Positions 1 to 58,221 of a stretch of 58,221 bases of DNA are shown in pieces. A model generated the notes under the pieces. It was not told where the DNA came from, ran no database searches, and was given only the letters and a program-made list of their open reading frames with translations. The stretch is taken from NCBI GenBank assembly GCA_025362675.1, contig JANYFN010000224.1, positions 1 to 58,221 of the forward strand, read 5' to 3'. Positions within the stretch are counted from its first letter, which is position 1, and each line of letters begins with the position of its first letter. Source of the DNA: Limisphaerales bacterium. Its GTDB lineage: Bacteria; Verrucomicrobiota; Verrucomicrobiia; Limisphaerales; UBA11358. The translations under genes were made by a program, and so were the position numbers.

Positions 1-2300
1 GTCTGCCAAAAAAGCGGCAGCACTTGAAACGACAAATGAGCACCCGTTTCACTCCAGACCCCGTGATTATTGCAGGCAGTTACTTCAAAGTTATATTTTC
101 CAGGTGGTAGGTGAGAAAAATAAGTCACCCTTTGGTCTGCGGCCTGAATCCAACGCTTGTCGAAACCTTCTAATCGGTAACGAAAGCGAACCTGCTTCGG
201 CGCGGACAAACTTAGGGCCGTGTAACGTATCTCCAATTGCCGGGTGCCAGCCGGACAGCGGACAAACTTAGGGCCGTCGTCAACGCCAAGCGCTGAGTCA
301 GTCGTTGGAATCATCTTACCATCCGCCCGCACGGACTCGATGACCACTGGCGGCGCTAATTCATTCGGTTGGATGGCCTGTGGATCAACCATCGCCAATC
401 CTACACTGGTGACATACCATAGCCGATCATCGGCCGTGCGGCAGGCAATCGGCTGATAGCCACCCATAATTTCCCAAGTGCCCAATCCATCGCCGCTGCC
501 GAGTTGCAGACAATTTACCGACTTAATTTCACCGGCGATAAATTGATCCAGTTGTTTTCGGCTGATACGAAATATGCCGCTGGATGAACCAATCCACAGG
601 TTGCCAGCGTTATCGGAGCGGATGTCACTAATGGAATCATCCGGCAACCCCTGATCATGTGTCAACGTCCCCCAATGGCTATTCTTCAGATAGACCAAGC
701 CATTTCTCCGCGTGCCCATCCATAAGTCGCCATTGGTGGCGCAATGAAGCGCGTGCAGGCTACTGCGCAAAAATTCGCTGCGAATCTGACTAGCCTGATG
801 GGTCAACTGATCGTAGCGAAACAGTCCGCCATCTTGCAACCCCATCCAAATCGAACCATCTCCCCCCTCCGCGAAACACCGCACGTCAGAATTGGTCAAA
901 AAAATTTGCGCGGGATTCGTGCTACCCGTGTCATAGCGCGCCGCTCCCAACGTGGTGCCTAACCAAACAGCTTTGCGAGAATCTTGAAATAATGCGCTGG
1001 GATAACCAGAAGTTGGATTGGAGAGATATCTTCCGATGGGATGCTCTTTATCTCGTAGCCATAAGCCGTAACCAAACATTCCAATCCAAATCCGTCCATT
1101 GGCATCCTCCAATATGCAACACATATCTTGGTGCCAGACATCGTCTGACGGATGTTCCAACACGCGTGCGTCTCGGCTGATCCGATAGCGTCCGGCACCT
1201 TCAGTGCCCACCCAAAAACCTCCAGCCGTCGCCGGGGTAATCGTGGAAACCGCCCGGTTTTGCCAGTTATCCGCCGGGGTGATCATCTTAACCACACGCT
1301 TTGAAAGACGATTCAACCCATGAACTGTTCCTACCCAGAGGTTCTTCTCTCGATCCTCGCATAACGATAACACTTGGTCCTGCGAGAGGCCGCTGGAATG
1401 GTCTAATTTATGTTGTCGGCCATCTGAGTCAACTAACCACAAGCCTTGCCCAAACGTGCCAATCAACAACGTGCCCGATCTGGATTCATGCATTAGAGCA
1501 TTTTCCGTCACCTGTAAGTCCATTACTCCCCGATTTTCCACCCAGGCATCGCCCTGCCACCGGCGGATACATTGGCCGTCGCGAACCCATAATCCGCCAG
1601 CGCGGGCAGGTGAGATGTTGCGCCATTGACCAGATTGACCGGGGATTGTAAGTGTAATCTTCCCTGTTATAGCATCTAAAACATAAAGATTTCCGCCGTC
1701 AACTAATACCCACAAGCCACCTTTTTCCGCCGCACAAATATCCCAGATATCATGATTCTCCGGGCGAATGATCAGCGTTCCGGGAACACAATCTTTCACA
1801 GGCAGCAGGGTGTTCCGGGTGGCGACCCAAACTGTGCCTTCGCGCGTTTCGACTAACCGCTCCACTGGCCCTGAAAGCCCGGAGGGCGGAAGATCAAGTT
1901 TGTGAAAACCGCCGGTATCCTTCCATCCAATTTCCCCCGACTGAGTGCCATACCAGAGACGCCCGTGACTATCCTCCAGAAGACATTTGACCAGACTACT
2001 CGCAAGCCCAGGAGTATCTGAATCATAAAAGCGTTCGAACCGCACGCCATCGAATCGGGCTAAACCATCAAGTGTTGCCAGCCAGATATATCCATCTTGG
2101 GTTTGGACTACTTCATGAATTCGCGCTGAAGGCAATCCGTCTTGAACCTGCCAATCAACGATGACAAAGTCAGAGTCTTGCGTGCCGCCAAACTCGTCCG
2201 CCAAAACTAAATTTGTTAGAAAAAGCCACGCCAGCAAAAAGTAAATGTTTTTGCAGACGACCCGCTGTCGAAACAACCGACCAAGTGCGGATGCTTTCAT
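1..2300 (-). CDS. Two-component sensor (Reg_prop beta-propeller + Y_Y_Y domain), 3' end beyond window; probably a histidine kinase
   Basis: Not in the ORF track because no stop lies in the window. Manual translation from ATG 2300: MKASALG...WQVQDGLPSARIHEVVQTQDGYIWLATLDGLARFDGVRF (propeller repeat). At the left edge, in the same frame: IRYTALSLSAPKQVRFRYRLEGFDKRW...LPPGKYNFEVTACNNHGVWSE...LPLFWQ (Y_Y_Y domain ahead of a TM helix). The middle was not translated codon by codon; the kinase domain is not visible. Confidence 0.88.
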   Translation of the reverse strand, partial: MKASALGRLFRQRVVCKNIYFLLAWLFLTNLVLADEFGGTQDSDFVIVDWQVQDGLPSARIHEVVQTQDGYIWLATLDGLARFDGVRFERFYDSDTPGLASSLVKCLLEDSHGRLWYGTQSGEIGWKDTGGFHKLDLPPSGLSGPVERLVETREGTVWVATRNTLLPVKDCVPGTLIIRPENHDIWDICAAEKGGLWVLVDGGNLYVLDAITGKITLTIPGQSGQWRNISPARAGGLWVRDGQCIRRWQGDAWVENRGVMDLQVTENALMHESRSGTLLIGTFGQGLWLVDSDGRQHKLDHSSGLSQDQVLSLCEDREKNLWVGTVHGLNRLSKRVVKMITPADNWQNRAVSTITPATAGGFWVGTEGAGRYRISRDARVLEHPSDDVWHQDMCCILEDANGRIWIGMFGYGLWLRDKEHPIGRYLSNPTSGYPSALFQDSRKAVWLGTTLGAARYDTGSTNPAQIFLTNSDVRCFAEGGDGSIWMGLQDGGLFRYDQLTHQASQIRSEFLRSSLHALHCATNGDLWMGTRRNGLVYLKNSHWGTLTHDQGLPDDSISDIRSDNAGNLWIGSSSGIFRISRKQLDQFIAGEIKSVNCLQLGSGDGLGTWEIMGGYQPIACRTADDRLWYVTSVGLAMVDPQAIQPNELAPPVVIESVRADGKMIPTTDSALGVDDGPKFVRCPAGTRQLEIRYTALSLSAPKQVRFRYRLEGFDKRWIQAADQRVTYFSHLPPGKYNFEVTACNNHGVWSETGAHLSFQVLPLFWQ
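202..277. repeat. Perfect 20-bp direct repeat GCGGACAAACTTAGGGCCGT (202-221 and 258-277)
   Basis: Read directly; period 56 bp, inside the sensor CDS. Confidence 0.9.
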
Positions 2301-2438
2301 TTGTTAAATGCTTGCAAAAAAAAGCGCCATTGCCAGTTGAAAAATCTTATGTATCCAACGACAAAAGTGGCACTGATTTTTTATCGGCCACCGAAAATTG
2401 CCGTTCAAAATCAGCTAGGTTGCCAACGTCGCCCACGA

Positions 2439-3335
2439 TCACTCATTCCCAACGAACGGGTAACCACTCACAAGAAAGGCAACGTCATCTTGGGTGGATG
2501 CTGCGCTGGGCGACGATCCATATTTGGAGTTATTCATGCTGGCGGCATACGCACTTGTTGCTCCATTGATCCAACGGCGCGAAGTAGCATGGCCATCCGC
2601 CCAGCAAAACGTGCTGGAACTCCCATGAAACACTGCCGGTGAATCTACCAAGGTCGTGCCCGCCCAATTGTTTGCCGCCGTTCCTTGCACACTCATGACC
2701 CAGGTTCCCCAATTCTCTCCCCGCGGATCGTTTTCTTCTACAAATATAAATTTGCTCGTGGGGTGCTGCAATTGGCCTCGCTTGGTTAAAAGCTCGGTCG
2801 CTGTGGGATGCGCGGGCCAGGCTTGCCCGTTCAGACCGGTTACGGCGGAAAGACTGCGGAAGGTAAACCCGCCGGCAGACGGTAATCTATAACGCAAATC
2901 TCCGGGACAGTGAACCACGTCGGGATTTTTTAGATACTGCGCCAGCGCACCTTGACTAATGCATTGTTGCGTCAATAGAACAATGTAATCTTGGCTGCTT
3001 AAAGCACCTTGCGGGGGCACCACCGGTAAACTGTTCGCTATTCCAGTAGCGGTAGCATACTGGTAGCACCACGGTTTCTGGGTGGTGGTGGCCACATTAT
3101 TCAGGTTCACCAACAGATCTTGATTGTCGTCCGCATACATGATCCAGCCCAAGGCTAGTTGCTTTTCATTACTGAGGCAAACAGCTGTGGAGGCTTTTTG
3201 CTTGGCCTTCGCTAAGGCCGGCAGCAGCATGGCTGCTAGGATGGCGATGATCGCGATGACGACCAAGAGCTCAATCAATGTAAAAGCAGCCGCTCGCCGG
3301 ATATTTTTTGACTGGATTGAAGCAGGATTTTTCAT
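2439..3335 (-). CDS. Prepilin-type N-terminal cleavage/methylation protein with H-X9-DG motif (DUF1559-like)
   Basis: [29 protein letters not shown]...CLSNEKQ; central HCPGD; C-terminal [13 protein letters not shown]. Confidence 0.9.
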
Positions 3336-3354
3336 ATAGTTACTAAATGGTTTA

Positions 3355-4773
3355 TTAGTCTTTTTTTACTTCCACAATTTTATCTGCCAGATCTAGGCGC
3401 ACTACGGAGGCGACCGCATCGGGTGATTTTACTGGCAACGAAAGCGATATGCCCGCCTCACTCTGATGGACCGCAATGGATTGTGCGGGCGCGGCCAATA
3501 GCGATGCTTTCAACACTTTTGTTTTCAAGGCTGGCAATTCAAATGTTCCATCCGTAGGCCAATTGAAAATGATCAGATAGATTTCCCCCGGCTTAGTCGT
3601 GCAACGCCAGTTATTAGCGGAAGAAACCATCGCGTCATTGCCGTAGCCGTCCTTGGCTTTCACGGCGGCTCCAAGTTCACCGCCAAACGGCGTCGCCTTA
3701 GTGCCATAGATCGCCTCGCCATTAACCTTCATCCACTTACCGACCTCAGCGAGACGGTCGAGGCTGGGCTGCGGCATCAAACCTTGGCTCGTCGGCCCGA
3801 CGTTCAGCAGGTAGTTTCCGCCTTTGCTGGCGATATCACAAAGATTGCGGATGATGGTCGCGGCCGACTTCCAATTGTTATCGTTACTTTTGAAGCCCCA
3901 AGTATCATTCATCGTCATACAACTTTCCCAGTCGCGGCCTGGAAATCCGCGCGGCGGAATGTGCTGTTCAGGTGTTTCCGTATCGCCTTTGAAGCCGCCA
4001 CCGAGCCGGTTATTCATGATAATGTTTGGGCGAAGCTGTTTAACCACGTCGTTAAGTTTGCGCGCGCGTTCCTGATTCATACCGCAAGGGGTGTCCCACC
4101 ACAGCACCGCCGGAAACTCGCCGTAGTTAGATAAAATTTCTTTCACCTGCGGCACGGCCACTTGGTCAATGTAATCATCCATGCTGTGCTCCTGAGCTTT
4201 ATCCCATCTAGCTTCGCAAGTCGCTCCGCCATTATTCCAATCTTGCGCCTGCGAATAATAAAAACCGAGTTTGACCCCGTATTTGTGGCACGCGGTGGCG
4301 AGGTCCTTCAACGGGTCTTTGGCAAAGGGCGTCGCTTGAACGATGTTCCATAAACTCGCCTTAGTGTCGAACATGGCAAAACCATCATGGTGCTTCGAAG
4401 TGATGACGATGTATTTCATGCCCGCATCAGCGGCGGCTTTGACCCAGGCATCGGCATCGAATTTCACGGGGTTAAATTCCTTGGCGTATTGTTGGTATTC
4501 CGCCATGGGAATCTTAGCGCGGCACATGATCCACTCGCCAATGCCGGACACTGCTTTGTCGTGATAAAACCCCGCCGGCACGGAATAAACTCCCCAATGA
4601 ATAAACATCCCGAACTTCGCATCCCGCCACCACGCCATCCGCGCATCGCGTTGCGCCGGGGTTTCGGTCGGCAATGAATTCGTTTCATTGGCAATCGCGC
4701 AGTGGGAGCTGACACACAACGCGCCAGCCAGCAACGTCAATACAAACAAGGTTTTAAAGGATTTATTTTTCAT
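3355..4773 (-). CDS. Alpha-L-fucosidase, GH29, with signal peptide
   Basis: [36 protein letters not shown] motifs. ATG 4773 ([18 protein letters not shown]) preferred to TTG 4812. Confidence 0.92.
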
Positions 4774-4812
4774 GGGTTTCAAATTTGAAGCTAGCAGAGT
4801 AGGCAAAGTCAA

Positions 4813-7800
4813 TCACAAAGGATAGCGTAAGCGAAAGAACAAATTTGTCGCTGCCGGATTGAGTTGAATTGTCAGGTTGGTCGCCGACTGTGAACCTAAG
4901 ATATCAAACCAGTAATTCGAACTTCCTAAGTTCACCGTATTAGACTGTGCGATCCAACCTAGATGATCACCCGGCCAGGTTAGCAAAAGGGTGCTGCCAC
5001 TAAGTGCGAAGTTAAGACTGGTCGGACTGTTGGATACCGTGCTGGTCACCACCAAATCCAAACCACCTGTGCCGTTAGTTTGCAAGGAGACCGTTCCCGA
5101 AGCCCCGTTGCCCGAAACCGTTACTGTTGGCAGCGTGCCTGCTACTTTGCCTAGGTTCCCGGCTGTCGCCGCCGCAATCAGCGGATATTTTCCCGGAGTT
5201 AAAGTCGTTCCGGTATTGTTGACCTTAATCAGCGTGCTGGTAGAGAGAGTCATGGTGCCATTAGTCTGAATCAGCGAGGGATTCACACCATCAGTTAAGA
5301 GTAACACCAAGCCCAGGCTACAATTAGCGTTGCCATTCAGCACCGCTCCCACCGAGCTGTTCATCAACGTGCATCCGCTGCTCAGCGCAAATGTTGAGGT
5401 TTCACCCGACACATCAAACGTCGCGCCGCCCGCCACGATGACGTTTGTGCTGGCAAGTGAACTGTTCCCGGTCAATGCCAACTTACCGCCACTGACAGTG
5501 GTGTTGCCGGTGTAGGTGTTTGTGCCCGACAGCGTCAGCGCGCCTAAACCATTCACTACCAGCGATCCGGTGCCGGAAATATTTCCGGACACAATCTGGC
5601 TGGCAGAACTGTTGTAGTTAAAAGCTCCATTGTCGGTAATGGTGGCCGCATAGTTGCCATTTCCTAATTGCCCTGACCCGCTGATGGTAAGCTTGGCGGT
5701 GTTGATGATCATGCTGCCAGTGTAGGTGTTAGTCCCACCCAACGACACCGTGCCGCCGCCCGCGATGATCAGGTCGGCGACGCCGCCGACACTGGCGTTG
5801 AGGCTCAAGGTTCGCGCGTTGGTGACGCTCCAAAAATGCCGGGAGTAACCCTGCTGGCCACAGATAAATAAAGGCGTGTTGATGGTGAGATCTTGGCTGG
5901 CTCCGGAAAGATCAATGCCGTTGCCGATCACTAAGGTGTTGGTAGCAGTGATAGAAACCAGTCCTGCGGGGTTGCTGACCATGAGGCTGTAAACCGTGAA
6001 ATTATTTAAGTTGGGAATATTGATCGGCAACTTCAGCATCGTGTTCAGATTATTAGTCGAAAGGCTGTTGAAGACCAAAGCATAATTCCCCTCCTGATTT
6101 ACACTCGGGTTTGCCATCGTAGCATTCCAATTGGCAGCCTCGACCCAGGAAGCATTCGTGCTGCCGGTCCACACTGTCGAGACCGGAGTGTAGGGCACAA
6201 TGAACCGCCATTGCACGGCGGTGCCCGTGGTGGTGTTGGCGACCATGCTGAACGCGGCGGTGAAAGTTGAATTGTTGTAAGCCAGAGTCAGCCGCTTGCT
6301 CGTGGCCGGATGCTCCAGATAATACCATCCATACTGATATGAAGTTAGCGACCACTGCACGGCCGTGCCCGTGGTCCCCGGAGCCACCAGTGTAACCGAA
6401 GTGCCATTGTAACTAAGCCGCCGTCCGTCCAAAGCGGAAACCAAGTAATACAACCCGGCTGTGGGAGTTGGCTGCAACGTCCATTTGGTGACGGTATCTC
6501 GAACCAAAATGCTCTTAGCATCCGGCAGTTGGGGATCGAGCATATTTGCCAAGTTCTTTCGCGTGCCGCTGTTATAGATGTAATAAACCTTGTTGGTCTC
6601 CACGTTCGCATCGCAGTCCCAGCCCGCATACAACTCGCCAAACGGCGTGACCAAGCTGTTCGTGTCGTAGGACACGGAAATCGGCGGAGCTGTCACATGA
6701 GCCGTATTCTGAATCCATGGTTCGGTTGCCATGGAACCGGGGCCGGCCCGCCATAGATACAGGGAATACTTCCTCAGCCAAGTCACGCTTTCCGCCCGCC
6801 AGATGAATTCAGCCAGCGCGGTGTAATTATCTTCCTCGGTCCAAACCTGGCCGTCAGTGGTGCCGCTCCAGTCCACAATGCTAAACTCAGTCAGCCACAT
6901 CGGAATCCCATAAGTGTTATAGGCCGTTTGCATGGGATTGATCCAGATGCTGGAGGATCCGCTGGAGTTGTTGCCCGGATATTCATGTGCGGGCAGGTAG
7001 TCCACGCGGCAACCCCAGTTGGTGATGTAGCCATAAAAAGTTTTATTCCAGGTGCCGTTTACATCGGCCGCTGCCGGGCCGGCCAGTGGCAAATCCAAAT
7101 TTTGATCGTTCATCCAATAGATGGCACCATTGGTGGGATCGATGTTTGCCTGATCTACGTGGTCGGGTTCATTAAAGCCCATAACGTTAAGCGAGTAATT
7201 GGCCGTGCGCCAGCCGGGCTGTAAGGTCCAAAGATTCCCAGCCACGGTGCTGCCGCGATACCAAGTGTCCGGATCCATGGGGTAATAATTAACACTAGGC
7301 GCATTAGGGTCCGGGCCATACCACCAGCCATAAGTCCAGTTGGCATCGAACGTGACCGGATAGTTGCCCCACGAACCGGCGACTCCTTTTTTTGGAAAGA
7401 TTTGTGCGAGGGGAATTTGGAAGAGCTGAGTCGCTGAATTGGCCTGCACATTTTGCACCAACGCTCCGCCTTGCGTGTCCAGCACCAAGCCGCTGAATTG
7501 ATTGACTAAATAAAAATTTATGCTGTCCGCCGCCTGCAAATACCACTCCTGATCCGGCAAGGCCGAATAATCTTCTTCCACCAACGCCACCCCAGCGTTC
7601 GTCGTCAACTGCGCACCCGCCAGACAAAGGCCGGTGTTGCGATTGATGAGCCGATACGTCCCGTTGTCGTAGTTCAACAACACTTGATATTGCGTCGTCC
7701 AGTTTGTCACTGCCGCCGTTCCCAAAACCGGCACGCCATTGCTTTCCATGACTACTTTTCCCGCGACTGAATTACTCAGGTAGTAATACGAATCACTGTA

Positions 7801-9429
7801 AGTATCGTATTTCGCCGTGACCGGTGTGTTGGAAACAATCCCCGTCCCTAGCGGATAACCGCCGTTGCTGTTCGCTGGAAAAATGCACAGTTCCTGCACC
7901 GCGCTGACGCCGCTGTTGGTGAATACCAATTGAACTTTGGTTGTGGTCACCGGCGTGGTAAATGGGATGACCAGCGCCGTTGAACTATTGCCCGACACAC
8001 TGCCGCCGGAAATGTTCGCCCACGCGCTCCCAGTCCAGTATTGCAATACGAAGTTGGTCAGCGGCGTCACGCCCGTCCCTCCCGAATACAAATGCGCGCT
8101 CCCAATCTTGTTCGTGAATTGCAAATTGATTAGCAAGGCATTACTACCCACGAGAGTCGTTTGCCACGTCGAGGCCGGACTCACTAATCCGTCGGACGCG
8201 AGCAACGGCCAATTACCATAAGCATTCGCCGTCGCAAACGCGGGCTGCTTGCGAGCCAGATCAATTGAAAAATCCGTGCCAAACGGATAGCTGTTCGTGC
8301 CATTCGGCGGATACAATGCGAGTTGCCGGATGCGAATCGGACTGTCCAGCGAATCATAAACCCGGAATGACGTGGACGTGATTGCAGAACTGAAGACAAT
8401 GTTTCGCTCCACGTTGGTGTTGCCAACCACCGTCGAGCCGGGCACTGTGACCCAATTCCCATTCGTCAGATATTGAAAGTAGAAAACGGTCATGGGCGAA
8501 GCGTTGTTCAGTCCCATCGCCAGTTGCGCGCTGCCCACGCTCACGGGAAATGGAAACGTCACGCCGGCCCAATGCGGCCCGGAGTTGTCGCTCATCCAAC
8601 CACTGTTGTCCGTAACAAAGCCTTGCGTGATATAAGCCGCAGACTGCGTTCCGTTGGTCGAATCCGTAATGACCGGCTGATACTTCGCCAAGTTCACTCG
8701 CGCCGGGTTGAAAGCATACACGCCGACATCGCGCAGATTGATGGCGTTGAGCTGCACCTCAACCGTGCTGGTCAGCGTGAACACCTGGCTCGTGCTGTTC
8801 GCCACGAAATTACCGATCGTATATTGGCCCAGGCCCCCAGCGGCATGCGTCACGTTATAAGCCAACGTGACCGTGTTACCACCAACAATATTTTCAACAC
8901 GGGTGGCGAAGTTGGTGCGCGTGTCCGCCGCCCAAACCTGCACGGCATAGCTATGGCCGGGAATCAAATTATTCAACGTCACCGTCCCAGAAGTCACGTC
9001 TCCGTAGGCGCAACCTTTCAGCACAGTTTGGTAAGGAGTGCTCAATCCCGCGAACGGCTGATTAGTTGTGGCAAAAGGAGTAAGATCGCCCTGGAAGTTG
9101 GCACTAAAGGTTATGTTACCGCCGCCCCAGGTGGCATGACCGGTGACGGCGACGAAGGTCACGCCATTCACATTCGTGGTGCCGGTAGTAATGCCACGGG
9201 CATAGGCATAGAGCGCAGTGCCGTTGGTGTTCACATCCGTATCACCGCTCATAGTTGTTGGCACCCCCCAGGTGAGGCTGGCCGCAAATCCAGTCACTGC
9301 CGCCAGATAAAATCCTACCGCGAGCGCTAGCCAAATCAGTGCCTGAGGCCGTGCCGGACTGCGTCCGGAAAACGACCCCGTGGACAAGCTTGACCTGCTC
9401 TTATAATTGGCGGCAGTAAGGTTTTGCAT
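4813..9429 (-). CDS. Large secreted multidomain protein: N-terminal beta-rich domain, discoidin/F5-8-like modules, ricin-like modules, GH128-like (Glyco_hydro_cc) catalytic domain, autotransporter-associated beta-strand repeats, FFRL tail
   Basis: KKGVAG...WTYGW...GFNEPD...DYLPAHEY...PMWLTEF (clan GH-A NEP/TEF pair). YRLINRNTGLCL and QEWYL are ricin-like. LTLSGTNTYTGNTTVSGGKL repeats. Ends NLFFRLRYPL. Confidence 0.8.
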   Translation of the reverse strand: MQNLTAANYKSRSSLSTGSFSGRSPARPQALIWLALAVGFYLAAVTGFAASLTWGVPTTMSGDTDVNTNGTALYAYARGITTGTTNVNGVTFVAVTGHATWGGGNITFSANFQGDLTPFATTNQPFAGLSTPYQTVLKGCAYGDVTSGTVTLNNLIPGHSYAVQVWAADTRTNFATRVENIVGGNTVTLAYNVTHAAGGLGQYTIGNFVANSTSQVFTLTSTVEVQLNAINLRDVGVYAFNPARVNLAKYQPVITDSTNGTQSAAYITQGFVTDNSGWMSDNSGPHWAGVTFPFPVSVGSAQLAMGLNNASPMTVFYFQYLTNGNWVTVPGSTVVGNTNVERNIVFSSAITSTSFRVYDSLDSPIRIRQLALYPPNGTNSYPFGTDFSIDLARKQPAFATANAYGNWPLLASDGLVSPASTWQTTLVGSNALLINLQFTNKIGSAHLYSGGTGVTPLTNFVLQYWTGSAWANISGGSVSGNSSTALVIPFTTPVTTTKVQLVFTNSGVSAVQELCIFPANSNGGYPLGTGIVSNTPVTAKYDTYSDSYYYLSNSVAGKVVMESNGVPVLGTAAVTNWTTQYQVLLNYDNGTYRLINRNTGLCLAGAQLTTNAGVALVEEDYSALPDQEWYLQAADSINFYLVNQFSGLVLDTQGGALVQNVQANSATQLFQIPLAQIFPKKGVAGSWGNYPVTFDANWTYGWWYGPDPNAPSVNYYPMDPDTWYRGSTVAGNLWTLQPGWRTANYSLNVMGFNEPDHVDQANIDPTNGAIYWMNDQNLDLPLAGPAAADVNGTWNKTFYGYITNWGCRVDYLPAHEYPGNNSSGSSSIWINPMQTAYNTYGIPMWLTEFSIVDWSGTTDGQVWTEEDNYTALAEFIWRAESVTWLRKYSLYLWRAGPGSMATEPWIQNTAHVTAPPISVSYDTNSLVTPFGELYAGWDCDANVETNKVYYIYNSGTRKNLANMLDPQLPDAKSILVRDTVTKWTLQPTPTAGLYYLVSALDGRRLSYNGTSVTLVAPGTTGTAVQWSLTSYQYGWYYLEHPATSKRLTLAYNNSTFTAAFSMVANTTTGTAVQWRFIVPYTPVSTVWTGSTNASWVEAANWNATMANPSVNQEGNYALVFNSLSTNNLNTMLKLPINIPNLNNFTVYSLMVSNPAGLVSITATNTLVIGNGIDLSGASQDLTINTPLFICGQQGYSRHFWSVTNARTLSLNASVGGVADLIIAGGGTVSLGGTNTYTGSMIINTAKLTISGSGQLGNGNYAATITDNGAFNYNSSASQIVSGNISGTGSLVVNGLGALTLSGTNTYTGNTTVSGGKLALTGNSSLASTNVIVAGGATFDVSGETSTFALSSGCTLMNSSVGAVLNGNANCSLGLVLLLTDGVNPSLIQTNGTMTLSTSTLIKVNNTGTTLTPGKYPLIAAATAGNLGKVAGTLPTVTVSGNGASGTVSLQTNGTGGLDLVVTSTVSNSPTSLNFALSGSTLLLTWPGDHLGWIAQSNTVNLGSSNYWFDILGSQSATNLTIQLNPAATNLFFRLRYPL

Positions 9430-9497
9430 GAATGTTCGTTGGATTCTACTCTATCTTGAATCAATTTTCTAAAATCTGGATTAAACGAGGCGTAAAT

Positions 9498-10358
9498 CTA
9501 GGGTGCGGGAGTCGAACTCCAGGGGTTGGCAACCGGCGTGCAACCATTATACCACACCACATTTTTTATATCTTGCAGCTTCCACAACGAAGCGTGCCCA
9601 TCGGCAAAAGCCAGGTCGGTGGCGCCCGCTAGCGGCTGCCCGGCGGTGACGGTCGCGCCGGCTTTCATTGGATGGCGGGCGATACAGATTCGGCCCAAAC
9701 TTGTGTTCTGATTGCCATTGAACAAATCCGTCGGCGGCATAGCGGCGTGGGTGGGCCAGCTATCCGGCCAGATAGCATCCATAAAAGTCGGGGTGCTGGC
9801 GGGTTGTGAAATTGAGGACTCTTTCGGGAAAAAATACGGCGCGTTGGCTGGCGGCACATAAGTGGAAATGCCACTCGATTGGTCATACTGGTATAGCCAG
9901 CCATTCATGGCGTAGCTACCCGTGTTCAAATCTGCGTTATTGGCAATGCCCCAATGCCACGGCGTCTTCGCGTCACCATAGGTGTTCGTCACCGCTCCAA
10001 AATTAGCTGCGGTCGGGCACAAACGGATGGCCGCCACCTGTGATTGATAGGCGATCAGAGTCTGCATCCACAGCACGTTGACCGAATTATAATAGATCGC
10101 TTTGCCAAAATCCTGTTGATACATGATGTAAGCCAAATCCATTTGTTTGAGGTTACTGATACATTTAATCCCATAAGCCCTCTGCTTGGCGGCGGACAGC
10201 GCCGGCAACAGCATCGCCGCTAGAATCGCGATGATGGCAATGACCACGAGTAGTTCGATGAGTGTGAAGCCGTGTGTTTTGCCCGACCGCGGCGGTTGGA
10301 TTACAGCCGCCGCGCGGGAGTGGGCGTGAGGGAGTAGTATCAGCGATTTATTACTCAT
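9498..10358 (-). CDS. Prepilin-type N-terminal cleavage/methylation protein (DUF1559-like)
   Basis: [25 protein letters not shown]; CISNLKQ; LCP; RH...AFADGH. Confidence 0.9.
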
Positions 10359-10487
10359 AATCTCATGATTTTAATGGCGCATTCAAATTTGTTCTCGGTC
10401 ACCGCCAAACGTGATAATCCCAGTGCCTTCAAACATTGATGCGGTGAACTTAATAAACAATGTGGACTTTTTCGCTTTTCTTACAAA

Positions 10488-10503
10488 TCACGAGTTCTCG
10501 TGA
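10488..10503. promoter_or_regulatory. 7-2-7 palindromic operator, site A (TCACGAGTTCTCGTGA)
   Basis: Perfect 7-bp inverted arms. On the minus strand it is followed by TTTGTA-N17-CACATT towards the 10358 gene. Confidence 0.75.
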
Positions 10504-10562
10504 GAGCATCCACCGCCTTGGCCACCGTCGATTCCATGGCATCCAGGATTTTTTATAGGGTT

Positions 10563-10598
10563 GAGGCCGTCACAGGAACCCAAGCCTGCGACGGCCTC
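10563..10598 (-). other. Stem-loop just downstream of the 1932-aa gene (stabiliser or terminator)
   Basis: Minus strand GAGGCCGTCGCAGG-CTTGGGTT-CCTGTGACGGCCTC; 14-bp stem with one G-U; no U-tract. Confidence 0.6.
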
Positions 10599-10621
10599 TA
10601 CTTCAACCTAAGCTCGACCGC

Positions 10622-13600
10622 TTACGGATAAGTCAAGCGATAGAACACTGTCGGCTTGGTGCTATCCACCGTGATATTCGTGCTCGAAAGGGTTCCATCT
10701 GTTATGTAAATCCAGTTCGTGCGCAGTCCGACGGACAAGCTGTTCGTCTGCATCTGCAACCGCCAACCTTGACCCGCTGGCCACGAGAGGCTCAGAGTGT
10801 TTCCGCTGACACTGTTAGTCAGCTTTGCCGGACCGCTCGGACCAACTGACGTCGTGACCACGCTCAACAAACCGTTGGTGAAAGTGAAGGCTTTCCCGGA
10901 ACCAGGACTACCGACGATGCTCGCAAAGTTGCCCGTGTTCGTCGCCCCAGTTCCACTGAACAGTATGAAGGTCTGGCCAGCGGTGAACGTCCCGTTCGTG
11001 ACAATGTTCAACACACCACCATAAGTCACGGCGGCACCTAAGACGACACTGTTATTAGTTGGAGTGCTACCATTCACAACAAAGGTGTTGGTCGAACCAG
11101 CTAGGAGCGTCACGTTACCGTTTAAGGTGAGTTTGCCGCTGCCACTTACGCCCGGCGAAAGGATGCCGCCCGCAGTGTTAGTGACCAAACCGATAATCGA
11201 ACCGGTGCCGCCCAGCGTGCCGCCGCTATTGATCGTCACCGGGTTCGTGCCTGTGCCACTGGTAGCATTGATCAACAGCGTGCCGCCGCTGATGGTGGTT
11301 CCGCCGTTGTAGGTGTTCGCGCCCGAGAGCGTCAGCGTGCCTGTGCCAATTTTAGTAATGGCCAGCGTCTTTCCAGCGCCACCGTCCGCGATCGTTCCCG
11401 AATAGATGCTATTGGTGTTACCATCCCCAATGGTCAGCGTCGAGGCACCGGCGCTGGTGTTGCGAATGATGGCTCCCGTCACCGAGACGTTGCTCATCCC
11501 GTTAATAGTCTCGTTGAAGCCGTTCAGTTCTAAGATGGTCAAGTGATTAGCGTCAGCACCGTTAAAAACAACGTTGCCGTAACCAGGTCCATTGGGGATC
11601 ACACCCGAGGCGCCAAGCTTTAAGGTCGTCGAGGCTCCAGTGCGAGCTGCGCTAAAGTCATTACAGAATATATTGGCGTTGCCGGTGAAGTTATTACCCG
11701 TGTTGGAGAGTAAGAAATTCCGGGAATTAGCACCATTATTCATGCCGTAGAAGTCAATGCTGTAGGGACCGGTGATCTGACCGCTGATGGTAAAAGTGAC
11801 TCCTGAGGCGGCAAAGTTCCCGATCCGGGCGTTACCAGACAGCGTGATCGTGCCCGATAACGTGCTAGCCACATCACAGCGGACGGCACCGTCAAAGTTA
11901 TTACCATACGCGTCCGCTTCGGGATAGCCGATGCTACTGAGGTTCATGGGATTGCTTATAGTTGTGGCCGCGCTGATGTAAAGCTGGCCAGCGTTGGTTT
12001 GCACGATGGTGGTGCCGCCGCCCAAGTTAGCCCCAGATGATACAAAAATCCGTCCGTTGGTAATGATGGTTTGGCCGCTATAGGTGTTAATGGTGGAAGA
12101 CAGTGTGAGGTCGCTCTTGGTTGCACCGGATTTGAGCAGCCCGCCAGCACCAGTGATCGGTCCGGCTAAGTTCTGTCCAGAAGTGCTGCCGTATTCAAAA
12201 GTGGCACCCGCGTTGATATAGATTCCTCCCGTATTGGTGCCGCCGACACCCAATCTTCCGGCACCACCAATCGTCAGCTGGTTGCTATTGATGATCGTAT
12301 TGCCAGTGTAGGTATTATTGTTAGTCAGCGTGACGCTAGCCGAGCCGTTCTTGATGAGTGAACAAGTGCCGGTGATGCCAAAGTTACCGCCAATCGTGTA
12401 ATTGGTTTTGTTATTGTTAAATGCGACCTGAGTGGGTGTGACGTTGGCCACCGAAATGGCCACCAAGTTGTTGCTCTTGAGGGTGTCATCGAACAACACA
12501 CTGTTGTTGTCGATGTAGTCGGCAGCGATTCCGTTGGTGTTCCAATTTTTCGGACTGCCGAGGACATTGACACTCCATTCGCCGCTCAAGCCACCCGTCC
12601 AAACATACGGGTTGTAGAGCACTTGGATAGCGCCTGTTCCGGAAATATAACCTCCCGGGGTGGTGCTCTTGTAAACTCCGTTCGGCTGGCTGACGCCGTT
12701 CAGCACGAGTGCCAAGACCACATTTGTGCCGACGTAGTTTAGGTCCAGCACCGCTCCGCTGGCCACTCTCACCGTAGAGCTCAAGGCTAAGGCGGGCTGG
12801 GCGATAGATAGCGTGCCGGCATTGACCGTGGTATTTCCGGTGTAGGCGTTGGCGGACAGGGTCAGCGTGCCCGAGCCAACCTTGGTTAATGAACCGCTGC
12901 CGCTCAAAGTGCCGCTGTAAGTCGTGGTCGCATTGTTCTTGCCAATGGACACCGAGCCGACACCGAGTGACAAATTGCGCGAGCCGGTCAAAGCGCCGAT
13001 CACGCAGTCGCGATTATTCAAGCTGACCGAGCCAGCATCTGCGGCGTTCATGTCCAGCGTGGCGTTTTGCAGGGCATAGACATTGCCTATGCTTAACTTC
13101 CCGGTCCCCACCGAGCGGAAGGTTCCGCTAAAGGTGTTCGATCCGCTGATGGTGAGAGTGTTATTTGCAAAACTATTATATAAGATGTTGCCCGTGCCAC
13201 TGATAGAACCGCTGATGGTGCTGCCACCGAAAGCATCAACGGGGCTAGAACAAGTCAGCGTAAAGCCGTTCATATTCAAAGAACCAGACACAACCACGCC
13301 TACAGACTGATTGTTGTTGAGCGCACCGGTCGCAAACTGCACCAGAGCAGAATCCGCAGTCAGGGTGATCGGCCCAGACCACGTCAGCGTGTTATAGTTA
13401 TTAAACTGGGCTTCGGATTCCAGGATGCCGCCGTTTAAGGTGAGCGCATTAGTGATCGTGGCGTTGCCGGGTGCCGCTTCAATAATCGCCCCCGCATTCA
13501 AGGTCACGGACCCGGTGCCAAAGGGGTTAGCGCCGTTCCAGACGTTCAATTTGCCATTGCTGATGCCATTCACAATTGTGCCGCCGTTGTAAGTATTCGC

Positions 13601-16420
13601 GCCTTGCACCGTCAATCGCGAACTCGCTCCGTTACAGTAATAGGTGATACCGCCCGAACCGCTGATAGCTCCTGAAAGAAGATCACCAGTCAGCGAAACA
13701 TTGAAGCCTTCGTTAGGCCCATTACCTCCGGTGTTGGTTATTGAGATGCCGCCAGCGCCAATATTTATCGGACCAGAAAGAGTCACGCCCCCGGCACCAC
13801 CATCGCCGGACATTTGGAAACCGTTCGCTATGGTGATCGGCCCAGACCAGTTTTGAACGCTGAGGTTACCCCCGCCAATGCGCAAGTAACACGAGTCTAA
13901 GGACAACACATTCGTGAACGTGCAGGCGGCGGTATAAGAATTCGCTCCCGGTTTGAAGGTCACCGGCCCGGTGCCATATTTCGCCGTGGCACTTGGGAAT
14001 GAAAGGAAGGCACCTTGCTCAAAGGTGGTGCCACCGCTGTAGGTGTTGTTCGACGAATTCAACGTCAGGTTTCCCGCGAACACATCCAAGGCCAAAGCGC
14101 CGCCGGTGTTCTGAATGATGCCGCTAAAGGTGCTGTTGGCACCGCTAAGACCATTGGTCAAGGTCACCGCACTGCCGCTCGTGTTGTTCACGACACCGCT
14201 GCCGTTCAAGCCGTTGATCGCTTCCGGCTGGCCATTCAAATCAAGCAAACCGTTGACATACAAATTTCCCGTGCCCGCCCCATTCGGCAGCCCGTTCGCT
14301 GTCGTCATCTTCAGCGTGCTGCCGCTGGACACAGTCGTGTCGCCAGCATAACTCGCCGCACTGTTGAAATTTACTGTGCCTGCTCCTGTGATCGTCACGC
14401 CACTACCTCCACTCGCTCCGCCATTGATGTTCAACGTGCGATTAGTCGTAATATTCCATGACTGATCGGCCAAGACTTGAACTGGTGCAGTAATCGTTAG
14501 GTCTTGACTCGCGCTCGCGAGGTTGATGCCGAGCGCAGAAACTCCCAGATTATTTGCTCCACCAATAGTAACTGGGCCGGAGGGATTGAGGATGGTCACG
14601 CCCGCAATAAAAAAGTCAGCGTTGAGCACCGTGCTCAGGTTGGCCGTGGATAAGTTGTTGAACAACACCGGATCGCCGGGGTTGGGCGATGTCGTTGTAG
14701 TCCAGTTGCCGCCGGTCAGCCAGGAATTATCGCTCGCTCCAGTCCAAACATCAGCTGCGCCCACTACCAAATCCAAACCACCGAAACCATTGATAGCCAG
14801 TGAAACCGCACCAACCGCGCCGTTGCCCGTGAGCGTGACGGATGGCAGCGTGCCGGTGACTAGACCAATGTTGCCCGCCGTGGCAGCTTTTATAATCGTA
14901 TAATTTCCAGTTCCCAGAACCGCGCCGGGATTGTTGACAGTGATCACCGTGCTGCCTGACAACGTCATCGTTCCGTTGGTCTGAATGAACGGCGGATTCA
15001 CGCCGTCATAAGTCATCGAAATCGTGCCCGCGCTGAAATCGCTCGTGCCGTTAATCACCGCTCCCGCCGAACTGTTTTTGAATGTGCCGCCGTTCAGTGC
15101 GTAGTTTGGTGATTCGGCAGAAACATCAAACGTCGCCCCTCCCGCCAAAGTAATGTTTGCGCTCGCAAGTGCGCCCGCACTACCAATAACTAGCTTACCT
15201 GCACTGATAGTCGTGTTGCCGGTATAAGTTGCCGGTGCTCCGACTGAAACTGTGCCGCCACCAACGATGCTCAAAGCTGCACTGCCAGAGATGCCGCCAT
15301 TAGCCGCCACCGTGCCGTTATTGGTGACACTCCAAGTTTGGTTGGCACTAAGAACTAGCGGGGCGGTCATCGTCAAGCTCTGGCTAGCACCAATAAGATT
15401 GATGCCGCCTCCGATAGTCATCGGATTAGCCCCGCCGATGGAAACCGTAGCAGGCGCGTTGCTCAAGGTCAACGTTGACAAGTTATAGCTTAAGTCAGGA
15501 ACCGTGGACAGATTGGCCGTAGATAAATTATTGAAGGTGATGGCATCGCCCGAAAATGGAATGCTGGCCGGACTCCAGTTGCCCGCCGTGCCCCATGAAG
15601 TGTCGCTGCTACCCAACCAAGTCCGCGCGGCAACGCCGATGTCGCGGACGCTGATGGCGTTGAGTTGAACTTCAACACCGCTAGGGACGCTCGTGAGGGT
15701 AAACGTCTGGTTCGTGCTGTCCGCTACGAAAGTGCCAATCGTGAATTGCCCCACGCCGCCTAGCGCCTGAAAAACATTATAAGCTAGCGTGACCGTGTTA
15801 CCGCCGGTGCTGCTGACGCTTTCTTGCCGCGTGGCGAAAGTGCTGCGGCTATCGTCCGCCCAAATCTGCACCGCGTAGTCATGCCCCGTGATCAGGCCTT
15901 TCAACGTCACTGTCCCGGACGAGACGTTTCCATAAGCGCCGCCTTGAAGCACCGTTTGATAACTACTGCTTAAGCCCGAGAACGGAGCAGCCGTTGCCCC
16001 AAAAGAATTCGCAACCGAACCCGCAAAGGTAGAGCCGAAGGTGACGTTGCCCCACGCCGCAAAGCCGCTACCAGCGGTGAAGGTCGCACCGTTGACATTC
16101 GTGGTAGCCGTGGTGAGTCCACCCGCATAGGCATAAAGCGCGGTGCCGCTAGTATTCACATCCGTGTCAGCAACGATGTTCGCCGGAACCCCCCAAGTGA
16201 TGGCGGCGGCGGATGCTGCCGTCGGCGCAAGGACGGTCAATAATGTGGCGAGCGTGGCGACCACCAAAAGTCGCGTGCCAGTTCTGGCTTCGCGCGGGAA
16301 TCTGTCAACGAAGGACGCCAGCCGACAAAAGCTCACAAAACTGTGAGCATCAACAGATGGATTTCCACACATCAGCTTGTTAGCGGTTGAACGAATGATT
16401 TGCACAGATTTGGTTTTCAT
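10622..16420 (-). CDS. Giant secreted protein (1932 aa) with autotransporter-associated beta-strand repeats and FYRL tail; no beta-barrel
   Basis: Signal peptide ...LAPTAASA. Many GxGTLTLSGxNTYxGxTTIxxGTL repeats and WTG...W..xxNW modules. Ends TVFYRLTYP. Confidence 0.85.
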   Translation of the reverse strand: MKTKSVQIIRSTANKLMCGNPSVDAHSFVSFCRLASFVDRFPREARTGTRLLVVATLATLLTVLAPTAASAAAITWGVPANIVADTDVNTSGTALYAYAGGLTTATTNVNGATFTAGSGFAAWGNVTFGSTFAGSVANSFGATAAPFSGLSSSYQTVLQGGAYGNVSSGTVTLKGLITGHDYAVQIWADDSRSTFATRQESVSSTGGNTVTLAYNVFQALGGVGQFTIGTFVADSTNQTFTLTSVPSGVEVQLNAISVRDIGVAARTWLGSSDTSWGTAGNWSPASIPFSGDAITFNNLSTANLSTVPDLSYNLSTLTLSNAPATVSIGGANPMTIGGGINLIGASQSLTMTAPLVLSANQTWSVTNNGTVAANGGISGSAALSIVGGGTVSVGAPATYTGNTTISAGKLVIGSAGALASANITLAGGATFDVSAESPNYALNGGTFKNSSAGAVINGTSDFSAGTISMTYDGVNPPFIQTNGTMTLSGSTVITVNNPGAVLGTGNYTIIKAATAGNIGLVTGTLPSVTLTGNGAVGAVSLAINGFGGLDLVVGAADVWTGASDNSWLTGGNWTTTTSPNPGDPVLFNNLSTANLSTVLNADFFIAGVTILNPSGPVTIGGANNLGVSALGINLASASQDLTITAPVQVLADQSWNITTNRTLNINGGASGGSGVTITGAGTVNFNSAASYAGDTTVSSGSTLKMTTANGLPNGAGTGNLYVNGLLDLNGQPEAINGLNGSGVVNNTSGSAVTLTNGLSGANSTFSGIIQNTGGALALDVFAGNLTLNSSNNTYSGGTTFEQGAFLSFPSATAKYGTGPVTFKPGANSYTAACTFTNVLSLDSCYLRIGGGNLSVQNWSGPITIANGFQMSGDGGAGGVTLSGPINIGAGGISITNTGGNGPNEGFNVSLTGDLLSGAISGSGGITYYCNGASSRLTVQGANTYNGGTIVNGISNGKLNVWNGANPFGTGSVTLNAGAIIEAAPGNATITNALTLNGGILESEAQFNNYNTLTWSGPITLTADSALVQFATGALNNNQSVGVVVSGSLNMNGFTLTCSSPVDAFGGSTISGSISGTGNILYNSFANNTLTISGSNTFSGTFRSVGTGKLSIGNVYALQNATLDMNAADAGSVSLNNRDCVIGALTGSRNLSLGVGSVSIGKNNATTTYSGTLSGSGSLTKVGSGTLTLSANAYTGNTTVNAGTLSIAQPALALSSTVRVASGAVLDLNYVGTNVVLALVLNGVSQPNGVYKSTTPGGYISGTGAIQVLYNPYVWTGGLSGEWSVNVLGSPKNWNTNGIAADYIDNNSVLFDDTLKSNNLVAISVANVTPTQVAFNNNKTNYTIGGNFGITGTCSLIKNGSASVTLTNNNTYTGNTIINSNQLTIGGAGRLGVGGTNTGGIYINAGATFEYGSTSGQNLAGPITGAGGLLKSGATKSDLTLSSTINTYSGQTIITNGRIFVSSGANLGGGTTIVQTNAGQLYISAATTISNPMNLSSIGYPEADAYGNNFDGAVRCDVASTLSGTITLSGNARIGNFAASGVTFTISGQITGPYSIDFYGMNNGANSRNFLLSNTGNNFTGNANIFCNDFSAARTGASTTLKLGASGVIPNGPGYGNVVFNGADANHLTILELNGFNETINGMSNVSVTGAIIRNTSAGASTLTIGDGNTNSIYSGTIADGGAGKTLAITKIGTGTLTLSGANTYNGGTTISGGTLLINATSGTGTNPVTINSGGTLGGTGSIIGLVTNTAGGILSPGVSGSGKLTLNGNVTLLAGSTNTFVVNGSTPTNNSVVLGAAVTYGGVLNIVTNGTFTAGQTFILFSGTGATNTGNFASIVGSPGSGKAFTFTNGLLSVVTTSVGPSGPAKLTNSVSGNTLSLSWPAGQGWRLQMQTNSLSVGLRTNWIYITDGTLSSTNITVDSTKPTVFYRLTYP

Positions 16421-16588
16421 ACGGATTTATGTAGCGTTGTATTTGTATTCAGTTAAATGCCTGGATTGTCACAAGCGTTGCTCTTTCAACTCACACTAAA
16501 TAATGCTTCTAATTCGCCAATTTTTGTTGGTTTAAAGAACTTTGTTCAGGGTCACGGAAAACATATATCAGCAATTGAATCTAGCCTA

Positions 16589-16604
16589 TCACGAGTTCTC
16601 GTTA
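16589..16604. promoter_or_regulatory. 7-2-7 operator, site B (TCACGAGTTCTCGTTA)
   Basis: One mismatch to site A. Minus strand: site-TAGGCT-N17-TATGTT towards the 16420 gene. Confidence 0.72.
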
Positions 16605-16723
16605 TGCCTGTCACACTGCCGATTTCGCCAAACCGCACGGTCGAATGCCCGAGTTGAGACTTGGGTTTTGATCGTTGGTCGTGATGTCATAAAGTATTCT
16701 TTATGCGAGAGGCTGCTTCCCAC

Positions 16724-17335
16724 TCAACGAATATAGACCCTCTTAAGGAGCCTTATTCCTGCCGCACCCACCGCGCAGGAGGCAAAAATCACCATCGCCA
16801 CATTCACTGGTTCGGGCACCGGTGTTATGTCCAGACTCCAGCCGGTCAAGGTAGCCTGTCCGCCGCCGGGTGATTCATCGGCAAAATATAATGTCCAAGT
16901 GCCATCGGCTACTGAACCATTAAAATTAGCGAGCGATCCCGCAGCCTGATAGGTGCCGGTAAATACGGAGCCAGCGGTCTCGGCAGTAGTTTGGATTGAA
17001 CCAGCAGTAGCAGCATCGGACAAAGTGACATTCAAACCTGACCCAGCGTAGCCAAACGGATTGCCAGTAGTAACTCCCGGACGATTTAACAGCATTACCA
17101 AGGTTCCATTCGGGGCGACTAGATAAGAATATAAATCACCGTTGAAACCGCCCGATAGTTGCAAGTCCACGGTAAGACCGGAAACCGTTGCGCCGGGCGC
17201 AGCCTGGTCATAAGATCCGGCAAAAGAAACTCCTACCAGGTTACCATCTGGTATGGTGCCTGTTTGATAGAGTGATGCTTTGGCATGAAAAGCTAAAGCC
17301 AGCGTTAAGTAGAGCCGCAATAGTTTTGATTTCAT
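16724..17335 (-). CDS. PEP-CTERM protein with proprotein-convertase P-domain-like beta-sandwich
   Basis: Signal peptide from ATG 17335. NGDLYSYLVAPNGTLVMLLNRPG...GTWTLYFAD...GWSLDIT. C-terminus VPEP + TM helix + RLLKR. Confidence 0.85.
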   Translation of the reverse strand: MKSKLLRLYLTLALAFHAKASLYQTGTIPDGNLVGVSFAGSYDQAAPGATVSGLTVDLQLSGGFNGDLYSYLVAPNGTLVMLLNRPGVTTGNPFGYAGSGLNVTLSDAATAGSIQTTAETAGSVFTGTYQAAGSLANFNGSVADGTWTLYFADESPGGGQATLTGWSLDITPVPEPVNVAMVIFASCAVGAAGIRLLKRVYIR

Positions 17336-17380
17336 TTCAAAAATAGAGTTGGTTTGTTCAAGTAGTTTGAGAAAGGTATC

Positions 17381-17444
17381 GGGTGGTGATGCCAACCCCT
17401 AACATCACCACCCATCCCCAAATGGTGGAACCCAAAACCACCAT
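17381..17444 (-). other. Two tandem stem-loops downstream of the frameshifted giant gene
   Basis: GGGTGGTGATG/CATCACCACCC (17381-17413) and ATGGTGG/CCACCAT (17422-17444). Minus-strand loops TTAGGGGTTGG and TTTTGGGTT. Confidence 0.55.
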
Positions 17445-17473
17445 AAAGTTTTTGTTTATGCTCGTCACGGCAC

Positions 17474-20400
17474 TCACGGATTATATTGCAAACGGTAATA
17501 AGCATTTGGTGACGGCGCGCTGGTATCAATGAACTGGAACAAGCCGCCAGCTGGAGCGTTCGTGGTCCAAATTGCTAACCAGGTCGTCAAATCCGTCGAA
17601 CGGGCAACGGTATAACTTAAGCCAGGAATGCCCGCAAAGTTCAATATCGCCGTGCCGCTAGAGACGCTCCCGATCTGGCTTTGACCAAATAGCGGTGCGC
17701 TGTCAACATTCACGGTTACCGTGGCACTGTTCGTCCCGCCAAAACCGTCGCTCACGATATAACTAAACTGGTCCGCCACGGCATTGGTGTTGTAATACAT
17801 CACATAGCCGGCTGACACTAAAACGGTCGCGTTATTAGTCGTCGTTCCAACGGAAGCTAGCGTGAAGGTGTCGCCATCCACATCTGTTACATTGGTCAAG
17901 AGATCGCTGACGAGCACCTTGAACGAATTTAAGGCCGACGACCGTGAGTAATTAATATTGTTGGCCGCTGGCGGATGATTGGTAACAACCTGACTCAACG
18001 TGTTGGTGCTGCCGAGATAGTTGCCATCGCCGAGATAAATGAAGCTAATCTGATTAGTTCCGCGTAATAGATTGGTGATGGACAAACTCGTGGCACTGCC
18101 AGAAGAGATAGTGTTCGTGCTGATGGCTCCACCTGGCGCAGAGAAAATCACGTTACCAGTCGCGTCCGCCGGCAATGTGGCGCCGAAAGTGACGCCGTCC
18201 TTATAACCAGACGGATTTTCCGAGGAGGATGCCCCAATAGAAGTGCCAGTTGGATTGACCGTTAACGTGCCATTCGTGTAGCTGATGGCATAGTTGGCTG
18301 AAGCAAGGCCAGAAGGGACAATAGTGTAAGTGCCCGCGTTTGTCGCATTCTGTGAGGTGCCACCATAACTTAGGCTGCCGCCCAACGAACCGGCCGTATC
18401 GCCGTTCACAAAGCCATAGTAAACCACACCGTTACCGCCCGTGTAACCTAGACCGTTGTATGTCTTATTATCATTGTTCGCCGCCACGCCGAGTGCCGCT
18501 GGATTTACTGTCAAATTTACCATTATGCTGATAGTGGTGTAGTTGGTTGTATCGTCCGGCGTGAAGGTCACACCTTGCGAAGCCGTGCCGGCATTAGGCG
18601 TGGTTGAAGGTGCGGTGTAAGCAAAGCTCCCAGCCGCCGGTGTGGCGGAACCACCACTCAACGTTGAAGCAGACAGCATCTGGCCGAAAGTGATACCACT
18701 GGCAGAAGGAACCGCGGTGACCACCGAGGCGGCCTGATTGATGGTTAACATGCCGTTATTAAACGTGATTGCGTAATTGGTGCTGGTCAAACCCGAAGGA
18801 ATAATCACGTAACTGCCGGCATTGATTGCGGCTTGCGACGTGCCATTGTAAGTCAAGGTGCCACCGAGCACGCCGGAAGTTTCACCGTTAACAAAGCCGG
18901 TGTAAGTCACTCCATTATTCGTAGCATAGGCATTTCCGTCATACGTTTTGCTATCACTATTCGCGGTTATGTTCAGCAGAGTATTGGTAATCATCATTGA
19001 ACCGCTCGCACCCGCCAGCGTGTAGTTAGTCCCGGCCCCACCGCTCAAGGCCAGAGAACCAAACGAAGTGATCGCGCTCGTCCCGACATTCGCACTCGCA
19101 AGACCGCCGCTGCCGGTGGCCACCGTTACGATGTCGCTGTTGACCGCGTTGGTGACCGACAAATTGGCCGCCGCCGCGTTCGTCGTCCCGTCATAACCAC
19201 GGGTGCCACTCAAGCCGACCGCTAACTGGCTCACGGTCAGGATGCCAGTGTTGTAGGTGATGCTGTAATTGCTCAGTCCGCTGCCCGTTACCGCGCTGGG
19301 CGTGATTGTGTAGTTTCCCACCGTCGCCGCCACTGTGTTACCTGGGAGCGAGCCGCTGGCGGTCAGGGTGACGCCGCCAATCGAATCGCCGTTCGTCAAG
19401 CCGGATGATATGAAGGCCGTCGTTGCCAACGTCAACGCCGTGCCGTAGGTCTTGCTTTGCGCGCTGGCGGTAATCGTCAGGTTTGCCAAGTTAATCGTGA
19501 AGTTGCCGGCGGACAATCCGGTCAACGGCGTGTAATTCGTGTTGGCTGGCACAAAGGTCGCCGTCACCGCATACGTGCCCTGCGCCGTCTGCGTGGACGC
19601 GCCGCCGGTTAGGATGGTGGTCACAGTGCCGGTTGTGTTCGTGCCGCTCAAGGTCACGGTCGCTGCATGGGCGTGGCCATCATATGTCACCGGCGAATTG
19701 TTCACCGCCACTGCCGCCGTCGAGGTCGCCTGATTCACCACCTGCGACAACGCGCTGGACGTGCTTACGTCGTAACTCGCATTGCCAGCATAACTGGCAG
19801 TGATGCTGTGAGTGGCCGCAGCAAGTGAATTGTTGGTAATGGTGTAAATGGACACGGTGCCTGCACTGCTGACTAAGGTGCCGGTGCCAATCGAATTCGT
19901 GCCGTCGTAGAAGGTCACCGTGCCGCTGGGCGCACTGCCGTCACCGCCACTGCCAGTTACCGTGTTCGTGAAAATGACCGAACTTCCATAGGTGGAGGGA
20001 TTCGCGCTCGAGGTCACGACCGACGTGGAAGAACCGCCGTTGGTCACCGTGAGGATGCCCGTGCCAGTGATAGACGCGCTGATGTGGGTGGCTCCGCTGC
20101 CAGACGCGCCCCAAGTGCCCTTGGATTTCGCGACGCCGGCAATCTGGATGCCACTGACGGTATTGCTAAACGTGCCCATGGCCAAGATGCCGCCATTCAG
20201 GTTGGCGATGGTAGCCAAGGGGAGAACCTGATTTGTGCCCAACGCTAGCGTGCCGGCGCTGATGATTGTAGCACCAGAATAGCCGTTCGAGCCAGAGAGG
20301 GTCAACATGCCACTGCCGATCTTAGCCACCGCAGCGCTGCCGCTCAGCGCACCGCCATAAACCGTGTTCGAATTGTTGTTGCCAATGGCGGTCGTGCCGC

Positions 20401-21001
20401 TGGGCAAACTCAAATTGCGGACACCCATCAGCGCGCCAAGGGTTGGACTGGTAATAGCCAGAGTCACCGCGCCGCTGTCCGCCGCGTTCATGTCCAGAGT
20501 CGCATTTTGAAGTCCCAGGGCATTGTTCACATACAAGGTTCCAGACTGCGAGCGGGCGGTGCCGTTGAACGTGTTCGCAGTGCCCAAGACGAGAGTTCCG
20601 TTATTGATTCCGTTATGGTAGAGACTGATCGGACCAATAACCGCGCCGTTGAAAGTCAGATTCGCAAAGCCAGTATTAGTAGTTAACAAAACGCCACCAC
20701 TACCAGTGATACTTCCGTTTAAGGTTCCAATGTAAGACTCGCCGGAGCCATAGGATGAAATAATAGTATTTGTCCCGAAGCTAACATTGCCGGACAAGCT
20801 GATCGGTGCCGTGCCGCCATCGCCACCTATAAAGACACCGTTTGTTCCCAAGGTGATCGGCCCCGAAAACGACAGCGAACCGCTGCCGCCGCCCGTATGC
20901 AAAGACGCACCATTCAAAGTTAAGCTATTGGTGATAGTAAAATTACCAAAAGCGCCAAAAAGCAGGGCGGAATTCATTGTCACCGGCCCGGTGCCAAACA
21001 A
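17474..21001 (-). CDS. C-terminal part of frameshifted giant adhesin-like protein (beta-strand repeats, Big_3-like, MBG, YDG, cadherin-like domains, YYRL tail)
   Basis: SSANPSTYGSSVIFT...VTFYDG (Big_3), ITASAQSKTYG and SKTYDG...GFVNGE (MBG), RGYDGTT (YDG), NHPP...DVDGDT (cadherin-like). No signal peptide; the frame continues upstream to the frameshift. Confidence 0.8.
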   Translation of the reverse strand: MFGTGPVTMNSALLFGAFGNFTITNSLTLNGASLHTGGGSGSLSFSGPITLGTNGVFIGGDGGTAPISLSGNVSFGTNTIISSYGSGESYIGTLNGSITGSGGVLLTTNTGFANLTFNGAVIGPISLYHNGINNGTLVLGTANTFNGTARSQSGTLYVNNALGLQNATLDMNAADSGAVTLAITSPTLGALMGVRNLSLPSGTTAIGNNNSNTVYGGALSGSAAVAKIGSGMLTLSGSNGYSGATIISAGTLALGTNQVLPLATIANLNGGILAMGTFSNTVSGIQIAGVAKSKGTWGASGSGATHISASITGTGILTVTNGGSSTSVVTSSANPSTYGSSVIFTNTVTGSGGDGSAPSGTVTFYDGTNSIGTGTLVSSAGTVSIYTITNNSLAAATHSITASYAGNASYDVSTSSALSQVVNQATSTAAVAVNNSPVTYDGHAHAATVTLSGTNTTGTVTTILTGGASTQTAQGTYAVTATFVPANTNYTPLTGLSAGNFTINLANLTITASAQSKTYGTALTLATTAFISSGLTNGDSIGGVTLTASGSLPGNTVAATVGNYTITPSAVTGSGLSNYSITYNTGILTVSQLAVGLSGTRGYDGTTNAAAANLSVTNAVNSDIVTVATGSGGLASANVGTSAITSFGSLALSGGAGTNYTLAGASGSMMITNTLLNITANSDSKTYDGNAYATNNGVTYTGFVNGETSGVLGGTLTYNGTSQAAINAGSYVIIPSGLTSTNYAITFNNGMLTINQAASVVTAVPSASGITFGQMLSASTLSGGSATPAAGSFAYTAPSTTPNAGTASQGVTFTPDDTTNYTTISIMVNLTVNPAALGVAANNDNKTYNGLGYTGGNGVVYYGFVNGDTAGSLGGSLSYGGTSQNATNAGTYTIVPSGLASANYAISYTNGTLTVNPTGTSIGASSSENPSGYKDGVTFGATLPADATGNVIFSAPGGAISTNTISSGSATSLSITNLLRGTNQISFIYLGDGNYLGSTNTLSQVVTNHPPAANNINYSRSSALNSFKVLVSDLLTNVTDVDGDTFTLASVGTTTNNATVLVSAGYVMYYNTNAVADQFSYIVSDGFGGTNSATVTVNVDSAPLFGQSQIGSVSSGTAILNFAGIPGLSYTVARSTDLTTWLAIWTTNAPAGGLFQFIDTSAPSPNAYYRLQYNP

Positions 21002-21045
21002 GGTATTGTTGGCTGGATTTTTCCATACATTGACCGTGCAATTGC

Positions 21046-24000
21046 CTATGGTGGTGCCGCGCTGTAGGTGTTCGCGCCGTCCATTCTGAAATTGCCAGAA
21101 CCTAACGCATTTATGCTGCCCGTCCCGGAAATAATCCCGGTCAAAGTCTGGACGGCAGAACTGTTGAAGGTCAAAGTCGCGTTGTTCGTGATATTCCCCG
21201 CATAGGAACCGCTGCCCAAGCTACCAGCCCCGCCAATGGCAAGCGTGCCGGCACTGATGGTGGTGGCACCGCTGAAGGTATTCACGCCCGACATGGTGAG
21301 TGTGCCGGAACTGAGCTTGGTCAACGCGCCCGAACCGGTGGAACCCACTGACAGAGCCGACGCAAACGTGACGTTGTTGGTGCCCGGATCAATCGTCGCC
21401 GTGACACCGTCACTGATTTTCAGGCGGCTGGAAAGATCCTGTGAATTGTTAGTGTCCCACCCCAAGGTCGCATTGTTGCTGAACACAATCGTGCCGCTGG
21501 ACCCCAGCGCACCGTTCACAAAACCTAGGGTGCCGCCGTAGAGGGCTGTCCCACCGGTGTAACCGCCGTATTGACCGGCGGTCGTCGTGCCAGCGTCGCT
21601 ATTGTGGGGATTAGTGACATCCCAGACGCCAGCGCCGCTCTTAATCAAAGACGTTTTACTGGAGCCGTTGTTAAAGTCGGGAATGTTCAAAGCGAAAGTA
21701 TTAATGCCCGTGTTACTCCCCGTAAGCTGCACGCTGCGGACACCGGCAGCGTCCCAAAAATTGATGGGAGCACCGCTCTGGGAAAAGGTAATGGTGTCGG
21801 CCGCCGTAGCCCCCGAGGCATCAATGGTGCATGCGATGCCAGCATAGCCGCCTAGCACGCGTATATTGTGGTCGGTGGTTTGCGCGCCGAGTCCGGTATT
21901 GGTGTATTGAAGGGTGCCGCCAGTAAAATGCAGACCGACGGTGGAGGACGTGTCCTGCGCGGCGGTCCGGCCACCCAAGGGACTGCCATTAGCAGCTTCA
22001 CTGGCATAAGTAGCCAGATTGGAAACATTGACGATACCATTATTAAAAATGAGCTCGCCGGTAAAATTATTCGTGCCGAACAAGTTCAGTGTGCCAGTGC
22101 CCAACTTGGTAATGTTACCAGTGCCGCCTAACGAGCCGCTATAGGTGGTGCTGGTGTTGTTGGTGCCGATGGACACTGCGCTGCCGCCCACACTGAGATT
22201 GCGTGAACCCATCAGACCGCCGATGGTGACGGGGTTCGCAAAGGTGAACGAGCCGGAATCCGCCGCGTTCATGTCCACAGTCATGTAATTCACTGAACTT
22301 GCTGTATTAAATTGCACCTGGGCCGTGCTGCCACCTGAGCGAATTGTGCCCGAAAACGGATTGTTAGCGTTACCTAGATAAAGATTCGCAGTGGTATCTA
22401 TAATGGTGCCGTTGGCCCCGCTGATACTGCCGCCGATATTAATTCCGTAGTTACCTCCAGAGCAGGACAGCGTGTTGGTGGTGCTGCCCATATTCAAACT
22501 GCCGCTAATAAATATGGCGGCAGAATAGTTGCCGCCGCTATAACCCGTGCCGCCGTCGACAGTGACATTGTTAGTGGTGGCGGTGGTGACCGTCGTAGTG
22601 ATGGGGCCGTTAAGGTTCCATTGTTTGTTACCGCCGCCACCGATATGCAGTGTGCCACCGTTCAAGGTAACTGCGTTGGTTGTAGTCACAGCGCTAAATC
22701 CGGGTCCAAAGGTATCGAAGATTTGACATCCAGAATTTACGGTGACCGGTCCAGTGCCAAGCGGAGAAGCGCTACCACTAATTTGAGGATAAACAATAGC
22801 GTTATTGGATATGGTCGTGCCACCGCTATAGGTGTTAGCGCCGTTCAAAGTCAAACCACCGCTGCCCTGATAATTCAAGGCACCCGTCCCGGAAATGATC
22901 CCGGACAAGGTCTGGCTGGCGGAACTACCTAGGTTCAAATTACCATTATTAACAATGGCTCCCGCATAGGAACCGCTGCCCAAGCTGCCCGCCCCGCCGA
23001 TCGCCAGCGTGCCGCCGCCGATGGTCGTGCCGCCGGTGAAGGTGTTGGCGTTGGACAGGGTCAGGGTCTGGGTGTTGGCCGGATCCAGAATCAGGGACGT
23101 GCTGCCCGCAATCGCATTGCCGGAGGCGATGAAATAATTGTGGCTGGTGCTCTTCATCAAAACCCCTTGCGGCGAATAACTGGCGGCAAGCGTGATGATG
23201 GGGTTGCCGCTGGCATTACCGTCGCCAAACAGCACGCCACTCGTGCCATCCACGTATTTTGTGACATTAACTCCCGAGTTGGTAGTCCAGTTGGCGGTGG
23301 CCGTATCCCAGTTGCCACTGGCAGTGTTCCAAGTCAACTGGGAGGTGTTGCCCGTGACATTCAGATAAAGTGTGCTACCAGTGACGCTCAGATTGCCGAT
23401 AACGCCGGTAGGCAAAACCAGCGTGGTGAACCCAGTAGCGTTCGCCGGGCCGGCGCTGGTCCAGGTGATCAGCGGATAGCTTTGCCCGACATTAAATACA
23501 CTCGAAGACCCGTCAATCCTCATGGTCAAAGAAGTGCCGAGCGAGAGATTGGCCACGCTCATGGGCGCGACAGTCGTGCTGGGCGAGAAGCTGCCGTAGG
23601 AGTTGTTATATACGACATGGAAAGCGCTACTATTCTGATTCGTCACACTGCCCGTGTTGACCCACTGGCCGCCGTTGCTGGTGACAATGATGCCGTTGGT
23701 AGCACCCGATGACGCCGTGATGTTCACGGCCGAGCCGCTTGCACTACTGGTTAAGAAGTCCAACTCGCCCACGCTGTTGGTGGTCTGGCCGGAGTAGGTG
23801 TTTGCACCCGTGAGAATCAGCGTGCCCACGCCGGTCTTGGTCAGGGGTCCGCTGCTGGAGATAACGCCACCCAAGGTCAAAGTCTTTCCGCTACCCACGC
23901 CGATAGTGGCGGCGGAGCTGACAATCACGGCGTTGGCCAAAGTGTCGCTGACGTTGTTTGACAACGTGCCGCCGCTCATCGTCACCGCTCCAGTGCCCAA

Positions 24001-25362
24001 GGCAGTGTTGCTGTCCGCTTCCAGCACGCCGTTGCTAATCGTCGTGCCACCGGTGTAAGTGCTGCTGCCCGAAAGAATCTGTGTCCCGGTGCCGTTCTTC
24101 AGGAAAGCCAGCAAGGCCGGAGAGCCGGCGTCTTTGAGGACGCCAGAGAACGCGCCGCTGCCGTTGGCGTTGCCAACACTTAAAGTCCGGTAAGTAAGAT
24201 AGCCCATCGAGATGGTGCCGCCGCCATTCAGCGCGTCGAACTGCGCCACAGTTCCGGCCGTGCTGCCGCCGGTTTCGACGAAGTTGATGGTCGAGCCGCT
24301 ATCCACCGTGAGCGAACCGAGGTTGTTATTCCAAATGCCGTGGTAGCCGGAGCTGGCAGTGATGGTGGTGTTGCTGCTCACCTGCAACAAACCGCCCGCG
24401 CTAAGTTGCACGACATTATTGCCGGCGGCGCTGAAGACGATGACGCCACTGCTACCGCCGTCAAACTTCAGTGTGCCATTGTTGGTAAAGATGGTGGCGG
24501 CGGAAAGAGGGTTTACGGTCAGAGCAGTCAGTTCCACCGTCGCCCCACTGGCAATGTTATAGGTGGTGGGAGCCGAAACCCCGTTACTGATCACCAACCT
24601 ACCGGCACTGATCGTTGTGGCACCGGAATATGTGTTCGCGGCCGTTAGGATCGTCGTCCCGGTGCCCAACTGCGATAGGGCCATTTTACCGCTGGAACTG
24701 AAATCGGAAATGACGCCGTTGAAGGTCACAGTATTGCTGCCGCTGACGTTGAGGGCGCGGACGGCGACCACTGTGTCGGCAGCCGTGATAATGCCGTTAA
24801 AGACAAGCGGTCCCTGTGCCGTGGAGCTGTTGAGATTAACGTTGAGGATGCCGTTCACACCGTGAGTATTGCCATTGGTTATGCCGAAATTGATGGTCTG
24901 CGTATTGACCGTGCCTTCGTTCTGGATGTTCGGATCCACAGAACTGAAGTCGACAAACTTGATTGGGTTACCATAAAGATTGAACGGTCCGGACGCAGAT
25001 CCGGCCTTGAAATAAATCTGAAACCCAGCACTGCCGGCGGCGAAGTTGTTCGTGTTGTTGACGCGAGTGGTGTTTGTGAAATTCAAATAGCCTTGCGGAA
25101 GCGCTGAACTTGGGCTGCCGACATTGGTTACCCAATTTCCACTGGAGGCCCAGTTACCATCCGCCCCACCACCCGTCCAAGTGTAGGTAGATTGGGCCAT
25201 CGCCGGCTGCCCCACGAAAAGCCTTGTGCCCAAGAGCGCCAGAATTGTCAACCAGAGGTTGGTGATTTGTAGGATTTTCCGGGTGGAAGTGGATCTCGTA
25301 AACATATTTTTGAGAGCGCTAAAAGTGTGAAAGAAAATCAAGCTAGTTGAAAACAATTGCAT
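21046..25362 (-). CDS. N-terminal part of frameshifted giant autotransporter-repeat protein
   Basis: Signal peptide (alternative ATG 25305) and many beta-strand repeats. Ends abruptly mid-repeat: GANTYS-AAPP-stop. Confidence 0.8.
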   Translation of the reverse strand: MQLFSTSLIFFHTFSALKNMFTRSTSTRKILQITNLWLTILALLGTRLFVGQPAMAQSTYTWTGGGADGNWASSGNWVTNVGSPSSALPQGYLNFTNTTRVNNTNNFAAGSAGFQIYFKAGSASGPFNLYGNPIKFVDFSSVDPNIQNEGTVNTQTINFGITNGNTHGVNGILNVNLNSSTAQGPLVFNGIITAADTVVAVRALNVSGSNTVTFNGVISDFSSSGKMALSQLGTGTTILTAANTYSGATTISAGRLVISNGVSAPTTYNIASGATVELTALTVNPLSAATIFTNNGTLKFDGGSSGVIVFSAAGNNVVQLSAGGLLQVSSNTTITASSGYHGIWNNNLGSLTVDSGSTINFVETGGSTAGTVAQFDALNGGGTISMGYLTYRTLSVGNANGSGAFSGVLKDAGSPALLAFLKNGTGTQILSGSSTYTGGTTISNGVLEADSNTALGTGAVTMSGGTLSNNVSDTLANAVIVSSAATIGVGSGKTLTLGGVISSSGPLTKTGVGTLILTGANTYSGQTTNSVGELDFLTSSASGSAVNITASSGATNGIIVTSNGGQWVNTGSVTNQNSSAFHVVYNNSYGSFSPSTTVAPMSVANLSLGTSLTMRIDGSSSVFNVGQSYPLITWTSAGPANATGFTTLVLPTGVIGNLSVTGSTLYLNVTGNTSQLTWNTASGNWDTATANWTTNSGVNVTKYVDGTSGVLFGDGNASGNPIITLAASYSPQGVLMKSTSHNYFIASGNAIAGSTSLILDPANTQTLTLSNANTFTGGTTIGGGTLAIGGAGSLGSGSYAGAIVNNGNLNLGSSASQTLSGIISGTGALNYQGSGGLTLNGANTYSGGTTISNNAIVYPQISGSASPLGTGPVTVNSGCQIFDTFGPGFSAVTTTNAVTLNGGTLHIGGGGNKQWNLNGPITTTVTTATTNNVTVDGGTGYSGGNYSAAIFISGSLNMGSTTNTLSCSGGNYGINIGGSISGANGTIIDTTANLYLGNANNPFSGTIRSGGSTAQVQFNTASSVNYMTVDMNAADSGSFTFANPVTIGGLMGSRNLSVGGSAVSIGTNNTSTTYSGSLGGTGNITKLGTGTLNLFGTNNFTGELIFNNGIVNVSNLATYASEAANGSPLGGRTAAQDTSSTVGLHFTGGTLQYTNTGLGAQTTDHNIRVLGGYAGIACTIDASGATAADTITFSQSGAPINFWDAAGVRSVQLTGSNTGINTFALNIPDFNNGSSKTSLIKSGAGVWDVTNPHNSDAGTTTAGQYGGYTGGTALYGGTLGFVNGALGSSGTIVFSNNATLGWDTNNSQDLSSRLKISDGVTATIDPGTNNVTFASALSVGSTGSGALTKLSSGTLTMSGVNTFSGATTISAGTLAIGGAGSLGSGSYAGNITNNATLTFNSSAVQTLTGIISGTGSINALGSGNFRMDGANTYSAAPP

Positions 25363-25476
25363 TTCTCACTAGTTGAGAATCTGTAATTTTTTAGCGGCAC
25401 ATATTTTTATAGAGTTTCTATAACTTTCTTCTGCGGGATACAGTGGAAATATACGACAAGGAACCAACCCTGAAAA

Positions 25477-25492
25477 TCACGAGAACTCGGGA
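25477..25492. promoter_or_regulatory. 7-2-7 operator, site C (TCACGAGAACTCGGGA)
   Basis: Minus strand: site-TTTTCA-N17-TATATT (25448-25453) towards the giant gene. Confidence 0.75.
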
Positions 25493-25663
25493 TGCACCAA
25501 CGTTATTACAGCCTGACTCACTAACCCGAGCGGAATTAGAATCTAGTGTGAAGCAGGAAGCGACCTCACCGTTAGTAACTTTAATTGATTAGAGAACGAA
25601 AACGTAATCAGGTCTAAAACTAAAAAATCGAACACACTCGCCAAAAGCCTCGCAGTTCAGGCA

Positions 25664-25679
25664 TCACGAGTTCTCGGGG
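25664..25679. promoter_or_regulatory. 7-2-7 operator, site D (TCACGAGTTCTCGGGG)
   Basis: Plus strand: site-TGGCAC-N16-TAACAT (25702-25707) towards the sulfatase operon. Confidence 0.7.
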
Positions 25680-25884
25680 TGGCACGACTGCCCAAACTCG
25701 ATAACATTATTTGCATGAACAAACCCCAGACAAGCTACGTTTCGGCTCGTTATCCAACGGAAATTTTTAAAGGAGATTTCGACGCCGTTAAACGACAGCT
25801 AGAATTCTCTGCGGTTGTATCCGCAAAAGATTTGTGTTAGCCCATTTGGAATGAAGCCATACATTTCTACTCTTTTTAACAACT

Positions 25885-27303
25885 ATGAAGCCCGCTGAAT
25901 ACCTCGCCGGGGTGGCGATTATGCTTGCCTCAGGCTTCAACTCTATTGGCGCTCAAACCTCACCACCCAACCTCATCGTCATTCTTACGGATGATCAGGG
26001 TTACCACGATGTCGGGTTCAATGGTTGCAAGGACATCCCGACGCCGAACCTTGACTCTATCGCCAGTAATGGAGTGCGTTTCACCAGCGGATACGTTGCG
26101 GCTCCTTTAAGTTCACCTGGTCGTGCTGGCTTGCTGACGGGACGTTATCCCGAGCGTTTCGGATACGAACATGATACGCCATGGCAGCCCAATAATCCGG
26201 AGGCCGGCCTACCACTCACGGAATCTACATTGGCGGATACTTTGAGCCAAGCCGGTTATCAAGCGGGCATGGTCGGGAAATGGCATCTGGGCAGTTACCC
26301 GGCTTTCCATCCGCTCAAGCGCGGATTTCAAGAATTCTTTGGCTTTCTAGGTGCTGGGCACCGCTATTTTCCAGAGGAGTTAACCATTGAGGAAACTCGA
26401 AAAGCGAAAATAGAATATGATAGTTGGCTGCTCTGGATCATGAGCAACTACAAACCGGTCAAGACCACGAACTATCTAACGGATGAATTTTCGAACGCAG
26501 CGGTAAGTTTTATCTCACGTCATAAAGATAAACCCTTTTTCCTGTTAGTGGCCTACAACGCCCCTCACGATCCACTGGAAGCCTCCGAAAAATATTTAAG
26601 CCGATTCCCCCAAATCCTAGGTTCCCATCGCCGGGCCTATGCCGCGATGATGAGTGCGGTGGATGACGGCGTCGGGAGCATGCTGGCGGAACTCCGCAAG
26701 GATGGTTTGGCGGAAGGCACTATGGTAGTTTATCTCTCCGCTGGCGGCGGGGATCTAAGTGCCAATTCGTCGGACAATTATCCTTTGCGCGGCTCCAAAA
26801 ATTATCCTTGGGAAGGTGGTTGGCGGGTCCCGTTTGCGATGCAGTGGCCAAAGCAATTACCCAAAGGATTGGTTTATGAGCAACCCGTTTTGTCACTCGA
26901 TATTTTTGCGACGATCACAGCGCTGGCTGGTGCAAGCACTAACCCGGAACTTCCGCTCGATGGCGTCAACCTAATCCCGTATCTGACCGGTCAGAAAACG
27001 GCGGCACCCCATGACGCAATTTATTTGCAGATGCCCGGCATCGGTGCTTATGCAGTTCGGAGTGGTGCTTACAAATTAGTTGTTGCCGCGACTGGCCAAG
27101 CCGCCAAACTATACGATCTATCTAAGGATATTGCTGAATTTAAAGATCTCGCCGACATACAGCCCGAGGTAGTGAAGGCACTTGAAGCGAAACATGCTGC
27201 CTGGAGTCAGCAAATGACATTCACGGATTCTCCCGGAGCTACGGAAACTAACGAGACGCACCCGATAGATACAGACGCCAGAAATTTACCGCCTCAACCT
27301 TAG
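25885..27303 (+). CDS. Sulfatase-family (S1) protein with degenerate active site
   Basis: PNLIVILTDDQG, GKWHLG, YNAPH and RVPF are present. The FGly motif reads SSPGR, and the SDNG motif reads SAGG. Confidence 0.85.
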   Translation: MKPAEYLAGVAIMLASGFNSIGAQTSPPNLIVILTDDQGYHDVGFNGCKDIPTPNLDSIASNGVRFTSGYVAAPLSSPGRAGLLTGRYPERFGYEHDTPWQPNNPEAGLPLTESTLADTLSQAGYQAGMVGKWHLGSYPAFHPLKRGFQEFFGFLGAGHRYFPEELTIEETRKAKIEYDSWLLWIMSNYKPVKTTNYLTDEFSNAAVSFISRHKDKPFFLLVAYNAPHDPLEASEKYLSRFPQILGSHRRAYAAMMSAVDDGVGSMLAELRKDGLAEGTMVVYLSAGGGDLSANSSDNYPLRGSKNYPWEGGWRVPFAMQWPKQLPKGLVYEQPVLSLDIFATITALAGASTNPELPLDGVNLIPYLTGQKTAAPHDAIYLQMPGIGAYAVRSGAYKLVVAATGQAAKLYDLSKDIAEFKDLADIQPEVVKALEAKHAAWSQQMTFTDSPGATETNETHPIDTDARNLPPQP

Positions 27304-27310
27304 ATAACTA

Positions 27311-28867
27311 ATGAGATACAAAGGAACTTCGATTACCGCCGTCTGCTTGGGAGTGATTCTTGCTCTCGCTCACACGACGTTTGCCGCTACCCCCTCCAAA
27401 CCAAATATCGTGCTTATTCTGGCTGACGATTTGGGCTATGGCGATCTGGGTTGCTACGGGGCAACAAAAATCAAGACGCCTAACATGGATCGGCTCGCGG
27501 CGGAAGGTTTGCGGTTCACCCGAGGATACGCACCGTCTTCGACTTGCACGCCGTCGCGGTTTTCACTGCTGACTGGTGAATACGCATGGCGACAAAAAGA
27601 TCGCAAGAACGGCATCCTTGATGGTGATGCACCGCTATGTCTCGAACCCGGCCGACTGACCCTGCCCGCGATGCTACACAAGGCGGGTTACCAAACCGGC
27701 ATTGTTGGCAAATGGCATCTTGGCCTAGGCGATGGCCAAACACCCGTGGACTTCAATAAAGAAATCAAACCCGGCCCGATCGAAGCGGGCTTTGACTATT
27801 GTTACATCATTCCGGCCACGGTAGATCGCGTGCCAAACGTCTGGATCGAAAACCACAAGGTTGTCGGCCTTGATCCGGCCGATCCAATCACGGTGAGTTA
27901 TGTCACCAACATCAGCGAGGAACCTACCGGCTTGGAGCGACCCGACTTATTGAAACAAAAGGCGGACAAGCAGCACTCCGGCACAATCATCAACGGAATC
28001 AGCCGGATTGGTTTCATGAAAGGCGGCAAGGCGGCGCGTTTCAAAGATGAAGAACTCGCGCCCACGGTTGTGAACCAGTCGGTGAAATTCATCGAGCAAC
28101 ACCAGGACGCACCCTTCTTTCTCGAAGCCGCTTTGTTTGAACCCCATGTCCCGCGCGTCGCCGGCAAGCCTTTTATAGGAACAAGCGATTGCGGTATCCG
28201 TGGTGACGTCATTGAGCAGATAGATTGGGAGACGGGCGAAATTATGAAGGCGCTCAAACGCCTGAACCTAGAGACAAACACGCTCGTCATTCTATCCAGC
28301 GACAACGGTGCCATTTTATTCGACGGCTACTTTGATCATTCCGTTGAAGATTTGAACGGGCATCAACCCACCGGCGGTTTGCGTGGCTGGAAATATCTCG
28401 TTTTCGAGGGCGGCTGCCGCGTGCCTCTGATTGCGCGCTGGCCGGAACAAATTAAACCGCGCGTCACCGACCAGATGTTCAACCTCGTTGATTTGCTCGC
28501 AACGTTTGCCGGCATGACCGGCCAGAAAATTTCCAAAGCGATTGCTCCTGACAGTCTGGATTTGTCGGCTGTGCTTTTAGAAACGACGACCAAACAACTC
28601 CGCGAAAACACCGTGCTGCACGGTATCTCCGACACGCTGGCGCTGCGGTTGGGCGATTGGAAATTCATTCCGGCAAATACCAACGCCAAAGCTGGCGGCA
28701 TGGGCAAAGGCGCGAATGCAACAGATACGCGCTTCGCCGCCAACCATATAACTAAGCCGATGCTGTTTAATCTTGCGAACGATCCGGGCGAGCAGACCAA
28801 CCTATTGTCAAAATATCCCGACAAGGTGGCGGAGTTGCAGCAGCGACTCGCTGAGATCAAAAAATAA
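27311..28867 (+). CDS. Arylsulfatase/sulfatase (S1, Cys-type)
   Basis: PNIVLILADDLG, CTPSR, GKWHLG, SSDNG; signal peptide. Confidence 0.92.
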   Translation: MRYKGTSITAVCLGVILALAHTTFAATPSKPNIVLILADDLGYGDLGCYGATKIKTPNMDRLAAEGLRFTRGYAPSSTCTPSRFSLLTGEYAWRQKDRKNGILDGDAPLCLEPGRLTLPAMLHKAGYQTGIVGKWHLGLGDGQTPVDFNKEIKPGPIEAGFDYCYIIPATVDRVPNVWIENHKVVGLDPADPITVSYVTNISEEPTGLERPDLLKQKADKQHSGTIINGISRIGFMKGGKAARFKDEELAPTVVNQSVKFIEQHQDAPFFLEAALFEPHVPRVAGKPFIGTSDCGIRGDVIEQIDWETGEIMKALKRLNLETNTLVILSSDNGAILFDGYFDHSVEDLNGHQPTGGLRGWKYLVFEGGCRVPLIARWPEQIKPRVTDQMFNLVDLLATFAGMTGQKISKAIAPDSLDLSAVLLETTTKQLRENTVLHGISDTLALRLGDWKFIPANTNAKAGGMGKGANATDTRFAANHITKPMLFNLANDPGEQTNLLSKYPDKVAELQQRLAEIKK

Positions 28868-28875
28868 AATCTTCC

Positions 28876-30345
28876 ATGCACAGCAAACATTCAGCGCTTC
28901 TTAATCAAACGACCGTATTAAAATTTTTGGCGGCGTTATGCGTTTTGTGGCAAACCTCCACGGCACCCTTCGCGCGGGAACTCACCAACGACCTCGGCAT
29001 CGTGCAGCAAAACGACACGACGATGCAGTGGTATATGGATGCGAAGTTTGGGATGTTCCTTCATTGGGGACTCTACGCCGTGCCAGCCAAGGGCGAATGG
29101 TTCATGGAAAATAAACACATTTCACCGGAGGAATACCGGAAGTTCGCCACCAACCAAGGCGACGAAAATTATTTTGACGCCACAGATTTTGACCCGGCGG
29201 CGTGGGCTAAAATCGCGAAAGATTCCGGGATAAAATATATGTGCTTGACCGCGCGGCATCACGATGGCTTCGCGCTCTTCGACAGCCATTACACGAACGC
29301 CTTCACGAGCGTGCAAACGATTCATCGCGATCTTTACGCGGAATATGTCAAAGCCGTCCGCGCAGCGGGACTGCGGGCCGGCCTCTATTACTCCCCGATT
29401 GACTGGCGTTATCCCGGTTACTACGACGTGTGGGGAACTAATTGCGCACCGAACAAATGGAATTATAAAACCGATTCTGCGCACAAGGAAAACGCGCGCG
29501 TCATGAAAGAGGAAGTTTATGAACAGGTGCGTTCGCTGTTCAAAAACTACGGCCCGTTCGATTACGTTTTCTGGGACGGCGGCTGGCTGGCGCAAAAGGG
29601 AACGGATCGCGACGCGCAGTTTTTTTGGGAACCGGGTTTATATCGTGACCCAAAAAATCCTTGGCCGGTGTCCGATGCTTACAGCGACTTTGATGAATCC
29701 GGCAAGCCACTCGGCATCATGGGCATCGCCCGCAAATATTCTCCCAATGTCATTGTCAACCGCCGCGCTGGCTGGATTGGAGATATCGCTGACGAAGAAG
29801 GATCAAAACCAGTGACCGGCCCGGTTAGGCCTTTTTACTGGGAGAAATGTCTCAACTTGAACAAATCATCTTGGGGCTTCAACGACCATCAGAACCTCAT
29901 GTCCTACGATGAAATCATCGGCTTCCTCGTGAACGTCGTGGTGCGCAATGGCAACCTGCTTTTGAATTTTGGCCCTGACCGGCATGGTGTGATTCCCGCA
30001 ACTCATGCGGCGTTGACCAAGCGCGTCGGCGACTGGCTCGCCGTGGTGGGCGACAGTATTTACGGCACGCGCGGCGGCCCGTGGAATCCGGTGGATGGTC
30101 AATATGGATTCACTTACAAACCGGAAAAATATTTTATCCACCTGCTGCCCGGCTACGATGGCACGGAATTCACCGCGCCAGTCATTTCCGAAAAAGTCAC
30201 TGGCTGCCGCGATTTATTCACGGGCAAAAAATTAAAATACACCGTTGCGAAAGATGGCTCGCTGCACATCACTGGGCTGAACCGCACCGCGCGTCCGGCG
30301 GACACGGTGATCATGATTCAAGTGAAAGCGGCGAATAAAAAATGA
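28876..30345 (+). CDS. Alpha-L-fucosidase, GH29
   Basis: WYMDAKFGMFLHWG, TARHHDGF, FWDG, GNLLLNFGP. Confidence 0.9.
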   Translation: MHSKHSALLNQTTVLKFLAALCVLWQTSTAPFARELTNDLGIVQQNDTTMQWYMDAKFGMFLHWGLYAVPAKGEWFMENKHISPEEYRKFATNQGDENYFDATDFDPAAWAKIAKDSGIKYMCLTARHHDGFALFDSHYTNAFTSVQTIHRDLYAEYVKAVRAAGLRAGLYYSPIDWRYPGYYDVWGTNCAPNKWNYKTDSAHKENARVMKEEVYEQVRSLFKNYGPFDYVFWDGGWLAQKGTDRDAQFFWEPGLYRDPKNPWPVSDAYSDFDESGKPLGIMGIARKYSPNVIVNRRAGWIGDIADEEGSKPVTGPVRPFYWEKCLNLNKSSWGFNDHQNLMSYDEIIGFLVNVVVRNGNLLLNFGPDRHGVIPATHAALTKRVGDWLAVVGDSIYGTRGGPWNPVDGQYGFTYKPEKYFIHLLPGYDGTEFTAPVISEKVTGCRDLFTGKKLKYTVAKDGSLHITGLNRTARPADTVIMIQVKAANKK

Positions 30346-30376
30346 GCGCGATTACAATGCGCTCCATGTAATCGGG

Positions 30377-31999
30377 ATGATTAAAAAAAAATTTACACTC
30401 AAGCCGGGCAGTGATGATTTCATTCGCCGCGGGAAACGTCGCGGGCTGATCTCAATTATTTTCTGCGCCTTGCTTTTGACCTCGCTCGGAACGCAAGCCG
30501 CGAACCGGCCCAACATTTTATTCATTCTCGTGGATGATTACGGCATCAAGGACGTGGGCGTGGAAGGCAGTAAGTTTTACGAGACGCCCAACATTGATTC
30601 GCTCGCTCGCAGCGGAATGCGTTTCACGCAAGGCTACGCCGCCTGCTCCGTTTGCAGCCCCTCGCGCGCGAGTATTTTGCTTGGCCAATATCCCACCCGC
30701 CACGGCATCACAGATTGGGTTGGTGCCGAGGCGGGGAAAAACTTTGCGCTGGAACACCGCGCCAAATTGCTCGTGCCGGATTACGTGCATCAACTGCCGG
30801 CCGATGAAACTACGTTGGCGGCAGCACTCAAGAATGTGGGCTACAAAACTTTTTTCGCTGGCAAATGGCATCTTGGTGACAAAGGCGCGTGGCCCGAGAA
30901 TCGTGGGTTCGACATCAATAAGGGCGGCTGGGAAGCGGGCAGCCCAGAGGGTGGATATTACGCGCCGTGGATCAATCCAAACCTTCCCAGTGGCCCGCGC
31001 GGTCAATCACTGACGCAACGTCTCGCTGATGAAACGATTTCCTTCATTGAGAAAAATACCAACGGCCCTTTCCTCGCCTACCTCTCGTTCTACGCCGTGC
31101 ATGGCCCGATTCAAACCACGAAACCGCTCTGGGAAAAATATCGCGCCAAGGCTGCCGCCCAACCGCAGCCAAAGAATCGTTTTGAAATCGATCGCACCCT
31201 GCCCGTCCGCATCGTGCAGGACAATCCGATTTACGCCGGGCTGATTGATGAAATGGATAACGCCGTGGGCCGCGTTTTGAAAAAAATTGACGATCTCGGT
31301 TTGACCACCAACACCATGATCGTTTTCACCAGCGACAACGGCGGCGTGATTTCCGGCGACAGTTTTAGTTCTTCGCAACTTCCGTATCGCGGCGGCAAAG
31401 GTCGCCAGTGGGAAGGCGGCACGCGCGTGCCAGTTTATATTCGCGCGCCGGGCATCACGGCTTCTGGCAGCGTTTGTGAAACACCGGTGAGCGGCATTGA
31501 TTTTTTCCCGACGCTGCTGGAACTCGCCGGTGTGAAATCCAAACCGAAGCAGACCCTTGATGGTGTGAGCCTGGTGCCGCTGCTCAAGGGCGAGAAACTC
31601 CCGCCGCGTCCGCTCTTCTGGCATTACCCGCATTACGGCAATCAGGGCGGCGAACCTTCGTCCATCATCCGCTCGGGCGATTGGAAACTCATCCACTATT
31701 GGGAAGACGGACACAATGAACTTTATAATCTGGCCGCCGACATTGGTGAACAACACGATCTGTCCGCGATGGAAATAATACGCGCTGCCGACTTGTGGTC
31801 ACAGTTGCAAGCGTGGCTGAAATCAACCGGCGCAAAATTGCCGCAGCCAAATCCCGATTACAAGCCAGAGTGGGCGGAGCAGCAACGCAAAGCCGCATTG
31901 AAACAAAAAGAAAATCTTGAAAAGCAACACGCGCAATTCCTGAATCCAAAGTGGCAGCCCGATCCGACATGGTGGAAGAGCCAGCAAACGCCGGACTGA
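30377..31999 (+). CDS. Sulfatase (S1, Cys-type)
   Basis: PNILFILVDD, CSPSR, GKWHLG, TSDNGG, FWHYPHY. Confidence 0.92.
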   Translation: MIKKKFTLKPGSDDFIRRGKRRGLISIIFCALLLTSLGTQAANRPNILFILVDDYGIKDVGVEGSKFYETPNIDSLARSGMRFTQGYAACSVCSPSRASILLGQYPTRHGITDWVGAEAGKNFALEHRAKLLVPDYVHQLPADETTLAAALKNVGYKTFFAGKWHLGDKGAWPENRGFDINKGGWEAGSPEGGYYAPWINPNLPSGPRGQSLTQRLADETISFIEKNTNGPFLAYLSFYAVHGPIQTTKPLWEKYRAKAAAQPQPKNRFEIDRTLPVRIVQDNPIYAGLIDEMDNAVGRVLKKIDDLGLTTNTMIVFTSDNGGVISGDSFSSSQLPYRGGKGRQWEGGTRVPVYIRAPGITASGSVCETPVSGIDFFPTLLELAGVKSKPKQTLDGVSLVPLLKGEKLPPRPLFWHYPHYGNQGGEPSSIIRSGDWKLIHYWEDGHNELYNLAADIGEQHDLSAMEIIRAADLWSQLQAWLKSTGAKLPQPNPDYKPEWAEQQRKAALKQKENLEKQHAQFLNPKWQPDPTWWKSQQTPD

Positions 32000-32021
32000 T
32001 GGCCGCAACAGGTCTATCGAA

Positions 32022-32711
32022 ATGAAAAATCTAAAACAATTATTCGTTTGCTTGCTGGCGTTCACGGCTTGGTCGGTGGCGAGTGCGACGGAACAAAAAA
32101 TTTACCACATTCTGCCGGTGGGCGATTCCATTACTGAAGGCGGGGGGAACTTTTCTAATTATCGCTACCCGCTTTTGAAAAAATTGACGGCGGCGGGCTA
32201 CCGGGTCGAGTTCACCGGCTCACGCACGAGCGCGTCGCCGGTCGGTCCACTGCGTCACGAAGGTTACGGCGGAAAAAACGCGGAGTTTCTAGCGGGTGTT
32301 TTGGAGAACTATTTCCGCACGAACTCGGCGGACATCGTGTTGATTCATTCCGGACACAATCACACGAACACGGAAGCTCCGGTGCGCGGCATCGTTGCGG
32401 CCACCGAGGCGTTGATTCGCACGGCGCGCAATGCGAATCCGCACGTCATCGTATTGGTGGCACAGGTAATCCCGAGCGGCAAGTTGCCAAAATATGAATA
32501 CATCCCGGAATTGAATGTGGAACTCGCCAAACTCCCCGCGCGATTGACAACACAGGAATCGCCGGTCATTGGCGTGAACATGGCGGACGGTTTTAATTGG
32601 CAGACGGATACGATTAGTGACCACGTTCACCCGAATTCGCTCGGCGCAGAAAAGATGGCAGCGAAGTGGTTTGCAGCGTTGACGAATGCGCTCGCCGCGC
32701 CGCATAGCTGA
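32022..32711 (+). CDS. SGNH/GDSL hydrolase (probable carbohydrate esterase)
   Basis: LPVGDSIT, HEGYGG, GHN, DHVHP; signal peptide. Confidence 0.85.
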   Translation: MKNLKQLFVCLLAFTAWSVASATEQKIYHILPVGDSITEGGGNFSNYRYPLLKKLTAAGYRVEFTGSRTSASPVGPLRHEGYGGKNAEFLAGVLENYFRTNSADIVLIHSGHNHTNTEAPVRGIVAATEALIRTARNANPHVIVLVAQVIPSGKLPKYEYIPELNVELAKLPARLTTQESPVIGVNMADGFNWQTDTISDHVHPNSLGAEKMAAKWFAALTNALAAPHS

Positions 32712-32754
32712 TTGGTGACACCAAAAAATTATTCTCAATAAATTTGCAAACAAT

Positions 32755-34677
32755 ATGAACCGCAGACAATTCATAGGCCGAGCCGGCAGCACCTTGTTGC
32801 TCTGCTTGGCAAGCCCGTCCGCCTTCGCCCAAGCCAAATCACAAACGAATGGCGAATTTATTTTTTTGGAGGCCGAACAGTTTGCCGATCTCGGCGGCTG
32901 GGATTTGGATCAGCAATCCATGGATCAGATGGGGTCGCCCTATCTGCTCGCGCATGGGCTGGGTATTCCGGTCAAGGATGCGGTGACGACGGTTAACTTT
33001 CCATCGCCTGGCAAATATCGCGTCTGGGTGCGCACGCGGGATTGGGTCGCACCGTGGAAAGCGCCGGGTGCGCCGGGAAAATTTCAATTACTGCTCGACG
33101 GCACGTCATTGCAGGAAACGTTCGGAACCAAGAGCGCCGTCTGGCACTGGCACGATGGCGGGGTTGTGAACGTCGGTGCAAAAGCGACGGTGGCTTTGCA
33201 CGACTTGACTGGCTTTGAAGGTCGCTGTGAAGCGATTCTCTTTTGTAAAGATACCGCTTTTGAGCCTACCAACGATTTGGCCGCGCTCACAAAATTCCGT
33301 CGTGCCCTCTTAGGTTTGCCAGAGCATCCGACCGAGGGTGGGGAGTTTGACTTGGTGGTGATCGGCGGCGGTTTGGCTGGCACCTGCGCCGCGCTCTCCG
33401 CAGCGCGTAATGGATTGCGCGTTGCGCTCGTTCAGGATCGTCCGGTGCTCGGCGGAAATTGCAGTTCGGAAGTGCGGGTTTGGGCGGAAGGCCACACGAA
33501 GCAGCAGCCGTATCCGCACATCGGCGAGATCGTGGATGAAATCTGTCCGCAAAATCCGCCGCCGGGAAATAAAAATGCGAAGGGCTATGATCTTTATGAT
33601 GATGCCCGCAAAACCACAACGGTGCTCGCCGAAGCCCGCATTACCTTGCTGGCCGAGCAGCGTGCCGTTGCCGTGGAAATGACGGGACGTCGTATCTACG
33701 CCGTGATCATCCAGCATATCCGCACCGCGCGACAGGTGCGCTTGCGGGCGAAATTTTTTGCCGATTGCACGGGCGACGCCACCATTGGTTTTCTCGCCGG
33801 GGCGGATTTTGAAATGTCCCGCGCCGGAAAAATGGGCACCAGCAATCTCTGGAATGTGCTCGATGCCGACGATGAGAAGCAGGTGCTCCAATGCGAGTGC
33901 AAAGACAAGGACGCGTTGTCGATGTGTCTCATCACGCACAAAGTTGAGCAACCGTTTCCGCGCTGCCCGTGGGCGCTGGACTTGACGGACAAACCGTTTC
34001 CCGGCCGCAAAAATGCGAAAGGCCAGTGGGTAGAAAAAAACGCTTTACCCAACCTTGGCGGATGGTTTTGGGAAAGCGGCTTTGACCAAGATCCCACGAC
34101 GGATATCGAACGCATCCGCGACTTAAATTTTCGCGCGATGTATGGCGCTTGGGATGCGCTGAAAAATGTGGATAAGCTTTACCCGAATCACCGTCTTGGC
34201 TGGGCGGCGTTCATCGCCGGCAAACGCGAATCACGTCGCCTGCTCGGCGACATCATCCTCACCGCGGATGATTTCCGGACGCAACGCAAGTTTCCCGATG
34301 GAGCGTTCCCGTGCTCGTGGCACATTGATCTTCATTCGCCCGACCCGAGATTTTCCAAAGGGCTGGACGACGAGGCATTTATCGCCCGTTCTTCGGAAGG
34401 AAAGAATTACTCATATCAAGGCCCCTACTGGGCTCCCTACCGCTGCCTTTACAGCCGCAATATTGGAAACCTTTTCATGGCGGGCCGTGATATCAGTGTC
34501 TCCAGCGATGGGCTTGGTCCGGTGCGCGTGATGCGAACCTGCGGCATGATGGGGGAAATTGTCGGCAAAGCTGTGGCTATTTGTGTGAGCCGTCAGACAA
34601 CCCCGCGCGGGGTATTCCAAGAACATTTTCCGGAGCTGGTAGAAAAAATGCACCAGCCCGGCCAGACTCGGATTTAA
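32755..34677 (+). CDS. Tat-exported FAD-dependent oxidoreductase (FAD_oxidored family)
   Basis: MNRRQF twin-Arg leader; DLVVIGGGLAG, LGGNCSSE, DCTGDA, GKRESRRL, NLFMAGR. Confidence 0.85.
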   Translation: MNRRQFIGRAGSTLLLCLASPSAFAQAKSQTNGEFIFLEAEQFADLGGWDLDQQSMDQMGSPYLLAHGLGIPVKDAVTTVNFPSPGKYRVWVRTRDWVAPWKAPGAPGKFQLLLDGTSLQETFGTKSAVWHWHDGGVVNVGAKATVALHDLTGFEGRCEAILFCKDTAFEPTNDLAALTKFRRALLGLPEHPTEGGEFDLVVIGGGLAGTCAALSAARNGLRVALVQDRPVLGGNCSSEVRVWAEGHTKQQPYPHIGEIVDEICPQNPPPGNKNAKGYDLYDDARKTTTVLAEARITLLAEQRAVAVEMTGRRIYAVIIQHIRTARQVRLRAKFFADCTGDATIGFLAGADFEMSRAGKMGTSNLWNVLDADDEKQVLQCECKDKDALSMCLITHKVEQPFPRCPWALDLTDKPFPGRKNAKGQWVEKNALPNLGGWFWESGFDQDPTTDIERIRDLNFRAMYGAWDALKNVDKLYPNHRLGWAAFIAGKRESRRLLGDIILTADDFRTQRKFPDGAFPCSWHIDLHSPDPRFSKGLDDEAFIARSSEGKNYSYQGPYWAPYRCLYSRNIGNLFMAGRDISVSSDGLGPVRVMRTCGMMGEIVGKAVAICVSRQTTPRGVFQEHFPELVEKMHQPGQTRI

Positions 34678-34698
34678 CCAAGACCAGATAAATTAAAA

Positions 34699-37600
34699 GT
34701 GAATACACAAAATCCATGGTCACAGAATGAAACCACTGGCAAGTCACGCCGGTATTTCCTAAAAACTTCAGCCGCGACCATGCTGGGACTAGCTTTCTCC
34801 CGACTGCCGGTGATGGCTGGGCCGTTCACGCGCGAGGATTTTGACCACCTCGTTCCCGCCGACAAAAAACTTTCGCCGGACTGGGTGAAATCTCTTTTCG
34901 AGCGCGGCACGCCGGAAGTGTTGCGTGGCGGCGAACTCGAATTTGTCGGGATGCCCGTCGGCGGCATCGGCGCAGGGCAGTTGTATCTTGGCGGCGACGG
35001 ACGGCTGTGGCATTGGGATATTTTCAACCAATTCATTTTCACCGGCGCAGAGCATTACGCCAAGCCGATGATTCCCACTTCGCCGCTCGTGCAAAAATTT
35101 TCACTGAAACTCGGCGACAAAATTATTTCGCTCGAACGTGACGGTTTCTCCGATGTGAGTTTTCGCGGCGAATATCCGATTGGCGTTGTGAGCTACGCCG
35201 CTGCGAACGTGCCGCTCGCCGTGAAGCTCGAGGCATTTTCACCGTTCATTCCACTGAACACAGATGACTCAAGTTTACCCGCAACCATTTTTCAATTCAC
35301 CGTGCGGAACACTTCTGCCTCGCCGTTGGAAACGACTTTGAACGGCGAACTTGAAAACGGCGTGTGCCTGCATCATCGCAACCATCGCGGAGTTTTGAAA
35401 AATAATTTCGTGAAAGCAAAGGGCGCAACCATGTTGGTTTGTTCAGCTGAAGCCGATGGCAAATCCACCCAGCCAGCGCGCCCGGAAATTATTTTTGAAG
35501 ATTGGAATCGCGCCAACTACGACGGTTGGAAAGTGGAAGGCACGGCGTTTGGCAAAGATGCAATTAAGAAATCCGAAATGCCATCTTATCAAGGTGACGT
35601 TGGCGGCGAAACAGCGCGCGTGGTGAATTCCCACGCCACCGCGCCTGGTGATTCCATCGGGGCGAAAGACGGCGCGACGGGCAAACTCATCAGCCGCCAG
35701 TTTGTCATCGAAAGAAATTTCATCGCGTTCTGGATCGGCGGCGGCAAGGCCGAGGGTGAAGACCGACTCGGCTTGTCGCTGATCGTGGATGGCAAGCGCG
35801 TCATCGCAGCTTCAGGACTGAATAAAAATGAGCTGACGTTGCAATACTTTGACGTTGCCGCCTACGCTGGAAAAACCGCGCACCTCGAAATCGTTGACGA
35901 CAAGGCCAGCCCTTGGGTCAACGTCGGCGTTGGCAAAATCACTTTCACCGATACACGCGGCAAGACCGAGCCGCTGGAAAAACTTTCCGACTTCGGCACG
36001 ATGGCGCTCGGGTTGCTGGGCGATGCAGACGAAACCAGCGGTGACAAATCCGCTGCGTTTAGTGAAAAAATCATCGGCTCGCTTGGCCGCAAGTTGACGC
36101 TCGCTGCGGGCGAATCGAAGACGGTGACCTTCGTGCTCGCGTGGTATTTTCCGAATCTTTCGATCAACAAATCGTTCACAGATTGCGGACGCTTTTACGC
36201 CACAAATTTTTCCTCGGCGCAGGTCGTCGCGGAATATGTCGTGGAAAATTTTTCGCGCCTCGAAGGCCAGACGAAGTTGTGGCGCGATACTTGGTATGAC
36301 TCCACCCTGCCATTTTGGTTTCTCGACCGGACGTTTTTGAACACGTCTATCCTCGCCACGTCCACCTGCTACCGGCTCGCGAACGGACGTTTTTATGGCT
36401 GGGAAGGCGTGGGCGACTGCGCGGGAACTTGCGGCCACGTTTATCTCTACGCGCAAGCCATCGCGCGGCTCTTTCCAGAGTTGGAACGCGACCTCCGGGA
36501 GCGCACGGATTTCGGGCTGGCGCAAATGCCCGACGGTGCAATTCATTTTCGCGGCGAGTTTAATAACATCCCGGCGGTGGACGCGCAGAGCGGTTATGTT
36601 CTGCGAGCATTGCGTGAACATCAGATGTCGGCGGACGATAAATTTCTGCGCCAGCTCTGGCCGAAAATAAAACTGGCGATGGAGTGGCTCATCAAAAAAG
36701 ACGGCAATGGTGACGGCCTCATCGAGAGCAACCAACACAACACGCTCGACACCGATTGGTTTGGAAAAGTTGCGTGGTTGAGCGGCCTCTATCTCGCGGC
36801 GTTGGCGGCGGCGACCCAGATGGCGGATGAAGTCGGCGACACCGAATTCGCCGCGCACTGCCGGAAAATTTTCAAGGCGGGTCAAAAAAATTTACCCGCC
36901 GAACTTTTCGACGGGGAATATTTCAGCAACAAGATTGACCTGAAACATCTCGACTCAATCAACTCCGGCACGGGCTGCGAGATTGATCAAGTGTTCGGCC
37001 AGAGTTGGGCGTTTCAAATCGGTTTGCCACGCGTGCTGCCGCCAAAGCAGACGGTGTCTGCGCTAAAATCTTTGTGGCGCTACAATTTTTCACCAGACGC
37101 GGGCGACTATCATAAAAAATTAGGGCCGGGCCGCTGGTATGCCATGCCGGGCGAGGCGGGCCTGCTGATGTGTTCGTTCCCGCGCAGCGACTGGGATTTC
37201 AAGCAAGCCAGCGGCAAAGGCAAGGCGAGTTGGGCGGCGGGTTATTTCAACGAATGCATGAACGGCTTTGAGCATCAGGTCGCCGGCCACATGATTTGGG
37301 AAGGAATGTTGCTGGAGGGTCTCGCCATCGAGCGCACCGTGCATGACCGCTACGGCGCAGCGCGGCGAAATCCGTGGAACGAGATCGAGTGCGGCGATCA
37401 TTACGCGCGCAGCATGGCGAGCTACGGCGTGTATCTCGCTGCGTGCGGTTTCGAAAATCACGGCCCAAAGCAGCACATCGGTTTCGCGCCGAAGTTGACG
37501 CCGGAGAATTTCAAGTGCGCGTTCACTAGCGCCGAGGGCTGGGGAAGTTTCGCGCAAAAGCTCGACGGCGGAAAACTGACGGCGGAGATTTCCGTGCGCT

Positions 37601-37779
37601 GGGGCAAGTTGAATTTGAAAACCATTACGCTGGCAAGCGACGCGCATTTGGCAAAAGTGTTGCACGCCGGACAACCGGTTACAGCGAGCGTGATGCGCGA
37701 GGGAAAACGCATTCTGATCACCATGGAAAATCCTGTTAAAATTTCTGCCGGAGAAAATTTGGAAATCACTCTCACCTAG
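34699..37779 (+). CDS. GH116-family glycoside hydrolase with inserted beta-sandwich domain, Tat leader
   Basis: SRRYFLK leader; GMPVGGIGAG, FSPFIP, GWEG, QHNTLD, NPWNEIECGDHYARSMAS. Confidence 0.82.
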   Translation: MNTQNPWSQNETTGKSRRYFLKTSAATMLGLAFSRLPVMAGPFTREDFDHLVPADKKLSPDWVKSLFERGTPEVLRGGELEFVGMPVGGIGAGQLYLGGDGRLWHWDIFNQFIFTGAEHYAKPMIPTSPLVQKFSLKLGDKIISLERDGFSDVSFRGEYPIGVVSYAAANVPLAVKLEAFSPFIPLNTDDSSLPATIFQFTVRNTSASPLETTLNGELENGVCLHHRNHRGVLKNNFVKAKGATMLVCSAEADGKSTQPARPEIIFEDWNRANYDGWKVEGTAFGKDAIKKSEMPSYQGDVGGETARVVNSHATAPGDSIGAKDGATGKLISRQFVIERNFIAFWIGGGKAEGEDRLGLSLIVDGKRVIAASGLNKNELTLQYFDVAAYAGKTAHLEIVDDKASPWVNVGVGKITFTDTRGKTEPLEKLSDFGTMALGLLGDADETSGDKSAAFSEKIIGSLGRKLTLAAGESKTVTFVLAWYFPNLSINKSFTDCGRFYATNFSSAQVVAEYVVENFSRLEGQTKLWRDTWYDSTLPFWFLDRTFLNTSILATSTCYRLANGRFYGWEGVGDCAGTCGHVYLYAQAIARLFPELERDLRERTDFGLAQMPDGAIHFRGEFNNIPAVDAQSGYVLRALREHQMSADDKFLRQLWPKIKLAMEWLIKKDGNGDGLIESNQHNTLDTDWFGKVAWLSGLYLAALAAATQMADEVGDTEFAAHCRKIFKAGQKNLPAELFDGEYFSNKIDLKHLDSINSGTGCEIDQVFGQSWAFQIGLPRVLPPKQTVSALKSLWRYNFSPDAGDYHKKLGPGRWYAMPGEAGLLMCSFPRSDWDFKQASGKGKASWAAGYFNECMNGFEHQVAGHMIWEGMLLEGLAIERTVHDRYGAARRNPWNEIECGDHYARSMASYGVYLAACGFENHGPKQHIGFAPKLTPENFKCAFTSAEGWGSFAQKLDGGKLTAEISVRWGKLNLKTITLASDAHLAKVLHAGQPVTASVMREGKRILITMENPVKISAGENLEITLT

Positions 37780-37803
37780 AACTTAAAAATACATTTACAA
37801 ATT

Positions 37804-39357
37804 ATGACTAAAACTGCGCTTAAATGTTGTCTGTTATCCATTGGAATAATTCTCGCGTTGGGTGGCTCGGCTCGCGCGAATGTAACGTTGCCCGGAATTT
37901 TCTCCGACCACATGGTGTTGCAAAAAAATGTTGCCGTGCCGGTCTGGGGGTGGGCCGACCCCGGCGAAAAAATCACCGTCACCATTGCGGGACAAACCCG
38001 GACGGCGACGGCGGATACTGCGGGCAATTGGAAACTCAAGCTCGGTAAACTTTCTGCCGACAGCCCGTTGACCATGACGGTCACAGGCCACAACACCATC
38101 GTCATTCAGGACGTGTTGGTGGGGGAAGTCTGGCTGGCTTCGGGACAATCCAACATGCAGTTGTCCGTAAACGATGTGACGAACGCGTGGCAGGAAAAAG
38201 CGTCGGCAAAATTTCCGCAGATTCGAATGTTCACCGTGGGACGCGTTCCCGCTACCACACCGCAGACAAACTGCGGAGGCAAGTGGTTGGTCTGCGCTCC
38301 TGAAACCGTCGGCGGTTTCTCGGCGGCGGCCTATTTCTTTGGTCGGGAGCTACACCAAAAACTAACCGTGCCGGTGGGCTTGATTCATTCTTCGTGGGGC
38401 GGCACGCCCATCGAGACTTGGACAAGTATGCCGAAAATGGAAGCCAAGCCGGAATTGGCACCGGTGTTAAAAAATTGGCAAGCCACGCTGTATCCGTATG
38501 ACGAAGAAAAGGCGCAGGCACAATATGTTCAAATGCTAGAAAACTGGACGAACAACGCGGCAAAGCTAAAAGCGGACGGAAAAACCGTTCCGCCCCGGCC
38601 ACAAAAAAAAGGTGATCCGCGGCTCGACAAAAATTATCCCGCGAATCTTTTCAACGGCATGATTGCGCCCATCATCCCTTACGCGATTCGCGGCGCGATT
38701 TGGTATCAGGGCGAAAATAATGCCGCGAACGACTTGGCTAAACTCTATTCCATCCAGCTACAAAGCATGATTCAAGATTGGCGGCAACGCTGGGACGAAG
38801 GTGATTTTCCGTTCGCTTGGGTGCAATTGCCGAACTTTCATCCGCGAACTAAAAATCCGGTTGAAACCAATTACAACAACTGGTGCGTTGTTCGCGAAGA
38901 GATGCTAAAAACGCTCGCCGTAAAAAATACCGGCATGGCGATCACGGTTGATGTGGGCGAGGCAAATAATATTCATCCAAAAAACAAACAGGCGGTTGGT
39001 TACCGACTGGCGTTGTGGGCGCTTGCCAAAGTGTATGGCAAGGATATTCCCTACTCCGGTCCGCTGCCTGACGGACAAAAAATCAAAGGCGACAAAATTA
39101 TTTTGTCGTTCAGGCACACCGACGGCGGATTAGTTACCAAAGCTGGAGACTTGAAAGGTTTTGCCATTGCGGGCGAAGATCATCATTGGATTGCGGCCAA
39201 CGCTCGCATAGAGGGCAAGAAGGTCATCGTCTCCAGCCCGGAAGTGAAATCACCAGCGGCGGTGCGCTACGCTTGGGCGGCCAATCCCGACTGCAATCTT
39301 TTCAACGGTGCGGGTCTGCCCGCCTCGCCTTTCCGAACCGATGGCTGGGAGCGATAG
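37804..39357 (+). CDS. Sialate O-acetylesterase-like (SASA) carbohydrate esterase
   Basis: FSDHMVLQ, GEVWLASGQSNM, WGGT, WYQGE, IHPKNK, PASPFRTD. Confidence 0.9.
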   Translation: MTKTALKCCLLSIGIILALGGSARANVTLPGIFSDHMVLQKNVAVPVWGWADPGEKITVTIAGQTRTATADTAGNWKLKLGKLSADSPLTMTVTGHNTIVIQDVLVGEVWLASGQSNMQLSVNDVTNAWQEKASAKFPQIRMFTVGRVPATTPQTNCGGKWLVCAPETVGGFSAAAYFFGRELHQKLTVPVGLIHSSWGGTPIETWTSMPKMEAKPELAPVLKNWQATLYPYDEEKAQAQYVQMLENWTNNAAKLKADGKTVPPRPQKKGDPRLDKNYPANLFNGMIAPIIPYAIRGAIWYQGENNAANDLAKLYSIQLQSMIQDWRQRWDEGDFPFAWVQLPNFHPRTKNPVETNYNNWCVVREEMLKTLAVKNTGMAITVDVGEANNIHPKNKQAVGYRLALWALAKVYGKDIPYSGPLPDGQKIKGDKIILSFRHTDGGLVTKAGDLKGFAIAGEDHHWIAANARIEGKKVIVSSPEVKSPAAVRYAWAANPDCNLFNGAGLPASPFRTDGWER

Positions 39358-39449
39358 GCACGATGCTAAAATCCGAAATAGAATTCGGATGATTGGATGT
39401 GATTGCATCTTGATAGAGCCATAACGTTGGGTAGCGGTATTTATGCTCA

Positions 39450-39465
39450 CCACGAATTCTCGTGA
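39450..39465. promoter_or_regulatory. 7-2-7 operator, site E (CCACGAATTCTCGTGA)
   Basis: Plus strand: site-TTGTGC-N16-CAAAAT; ATG 42 nt after the site end. Confidence 0.7.
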
Positions 39466-39506
39466 TTGTGCAATTTTTGAACCATTGCAAAATATGGATC
39501 CTCCGA

Positions 39507-40319
39507 ATGAAAAAAATTGCCATTGCCCACAGCCGTCATGGCTCCAGTGCTGCCTTCACGCTCATTGAGCTGCTGGTAGTCATTGCCATCATCGCTATCC
39601 TTGCGGCCATGCTGCTGCCTGCGCTGGCCAAGGCAAAGGAGAAAGCTAAGACCATCTCCTGTCTGAACAATCTCAAGCAGATTGGTCTTTTTCTGCAACT
39701 CTACACCGACGATAGCAGTGATGTTTTTCCAGCCTGTCGCAAACAAGATTCGACGCTGCCGACGATGGATGATTGGTGGGGTAATTATTTAGGCAAGTAT
39801 TCGGCGGGAAATTCAAATCTCTTTCACTGTCCCGTGCTAACGGATACTCGTAATCAATATACCGCCAATTTCAAATGGAGTTGGACGGGCGTTGCCAACC
39901 CCGGCGATCGAATCGGTTATTCGGCGAATGTTTTTTTCTTGTTCTACCCGGCCCCGGTAATTCAACCGCAAGTAACGGTTACCGTCGGCGGGGTATCTTA
40001 TACGACTCAATATAAATTCAAGAGAACGGCGATTCAGCGCCCTTGTGACTGCTTAGTTATTGGTGACGCTGAAGGTTGGTGGAGCATGAGTTCTTACTGG
40101 CCGAACGGAGTGATGGATGGGTCTAATCCGCTTTACGAAGGCATTGCCTGCCGACATGGTGGCTTTGGGAGTAAAGGTATCAATGGCGGTCAGGGCGTAG
40201 TGGTTTTTGCTGATAGTCACTCCGAAGCGCGTAAAGATGCGAACATCAACCCACAGACCGGCAATAAGCTGAAAAACTCAAGATACTGGGATCCGCTCCT
40301 GCGCGCCGGCGATCAATAA
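39507..40319 (+). CDS. Prepilin-type N-terminal cleavage/methylation protein (DUF1559-like)
   Basis: ATG 39507 [25 protein letters not shown]; CLNNLKQ; FHCP; RH...VFADSH. Confidence 0.9.
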
Positions 40320-40334
40320 AATTTACCCACTTCC

Positions 40335-40868
40335 ATGAAAACTAAAATCATCACCACTTGCCTACTCTTGTCGCTTATGACTTCAGCGCTATCCGCCGCC
40401 GATAACTGGCGGGAAAAATTGCAGCAAGAATTGCCGCTGCTCGGCCATCGCAACTGGATTGTCGTCGCCGACGCGGCATATCCGTGGCAAACCGCACCGG
40501 GCATCGAGACGATTTACGTCACGGCCGACCAGCTTGAAGTCGTCAAAGGCGTCATCGCGGAACTCGCCAAGACCAAGCATGTCAAGCCGACGATTTATAC
40601 TGACGCCGAGATGAAATTCGTTGCCGAGAAAAACTCACCTGGCATCGGCGCCTATCGTGATGGTTTGCAAAAAATTCTAACAAACCAGCCAGCGAAAGTT
40701 TTGCCGCACGAACAGATCATCGGCAAGCTGGATGAAGCAGGTAAGACGTTCAAGGTGCTGCTCATCAAGACGTCGCTAACCAAGCCCTACACCTCGGTTT
40801 TCTTCCAGTTAGAATGCGGTTATTGGAATGCCGATTCGGAAGCTGAATTGCGCCGGGCAATGAAGTGA
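40335..40868 (+). CDS. RbsD/FucU-like protein (putative sugar mutarotase) with signal peptide
   Basis: LGHRNWIVVADAAYP resembles the RbsD/FucU GHxDxIxIADAxxP motif; C-terminal IKTSLTKPY. Leader MKTKIITTCLLLSLMTSALSA. Confidence 0.6.
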   Translation: MKTKIITTCLLLSLMTSALSAADNWREKLQQELPLLGHRNWIVVADAAYPWQTAPGIETIYVTADQLEVVKGVIAELAKTKHVKPTIYTDAEMKFVAEKNSPGIGAYRDGLQKILTNQPAKVLPHEQIIGKLDEAGKTFKVLLIKTSLTKPYTSVFFQLECGYWNADSEAELRRAMK

Positions 40869-40967
40869 CACAAATTATCGGAATAATTAAGCCTTTATGA
40901 TATCTCGCCATAGCCCGCTATTGCCTTTGTTAGTGATGGTTTGCGGGACGGCGCAGGCAGCCTGCAA

Positions 40968-40990
40968 GAGACACTAGGGTTAGCTGTCTC
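40968..40990 (+). other. Small stem-loop with GGGT loop
   Basis: GAGACA-CTA-GGGT-TAG-C-TGTCTC, preceded by GCAGG-cag-CCTGC. Confidence 0.35.
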
Positions 40991-41056
40991 AATTGATTCA
41001 ACCAAGGATAATGTATTCCACCGTTTGGTTTATCCGGGCACAGACCAGCCATTTCA

Positions 41057-41072
41057 CCACGAGTTCTCGGGA
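41057..41072. promoter_or_regulatory. 7-2-7 operator, site F (CCACGAGTTCTCGGGA)
   Basis: Plus strand: site-TTGAAT-N16-CAAATT; ATG 43 nt after the site end. Confidence 0.72.
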
Positions 41073-41114
41073 TTGAATAATTTAAAAAATCCTTCAAATT
41101 CTAGATATAGCCGT

Positions 41115-41906
41115 ATGAAGTCCTTAAAAAATTTGGATAGGTCCTGCAGACTAACTTATGCCTTCACGCTGATTGAGCTGCTGGTGGTGATTGCCATCAT
41201 CGCCATTCTGGCCTCGATGTTGCTACCTGTGCTCGCCCAAGCTAAAGCCAAGGCCTACGGCATACAATGCGTTTCCAATCTGAGGCAGGTCACGGTGGCC
41301 ATCAATATGTTTGCGAATGATAACGGCGACCGCATGCCGTTCGGAGTGGATGCCAGTGGCAACCCTAATGGCGGCCTTGCTCCTGAAGCCATCACCTGTT
41401 CATTGGTGGGCGGGGTTTCCGTGCATCCCCAGTTAGTCTATCAGCTAGACCCGTATCTTTCAGGAAAAAGAAATTTAAATGCGCCATACCAAGGTTGGAC
41501 CGTAAGCCCGGTTGCCATCTGCCCTGCCTTCATAAAAAACTCACAATATGTTGCGCGCTCGCCGGATCCAGTTGAGCCGGACTATCGACGCGCCAACTAT
41601 CGTTTGCGATCGTATGTCGAGGGAAAAACCATGTGGGATTCTGCTAAGAGCCCAAAGTGGTCCACCGTTCAAAACCCGTCGCAAAATGGAGCGCTCGCTG
41701 ATTTCGACCGCGCTTTTCCGGGAGCCAATAGTGGCACTATCACCGCCTACAATGATTGGGCACAACTGCCAGATTTTCCCGTGCATGGCCATAGTCGGGT
41801 TTACGCTTACTTTGACAGCCACGTGGCTACTCTGAGCCTCGCCAAGCATTCCGATAGCCTGACCACCAATCAACTGCCCAGCGGGTGGATAAGCGTCACG
41901 CAATGA
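41115..41906 (+). CDS. Prepilin-type N-terminal cleavage/methylation protein (H-X9-DS variant)
   Basis: ATG 41115 [25 protein letters not shown]; CVSNLRQ; ICP; [13 protein letters not shown]. Confidence 0.9.
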
Positions 41907-41910
41907 TTAT

Positions 41911-44019
41911 ATGGCTTTCGTGATGCGTTACCGATTTCAATGCTGGCAATGGATTTTATCAGCCGCGTTGGTGGCTGTCCAAGTTTGCGCTACCAGAGCG
42001 GAACCTGTCTCGAATAGTCACACGCTAGAAGGTCGCACGAATGATTTAGTGATACTGAATTTTGCCTCTGCCGAAGCGATCAAGCATCTGGCCGCACCGA
42101 AAGCTTTTAACTTAGACCGCAGCGCTGAATCAGTAGTAATCAGTGGGCCGCTGATAGGAAGAAGTCAAACTCTTGCCATCACTTCCGGGGCACAACCGTG
42201 GAATCTTTCCAACTATCTTTATTTGGCCGCCGATGTTCACAATGGCAGCTCTCAAGAAGTGACAATTGTGTGCCGAGTGGAAGATCCCGACTATGTTGGT
42301 TGGCATCATTACGCTGAATCAGTTGCCCGCGTGGAGGCTGGCGAAACGACCACGGTTCTGGTTTTCCTGAAAAGAAAAAATGCGCCGGATGAAACGCTCA
42401 AGACGCTTTTCCCCGGCATGGATGCCCTACCCAATGGTTATATGCCGCATTGGAGCGGACTAGACCCAACGCGCATCTCTAAAATAGTTATGGGATTGGA
42501 ATCATGGGGAACAAATCTCAATTTGGAATTGCGCAATCTGCGCGCAATCGGAATTTGCGATTCCGCACCGCTGACGACCGCTGATTATTTTCCGTTCATA
42601 GATTTGTATGGCCAGTTCCGGCACGCGGATTGGCCGACCAAAATTCATTCACCTAAAGATTTAGCTGTGCAACGAAAGGCGGAAGCAGCGCTGTTACAAG
42701 CTAGCCCGCGCCCGCCGTCGTGGGATAAATACGGTGGTTTCAAGGATGGCCCGCAACTTGCCGCCAGCGGAAATTTTCGAGTTGAAAAATATGCCGGTAA
42801 GTGGTGGCTAGTAGATCCCGAGGGACGACTTTTCTGGTCCCACGGTGTCACGGGCGTCGGTGTGTCGTCAACCGCTCCGGTGCAGGGACGCAAGAAATTT
42901 TTTACCGAACTTCCAACCACGGACCAGAGCGACCCCAAAGGAGTAAACTGGTATTTGGCCAACCTAAAACTGAAGTATGGCGTCCACGCAGAAGCCGCCG
43001 CCGCTACGCTTGCTCACGAACGGCTGCCAAGTTGGGGGCTGAATACGCTGGCGTGCTGGTCGGACCAGAAGATTACCAGCCTTGATAAAACTCCCTATAC
43101 AAAAATCCTCAATATCGGCGGACCTAAACTAGCTCCAAGCCTGAGACTTTCCGATCCATTTAATACGGCTTTGGCGCGTAGTGCCCGCCGCGCTTATGAA
43201 GGTGAAAAAAATTCCACCGCCAAAGATCCTTGGTGCATCGGTTACTTCATCGGCAACGAATTGGAATGGCGCGGTGGACCGGAAATTGTCAACGAAGTTC
43301 TTACTGCGCCAGCAAAAAAAGCTGGTAAAAAAGCGTTGGTGGAACTGTTGCAAGCGCGCCATTTTACGATTACTAACCTCAATACGGCGTGGCATACAAC
43401 TTATCTCTCTTGGGATAACTTGCTTGCATCGACCAATAAGGTGGACGCTACGCTTGCGCTTGAGGATTTTACGGCATTTAACGAGCAATTGGCGGAGCGT
43501 TATTATCAAACTTGCGAAGCTGAATTGAAGCGGGCTACGCCTAACAAACTCAATCTCGGCTCGCGTTTCCACACTGTGAACCCGATCGCTGTCCGGGCCG
43601 CAGCCAAGCATTGCGACGTAGTGAGTTTCAATAAATACAACACCAGCATCCGCAATCTGAATCTGCCCGACGCTCTTGATCGCCCTGTCATTATTGGCGA
43701 ATTTCACTTTCCGGCCTGGGATCGTAGCTTTGCGGCCACGGCCGATTGCAGCCAACTTTGTGAAAAGCAACGCGCGGACAGCTATTGGTATTACATTACT
43801 GGCGCGCTGGATAATGCGTTAATCGTCGGCACACACTGGTTTCAATACTTGGACCAGCCGCTGATCGGCCGTGGTGATGGCGAAAATTTCCCTATCGGCT
43901 TCGTTGATGTCACCGACACGCCCTACGACGCGCTGACCAAGGTGACGCGCGAACTGGGCGATAATCTCTATGTCCGCCGACTTCAAGCCAACCGCGCTGC
44001 CGAAACAAAAAACCGGTGA
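41911..44019 (+). CDS. GH50 family (beta-agarase-like) glycoside hydrolase
   Basis: FIDLYGQF, WDKYGG, FRVEKYAGKWWLVDPEG, GYFIGNEL, IGEFHF, HWFQYLDQP...DGENFPIGFVDVTDTPY. Confidence 0.85.
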   Translation: MAFVMRYRFQCWQWILSAALVAVQVCATRAEPVSNSHTLEGRTNDLVILNFASAEAIKHLAAPKAFNLDRSAESVVISGPLIGRSQTLAITSGAQPWNLSNYLYLAADVHNGSSQEVTIVCRVEDPDYVGWHHYAESVARVEAGETTTVLVFLKRKNAPDETLKTLFPGMDALPNGYMPHWSGLDPTRISKIVMGLESWGTNLNLELRNLRAIGICDSAPLTTADYFPFIDLYGQFRHADWPTKIHSPKDLAVQRKAEAALLQASPRPPSWDKYGGFKDGPQLAASGNFRVEKYAGKWWLVDPEGRLFWSHGVTGVGVSSTAPVQGRKKFFTELPTTDQSDPKGVNWYLANLKLKYGVHAEAAAATLAHERLPSWGLNTLACWSDQKITSLDKTPYTKILNIGGPKLAPSLRLSDPFNTALARSARRAYEGEKNSTAKDPWCIGYFIGNELEWRGGPEIVNEVLTAPAKKAGKKALVELLQARHFTITNLNTAWHTTYLSWDNLLASTNKVDATLALEDFTAFNEQLAERYYQTCEAELKRATPNKLNLGSRFHTVNPIAVRAAAKHCDVVSFNKYNTSIRNLNLPDALDRPVIIGEFHFPAWDRSFAATADCSQLCEKQRADSYWYYITGALDNALIVGTHWFQYLDQPLIGRGDGENFPIGFVDVTDTPYDALTKVTRELGDNLYVRRLQANRAAETKNR

Positions 44020-44317
44020 AGTCAATCCATCCAAAATTAAAAAGAAATTAAATTAGGCTTTCTAGCCAACCAATAAAGAAGAACAGCTCACACGCAAACT
44101 TGCGCAAATGTATTCCCGAATAATTTGGTTCAACAGGCCGCGAATCCTGCGCGACTGATCTTACTACGATTTTTGCTGCTTATGTAACGGTATCAATTAT
44201 TTTGCGAATGAAGCCGAAAGCGCGAACTTTCAAGCGATTGAGAACTCCACGCATTAACACTTCCCTTCAGCCGGATGTGGGCAAAAGTAGCGAGCGTCAA
44301 AACCGTTTTAATATGGG

Positions 44318-46315
44318 TCACCAAGCCAACAGGAAGCTAAGTGGACACTTAAGAAACCTGCTGATGATCGCCTGATAGAATTGCTGACGCTCCGGTCCCC
44401 GCAGGTTCCGCGCGCGGATCGCCACGAACAGCGCCAGGCTGAAGCTGACCAGAATATTTAACAGGCCAATGCCAAGAATACCGATCCCAATCCATAAGGT
44501 CGAAAGCACCCAGAAGTGTTCGCCACCCAAGGCTGCGAACGCTGCCGTGACTTGCCCCGTGGAGAGCGTGACGTGGCGCACATCGAGCGGTAGCCCAAAG
44601 AAAACCGCCACGGACGGAATAATTCCGAGCATCAAACCAAGCGAGATGTTTCCTCCCAAACCGGCGATGTTTTGCTCGAGCCAAACCGCTAGGTGCCGCG
44701 TGCGCGTCGGGCCGAAAAAGCGTTGCAATCCGCGATGCTGCGCCAGTGCGGCGCTGAGTTGATGCAGCACAAACCAGTTGTCCAACCAGGCGGCAAATAA
44801 ACTCGATAACCACAATAGCACGCCGGTGAACATCGCAAAAATCCAGCAGCCGCTCCAGGGCGCCACCGTTCCCAAAATCAGCTCCGCCTTGTGCTCGTTG
44901 ACAATGTGGTCGCCGGTAATACCGCGCCAAAGCACGTCAAGAATCCAAGTCGCGGGAATCACCAGCGCAAGATTCCCGAACACTGACGCGATCTGCGATC
45001 GGATGAGAAAGACTACTTCATCCACCAGCGCGTCGAGTTGTGCTGTCGTGTGCAACTCACTCATCCGCCGCGCCAGCGCGGGGGCCGTGGTCGCAGGTTG
45101 TTTGGTAGCCACGGAAAAACCACACAACTGCACCACCACGAAACTCACTGCGTAGTTCAGCCCGAAAAAGGCGCCCTTGAAAAACTCGGCGAGCACGAGC
45201 TTGGCCAGAAGTAGTTTCAAAAAAGTCGTTACGCCCAGGATCACGCCGCCGCCGGCCGCGCTGCGCAGCATGGCGGCGTATTCCCGGCCATTGCGCGCGA
45301 CGTAATGTTCCCCGGTCTCGGCATTTCGCTCCACGATCCGCCGCGTGAGTAAATGCAGGTTTTGACGGCACAACTCCCGCACGCTCCGGCGCGCATGATT
45401 TTGCCGCACCAGCTCGGCGATGATCGCCAGCTTACGCTCCGGCGTCAGTGCGGGGGCAGACCAGGCCTCCAGCAATAATTCCAGCCGCCGCACTTGGGCG
45501 CGCAAGCGTTCGATGTCATATACCAACGCCGTGCTGACCCCGGATTTTTCCAAGTGTCCGGTGACTTCATCCACGGCGCGGTCACACGCATCGGCCACGC
45601 CGCGCACTACGTTCAATTCCGCAGCCAATTCAGTCAACGGAGCACCTGCCTCCCGGCAAGCGAGCAATGCTTCCACCGCTGGCGTAAGTTTTTGAAAGGG
45701 TAGTTCCCGGAACGCAACCTTGCCGAGCCGCGCCCGCACTTCGCGATTTGAACCCACGACGCAGATGCGATCGGCGAGTTGGATCATCGCATCCTCGAGG
45801 TCGGTCCGGAGCAACACCCAACTGCCCTCCGCCGCAATTTCTCCGTGATGAAATAGCTCAATGATCCGGCTGGCAAGTTCGGCATCAAGTTTTTCCAACC
45901 AGACAGACGCCGATTCGCTTGGAAACAAACGGTCAAATATATCCGCGAGATCCCGCGTTTGCGGCGGATCGGGCAGCAGACCGGAGACCAGCCGGGACAA
46001 CAGTTCATGCGTGAATCCCGCGCCCTGCGGTAAGCCCGTATCGGCAAACAAATCCAGCGCCTCGGTATCGCGCACGATGGAACGCAACGTTTGCGCCAGG
46101 CGTTGGTGTGCTTCAGGCTGGCGCTCCAGCAATTGGAGCAGCAGCCGCAACCGCATCCCCGGCACATCCCGCCGCACCCACGACAGCAAATCCTCCAGCC
46201 ACGCCGCTCGCTCGGCGAGCGGCAGATCGGGACGCGCGTGTGTCAGCAGCGCCTCCAAAGCAGGTCGGCCTCGCCGCGACGCCAGCTTATCTTTGAAATG
46301 TTGCCACCCAATCAT
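44318..46315 (-). CDS. Gcr-like 'site-specific recombinase' family (SpecificRecomb) polytopic membrane protein
   Basis: AETGEHYVAR, SAAGGG, LNYAVSF, ATKQPA, GLPLDVRHVTLSTG motifs and several TM segments; no Tyr/Ser recombinase motif. Confidence 0.75.
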   Translation of the reverse strand: MIGWQHFKDKLASRRGRPALEALLTHARPDLPLAERAAWLEDLLSWVRRDVPGMRLRLLLQLLERQPEAHQRLAQTLRSIVRDTEALDLFADTGLPQGAGFTHELLSRLVSGLLPDPPQTRDLADIFDRLFPSESASVWLEKLDAELASRIIELFHHGEIAAEGSWVLLRTDLEDAMIQLADRICVVGSNREVRARLGKVAFRELPFQKLTPAVEALLACREAGAPLTELAAELNVVRGVADACDRAVDEVTGHLEKSGVSTALVYDIERLRAQVRRLELLLEAWSAPALTPERKLAIIAELVRQNHARRSVRELCRQNLHLLTRRIVERNAETGEHYVARNGREYAAMLRSAAGGGVILGVTTFLKLLLAKLVLAEFFKGAFFGLNYAVSFVVVQLCGFSVATKQPATTAPALARRMSELHTTAQLDALVDEVVFLIRSQIASVFGNLALVIPATWILDVLWRGITGDHIVNEHKAELILGTVAPWSGCWIFAMFTGVLLWLSSLFAAWLDNWFVLHQLSAALAQHRGLQRFFGPTRTRHLAVWLEQNIAGLGGNISLGLMLGIIPSVAVFFGLPLDVRHVTLSTGQVTAAFAALGGEHFWVLSTLWIGIGILGIGLLNILVSFSLALFVAIRARNLRGPERQQFYQAIISRFLKCPLSFLLAW

Positions 46316-46622
46316 AGATACAATTCAGAAACGAACCGACGTAATGTTCACGAACGAAGCCTGACTGTCCAACCCGCCGTGACACCAGAATCGTCTGACT
46401 GATTTTGATTCAATAAGATTGAACCCACGGCGCGGTTTGAACGGCGGGCCAATTTTGCTCCGCCTCATTCTCATTGTTTACGGGAGCGGCCACATATTCG
46501 CGCCATTCCGCCGACACCAAATTCGGATCTTGCCAATAGTCAGCGTGGAATTATTCGACAAAAGCAAGGCTCTGAATCCTAGACTGGATCGCAGATTCAC
46601 TCATATCTGCAAGTGTAATTGC

Positions 46623-46829
46623 TCATGCTCCGCCGGGCAGAAAAGCCTCTTTACCGCCCTCCTCGACCAGTCTTTCCTTATCGTTTCGGTCTTCGGCGGC
46701 GTCGCTGGCGCTTGCCACAACTGGCACTTTTTGCCTGCTCGAATTCGATACAAGATTCCAATCTTCGGATTCGACCGGCGGCGTTGGTTTTACCGCAAGT
46801 TTGCTCGTGCACGTTGGTTTTATCCGCAT
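46623..46829 (-). CDS. Small hypothetical protein or gene remnant
   Basis: ATG 46829 MRIKPT...ESEDWNLV...KVPV...DKERLVEEG; acidic, no family assignable with confidence. Confidence 0.3.
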   Translation of the reverse strand: MRIKPTCTSKLAVKPTPPVESEDWNLVSNSSRQKVPVVASASDAAEDRNDKERLVEEGGKEAFLPGGA

Positions 46830-47178
46830 GATAAAAAAGTATCGCCCAGCCACTTGACGGACGCTATGGGGTGAAATCCCCACCGTCAATCAAGGGGGCT
46901 GAAACTGAACCAATCGCAAATCGGAGCTGAAAAATGCTAAGCCCGTAGCAGAATCGGTGAACTAACGAGCGCGAAGGTAACGATTAGATTCTTGCCATGA
47001 CTATTGGGGAATAACCGGAAGTTAGTCCACTGGAATGATGGACATCGTTCGTGAAAGCTCGCCTGATTTTGATAAAACAATTCGCAATGGAGTGGATGAA
47101 TTAAAATGGCCGCCCTAAATTTTATTATAAAATATTCAAAAAAAATCGGCGGTCAGAGTGGTTAATCTGTTCACGCTA

Positions 47179-49641
47179 TCAACGCATCGTTTCCAGTGTT
47201 GAATTTAGATTCACACTCGCGCCACGTTTCAATTTTATATCAGTTACAAAATTTCCATAGTGCAACTGGCACGCCGTCCCGCCAGTGTTGTGAAGAATTA
47301 CTGAGACCAACTTCGAATTTTTCCACGTCAAATCAACTTCAAAACCGCCGCGCGCGCGCAGGCCTTTGACATCGCCATCCGGCCACGCAGCGGGCAGCGC
47401 AGGGAGCAAATCGAGAATCCGCACATTGCTCCTTGCTGCTTCCAGATGGCTTTGCAGCAGCATCTCCGAGACGCCGGCAGTGAAGGCAAAATTGCCATCA
47501 ATCTGAAACGGCGGATGTGCATCGAACAGGTTTGGATAAACACCGCCGCCGCTGCCGTAGCTCGTGCGCGTATTGCCGCCGACGGGACGCAATAGATTTT
47601 TCACAAGCAGATAAGCGTGATCGCCGTCGAGCAAGCGCGCCCAGAAATTTATTTTCCAACCGAGCGACCAGCCCGTGCCATCATCACCGCGAATCTCCAG
47701 AACTTTTTTGGCTGCCGCAAAAAATTCCGGCGTGGCGGGCGTGATCTGGTGGCCGGGATAAACGCCGAATAGATGCGACGTGTGCCGATGATGCACGTCC
47801 TCCTCCTTGAAATCCTGAAACCATTCCTGAATCTGACCGCGTGAACCGATCTGGAGCGGAAATAATTTCGCGCGCGCCGCTTCAAGCTTCGCTGCAAATT
47901 CCTGGTCCGTGTCCAGCACGCGCGCGGCGTCAATGCAGTCGGTGAACAGCTCCCAGATGATGGACATGTCCATCGTGCAAGCCATGCTCACGTTGGCGCG
48001 CTTGCCGTCCGGCGTGAGGAAGGCGAGTTCCGGCGAAACGGAAGGCGCGGTAACGAGGTGCCCTTTGCCATCATCAATCAACCAGTCGAGGCAGAATTCC
48101 GCCGCACCGCGCATCACTGGCCACGCGCGTTCGCGCAGATATTTTTTGTCGCCACTGAACGCGTAATGTTCCCACAAATGCTGGCTCAACCACGGACTGC
48201 CCATCGTCCAGTTCGCCCAGACGGGATCGCCGCCGCCGTAATTTCCGACCGGCGCGGTCTGGCCCCAGATGTCGGCGTTGTGATGCGCGACCCAGCCGTG
48301 CGCGCCGTAATTTACCTCGGCCGTTTTTCGTCCGTGAACGGAAAGCATCTGGATGAAATCCAAAAACGGCTCCTGACACTCAGCAAGATTCGCCACTTCC
48401 GCCGGCCAATAATTCATCTCCGCGTTGATGTTCAACGTCCAGTTCGCGCTCCACGGCGGGCGCATGGAATCGTTCCAGATGCCCTGCAAATTCGCGGGCA
48501 AACCGCCGGGGCGAGAACTTTCGATTAGTAAGTAACGGCCGTATTGGTAGAGCAGCGCCGACAAACCAGGATCGGCTTCGCCGGTCGCAAACCGGGCCAG
48601 CCGCTCATCGGTCGGCAACGCGCGCTTGTCAGGACTGCCTCCAAAATTGATTTCAACGCGTTGAAAAAGTTTTTGATAATCGGCCACGTGTCGCGCGAGC
48701 AGCTTTTCATAGGATTTTTTCTGTGCGGCCGCGAGTGGACGCAAAGCCTCGGCGACCGGATCACGGCCGGCGCGCAACGGCGATTTGTCGGCACCATTAA
48801 AACTCGTTCCCGCCGAGAGCAGCAAGGTGACGGCGTTGGCGTTGGTAACGGTAAGAATTTTCCCATCGCAAGCAACTTTCCCACCATCGGCCAGTGCGCG
48901 GATGTGCAAATCAAACGTCATGCCCTCGGCGTTTGTGCCGGTGTCGTAAATGATCGGATTCTTGGAGCCGAGATAACTGGGGTCCACATGCGATGGCGCT
49001 TTGCCCTTTAGAATCAATGTGTTTGCGCTGCCAGCTTCCGTCGTGTGATGCAGCAGGCTGTCCGCCGTCGCATTAAAATTTATTTTCCCCGGCTGATCGC
49101 AGGTCAGTCGAATAACAATGACTTGATCCGGAAAGCTGCTGAAAATTTCACGCGTGAACACTGCGTCACCGATTTTGTAACGCACCGTTGTCACGGCGCG
49201 TTCAAGATCGAGACTGCGTTCGTAGCTGTTGGAAGATATGTTTTCGCCACCGGGAAAGGTGAGTCGCAAATCGCCCAGCGGCTGGTAGGACTCGTTGTAA
49301 GGGCCTTGCATCTTTTTGCAAAGCTCACCGGCCTTCGCATAATCCCCGGCGAAAATCGCGGCGCGGACTTGCGGGAGGATTTTCTTCGCACCGGGATTAT
49401 TCCAGTCGCGCGGCCCGCCCGACCAAAGTGTCGCCTCGTTGAGTTGCAACCGCTCGTTGGTGATGCCGCCGAAGACCATCGCGCCGAACCGACCATTCCC
49501 AACGGGCAATGCCTCAGTCCAGCGGGTCGCGGGTTGCGAATACTTCAGCGCCAGATCGCCAGCCAAAGCTGAAACGGCCAGCATCAATGCGGTTGCCAGC
49601 AAGAACTGAAATTTGCTGGTTCGGAGTCGCGACGTTTTCAT
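47179..49641 (-). CDS. Alpha-L-fucosidase, GH95
   Basis: [54 protein letters not shown]; ATG 49641. Confidence 0.93.
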
Positions 49642-49657
49642 TTCGTAGGAATTTAGA

Positions 49658-52600
49658 TCATTCCCGCGAACGGATGCGAGCCAAGATAACGCCGTGTTTG
49701 GGAACAGAGACAGTAAATTCACTTGCGAATTCCCCTAGGTTTTTCTGCCGCCACAAGTCGCGCACCGTTTGCTTTCCGGAAAGTTTCAAGTCCGCCCATT
49801 TGGCCGTGACCGTTGCTTCGTTGTCGCCCAAGTTAAAAAGTCCAACGGCCTTGGAACCGTCTTCTAAATCTTTCGCATACACCCGGAGATTGCCATTCGT
49901 GGTGACGCAAACCGCCTGTTTTCCCAGCGCATCCTGATCCACTGCCAGCACTTCATCATTCGACAACAGACTCAACGTGAACGCGTCCAGCTTTTCCAGA
50001 TCGCAGCCGATGAGCAGCGGCGCAGACAGCAGACACCAAAGACTGATGTGCGTGTATTGTTCGTCCGGCGTGAGTTTGGTTTCATGCAGTCGCGGACCCC
50101 AGCCGACCCAGCCGACGACGAGCATGTCGGGATCGTTCCAATGTCCCGGCTTGGAGAATGGCGTCCACGGTTCCTGCGTAAAACCGATGCCGCTCAAGCT
50201 GCCCCACGAATCATTGATGTCCCCCGTGGTGCGCCAGCATTGGACAAGCGGCGCGATGTCGGCGATGCGATCCAGCAAGCGATCGCGCGAATTATTCGAC
50301 AAGCTCAAAAGAATATCGCGTTTGGTGGCACGCAAGGCGTCCGCCATTTCCACGACCTGCGGACGCTCGATGGGATTCCAGTCGTATTTCAAATAATCAA
50401 AGCCCCACGCGGCAAACTGCGCGGCGTCATTGGTGGCGAAGGAATATTTTCCGACGGCGTAGGGCAAAAATTTTTTGTTGCGCGGAGATTTTGTCGGCGA
50501 ATTCGTCCAGTCGCCTGCGGGATTTTCCGCCGAGCCGCCGATGTGACCGCCGTAAGAATTGACCCACGGCGTCGAATAAATTCCGGTTTTCAAACCGAGT
50601 GTATGAATCTCGTCGCACAAAGTTTTCATGTCCGAGAATTTTTTATTGGGCTGGATGGCGTTGAAATTTCCGCCCCGAACGCCCTGCCACGTGTCGTCAA
50701 TATTGATGTAAGTCCAGCCGTGTTGCGTAAGACCGGAGGCCACCATCGCCCGCGCCGAGCGCAGGACTTTTTCCTGATCCACCGCGCCCGCCCAGCAGTT
50801 CCAACTGTTCCAACCCATCGGCGGCGTGAGGGCCAGATCGTCGCCCACCACGATGCGAAATTTTTTATCCGCACTGCCTAAAGAATTGTTCGCGTGCAAG
50901 ATTACGGTGAATTCGCCCTTTGTTTCCAGTGCCCCGGTGATTTGTCCGCTCGCTGAGTCCAGCTTCAAGCCGGGCGGCAAATTGTCCGCCGAAAAAGTCA
51001 TGGGGCGGTTGCCCGTCGCGGGAACCGTGTAGAGAAACGGCGCACCCGGACGAACGCCAAAAACATTCGGGCCGTTGATGCGCGGCGTGTTTGGTGCGGG
51101 CGGCGTGAGAATCTCGGCTTGCTTCGGCGTGAAAATCGGAGTCGCGCTGGCATCATTCGTAACGCTGGTCGGCGTCAGCCGCACCGAGTTCAGATTGATT
51201 GGCTTCCAACTGGCCGCGTCTTTCGAGCGGAATTTCACCACCAGTTCGCCGGGTTGCTTGATCTGGATTTGTCCTAGATCAATCGTCTGGAATTTATCCC
51301 AACCGCCGGTCAGGGGCGCCTGACCGTTGATTATCTGGCTACCAACTTCAACCACAAAGCCCACGTCCGCGTCCGCCGTGGCGATGGTCGCGCTGACTTT
51401 GAAAACGCCCGCCTCGGAAACCTGCGCCTTCCAAGAAACCGATTCGTCAGGGTTATTCCAAAAGCCGATGTCTGGCAAACCGCCCTGCGTTTCCAACTGG
51501 ATTCCAGCGCCGTGCAACTCCGCGTCCGTGGCGGACAAAATCACATTACCCTTCGCATCGGAACGAATGATTGCGGCCGTCACGGGCGAAATCACCGCTT
51601 TCAAATTGTCACCCGCGATCCTCAACGCGCAGGTCAATGCCTCCGTTTTGCCAGCGGGCAACTCGACGATCAACGCGTCCGCCGTCTGGGTGAATTTCAA
51701 TTCGCCCTCGTGACCCACCAACTCGACGTGCTTGATTTCGTTTTCACCGTCCACAGCGGTTCTGGCGAGCGAACGGATCGTAAATTTATTTTCCGCCGGC
51801 CAGCCGAGGGCAATCGCGTAAAGCGTTTTCCCTTTGGTAGTGAAACGGATGTCCTGAGCGGTGAAATTAAAATCCTCCTTGAACGCGCCGCCTTTCACCC
51901 GCGCCGGGCCTTCGCCGTAAACCAGCCACGGACGCGTGCCGTAAATCGCTTCGCCATTCACGCCAAACCAATCGCTCAACTGGCCAAGCATGGTTTCGAC
52001 TTCTGGATCAAGCGTGCCGTCGGGACGCAGGACGACGTTGAGCAACAGGTTTCCGTTTTTGCTCACGATGTCCACGAGCATTTTGACCGTCCAATCGAGC
52101 TTCTGATATTTCCAATGCTTGTTGTAAAACCAGTCGCCGATGGACGTGTCCGTCTGCCACGGCAACGGACTGATACCGGGCATCACGCCGCGCTCGACAT
52201 CTTGCACATACGAGCCGCTGCGAAATTCACCGGTGCCCATCGCTGCTTTACAATTATAGACCGCCGTCAACTTTCCATCGTGCGCCGCGATACTGCGATT
52301 ATAAAAATTTGCCACGAGCGTGCGACCCACTTCGCCGAATGGCAAACCGCCGTCGCTGTAAAGCAAATCGGGTTGGTAACGCGCCATTAAATCATTGATA
52401 CGATTGAACCATTCTTGCTGGGCCGCGCCGCTGGTCGTATACCACTTGTTGTCGCCCGGCGCGGTCGGGGCGTGATACAACTCATCAAAAATGGGATTGG
52501 CGCCATCGTAAGGCATACCCGCGAACGCTCCCGTTTTGTCAGCACCATGACTAGTTTGAAACCAAGTGAAACTCGCGCCGAGATGTTCCGAGACGCCGAA

Positions 52601-53134
52601 GGGTAAACCATTTTTCTTCGCCTCGCGCTGCCATTCGCCGACCACATCGCGGTGCGGCCCGACGTTCACGGCGTTCCACGAATGAAATTTTGAATCCCAC
52701 AGATCGAAGTTGTCGTGATGCACGCCCATGCTGACGAAATATTTGGCGCCCGCCTTTTTGTAGATCTTCATCAGGCGCTCCGGATTCCAATTTTCCGCGT
52801 GCCAGAGCGGGATGATGTCTTTCCAACCGTTCGTTGAGGGATGGCCGTAACGCGCCAGATGGTCTTTGTAATCCGGCGAACCTTCCTCATACATTTTGCG
52901 CGCATACCAGTCGCCTTCCATCGGCACGGCCTGCGGTCCCCAATGCGCCCAGATGCCAAACTTCGCGTCGCGGAACCAGTCGGGACAAACGTAATTTGTC
53001 AGCGATCCCACTGCGCCAGAAAATATTCCTGGAACAGTTTCCATTTGCGCCGCTGGCGATGGCGATTGAGTCAAGACCAGTGCGACGGTGAGGCAAAGGC
53101 TTTTGAGCAGGGGATGATTTACTTTTTTATTCAT
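49658..53134 (-). CDS. Bifunctional GH29 fucosidase - CBM-like - Ig (He_PIG) - GH27 alpha-galactosidase fusion
   Basis: [19 protein letters not shown] (GH29); [17 protein letters not shown] (He_PIG); [37 protein letters not shown] (GH27). ATG 53134. Confidence 0.9.
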
Positions 53135-53154
53135 GCGAAAAATGAAATGGCTGC

Positions 53155-55623
53155 TTATTCCGTGCAAAGCGTGACCGGGCCAAGCAGGCCGGATGAAACG
53201 AGCGGCGAATTTTTATTAAAATAATTCCAAGTGCTGAAAGTGAAGCGCTCCGCCGACGGACGCGGCTGACCTTTCACAAACCAATCGGGAAATGATTTCA
53301 GCGGCCCGCCGTTGCCGAAATCGCCTTGGCCATACTCGCAATCCGCCGGCTGTTGTTCGTCGCCGATCAAACGGTTTGCCCAGACATTCGTGACTTTAAT
53401 CTCAAGGTTGTTGCGCTTCGATTTTATGGCGGAAGAAATATCCACGCGCCACGGTGCGGTCCAGACGACGCCGAGATTTTTTCCATTCAACCAGACTTCG
53501 GCGAGGGCATGAACGGTGCCGAGATCTAAAAATAATTTTGAGTTTTTAGTTTTTAATTTTACGTCGGGGACATCAAACGTCTGCGAATAAACCGCCGTGC
53601 CGCTGAAAAATTTAATGCCGGGTTCGGTCCGCTTCGTCCAATCTTGAAGCGTGTCAAATGTGACCGGCACTTGCGGCCCGCCCCATTTTGGATCGAAGCT
53701 CACCTGCCACGGTCCAGTGATTTCGCTGGCGACTTTCAACTCGGGAATATTTTTCGCCGCCGCAACGCGTTCCAAGCTTGAAATTGGTTTGCGAAAAATA
53801 ACAAACCAACTTTCCGCCGCCGCAAATTCCAATGGCACAATTGTTTTGCCATCTTTGATTTCAAACTCCGGCAACTCCCGCCGCTCGCCGGTGACGGGAT
53901 TCCACAATTCCGGTTTTTTGCCGCTGACGCCAAAAGCGCAACGTGCTGAGCCATTCGTCCGCGCGAGGTTGGCGACGAAGAAAACATCCGCGCCATCCTT
54001 TTGCCGATGAATCGAGCGCAGATTTATTTTCCCAGAAACATCACTCGCGTTGAAATCATTGGCGGCGATCGCGCCCCATTGCAACAATGCCTGACAGCGC
54101 GTGAGGTATTGCACCCAGGCTTTGCCAGGTTTCCACCATGTCTGCGTGCGATCAAAATGCGTGCCCCATTGGCCCATCGCCATGCCGGGCTGATAACGAT
54201 CGTCATAAGGCTGATGCGTGAAGCGGTGCAGCACCATGCGGTTCACACCGTCGCAAAACGCCGCGTCGCCGATGGGCTTGAGCCACTCGGGCGTCTCGTT
54301 CCATTGGCTGTCCTCAGGCTTGCCCGTGAACGCCTCGGCCTCAATGAGATTGCGCCCCGCCGCGCGCACGGCCACGACGGTCGGTGCTAGTTCAAACGGC
54401 TCGTAACCGCCGTGTGTCGTCCAAAATTCTGTAACGATGCGGTCAACGTGCGGCACAGCGTCGTTGATGCTCCACGGGCCGCCGTAAGGTTCGCACATGA
54501 ATTTTAACCCGGCGGCGTGCAGCGTGCGTTCGATCACGGGGAAATAATTTTCGCGGTAAAGATCGTAAATAGTTTTTTCAAAATCCGCCTGAAACTTTTT
54601 AGTCTCGGCTTCACTGCCAATGGCGCGATGCGCCAGCGTCGGCAGAAAATCCGTGAGGTCGTAACCGCGACGCGTAGAAAATTCCTCGCGCATCTTGGGC
54701 GTCCAGCCGGGCGTGCGCGCTTCGTAGCTGTCGAAATGATAATAATTAAATCCATTGCCGAAGAGATCGCCGAGCTGATTTTTAGCATCGGCAATGATGT
54801 GGTTCATGTGGAACTCCACCGCCGCGGCGCTCATCTTATCGCACTCCAAACCGATGGCTTCCCACTGGCACGGCTGGAGCAGCGTGCCCATCGTGGTGCG
54901 GCCAAAACGATAAATAATCCATTCGCCCGGCGGCGCGTCCCAATCCAGTTTTCCATCGGCGGACATTTTCGCGGTGAGATCAATGATGTTGGTCAGCGCC
55001 ACAACATCATTGGCGGGCAAGGCTAGCACCGCGACGTCGCGGTAAAATTCCCGGCGCGCGGCGACTTTCGGTTTTTCGAGTTTGCCCGTGATGGGATTGT
55101 GAACGGGATACGGCTGCACCGCGCGCAAATCCGGTTTGGCCTGCGCCAGCGTGCTGGAAAAATGTGTTCCACCGTTGACGGGTGTTTGCGACCAGACAAT
55201 TTCCTGCATGGAAAGTTCCGGCGCGATCCACGGGCCGCCGCTGCTCTCGTAGCCCGCGCAGTTATGCACGCCAAAATCCAAACCGAGCCGCCGTGATTCC
55301 GCCGCCGCGTGGCGCACGAGCTGCCACCACGGATCGGTGAAGGTGACGACTCCCGGCGTGGGACAATTTGAAATCACGCCCGCCCACGGCGTGCAGGAAT
55401 CCGCGAGGCTGAAGACCATCGTGCCGGCAAAACCTTCTTCCTTCAACGCCTCTAGGTCACGCGTGATGCCGTTGCTGCTGACGTTACCACCCATCCACAT
55501 CCATAACACCTGCGGACGCGCAGCGGCGGGCGGATTCGTAAAGGCGTCTTCCAGCGTGTCCGCCGAGGCGATGCGCGGGAACAGCAGTCCGAGACTAACG
55601 ACCAAAAATAATATTTGTTTCAT
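53155..55623 (-). CDS. GH106-like (alpha-L-rhamnosidase-type) glycoside hydrolase
   Basis: FTNPPAAARP..WMWMGGN..GITRDLE, SGGPWI, GLECDK, HFDSYE, EAEAFT, NRMVLH, SGLLGPV. Confidence 0.82.
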   Translation of the reverse strand: MKQILFLVVSLGLLFPRIASADTLEDAFTNPPAAARPQVLWMWMGGNVSSNGITRDLEALKEEGFAGTMVFSLADSCTPWAGVISNCPTPGVVTFTDPWWQLVRHAAAESRRLGLDFGVHNCAGYESSGGPWIAPELSMQEIVWSQTPVNGGTHFSSTLAQAKPDLRAVQPYPVHNPITGKLEKPKVAARREFYRDVAVLALPANDVVALTNIIDLTAKMSADGKLDWDAPPGEWIIYRFGRTTMGTLLQPCQWEAIGLECDKMSAAAVEFHMNHIIADAKNQLGDLFGNGFNYYHFDSYEARTPGWTPKMREEFSTRRGYDLTDFLPTLAHRAIGSEAETKKFQADFEKTIYDLYRENYFPVIERTLHAAGLKFMCEPYGGPWSINDAVPHVDRIVTEFWTTHGGYEPFELAPTVVAVRAAGRNLIEAEAFTGKPEDSQWNETPEWLKPIGDAAFCDGVNRMVLHRFTHQPYDDRYQPGMAMGQWGTHFDRTQTWWKPGKAWVQYLTRCQALLQWGAIAANDFNASDVSGKINLRSIHRQKDGADVFFVANLARTNGSARCAFGVSGKKPELWNPVTGERRELPEFEIKDGKTIVPLEFAAAESWFVIFRKPISSLERVAAAKNIPELKVASEITGPWQVSFDPKWGGPQVPVTFDTLQDWTKRTEPGIKFFSGTAVYSQTFDVPDVKLKTKNSKLFLDLGTVHALAEVWLNGKNLGVVWTAPWRVDISSAIKSKRNNLEIKVTNVWANRLIGDEQQPADCEYGQGDFGNGGPLKSFPDWFVKGQPRPSAERFTFSTWNYFNKNSPLVSSGLLGPVTLCTE

Positions 55624-55735
55624 GGGGTGCGGATTGTCAGGCCGGAAAATTATAGAATCCGCCCGTGTCCGTATAGTCGAATACTAGATGCTAAATTTCC
55701 GTTGTGGAAAGTGGAAGCCTTGGTCGCTGGGAGTT

Positions 55736-56581
55736 TCACTTCCAGCCCGGGAAGCGGATGCCCTGATAAATGAAGTCATAATCGGGGCCAGCGGTTGGGC
55801 CACCACCCGGAATGCCACCCGTAACACCACTGGCGGCGGCAGCTTTGCCAGCGGCGATGAGATTCCCATTGAGCCATTTGTGGCTCTCTGCATGGCCGTC
55901 AGCAAATCCATAAGTGCTGACGTTCCCGTGATAAATGGGGATCGGATCCTGCCACATAAACCTCACGTTGCCTCCCGTCCAAATCACTTCCCAACTGCCC
56001 TCGTTGTAGCCGCGGCTATCCACATCCTCGACAAAGGTAAATGTTTGAGAGGATGCACTTATATTACTATATTTTGTATAAGTAGATCCAAAGCCAACAT
56101 AGTTGAAGTTGGGATCACCGGCAAAATTTTGAGCCTTGGAGTAACTATCATAAGCCCACCCAACATTAGGTAACGAGCCGACCGGAAGCCTGGTGCGAAC
56201 ATCGCCCGGACAATGATAGGACCCAACATTGGGTGCATATTGGTAAAGCGGATTATTGGTGCGTAAACAGTCCTGAACCATTTGCTGCGCCAGATCTTGA
56301 GAAGTGCCGGCGACTGCCCACGGAGGTATGGCGGGTGCTCCCCAAAATCCGCCCCCGGTATTAAAAGGAACGATTAGATCATTGTTGTCGCCAGAAAACA
56401 TGATACTGGCGAGGCCGATTTGTTTTTGATTATTGATGCAAGCGGCTTGGGTCGCCTTCAATTTTGCTTTGGCCAAGGCCGGCAAAAGCATCGCCGCTAA
56501 GATGGCGATAATGGCGATGACCACGAGCAGTTCAATCAGGGTGAATCCCGCCCGGCTGTTTGTTTTGGTTCGTCCTTGCAT
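55736..56581 (-). CDS. Prepilin-type N-terminal cleavage/methylation protein with H-X9-DG motif
   Basis: [10 protein letters not shown]; CINNQKQ; YHCPGD; [13 protein letters not shown]. Confidence 0.92.
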
Positions 56582-56602
56582 AAAAAAATCGTCTTAAAAT
56601 TT

Positions 56603-56633
56603 GCCGGCGGCGGAGAATCCTTCCGCCGCCAGC
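56603..56633 (-). other. GC-rich stem-loop between the LamG gene and the pilin-like gene
   Basis: Minus strand GCTGGCGGCGGA-AGGATTC-TCCGCCGCCGGC, followed by an AT-rich tract but no clean U-run. Confidence 0.55.
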
Positions 56634-56669
56634 GTTTGAATTATTAATTAAACCAGGCACGCGCCCCGC

Positions 56670-58221
56670 TCATTGGTGCAACCGGAAAAACATGGTTGCG
56701 CCCGTGTTGGTCGGGAGGGTGATTTGATAATTGAGACCAACGACAGTGATTTTTCCGTTCACCAACGACCAGAGGGCATTCGGTCCCAGCACCGGAGTTG
56801 ATTCGACGTGGAAGCTGCCGCTGGTGATCGGCCAAGACAGCGTCAAGGTTCCGGCTCCGGACGATACACTTACGCTCGGCGTAATGGTCGTGGTCGGCTG
56901 CGGCAACTGATCCGGTCCGAGTTGGTAGTCGGCTGCGACTACATTGCTGCTAAGGATGCCGCTGTAAATGCGGACTTCGCTGACGCCCGCGTTCATAAAC
57001 GGACGATTGCCGCTCGTGCCGGGAATGGACGCCGCAAAATTGGTATTCCAAATTGCCCGCCCAATCGTGCCCTGGTTGGTGCCCAAGGTGCTCAATGGAA
57101 TAGTCACGCCCGAGGCAGAACCAGAGAAGGCTCCGTTCGTATAAAGCGTCACGATGCCAGCCGCCGGATTGTAGGTGTAAACGTAATGCGCCGGGCTGGG
57201 CTGGCTGATGATTGAGTTATAATTCACACGGGTGCCAAGGTTGACGAGACCCGAATCACCCGCCGTCGTTTGAATCTGGAACGAGGACATCGCGTTGAAC
57301 CAACGGGCGAAGAAACTGATGAAATTCGCGCCGCTACCAGATGGATCTGTCGGGCCACCAAAGCCAATGAATGTATTGCCGTTGGCCCAACCATTGTTAG
57401 TCACCCAGCATTCCACGGTGACCGCTGCGAGACCGTTCAGCAAACCGCCGGGGATGCTCACATAGCTCGTGTCAGTGGCCGATCCGGTGTTGGGCAGCAC
57501 AGCATAGCCGCCGGCGAAGTTGGCGGAGCCTTGCAACGTGCCGTCCGCGCCGCCGATGGAATCATGGGCGATGGTGCCGCTGGTTTCATTGAAGCTCCAG
57601 CGGTGGGTCAGCGTGGCTGGCGGCAATTGATCCGGGCCGAGTTGGAAATCAGCCGCGACGGTGTTGCTGCTCATGATGCCGCTGTAAATACGGACTTCGC
57701 TGACACCCGCGTTCATCAGCGGACGATTACCGCTCGTGGTCGGAATGGAAGCGCCAAAGTTGGTGTTCCACACCGCGCGACCAATCGTGCCTAAATTGGT
57801 GCCAAGCGTGTTCAAGGGAATCGTCACGCCCGTCGCGGAACCGGAGATAACGCCATTCGTGTAAAGCACCACCGTGCCAACCGCAGGATTGTAGGTATAG
57901 ACATAATGTGTCGGGCTGGGAGCCGTGATGATCGAGTTGTAATTTACGCGTGTGCCGAGGTTGACAATGCCGGAATCACCCGCCGTCGTCTGAATCTGGA
58001 GCGCGGAAATCGAGCCAGCCCAGCGCGCGAAGAAGTTGATGAAGTTCGTGCCGCTGCCGGACGGATCCGTCGGGCCACCGAAACCAACGAACGTATTTCC
58101 GTTGGCCCAGCCGTTATTCGTCACCCAACATTCCACGGTGACGGCGGCGAGGCCGTTCAACAATCCGCCAGGGATGCTCACAAAGCTGGTGTCGCCCGCC
58201 GAACCGGTGTTGGGCAAAGCC
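56670..58221 (-). CDS. LamG/ConA-like repeat protein with FFRL tail (5' end beyond window)
   Basis: THRWSFNE, VTVECWV, HYVYTY...LYTNG, SEVRIYSG in two copies; ends TMFFRLHQ; the frame is open to the window edge. Confidence 0.85.
   Translation of the reverse strand, partial: ALPNTGSAGDTSFVSIPGGLLNGLAAVTVECWVTNNGWANGNTFVGFGGPTDPSGSGTNFINFFARWAGSISALQIQTTAGDSGIVNLGTRVNYNSIITAPSPTHYVYTYNPAVGTVVLYTNGVISGSATGVTIPLNTLGTNLGTIGRAVWNTNFGASIPTTSGNRPLMNAGVSEVRIYSGIMSSNTVAADFQLGPDQLPPATLTHRWSFNETSGTIAHDSIGGADGTLQGSANFAGGYAVLPNTGSATDTSYVSIPGGLLNGLAAVTVECWVTNNGWANGNTFIGFGGPTDPSGSGANFISFFARWFNAMSSFQIQTTAGDSGLVNLGTRVNYNSIISQPSPAHYVYTYNPAAGIVTLYTNGAFSGSASGVTIPLSTLGTNQGTIGRAIWNTNFAASIPGTSGNRPFMNAGVSEVRIYSGILSSNVVAADYQLGPDQLPQPTTTITPSVSVSSGAGTLTLSWPITSGSFHVESTPVLGPNALWSLVNGKITVVGLNYQITLPTNTGATMFFRLHQ
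56900..58221. repeat. Intragenic tandem duplication, period 720 bp (240 aa)
   Basis: CCGGTGTTGGGCA at 57484 and 58204; near-identical protein blocks. Confidence 0.85.

Follow-up and report, generated by a model that had tools for sequence, protein, structure and literature searches.

The question raised by this locus is which protein reads a short palindrome that recurs upstream of its genes, and to what effect. In the window, that is, the whole analyzed stretch of 58,221 nt, the pattern TCACGAGWWCTCGTGA was matched exactly six times at up to three mismatches, with matches starting at 10488, 16589, 25477, 25664, 39450 and 41057 and carrying 0, 1, 1, 2, 2 and 2 mismatches in coordinate order. 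This pattern search confirmed the first-pass annotation, which had listed the same six palindromes with these sequences and no more than two mismatches each. Dinucleotide-preserving shuffles of the window (n = 100) contained on average 0.52 matches and at most 3.

The end of contig C203 overlaps the window at position 1 by an exact 122 bp, and the reading frame of a sensor kinase is continuous across the join. At up to two mismatches, the 4.31-Mb genome (G000) contains eight sites as compared to three for the reversed-pattern control. Seven of the eight are located in the 71.1-kb joined locus, which represents 1.65% of the genome: six in the window and one at C203:12200. The remaining site, C214:62142, is inside an ORF and is probably a chance match. 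The genome-wide count is unremarkable on its own, and the signal is the clustering. Weight-matrix scores ranged from 22.7 to 26.9 for the seven locus sites and reached 18.7 for the next best site in the genome, the matrix having been built from those seven. The regulon is strictly local and not genome-wide, a point absent from the first-pass annotation.

Each of the six palindromes in the window is located upstream of a gene start, as had been claimed. Palindrome 1 (TCACGAGTTCTCGTGA, 10488..10503; no mismatch) is separated by 129 nt from the start, at 10358, of a minus-strand operon (2439..10358) delineated by Pfam matches and short gaps between genes. The operon encodes a pilin-like protein (9498-10358), a 1538-aa glycosidase with ricin and PATR domains (4813-9429), a GH29 fucosidase (3355-4812) and another pilin-like protein (2439-3335), all on the minus strand, and probably continues into the kinase gene. 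No site with a position weight matrix score of at least 12 was found between its genes. The gene-side flank of the palindrome displays a -35-like TTTGTA (10482-10487), 17 nt and a -10-like CACATT (10459-10464). Palindrome 2 (TCACGAGTTCTCGTTA, 16589..16604; one mismatch) precedes by 168 nt the start, at 16420, of a minus-strand gene for a 1932-aa PATR-repeat surface protein (10622..16420), and its gene-side flank reads TAGGCT, 17 nt, TATGTT (16560-16565).

Two palindromes share a divergent promoter region. Palindrome 3 (TCACGAGAACTCGGGA, 25477..25492; one mismatch), in the left half, serves with a gap of 114 nt the minus-strand operon that runs from 25362 to 16724 and encodes a 1438-aa PATR protein, a 1175-aa Ig/MBG/cadherin-like protein and a 223-aa P-domain protein; its gene-side flank is TTTTCA, 17 nt, TATATT (25448-25453). 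Palindrome 4 (TCACGAGTTCTCGGGG, 25664..25679; two mismatches), in the right half, is followed after 205 nt by a plus-strand sulfatase and glycosidase operon (25885..39357), with three sulfatases, a GH29 enzyme, a GDSL esterase, an FAD oxidoreductase, a GH116-like protein and a SASA-type acetylesterase. Its flank reads TGGCAC (25680-25685), 16 nt, TAACAT (25702-25707).

The last two palindromes in the window precede pilin-like genes on the plus strand. Palindrome 5 (CCACGAATTCTCGTGA, 39450..39465; two mismatches) ends 41 nt before the ATG at 39507 of a pilin-like gene that is followed by an RbsD/FucU-family gene (39507..40868), and a gap of 41 nt is also found in L148 and L162. Palindrome 6 (CCACGAGTTCTCGGGA, 41057..41072; two mismatches) ends 42 nt before the ATG at 41115 of a pilin-like gene that is followed by a gene for a 702-aa protein with only a weak GH42 match (41115..44019). 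The flanks read TTGTGC (39466-39471), 16 nt, CAAAAT (39488-39493) for palindrome 5 and TTGAAT (41073-41078), 16 nt, CAAATT (41095-41100) for palindrome 6. Both palindromes overlap the longest possible ORFs, which open at a GTG (39462) and a TTG (40941), respectively. Translation from the in-frame ATGs at 39507 and 41115 yields normal prepilin leaders ending in AFTLIE, and these two sites are therefore also read as intergenic; with the starts reassigned in this way, the earlier description of all six sites as intergenic holds. The gene classes named at the time, pilin-like genes, two giant surface proteins and a sulfatase operon, were likewise borne out by Pfam, which placed the pilin-like proteins in the N_methyl class. 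The right part of the window (47-58 kb) contains related enzymes and no palindrome sites.

The kinase whose reading frame spans the join is a sensor histidine kinase. Its N-terminal periplasmic part, with Reg_prop repeats and a Y_Y_Y domain, is encoded on the minus strand of the window (1..2300), and the gene continues on C203. Pfam matches were obtained for Reg_prop (6.4e-40) and Y_Y_Y (1.1e-16) in the window part and for HisKA_3 (1.6e-09) and HATPase_c (7.1e-11) in the C203 part. The same four domains are present in a contiguous orthologue of 1029 aa, which ends after HATPase_c; no REC or HTH domain was found in it. The sensor part matches solved sensor domains of Bacteroides hybrid two-component systems, namely 4a2l (E = 3.2e-49), which we take to be the heparin sensor BT4663, and 3v9f (5.5e-43).

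The next gene after the kinase, on the minus strand of the same contig (G000:C203:11410-12108), encodes a NarL/LuxR-type response regulator, and the kinase ORF ends 69 nt upstream of it. Since this gene falls outside the window, on C203 shortly past the join, it was invisible to the first-pass annotation. The regulator has a receiver domain (Response_reg, 2.9e-23, residues 26-138) and a C-terminal GerE/LuxR-type HTH (GerE, 7.7e-17, residues 171-224); together with the adjacent HisKA_3-class kinase, these are features of the NarL/FixJ class. It aligns over its full length to VraR (5hev, 2.8e-29, residues 25-231), NarL (1a04, 2.6e-24) and DevR. In the VraR alignment, VVLLDVGLP pairs with VILMDLVME, placing the receiver Asp at the phospho-acceptor position; the Asp of VILMDLVME is presumably the phospho-acceptor of VraR. 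No other DNA-binding domain was found among the 39 longer ORFs of the joined locus that were scanned against Pfam. The regulator gene is itself preceded, at a distance of 91 nt, by the seventh palindrome (TCACGAAATCTCGTGA, C203:12200), which falls within the final kinase codons.

We compared the occurrence of regulator and motif across the 163 genomes of the genus, ten of which carry a regulator orthologue, defined by at least 78% identity. At up to one mismatch, these ten genomes hold 32 sites, at least two each, a count that in each genome includes the regulator-linked site, whereas the other 153 genomes hold ten sites and only one of them has two. All ten genomes are from a single genus, perhaps from a single clade, and the contrast of 10 versus 153 therefore represents few independent events. 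The reversed-pattern control gave five sites across all 163 genomes at this threshold. At up to two mismatches, 68 sites were found in the ten orthologue genomes as compared to 15 for the control, and 43 versus 43 in 39 other relatives.

G000 and all nine orthologous loci share an identical copy of TCACGAAATCTCGTGA before the regulator gene, and in these ten loci the palindrome starts 108-133 nt before the projected regulator start. The upstream alignment is 71% identical overall, and the palindrome sits there in the last kinase codons; coding constraint may be part of the cause of its conservation, which is not an intergenic footprint. The alignments between G000 and G024, another genome, display the palindrome as a conserved island in three intergenic regions that are only 27-46% identical overall: palindrome 4 was kept together with its -10-like hexamer (G024:C58:1095; 46%), as were palindrome 5 (G024:C178:4828; 37%) and palindrome 1 (G024:C254:1174; 27%). 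Eight other orthologue genomes together contain 56 sites, and for 45 of these sites a gene starts in the range of -70 to +350 nt. The adjoining gene is homologous to one from the G000 locus (E<1e-10) at 39 of the 45, and at 31 the identity is at least 50% over at least 200 aa. Thus, 31 of the 56 sites provide the conservation upstream of orthologues that the first-pass annotation had asked for. Orthologues of the 1932-aa PATR protein have an upstream site in six cases in other genomes.

The architecture of the site was analyzed in 68 instances. Each site pairs two heptamers in inverted orientation around a 2-bp spacer. The half-site consensus reads T-C-(A/c)-C-G-A-(G/a)-W, and the counts in the 136 half-sites were T 111, C 129, A 101 or C 34, C 136, G 134, A 132, and G 113 or A 21. 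The arms vary independently of each other (Fisher p = 0.53 for positions 3/14 and 0.67, 68 sites), and positions 3/14 are unpaired in 28 of the 68 sites. This independent variation means that there is no covariation of the hairpin type.

The palindrome also keeps a fixed distance to promoter-like elements. The 6 nt that abut it have the -35-like consensus TTGgCA and are followed by 17 nt and nATATT. Among 45 unambiguous flanks on the gene-facing side, 9 of them near-identical regulator promoters, 41 have an nAnnnT hexamer 22 or 23 nt past the palindrome, as compared to 7 of 45 and 5 of 45 on the far side. The fixed register to the -35-like and -10-like hexamers suggests that the palindrome is centred near -43.5 and covers about -51 to -36 relative to the predicted start, a placement that depends on promoter hexamers recognised by eye and by counting. 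The predicted centre would match the geometry of activating NarL 7-2-7 sites, which according to PMC4549865 lie at about -38 to -49 (napF, -40 to -49; yeaR, -38 to -47).

Based on these results, we consider it probable that the palindrome is the operator of the two-component system encoded in the same locus, and that the NarL-type regulator binds it and activates a local glycan regulon. An oligosaccharide from a fucose-rich, sulfated glycan would activate the membrane kinase, whose sensing part is the periplasmic double beta-propeller with Y_Y_Y and whose cytoplasmic part consists of HisKA_3 and HATPase_c. The phosphorylated regulator would then bind the seven palindromes as a dimer, a mode that the palindromic shape of the candidate site supports, and the bound dimer, abutting the -35 element of a sigma-70-type promoter, would recruit RNA polymerase. 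For the regulator's own gene, an internal promoter in the last kinase codons would provide positive feedback. The sites, their clustering and conservation, the constant register to promoter-like hexamers, the domains of both proteins and the joint occurrence of regulator and motif are seen in the sequence itself; we infer binding by this regulator and no other protein, activation, the transcription starts and the ligand. Under the two-component explanation, the regulon would comprise six transcription units in the window, three led by pilin-like genes, two led by giant PATR genes and one sulfatase/fucosidase operon, in addition to the regulator gene. The genes switched on would be a set for the degradation of fucose and sulfated sugars in an uncultured freshwater Verrucomicrobium. 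The independent arms, conserved islands, fixed register and co-occurrence with the regulator support the earlier suggestion that the palindrome is the binding site of one dimeric transcription factor coordinating surface proteins, pilin-like proteins and enzymes.

The same regulator might instead repress or act dually, blocking UP-element or -35 contacts until the glycan signal removes it. The core elements are fairly good (TTGgCA, 17 nt, nATATT), so that the promoters could fire without an activator, and NarL is described as a repressor at some 7-2-7 sites, such as frdA, in PMC4549865. We nevertheless regard repression as unlikely. The repressing frdA site in that text is at -4/+6, over the start and not upstream of the -35 element, whereas the palindrome here never overlaps the -10 element or the presumed start, and its register is kept to within one base in 41 of 45 promoters. 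Such rigidity is needed for contact with polymerase but is unnecessary for occlusion, and a regulator that enhances its own expression is in keeping with a catabolic locus that is inducible. The regulator-motif link rests on linkage and co-occurrence, which do not separate the regulator from anything else inherited with the locus: any factor that always travels with it would give the same pattern. A transcription factor encoded elsewhere or in a small ORF could bind, with the neighbouring two-component system as a bystander, and the domain scan covered only ORFs of at least 100 aa, apart from several of these that overlap main genes. This appears still less likely than repression, because the regulator is the sole DNA-binding protein among the 39 scanned ORFs, its own promoter carries a site in all ten genomes, and a 7-2-7 inverted repeat is the site type known for exactly its family, as described in PMC4549865. 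Moreover, the palindromes that occupy this place for paralogous regulators (53-65% identity) are related to the present one but distinct from it (TCCCGC... types), and the recognition helices of these regulators read TVDTH and TVDDY as compared to TVDSH here.

We consider it very improbable that the palindrome acts as a nucleic-acid structure, be it a terminator or a hairpin in RNA or DNA, that it is a mobile short repeat, or that it is a product of chance. The sequence could form a 6-bp stem closed by a 4-nt loop, and for one of the six palindromes the fold is better than those of its shuffled versions (z = -2.73), but the other five do not exceed theirs (z-scores from -2.73 to +0.58 for all six), the arms show no compensatory change and Rfam gave no matches. 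The sites are located upstream of the promoter-like hexamers and outside the transcripts, no T-run follows the palindromes, and the flanks share no extended repeat beyond the palindrome itself. Six copies were reached in none of the 100 shuffled windows.

The proposed two-component system shares features with several known systems. Dimers of NarL output domains recognise inverted heptamers in the 7-2-7 layout (PMC4549865). As in NarL/NarP of E. coli, a REC and GerE regulator is found with a HisKA_3 kinase and a putative 16-bp operator in which 2 bp separate the inverted heptamers. Its predicted position is about -51 to -36, as compared to about -38 to -49 for the activating NarL sites. The half-site differs, being TCACGAG here and of the TACCCCT type in PMC4549865. 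The sensor is of the beta-propeller/Y_Y_Y glycan type and not a nitrate sensor, and a single glycan-degradation locus is served as compared to respiration genes spread over the genome. The motif class is thus already known, 7-2-7 being the classical NarL-family layout, whereas this sequence is new, and the locus leaves the knowledge of how NarL-type regulators work unchanged.

The hybrid two-component systems (HTCS) of Bacteroides have a homologous periplasmic sensor and, as here, a regulator local to one glycan locus. According to PMC3878776, they combine kinase, receiver and AraC-type HTH in a single chain, and the sites predicted for them consist of direct repeats separated by long spacers. 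Here, kinase and regulator are separate, the output domain is of the GerE/LuxR type, the site is an inverted repeat, and no SusC/SusD genes were found in the window. An identity as HTCS was rejected, given the 1029-aa kinase orthologue without REC or HTH and the regulator as a separate GerE-domain gene. BguR similarly couples a periplasmic sensor with beta-propeller and Y_Y_Y to a GerE-type domain; its gene is part of a glycan locus, and its site was predicted by analysis of intergenic regions. There, one protein senses and binds DNA without kinase, ATPase or receiver, whereas a phosphorelay would connect the sensor and the GerE domain here. Among solved regulators, the closest is that of the VraSR/LiaSR-type systems (5hev, E = 2.8e-29), which is likewise paired with a HisKA_3 kinase. 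These systems respond to cell-envelope stress via small intramembrane sensors, whereas the sensor here has about 800 periplasmic residues.

To our knowledge, the regulation of glycan-degrading clusters outside Bacteroidota is almost unstudied, and we know of no cultured representatives of these freshwater Verrucomicrobia. The locus provides a complete candidate circuit, with a sensor, a regulator, a 16-bp operator, a promoter geometry and a seven-promoter regulon conserved in ten genomes. The regulon would link glycan use with two abundant, functionally uncharacterised classes of proteins, namely the pseudopilin-like N_methyl/DUF1559 proteins and the giant PATR-repeat surface proteins. At least six such kinase-regulator pairs were found in G000, and the same upstream Y_Y_Y kinase was present at 58 of 80 loci with regulator homologues from many phyla. 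The paralogues have related TC(A/C)CG-N6-CG(T/G)GA palindromes at the same spot, with two recognition-helix residues changed. Tentatively, a sensor kinase with a beta-propeller like that of the Bacteroides HTCS, combined with a NarL-type regulator as a separate protein and with a 7-2-7 palindrome abutting the -35 element, might represent a general regulator type of glycan-degradation loci in subdivision 3 of the Verrucomicrobia and in several further phyla. If so, each paralogue would address its own locus via a readable code from helix to half-site, and the co-regulated pilin-like N_methyl/DUF1559 proteins would be glycan-capture components, in the role that SusC/SusD-type proteins have in Bacteroidota.

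A search of the window for TCACGAGWWCTCGTGA, allowing up to three mismatches, returned exactly the six palindromes listed in the first-pass annotation, at 10488, 16589, 25477, 25664, 39450 and 41057 (0, 1, 1, 2, 2 and 2 mismatches, respectively). Dinucleotide-preserving shuffles of the window gave a mean of 0.52 matches, and none of 100 shuffles reached six. The ORF map agrees with the annotation in placing all six upstream of a gene start. Two of them overlap the longest possible ORFs, in which the in-frame ATGs at 39507 and 41115 yield ordinary prepilin leaders ending in AFTLIE. The proposed gene classes were confirmed by Pfam: the palindrome-linked genes encode three N_methyl pilin-like proteins, two giant surface proteins with PATR repeats (1932 and 1438 aa) and sulfatases. 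The remaining genes of the window encode GH29, GH95, GH106 and GH116-like enzymes, esterases and further sulfatases, and the locus is one for a fucose-rich, sulfated glycan.

The genome assembly (G000; 4.31 Mb in 306 contigs) contains eight sites with at most two mismatches, as compared to three for the reversed-pattern control. The total is therefore unremarkable; the remarkable part is the placement. The window holds six of the eight; another is at position 12200 near the end of the abutting contig C203, and the last, on contig C214, lies within an ORF and looks like a chance match. The last 122 bases of C203 (12878–12999) are identical to window positions 1–122 and the reading frame is continuous across the join. 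C203 thus joins the left end of the window, the assembly break falls within the sensor kinase gene, and seven of the eight sites are located in a single stretch of 71.1 kb, corresponding to 1.65% of the assembly. Housekeeping genes occupy the left part of C203, so the locus begins near C203:7643.

The sensor part of the kinase (window 3–2300, minus strand) consists of Reg_prop repeats and a Y_Y_Y domain, and the ORF matches periplasmic sensor domains of known structure from Bacteroides hybrid two-component systems (4a2l, E 3.2e-49). Its continuation on C203 contains HisKA_3 and HATPase_c, and a contiguous orthologue of 1029 aa, with its periplasmic domain at about residues 30–790, has these four domains and no others. 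The adjacent gene (C203:11410–12108, minus strand) encodes a 232-aa response regulator that combines a receiver domain with a GerE helix-turn-helix and that aligned over its full length with VraR and NarL. The seventh palindrome is located 91 nt upstream of the regulator ATG, where it overlaps the final kinase codons. No further DNA-binding domain was identified by Pfam in the 39 scanned ORFs of the joined locus, which are its longer ones and a selection from the ORFs of at least 100 aa.

An orthologue of the regulator, with 78–92% identity, was found in 10 of the 163 genomes of the genus (G000 included), the next best proteins having at most 65% identity. The 163-genome tallies include G117, which contributes no sites and only a paralogue of 54% identity; no claim depends on it. 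With at most one mismatch, the 10 orthologue genomes contained 32 sites, at least two in each and the regulator-linked site of each genome included, as compared to 10 sites across the other 153 genomes, only one of which had two, and 5 for the reversed-pattern control over all 163. With at most two mismatches, 68 sites against 15 for the control were found in the 10 orthologue genomes, and 43 against 43 in 39 other relatives. Since the genomes are closely related, the contrast between orthologue genomes and the others represents few independent events. One genome without a regulator orthologue at the threshold used, G091, carries two copies of TCACGAATACTCGTGA (C14:2607 and C17:4740), which may belong to a diverged sister system.

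The sites are also conserved in position. An identical TCACGAAATCTCGTGA is present at all nine foreign orthologues, beginning 108–133 nt before the projected start of the regulator gene. In G024, another genome of the genus, the locus is syntenic at 70–79% DNA identity, and the palindrome forms a conserved island in three intergenic alignments that are only 46%, 37% and 27% identical overall; conservation upstream of orthologues, which had been suggested as a test of the regulon, was thus found in three diverged regions. The region upstream of the regulator gene gave a fourth alignment, with 71% overall identity; its palindrome falls in the last kinase codons, and it is therefore not a clean intergenic footprint. 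In eight other orthologue genomes, 45 of 56 sites had a gene start at −70 to +350 nt. A homologue of a gene from the G000 locus adjoined 39 of these 45, and in 31 it showed at least 50% identity over at least 200 aa. Matches were to the regulator in seven cases, to the 1932-aa giant in six and to the first sulfatase in four, with three each to a pilin-like gene, the acetylesterase and the 1538-aa glycosidase.

An inverted repeat could also act as an RNA structure or belong to a mobile or repeated element. The six sites can be folded as RNA, but the folds are weak (−4.9 to −9.6 kcal/mol, with a z-score beyond −2 in only one), and Rfam gave 0 matches. At their variable positions, the arms change independently of each other: positions 3/14 were unpaired in 28 of 68 sites (Fisher p 0.53) and positions 1/16 gave p 0.67, in a test somewhat limited by the preselection of its 68 instances at two mismatches or fewer. 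The palindrome is all that the five intergenic regions have in common. Both explanations were rejected. A separate 17-nt inverted repeat (window 10560–10601; 88% complementary, 8-nt loop) was observed between the first palindrome and the stop codon of the 1932-aa gene; it is followed by an A-run and no T-run on the coding strand, and is thus not a canonical terminator.

The spacing of the sites bears on the direction of control. When sites were oriented toward their gene, 41 of the 45 unambiguous flanks had a hexamer nAnnnT starting 22 or 23 nt past the palindrome, as compared to 7 and 5 of 45 on the far side; among all 69 gene-side flanks it occurred at offset 23 in 40 and at offset 22 in 18. 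The consensus of the six bases immediately past the palindrome is TTGgCA, and that of the hexamer 17 nt further on is nATATT, both somewhat inflated by nine near-identical regulator promoters among the 45 flanks. If the hexamers are read as −35 and −10 elements, the palindrome would span about −51 to −36 and be centred near −43.5. NarL output domains are reported to bind inverted heptamers in 7-2-7 arrangement as dimers, with activating sites at −40 to −49 in napF and −38 to −47 in yeaR (PMC4549865). The assignment of the palindrome as operator to the adjacent regulator is, taken alone, highly probable. Activation is favoured over repression with moderate confidence, mainly because a register held within one base over dozens of promoters is needed for contact with RNA polymerase. 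The joint claim, an activating operator of the adjacent regulator, we consider likely. At the pilin-like genes, the ATG follows just 41–42 nt past the palindrome (window 39466–39506 and 41073–41114), a gap that recurs in orthologues at three further loci (L148, L162 and L169). With the −10 element as assigned, these genes would have a leader of only about 6 nt and nearly leaderless messages.

The kinase–regulator pair belongs to a wider family. G000 encodes about nine Y_Y_Y proteins, at least six of them followed by a NarL-type regulator gene, and a same-strand Y_Y_Y kinase is located directly upstream in 58 of 80 loci for regulator homologues in public genomes, including Gemmatimonadota, Rhodothermales, Ignavibacteria and others. 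Regulator paralogues with 53–65% identity have related palindromes at the same spot, for example TCCCGCAAACGCGGGA and TCCCGCAAATGCGGGG. The paralogous pairs carry palindromes of the type TC(A/C)CG-N6-CG(G/T)GA in the last kinase codons, about 115 nt upstream of the regulator genes (G000:C57:1061, and loci L079, L085, L078 and L076). The recognition helix reads TVDSH in orthologues and TVDTH or TVDDY in paralogues, and from the sequences these residues appear to differ to match the respective palindromes. The paralogue palindrome TCCCGCGAATGCGGGG, upstream of the regulator on contig C57 (only 3.5 kb long), was searched for the local clustering seen here, but it is GC-rich with a high background: it had 24 matches on 24 contigs of G000 against 9 for the control, and 25–45 against 12–32 in five other genomes. 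Any 16-mer gives several two-mismatch matches in 4.3 Mb, which limits a de novo palindrome count for the paralogue.

The window contains five N_methyl pilin-like genes (2439–3335, 9498–10358, 39507–40319, 41115–41906 and 55736–56581), and for two of the proteins DUF1559 (SBP_bac_10) was matched weakly, with E-values of 9e-4 and 7e-4 that fall short of the Pfam cut-off. The predicted co-regulation of the pilin-like genes with the enzymes points to a function in capturing substrate. A protein of 177 aa of the RbsD/FucU family is encoded at 40335–40868; its G024 orthologue has a hydrophobic, signal-like N-terminus, which would make this an extracytoplasmic protein resembling a fucose mutarotase. 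The regulated part is separated from the unregulated right part by a gene (44318–46315) for a 665-aa protein of the PF10136 'site-specific recombinase' family (E 1.2e-195); the stretch has a GC content of 0.58–0.60 as compared to about 0.50–0.52 on either side. Because the protein is rich in hydrophobic segments, its family name may mislead. The genes of the right part (47179–58221) all lie on the minus strand, and their products are GH95, GH106, a GH29-melibiase fusion, a LamG protein and a pilin-like protein. A weight-matrix scan found no palindrome scoring at least 12 there, and the promoter of these genes may be located past the end of the contig.

The sensor is of the type found in the Bacteroides hybrid systems (HTCS), in which kinase, receiver and AraC helix-turn-helix are fused and whose predicted binding sites are direct repeats (PMC3878776); that defining fusion is absent here. 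In BguR of Flavobacteriia, as described in a preprint, the same sensor type is coupled directly to GerE without a phosphorelay. The present system connects that sensor in a third way, by means of a classical NarL-type pair. Cellvibrio AbfS/AbfR was considered as the closest relative and rejected, AbfS being described as a PAS-domain sensor (PDB 2VA0; PMC11078701). In the literature searched, we found no report of the motif, or of a propeller kinase paired with a NarL-type regulator, in Verrucomicrobia. The palindromes noted in the first-pass annotation are thus real, and its interpretation of them as the binding site of one dimeric transcription factor is supported; judged by its architecture, the motif is a predicted NarL-family 7-2-7 operator with a new half-site. 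The value of the finding is that it supplies, for an uncultured lineage, a glycan-use circuit that is complete and testable.
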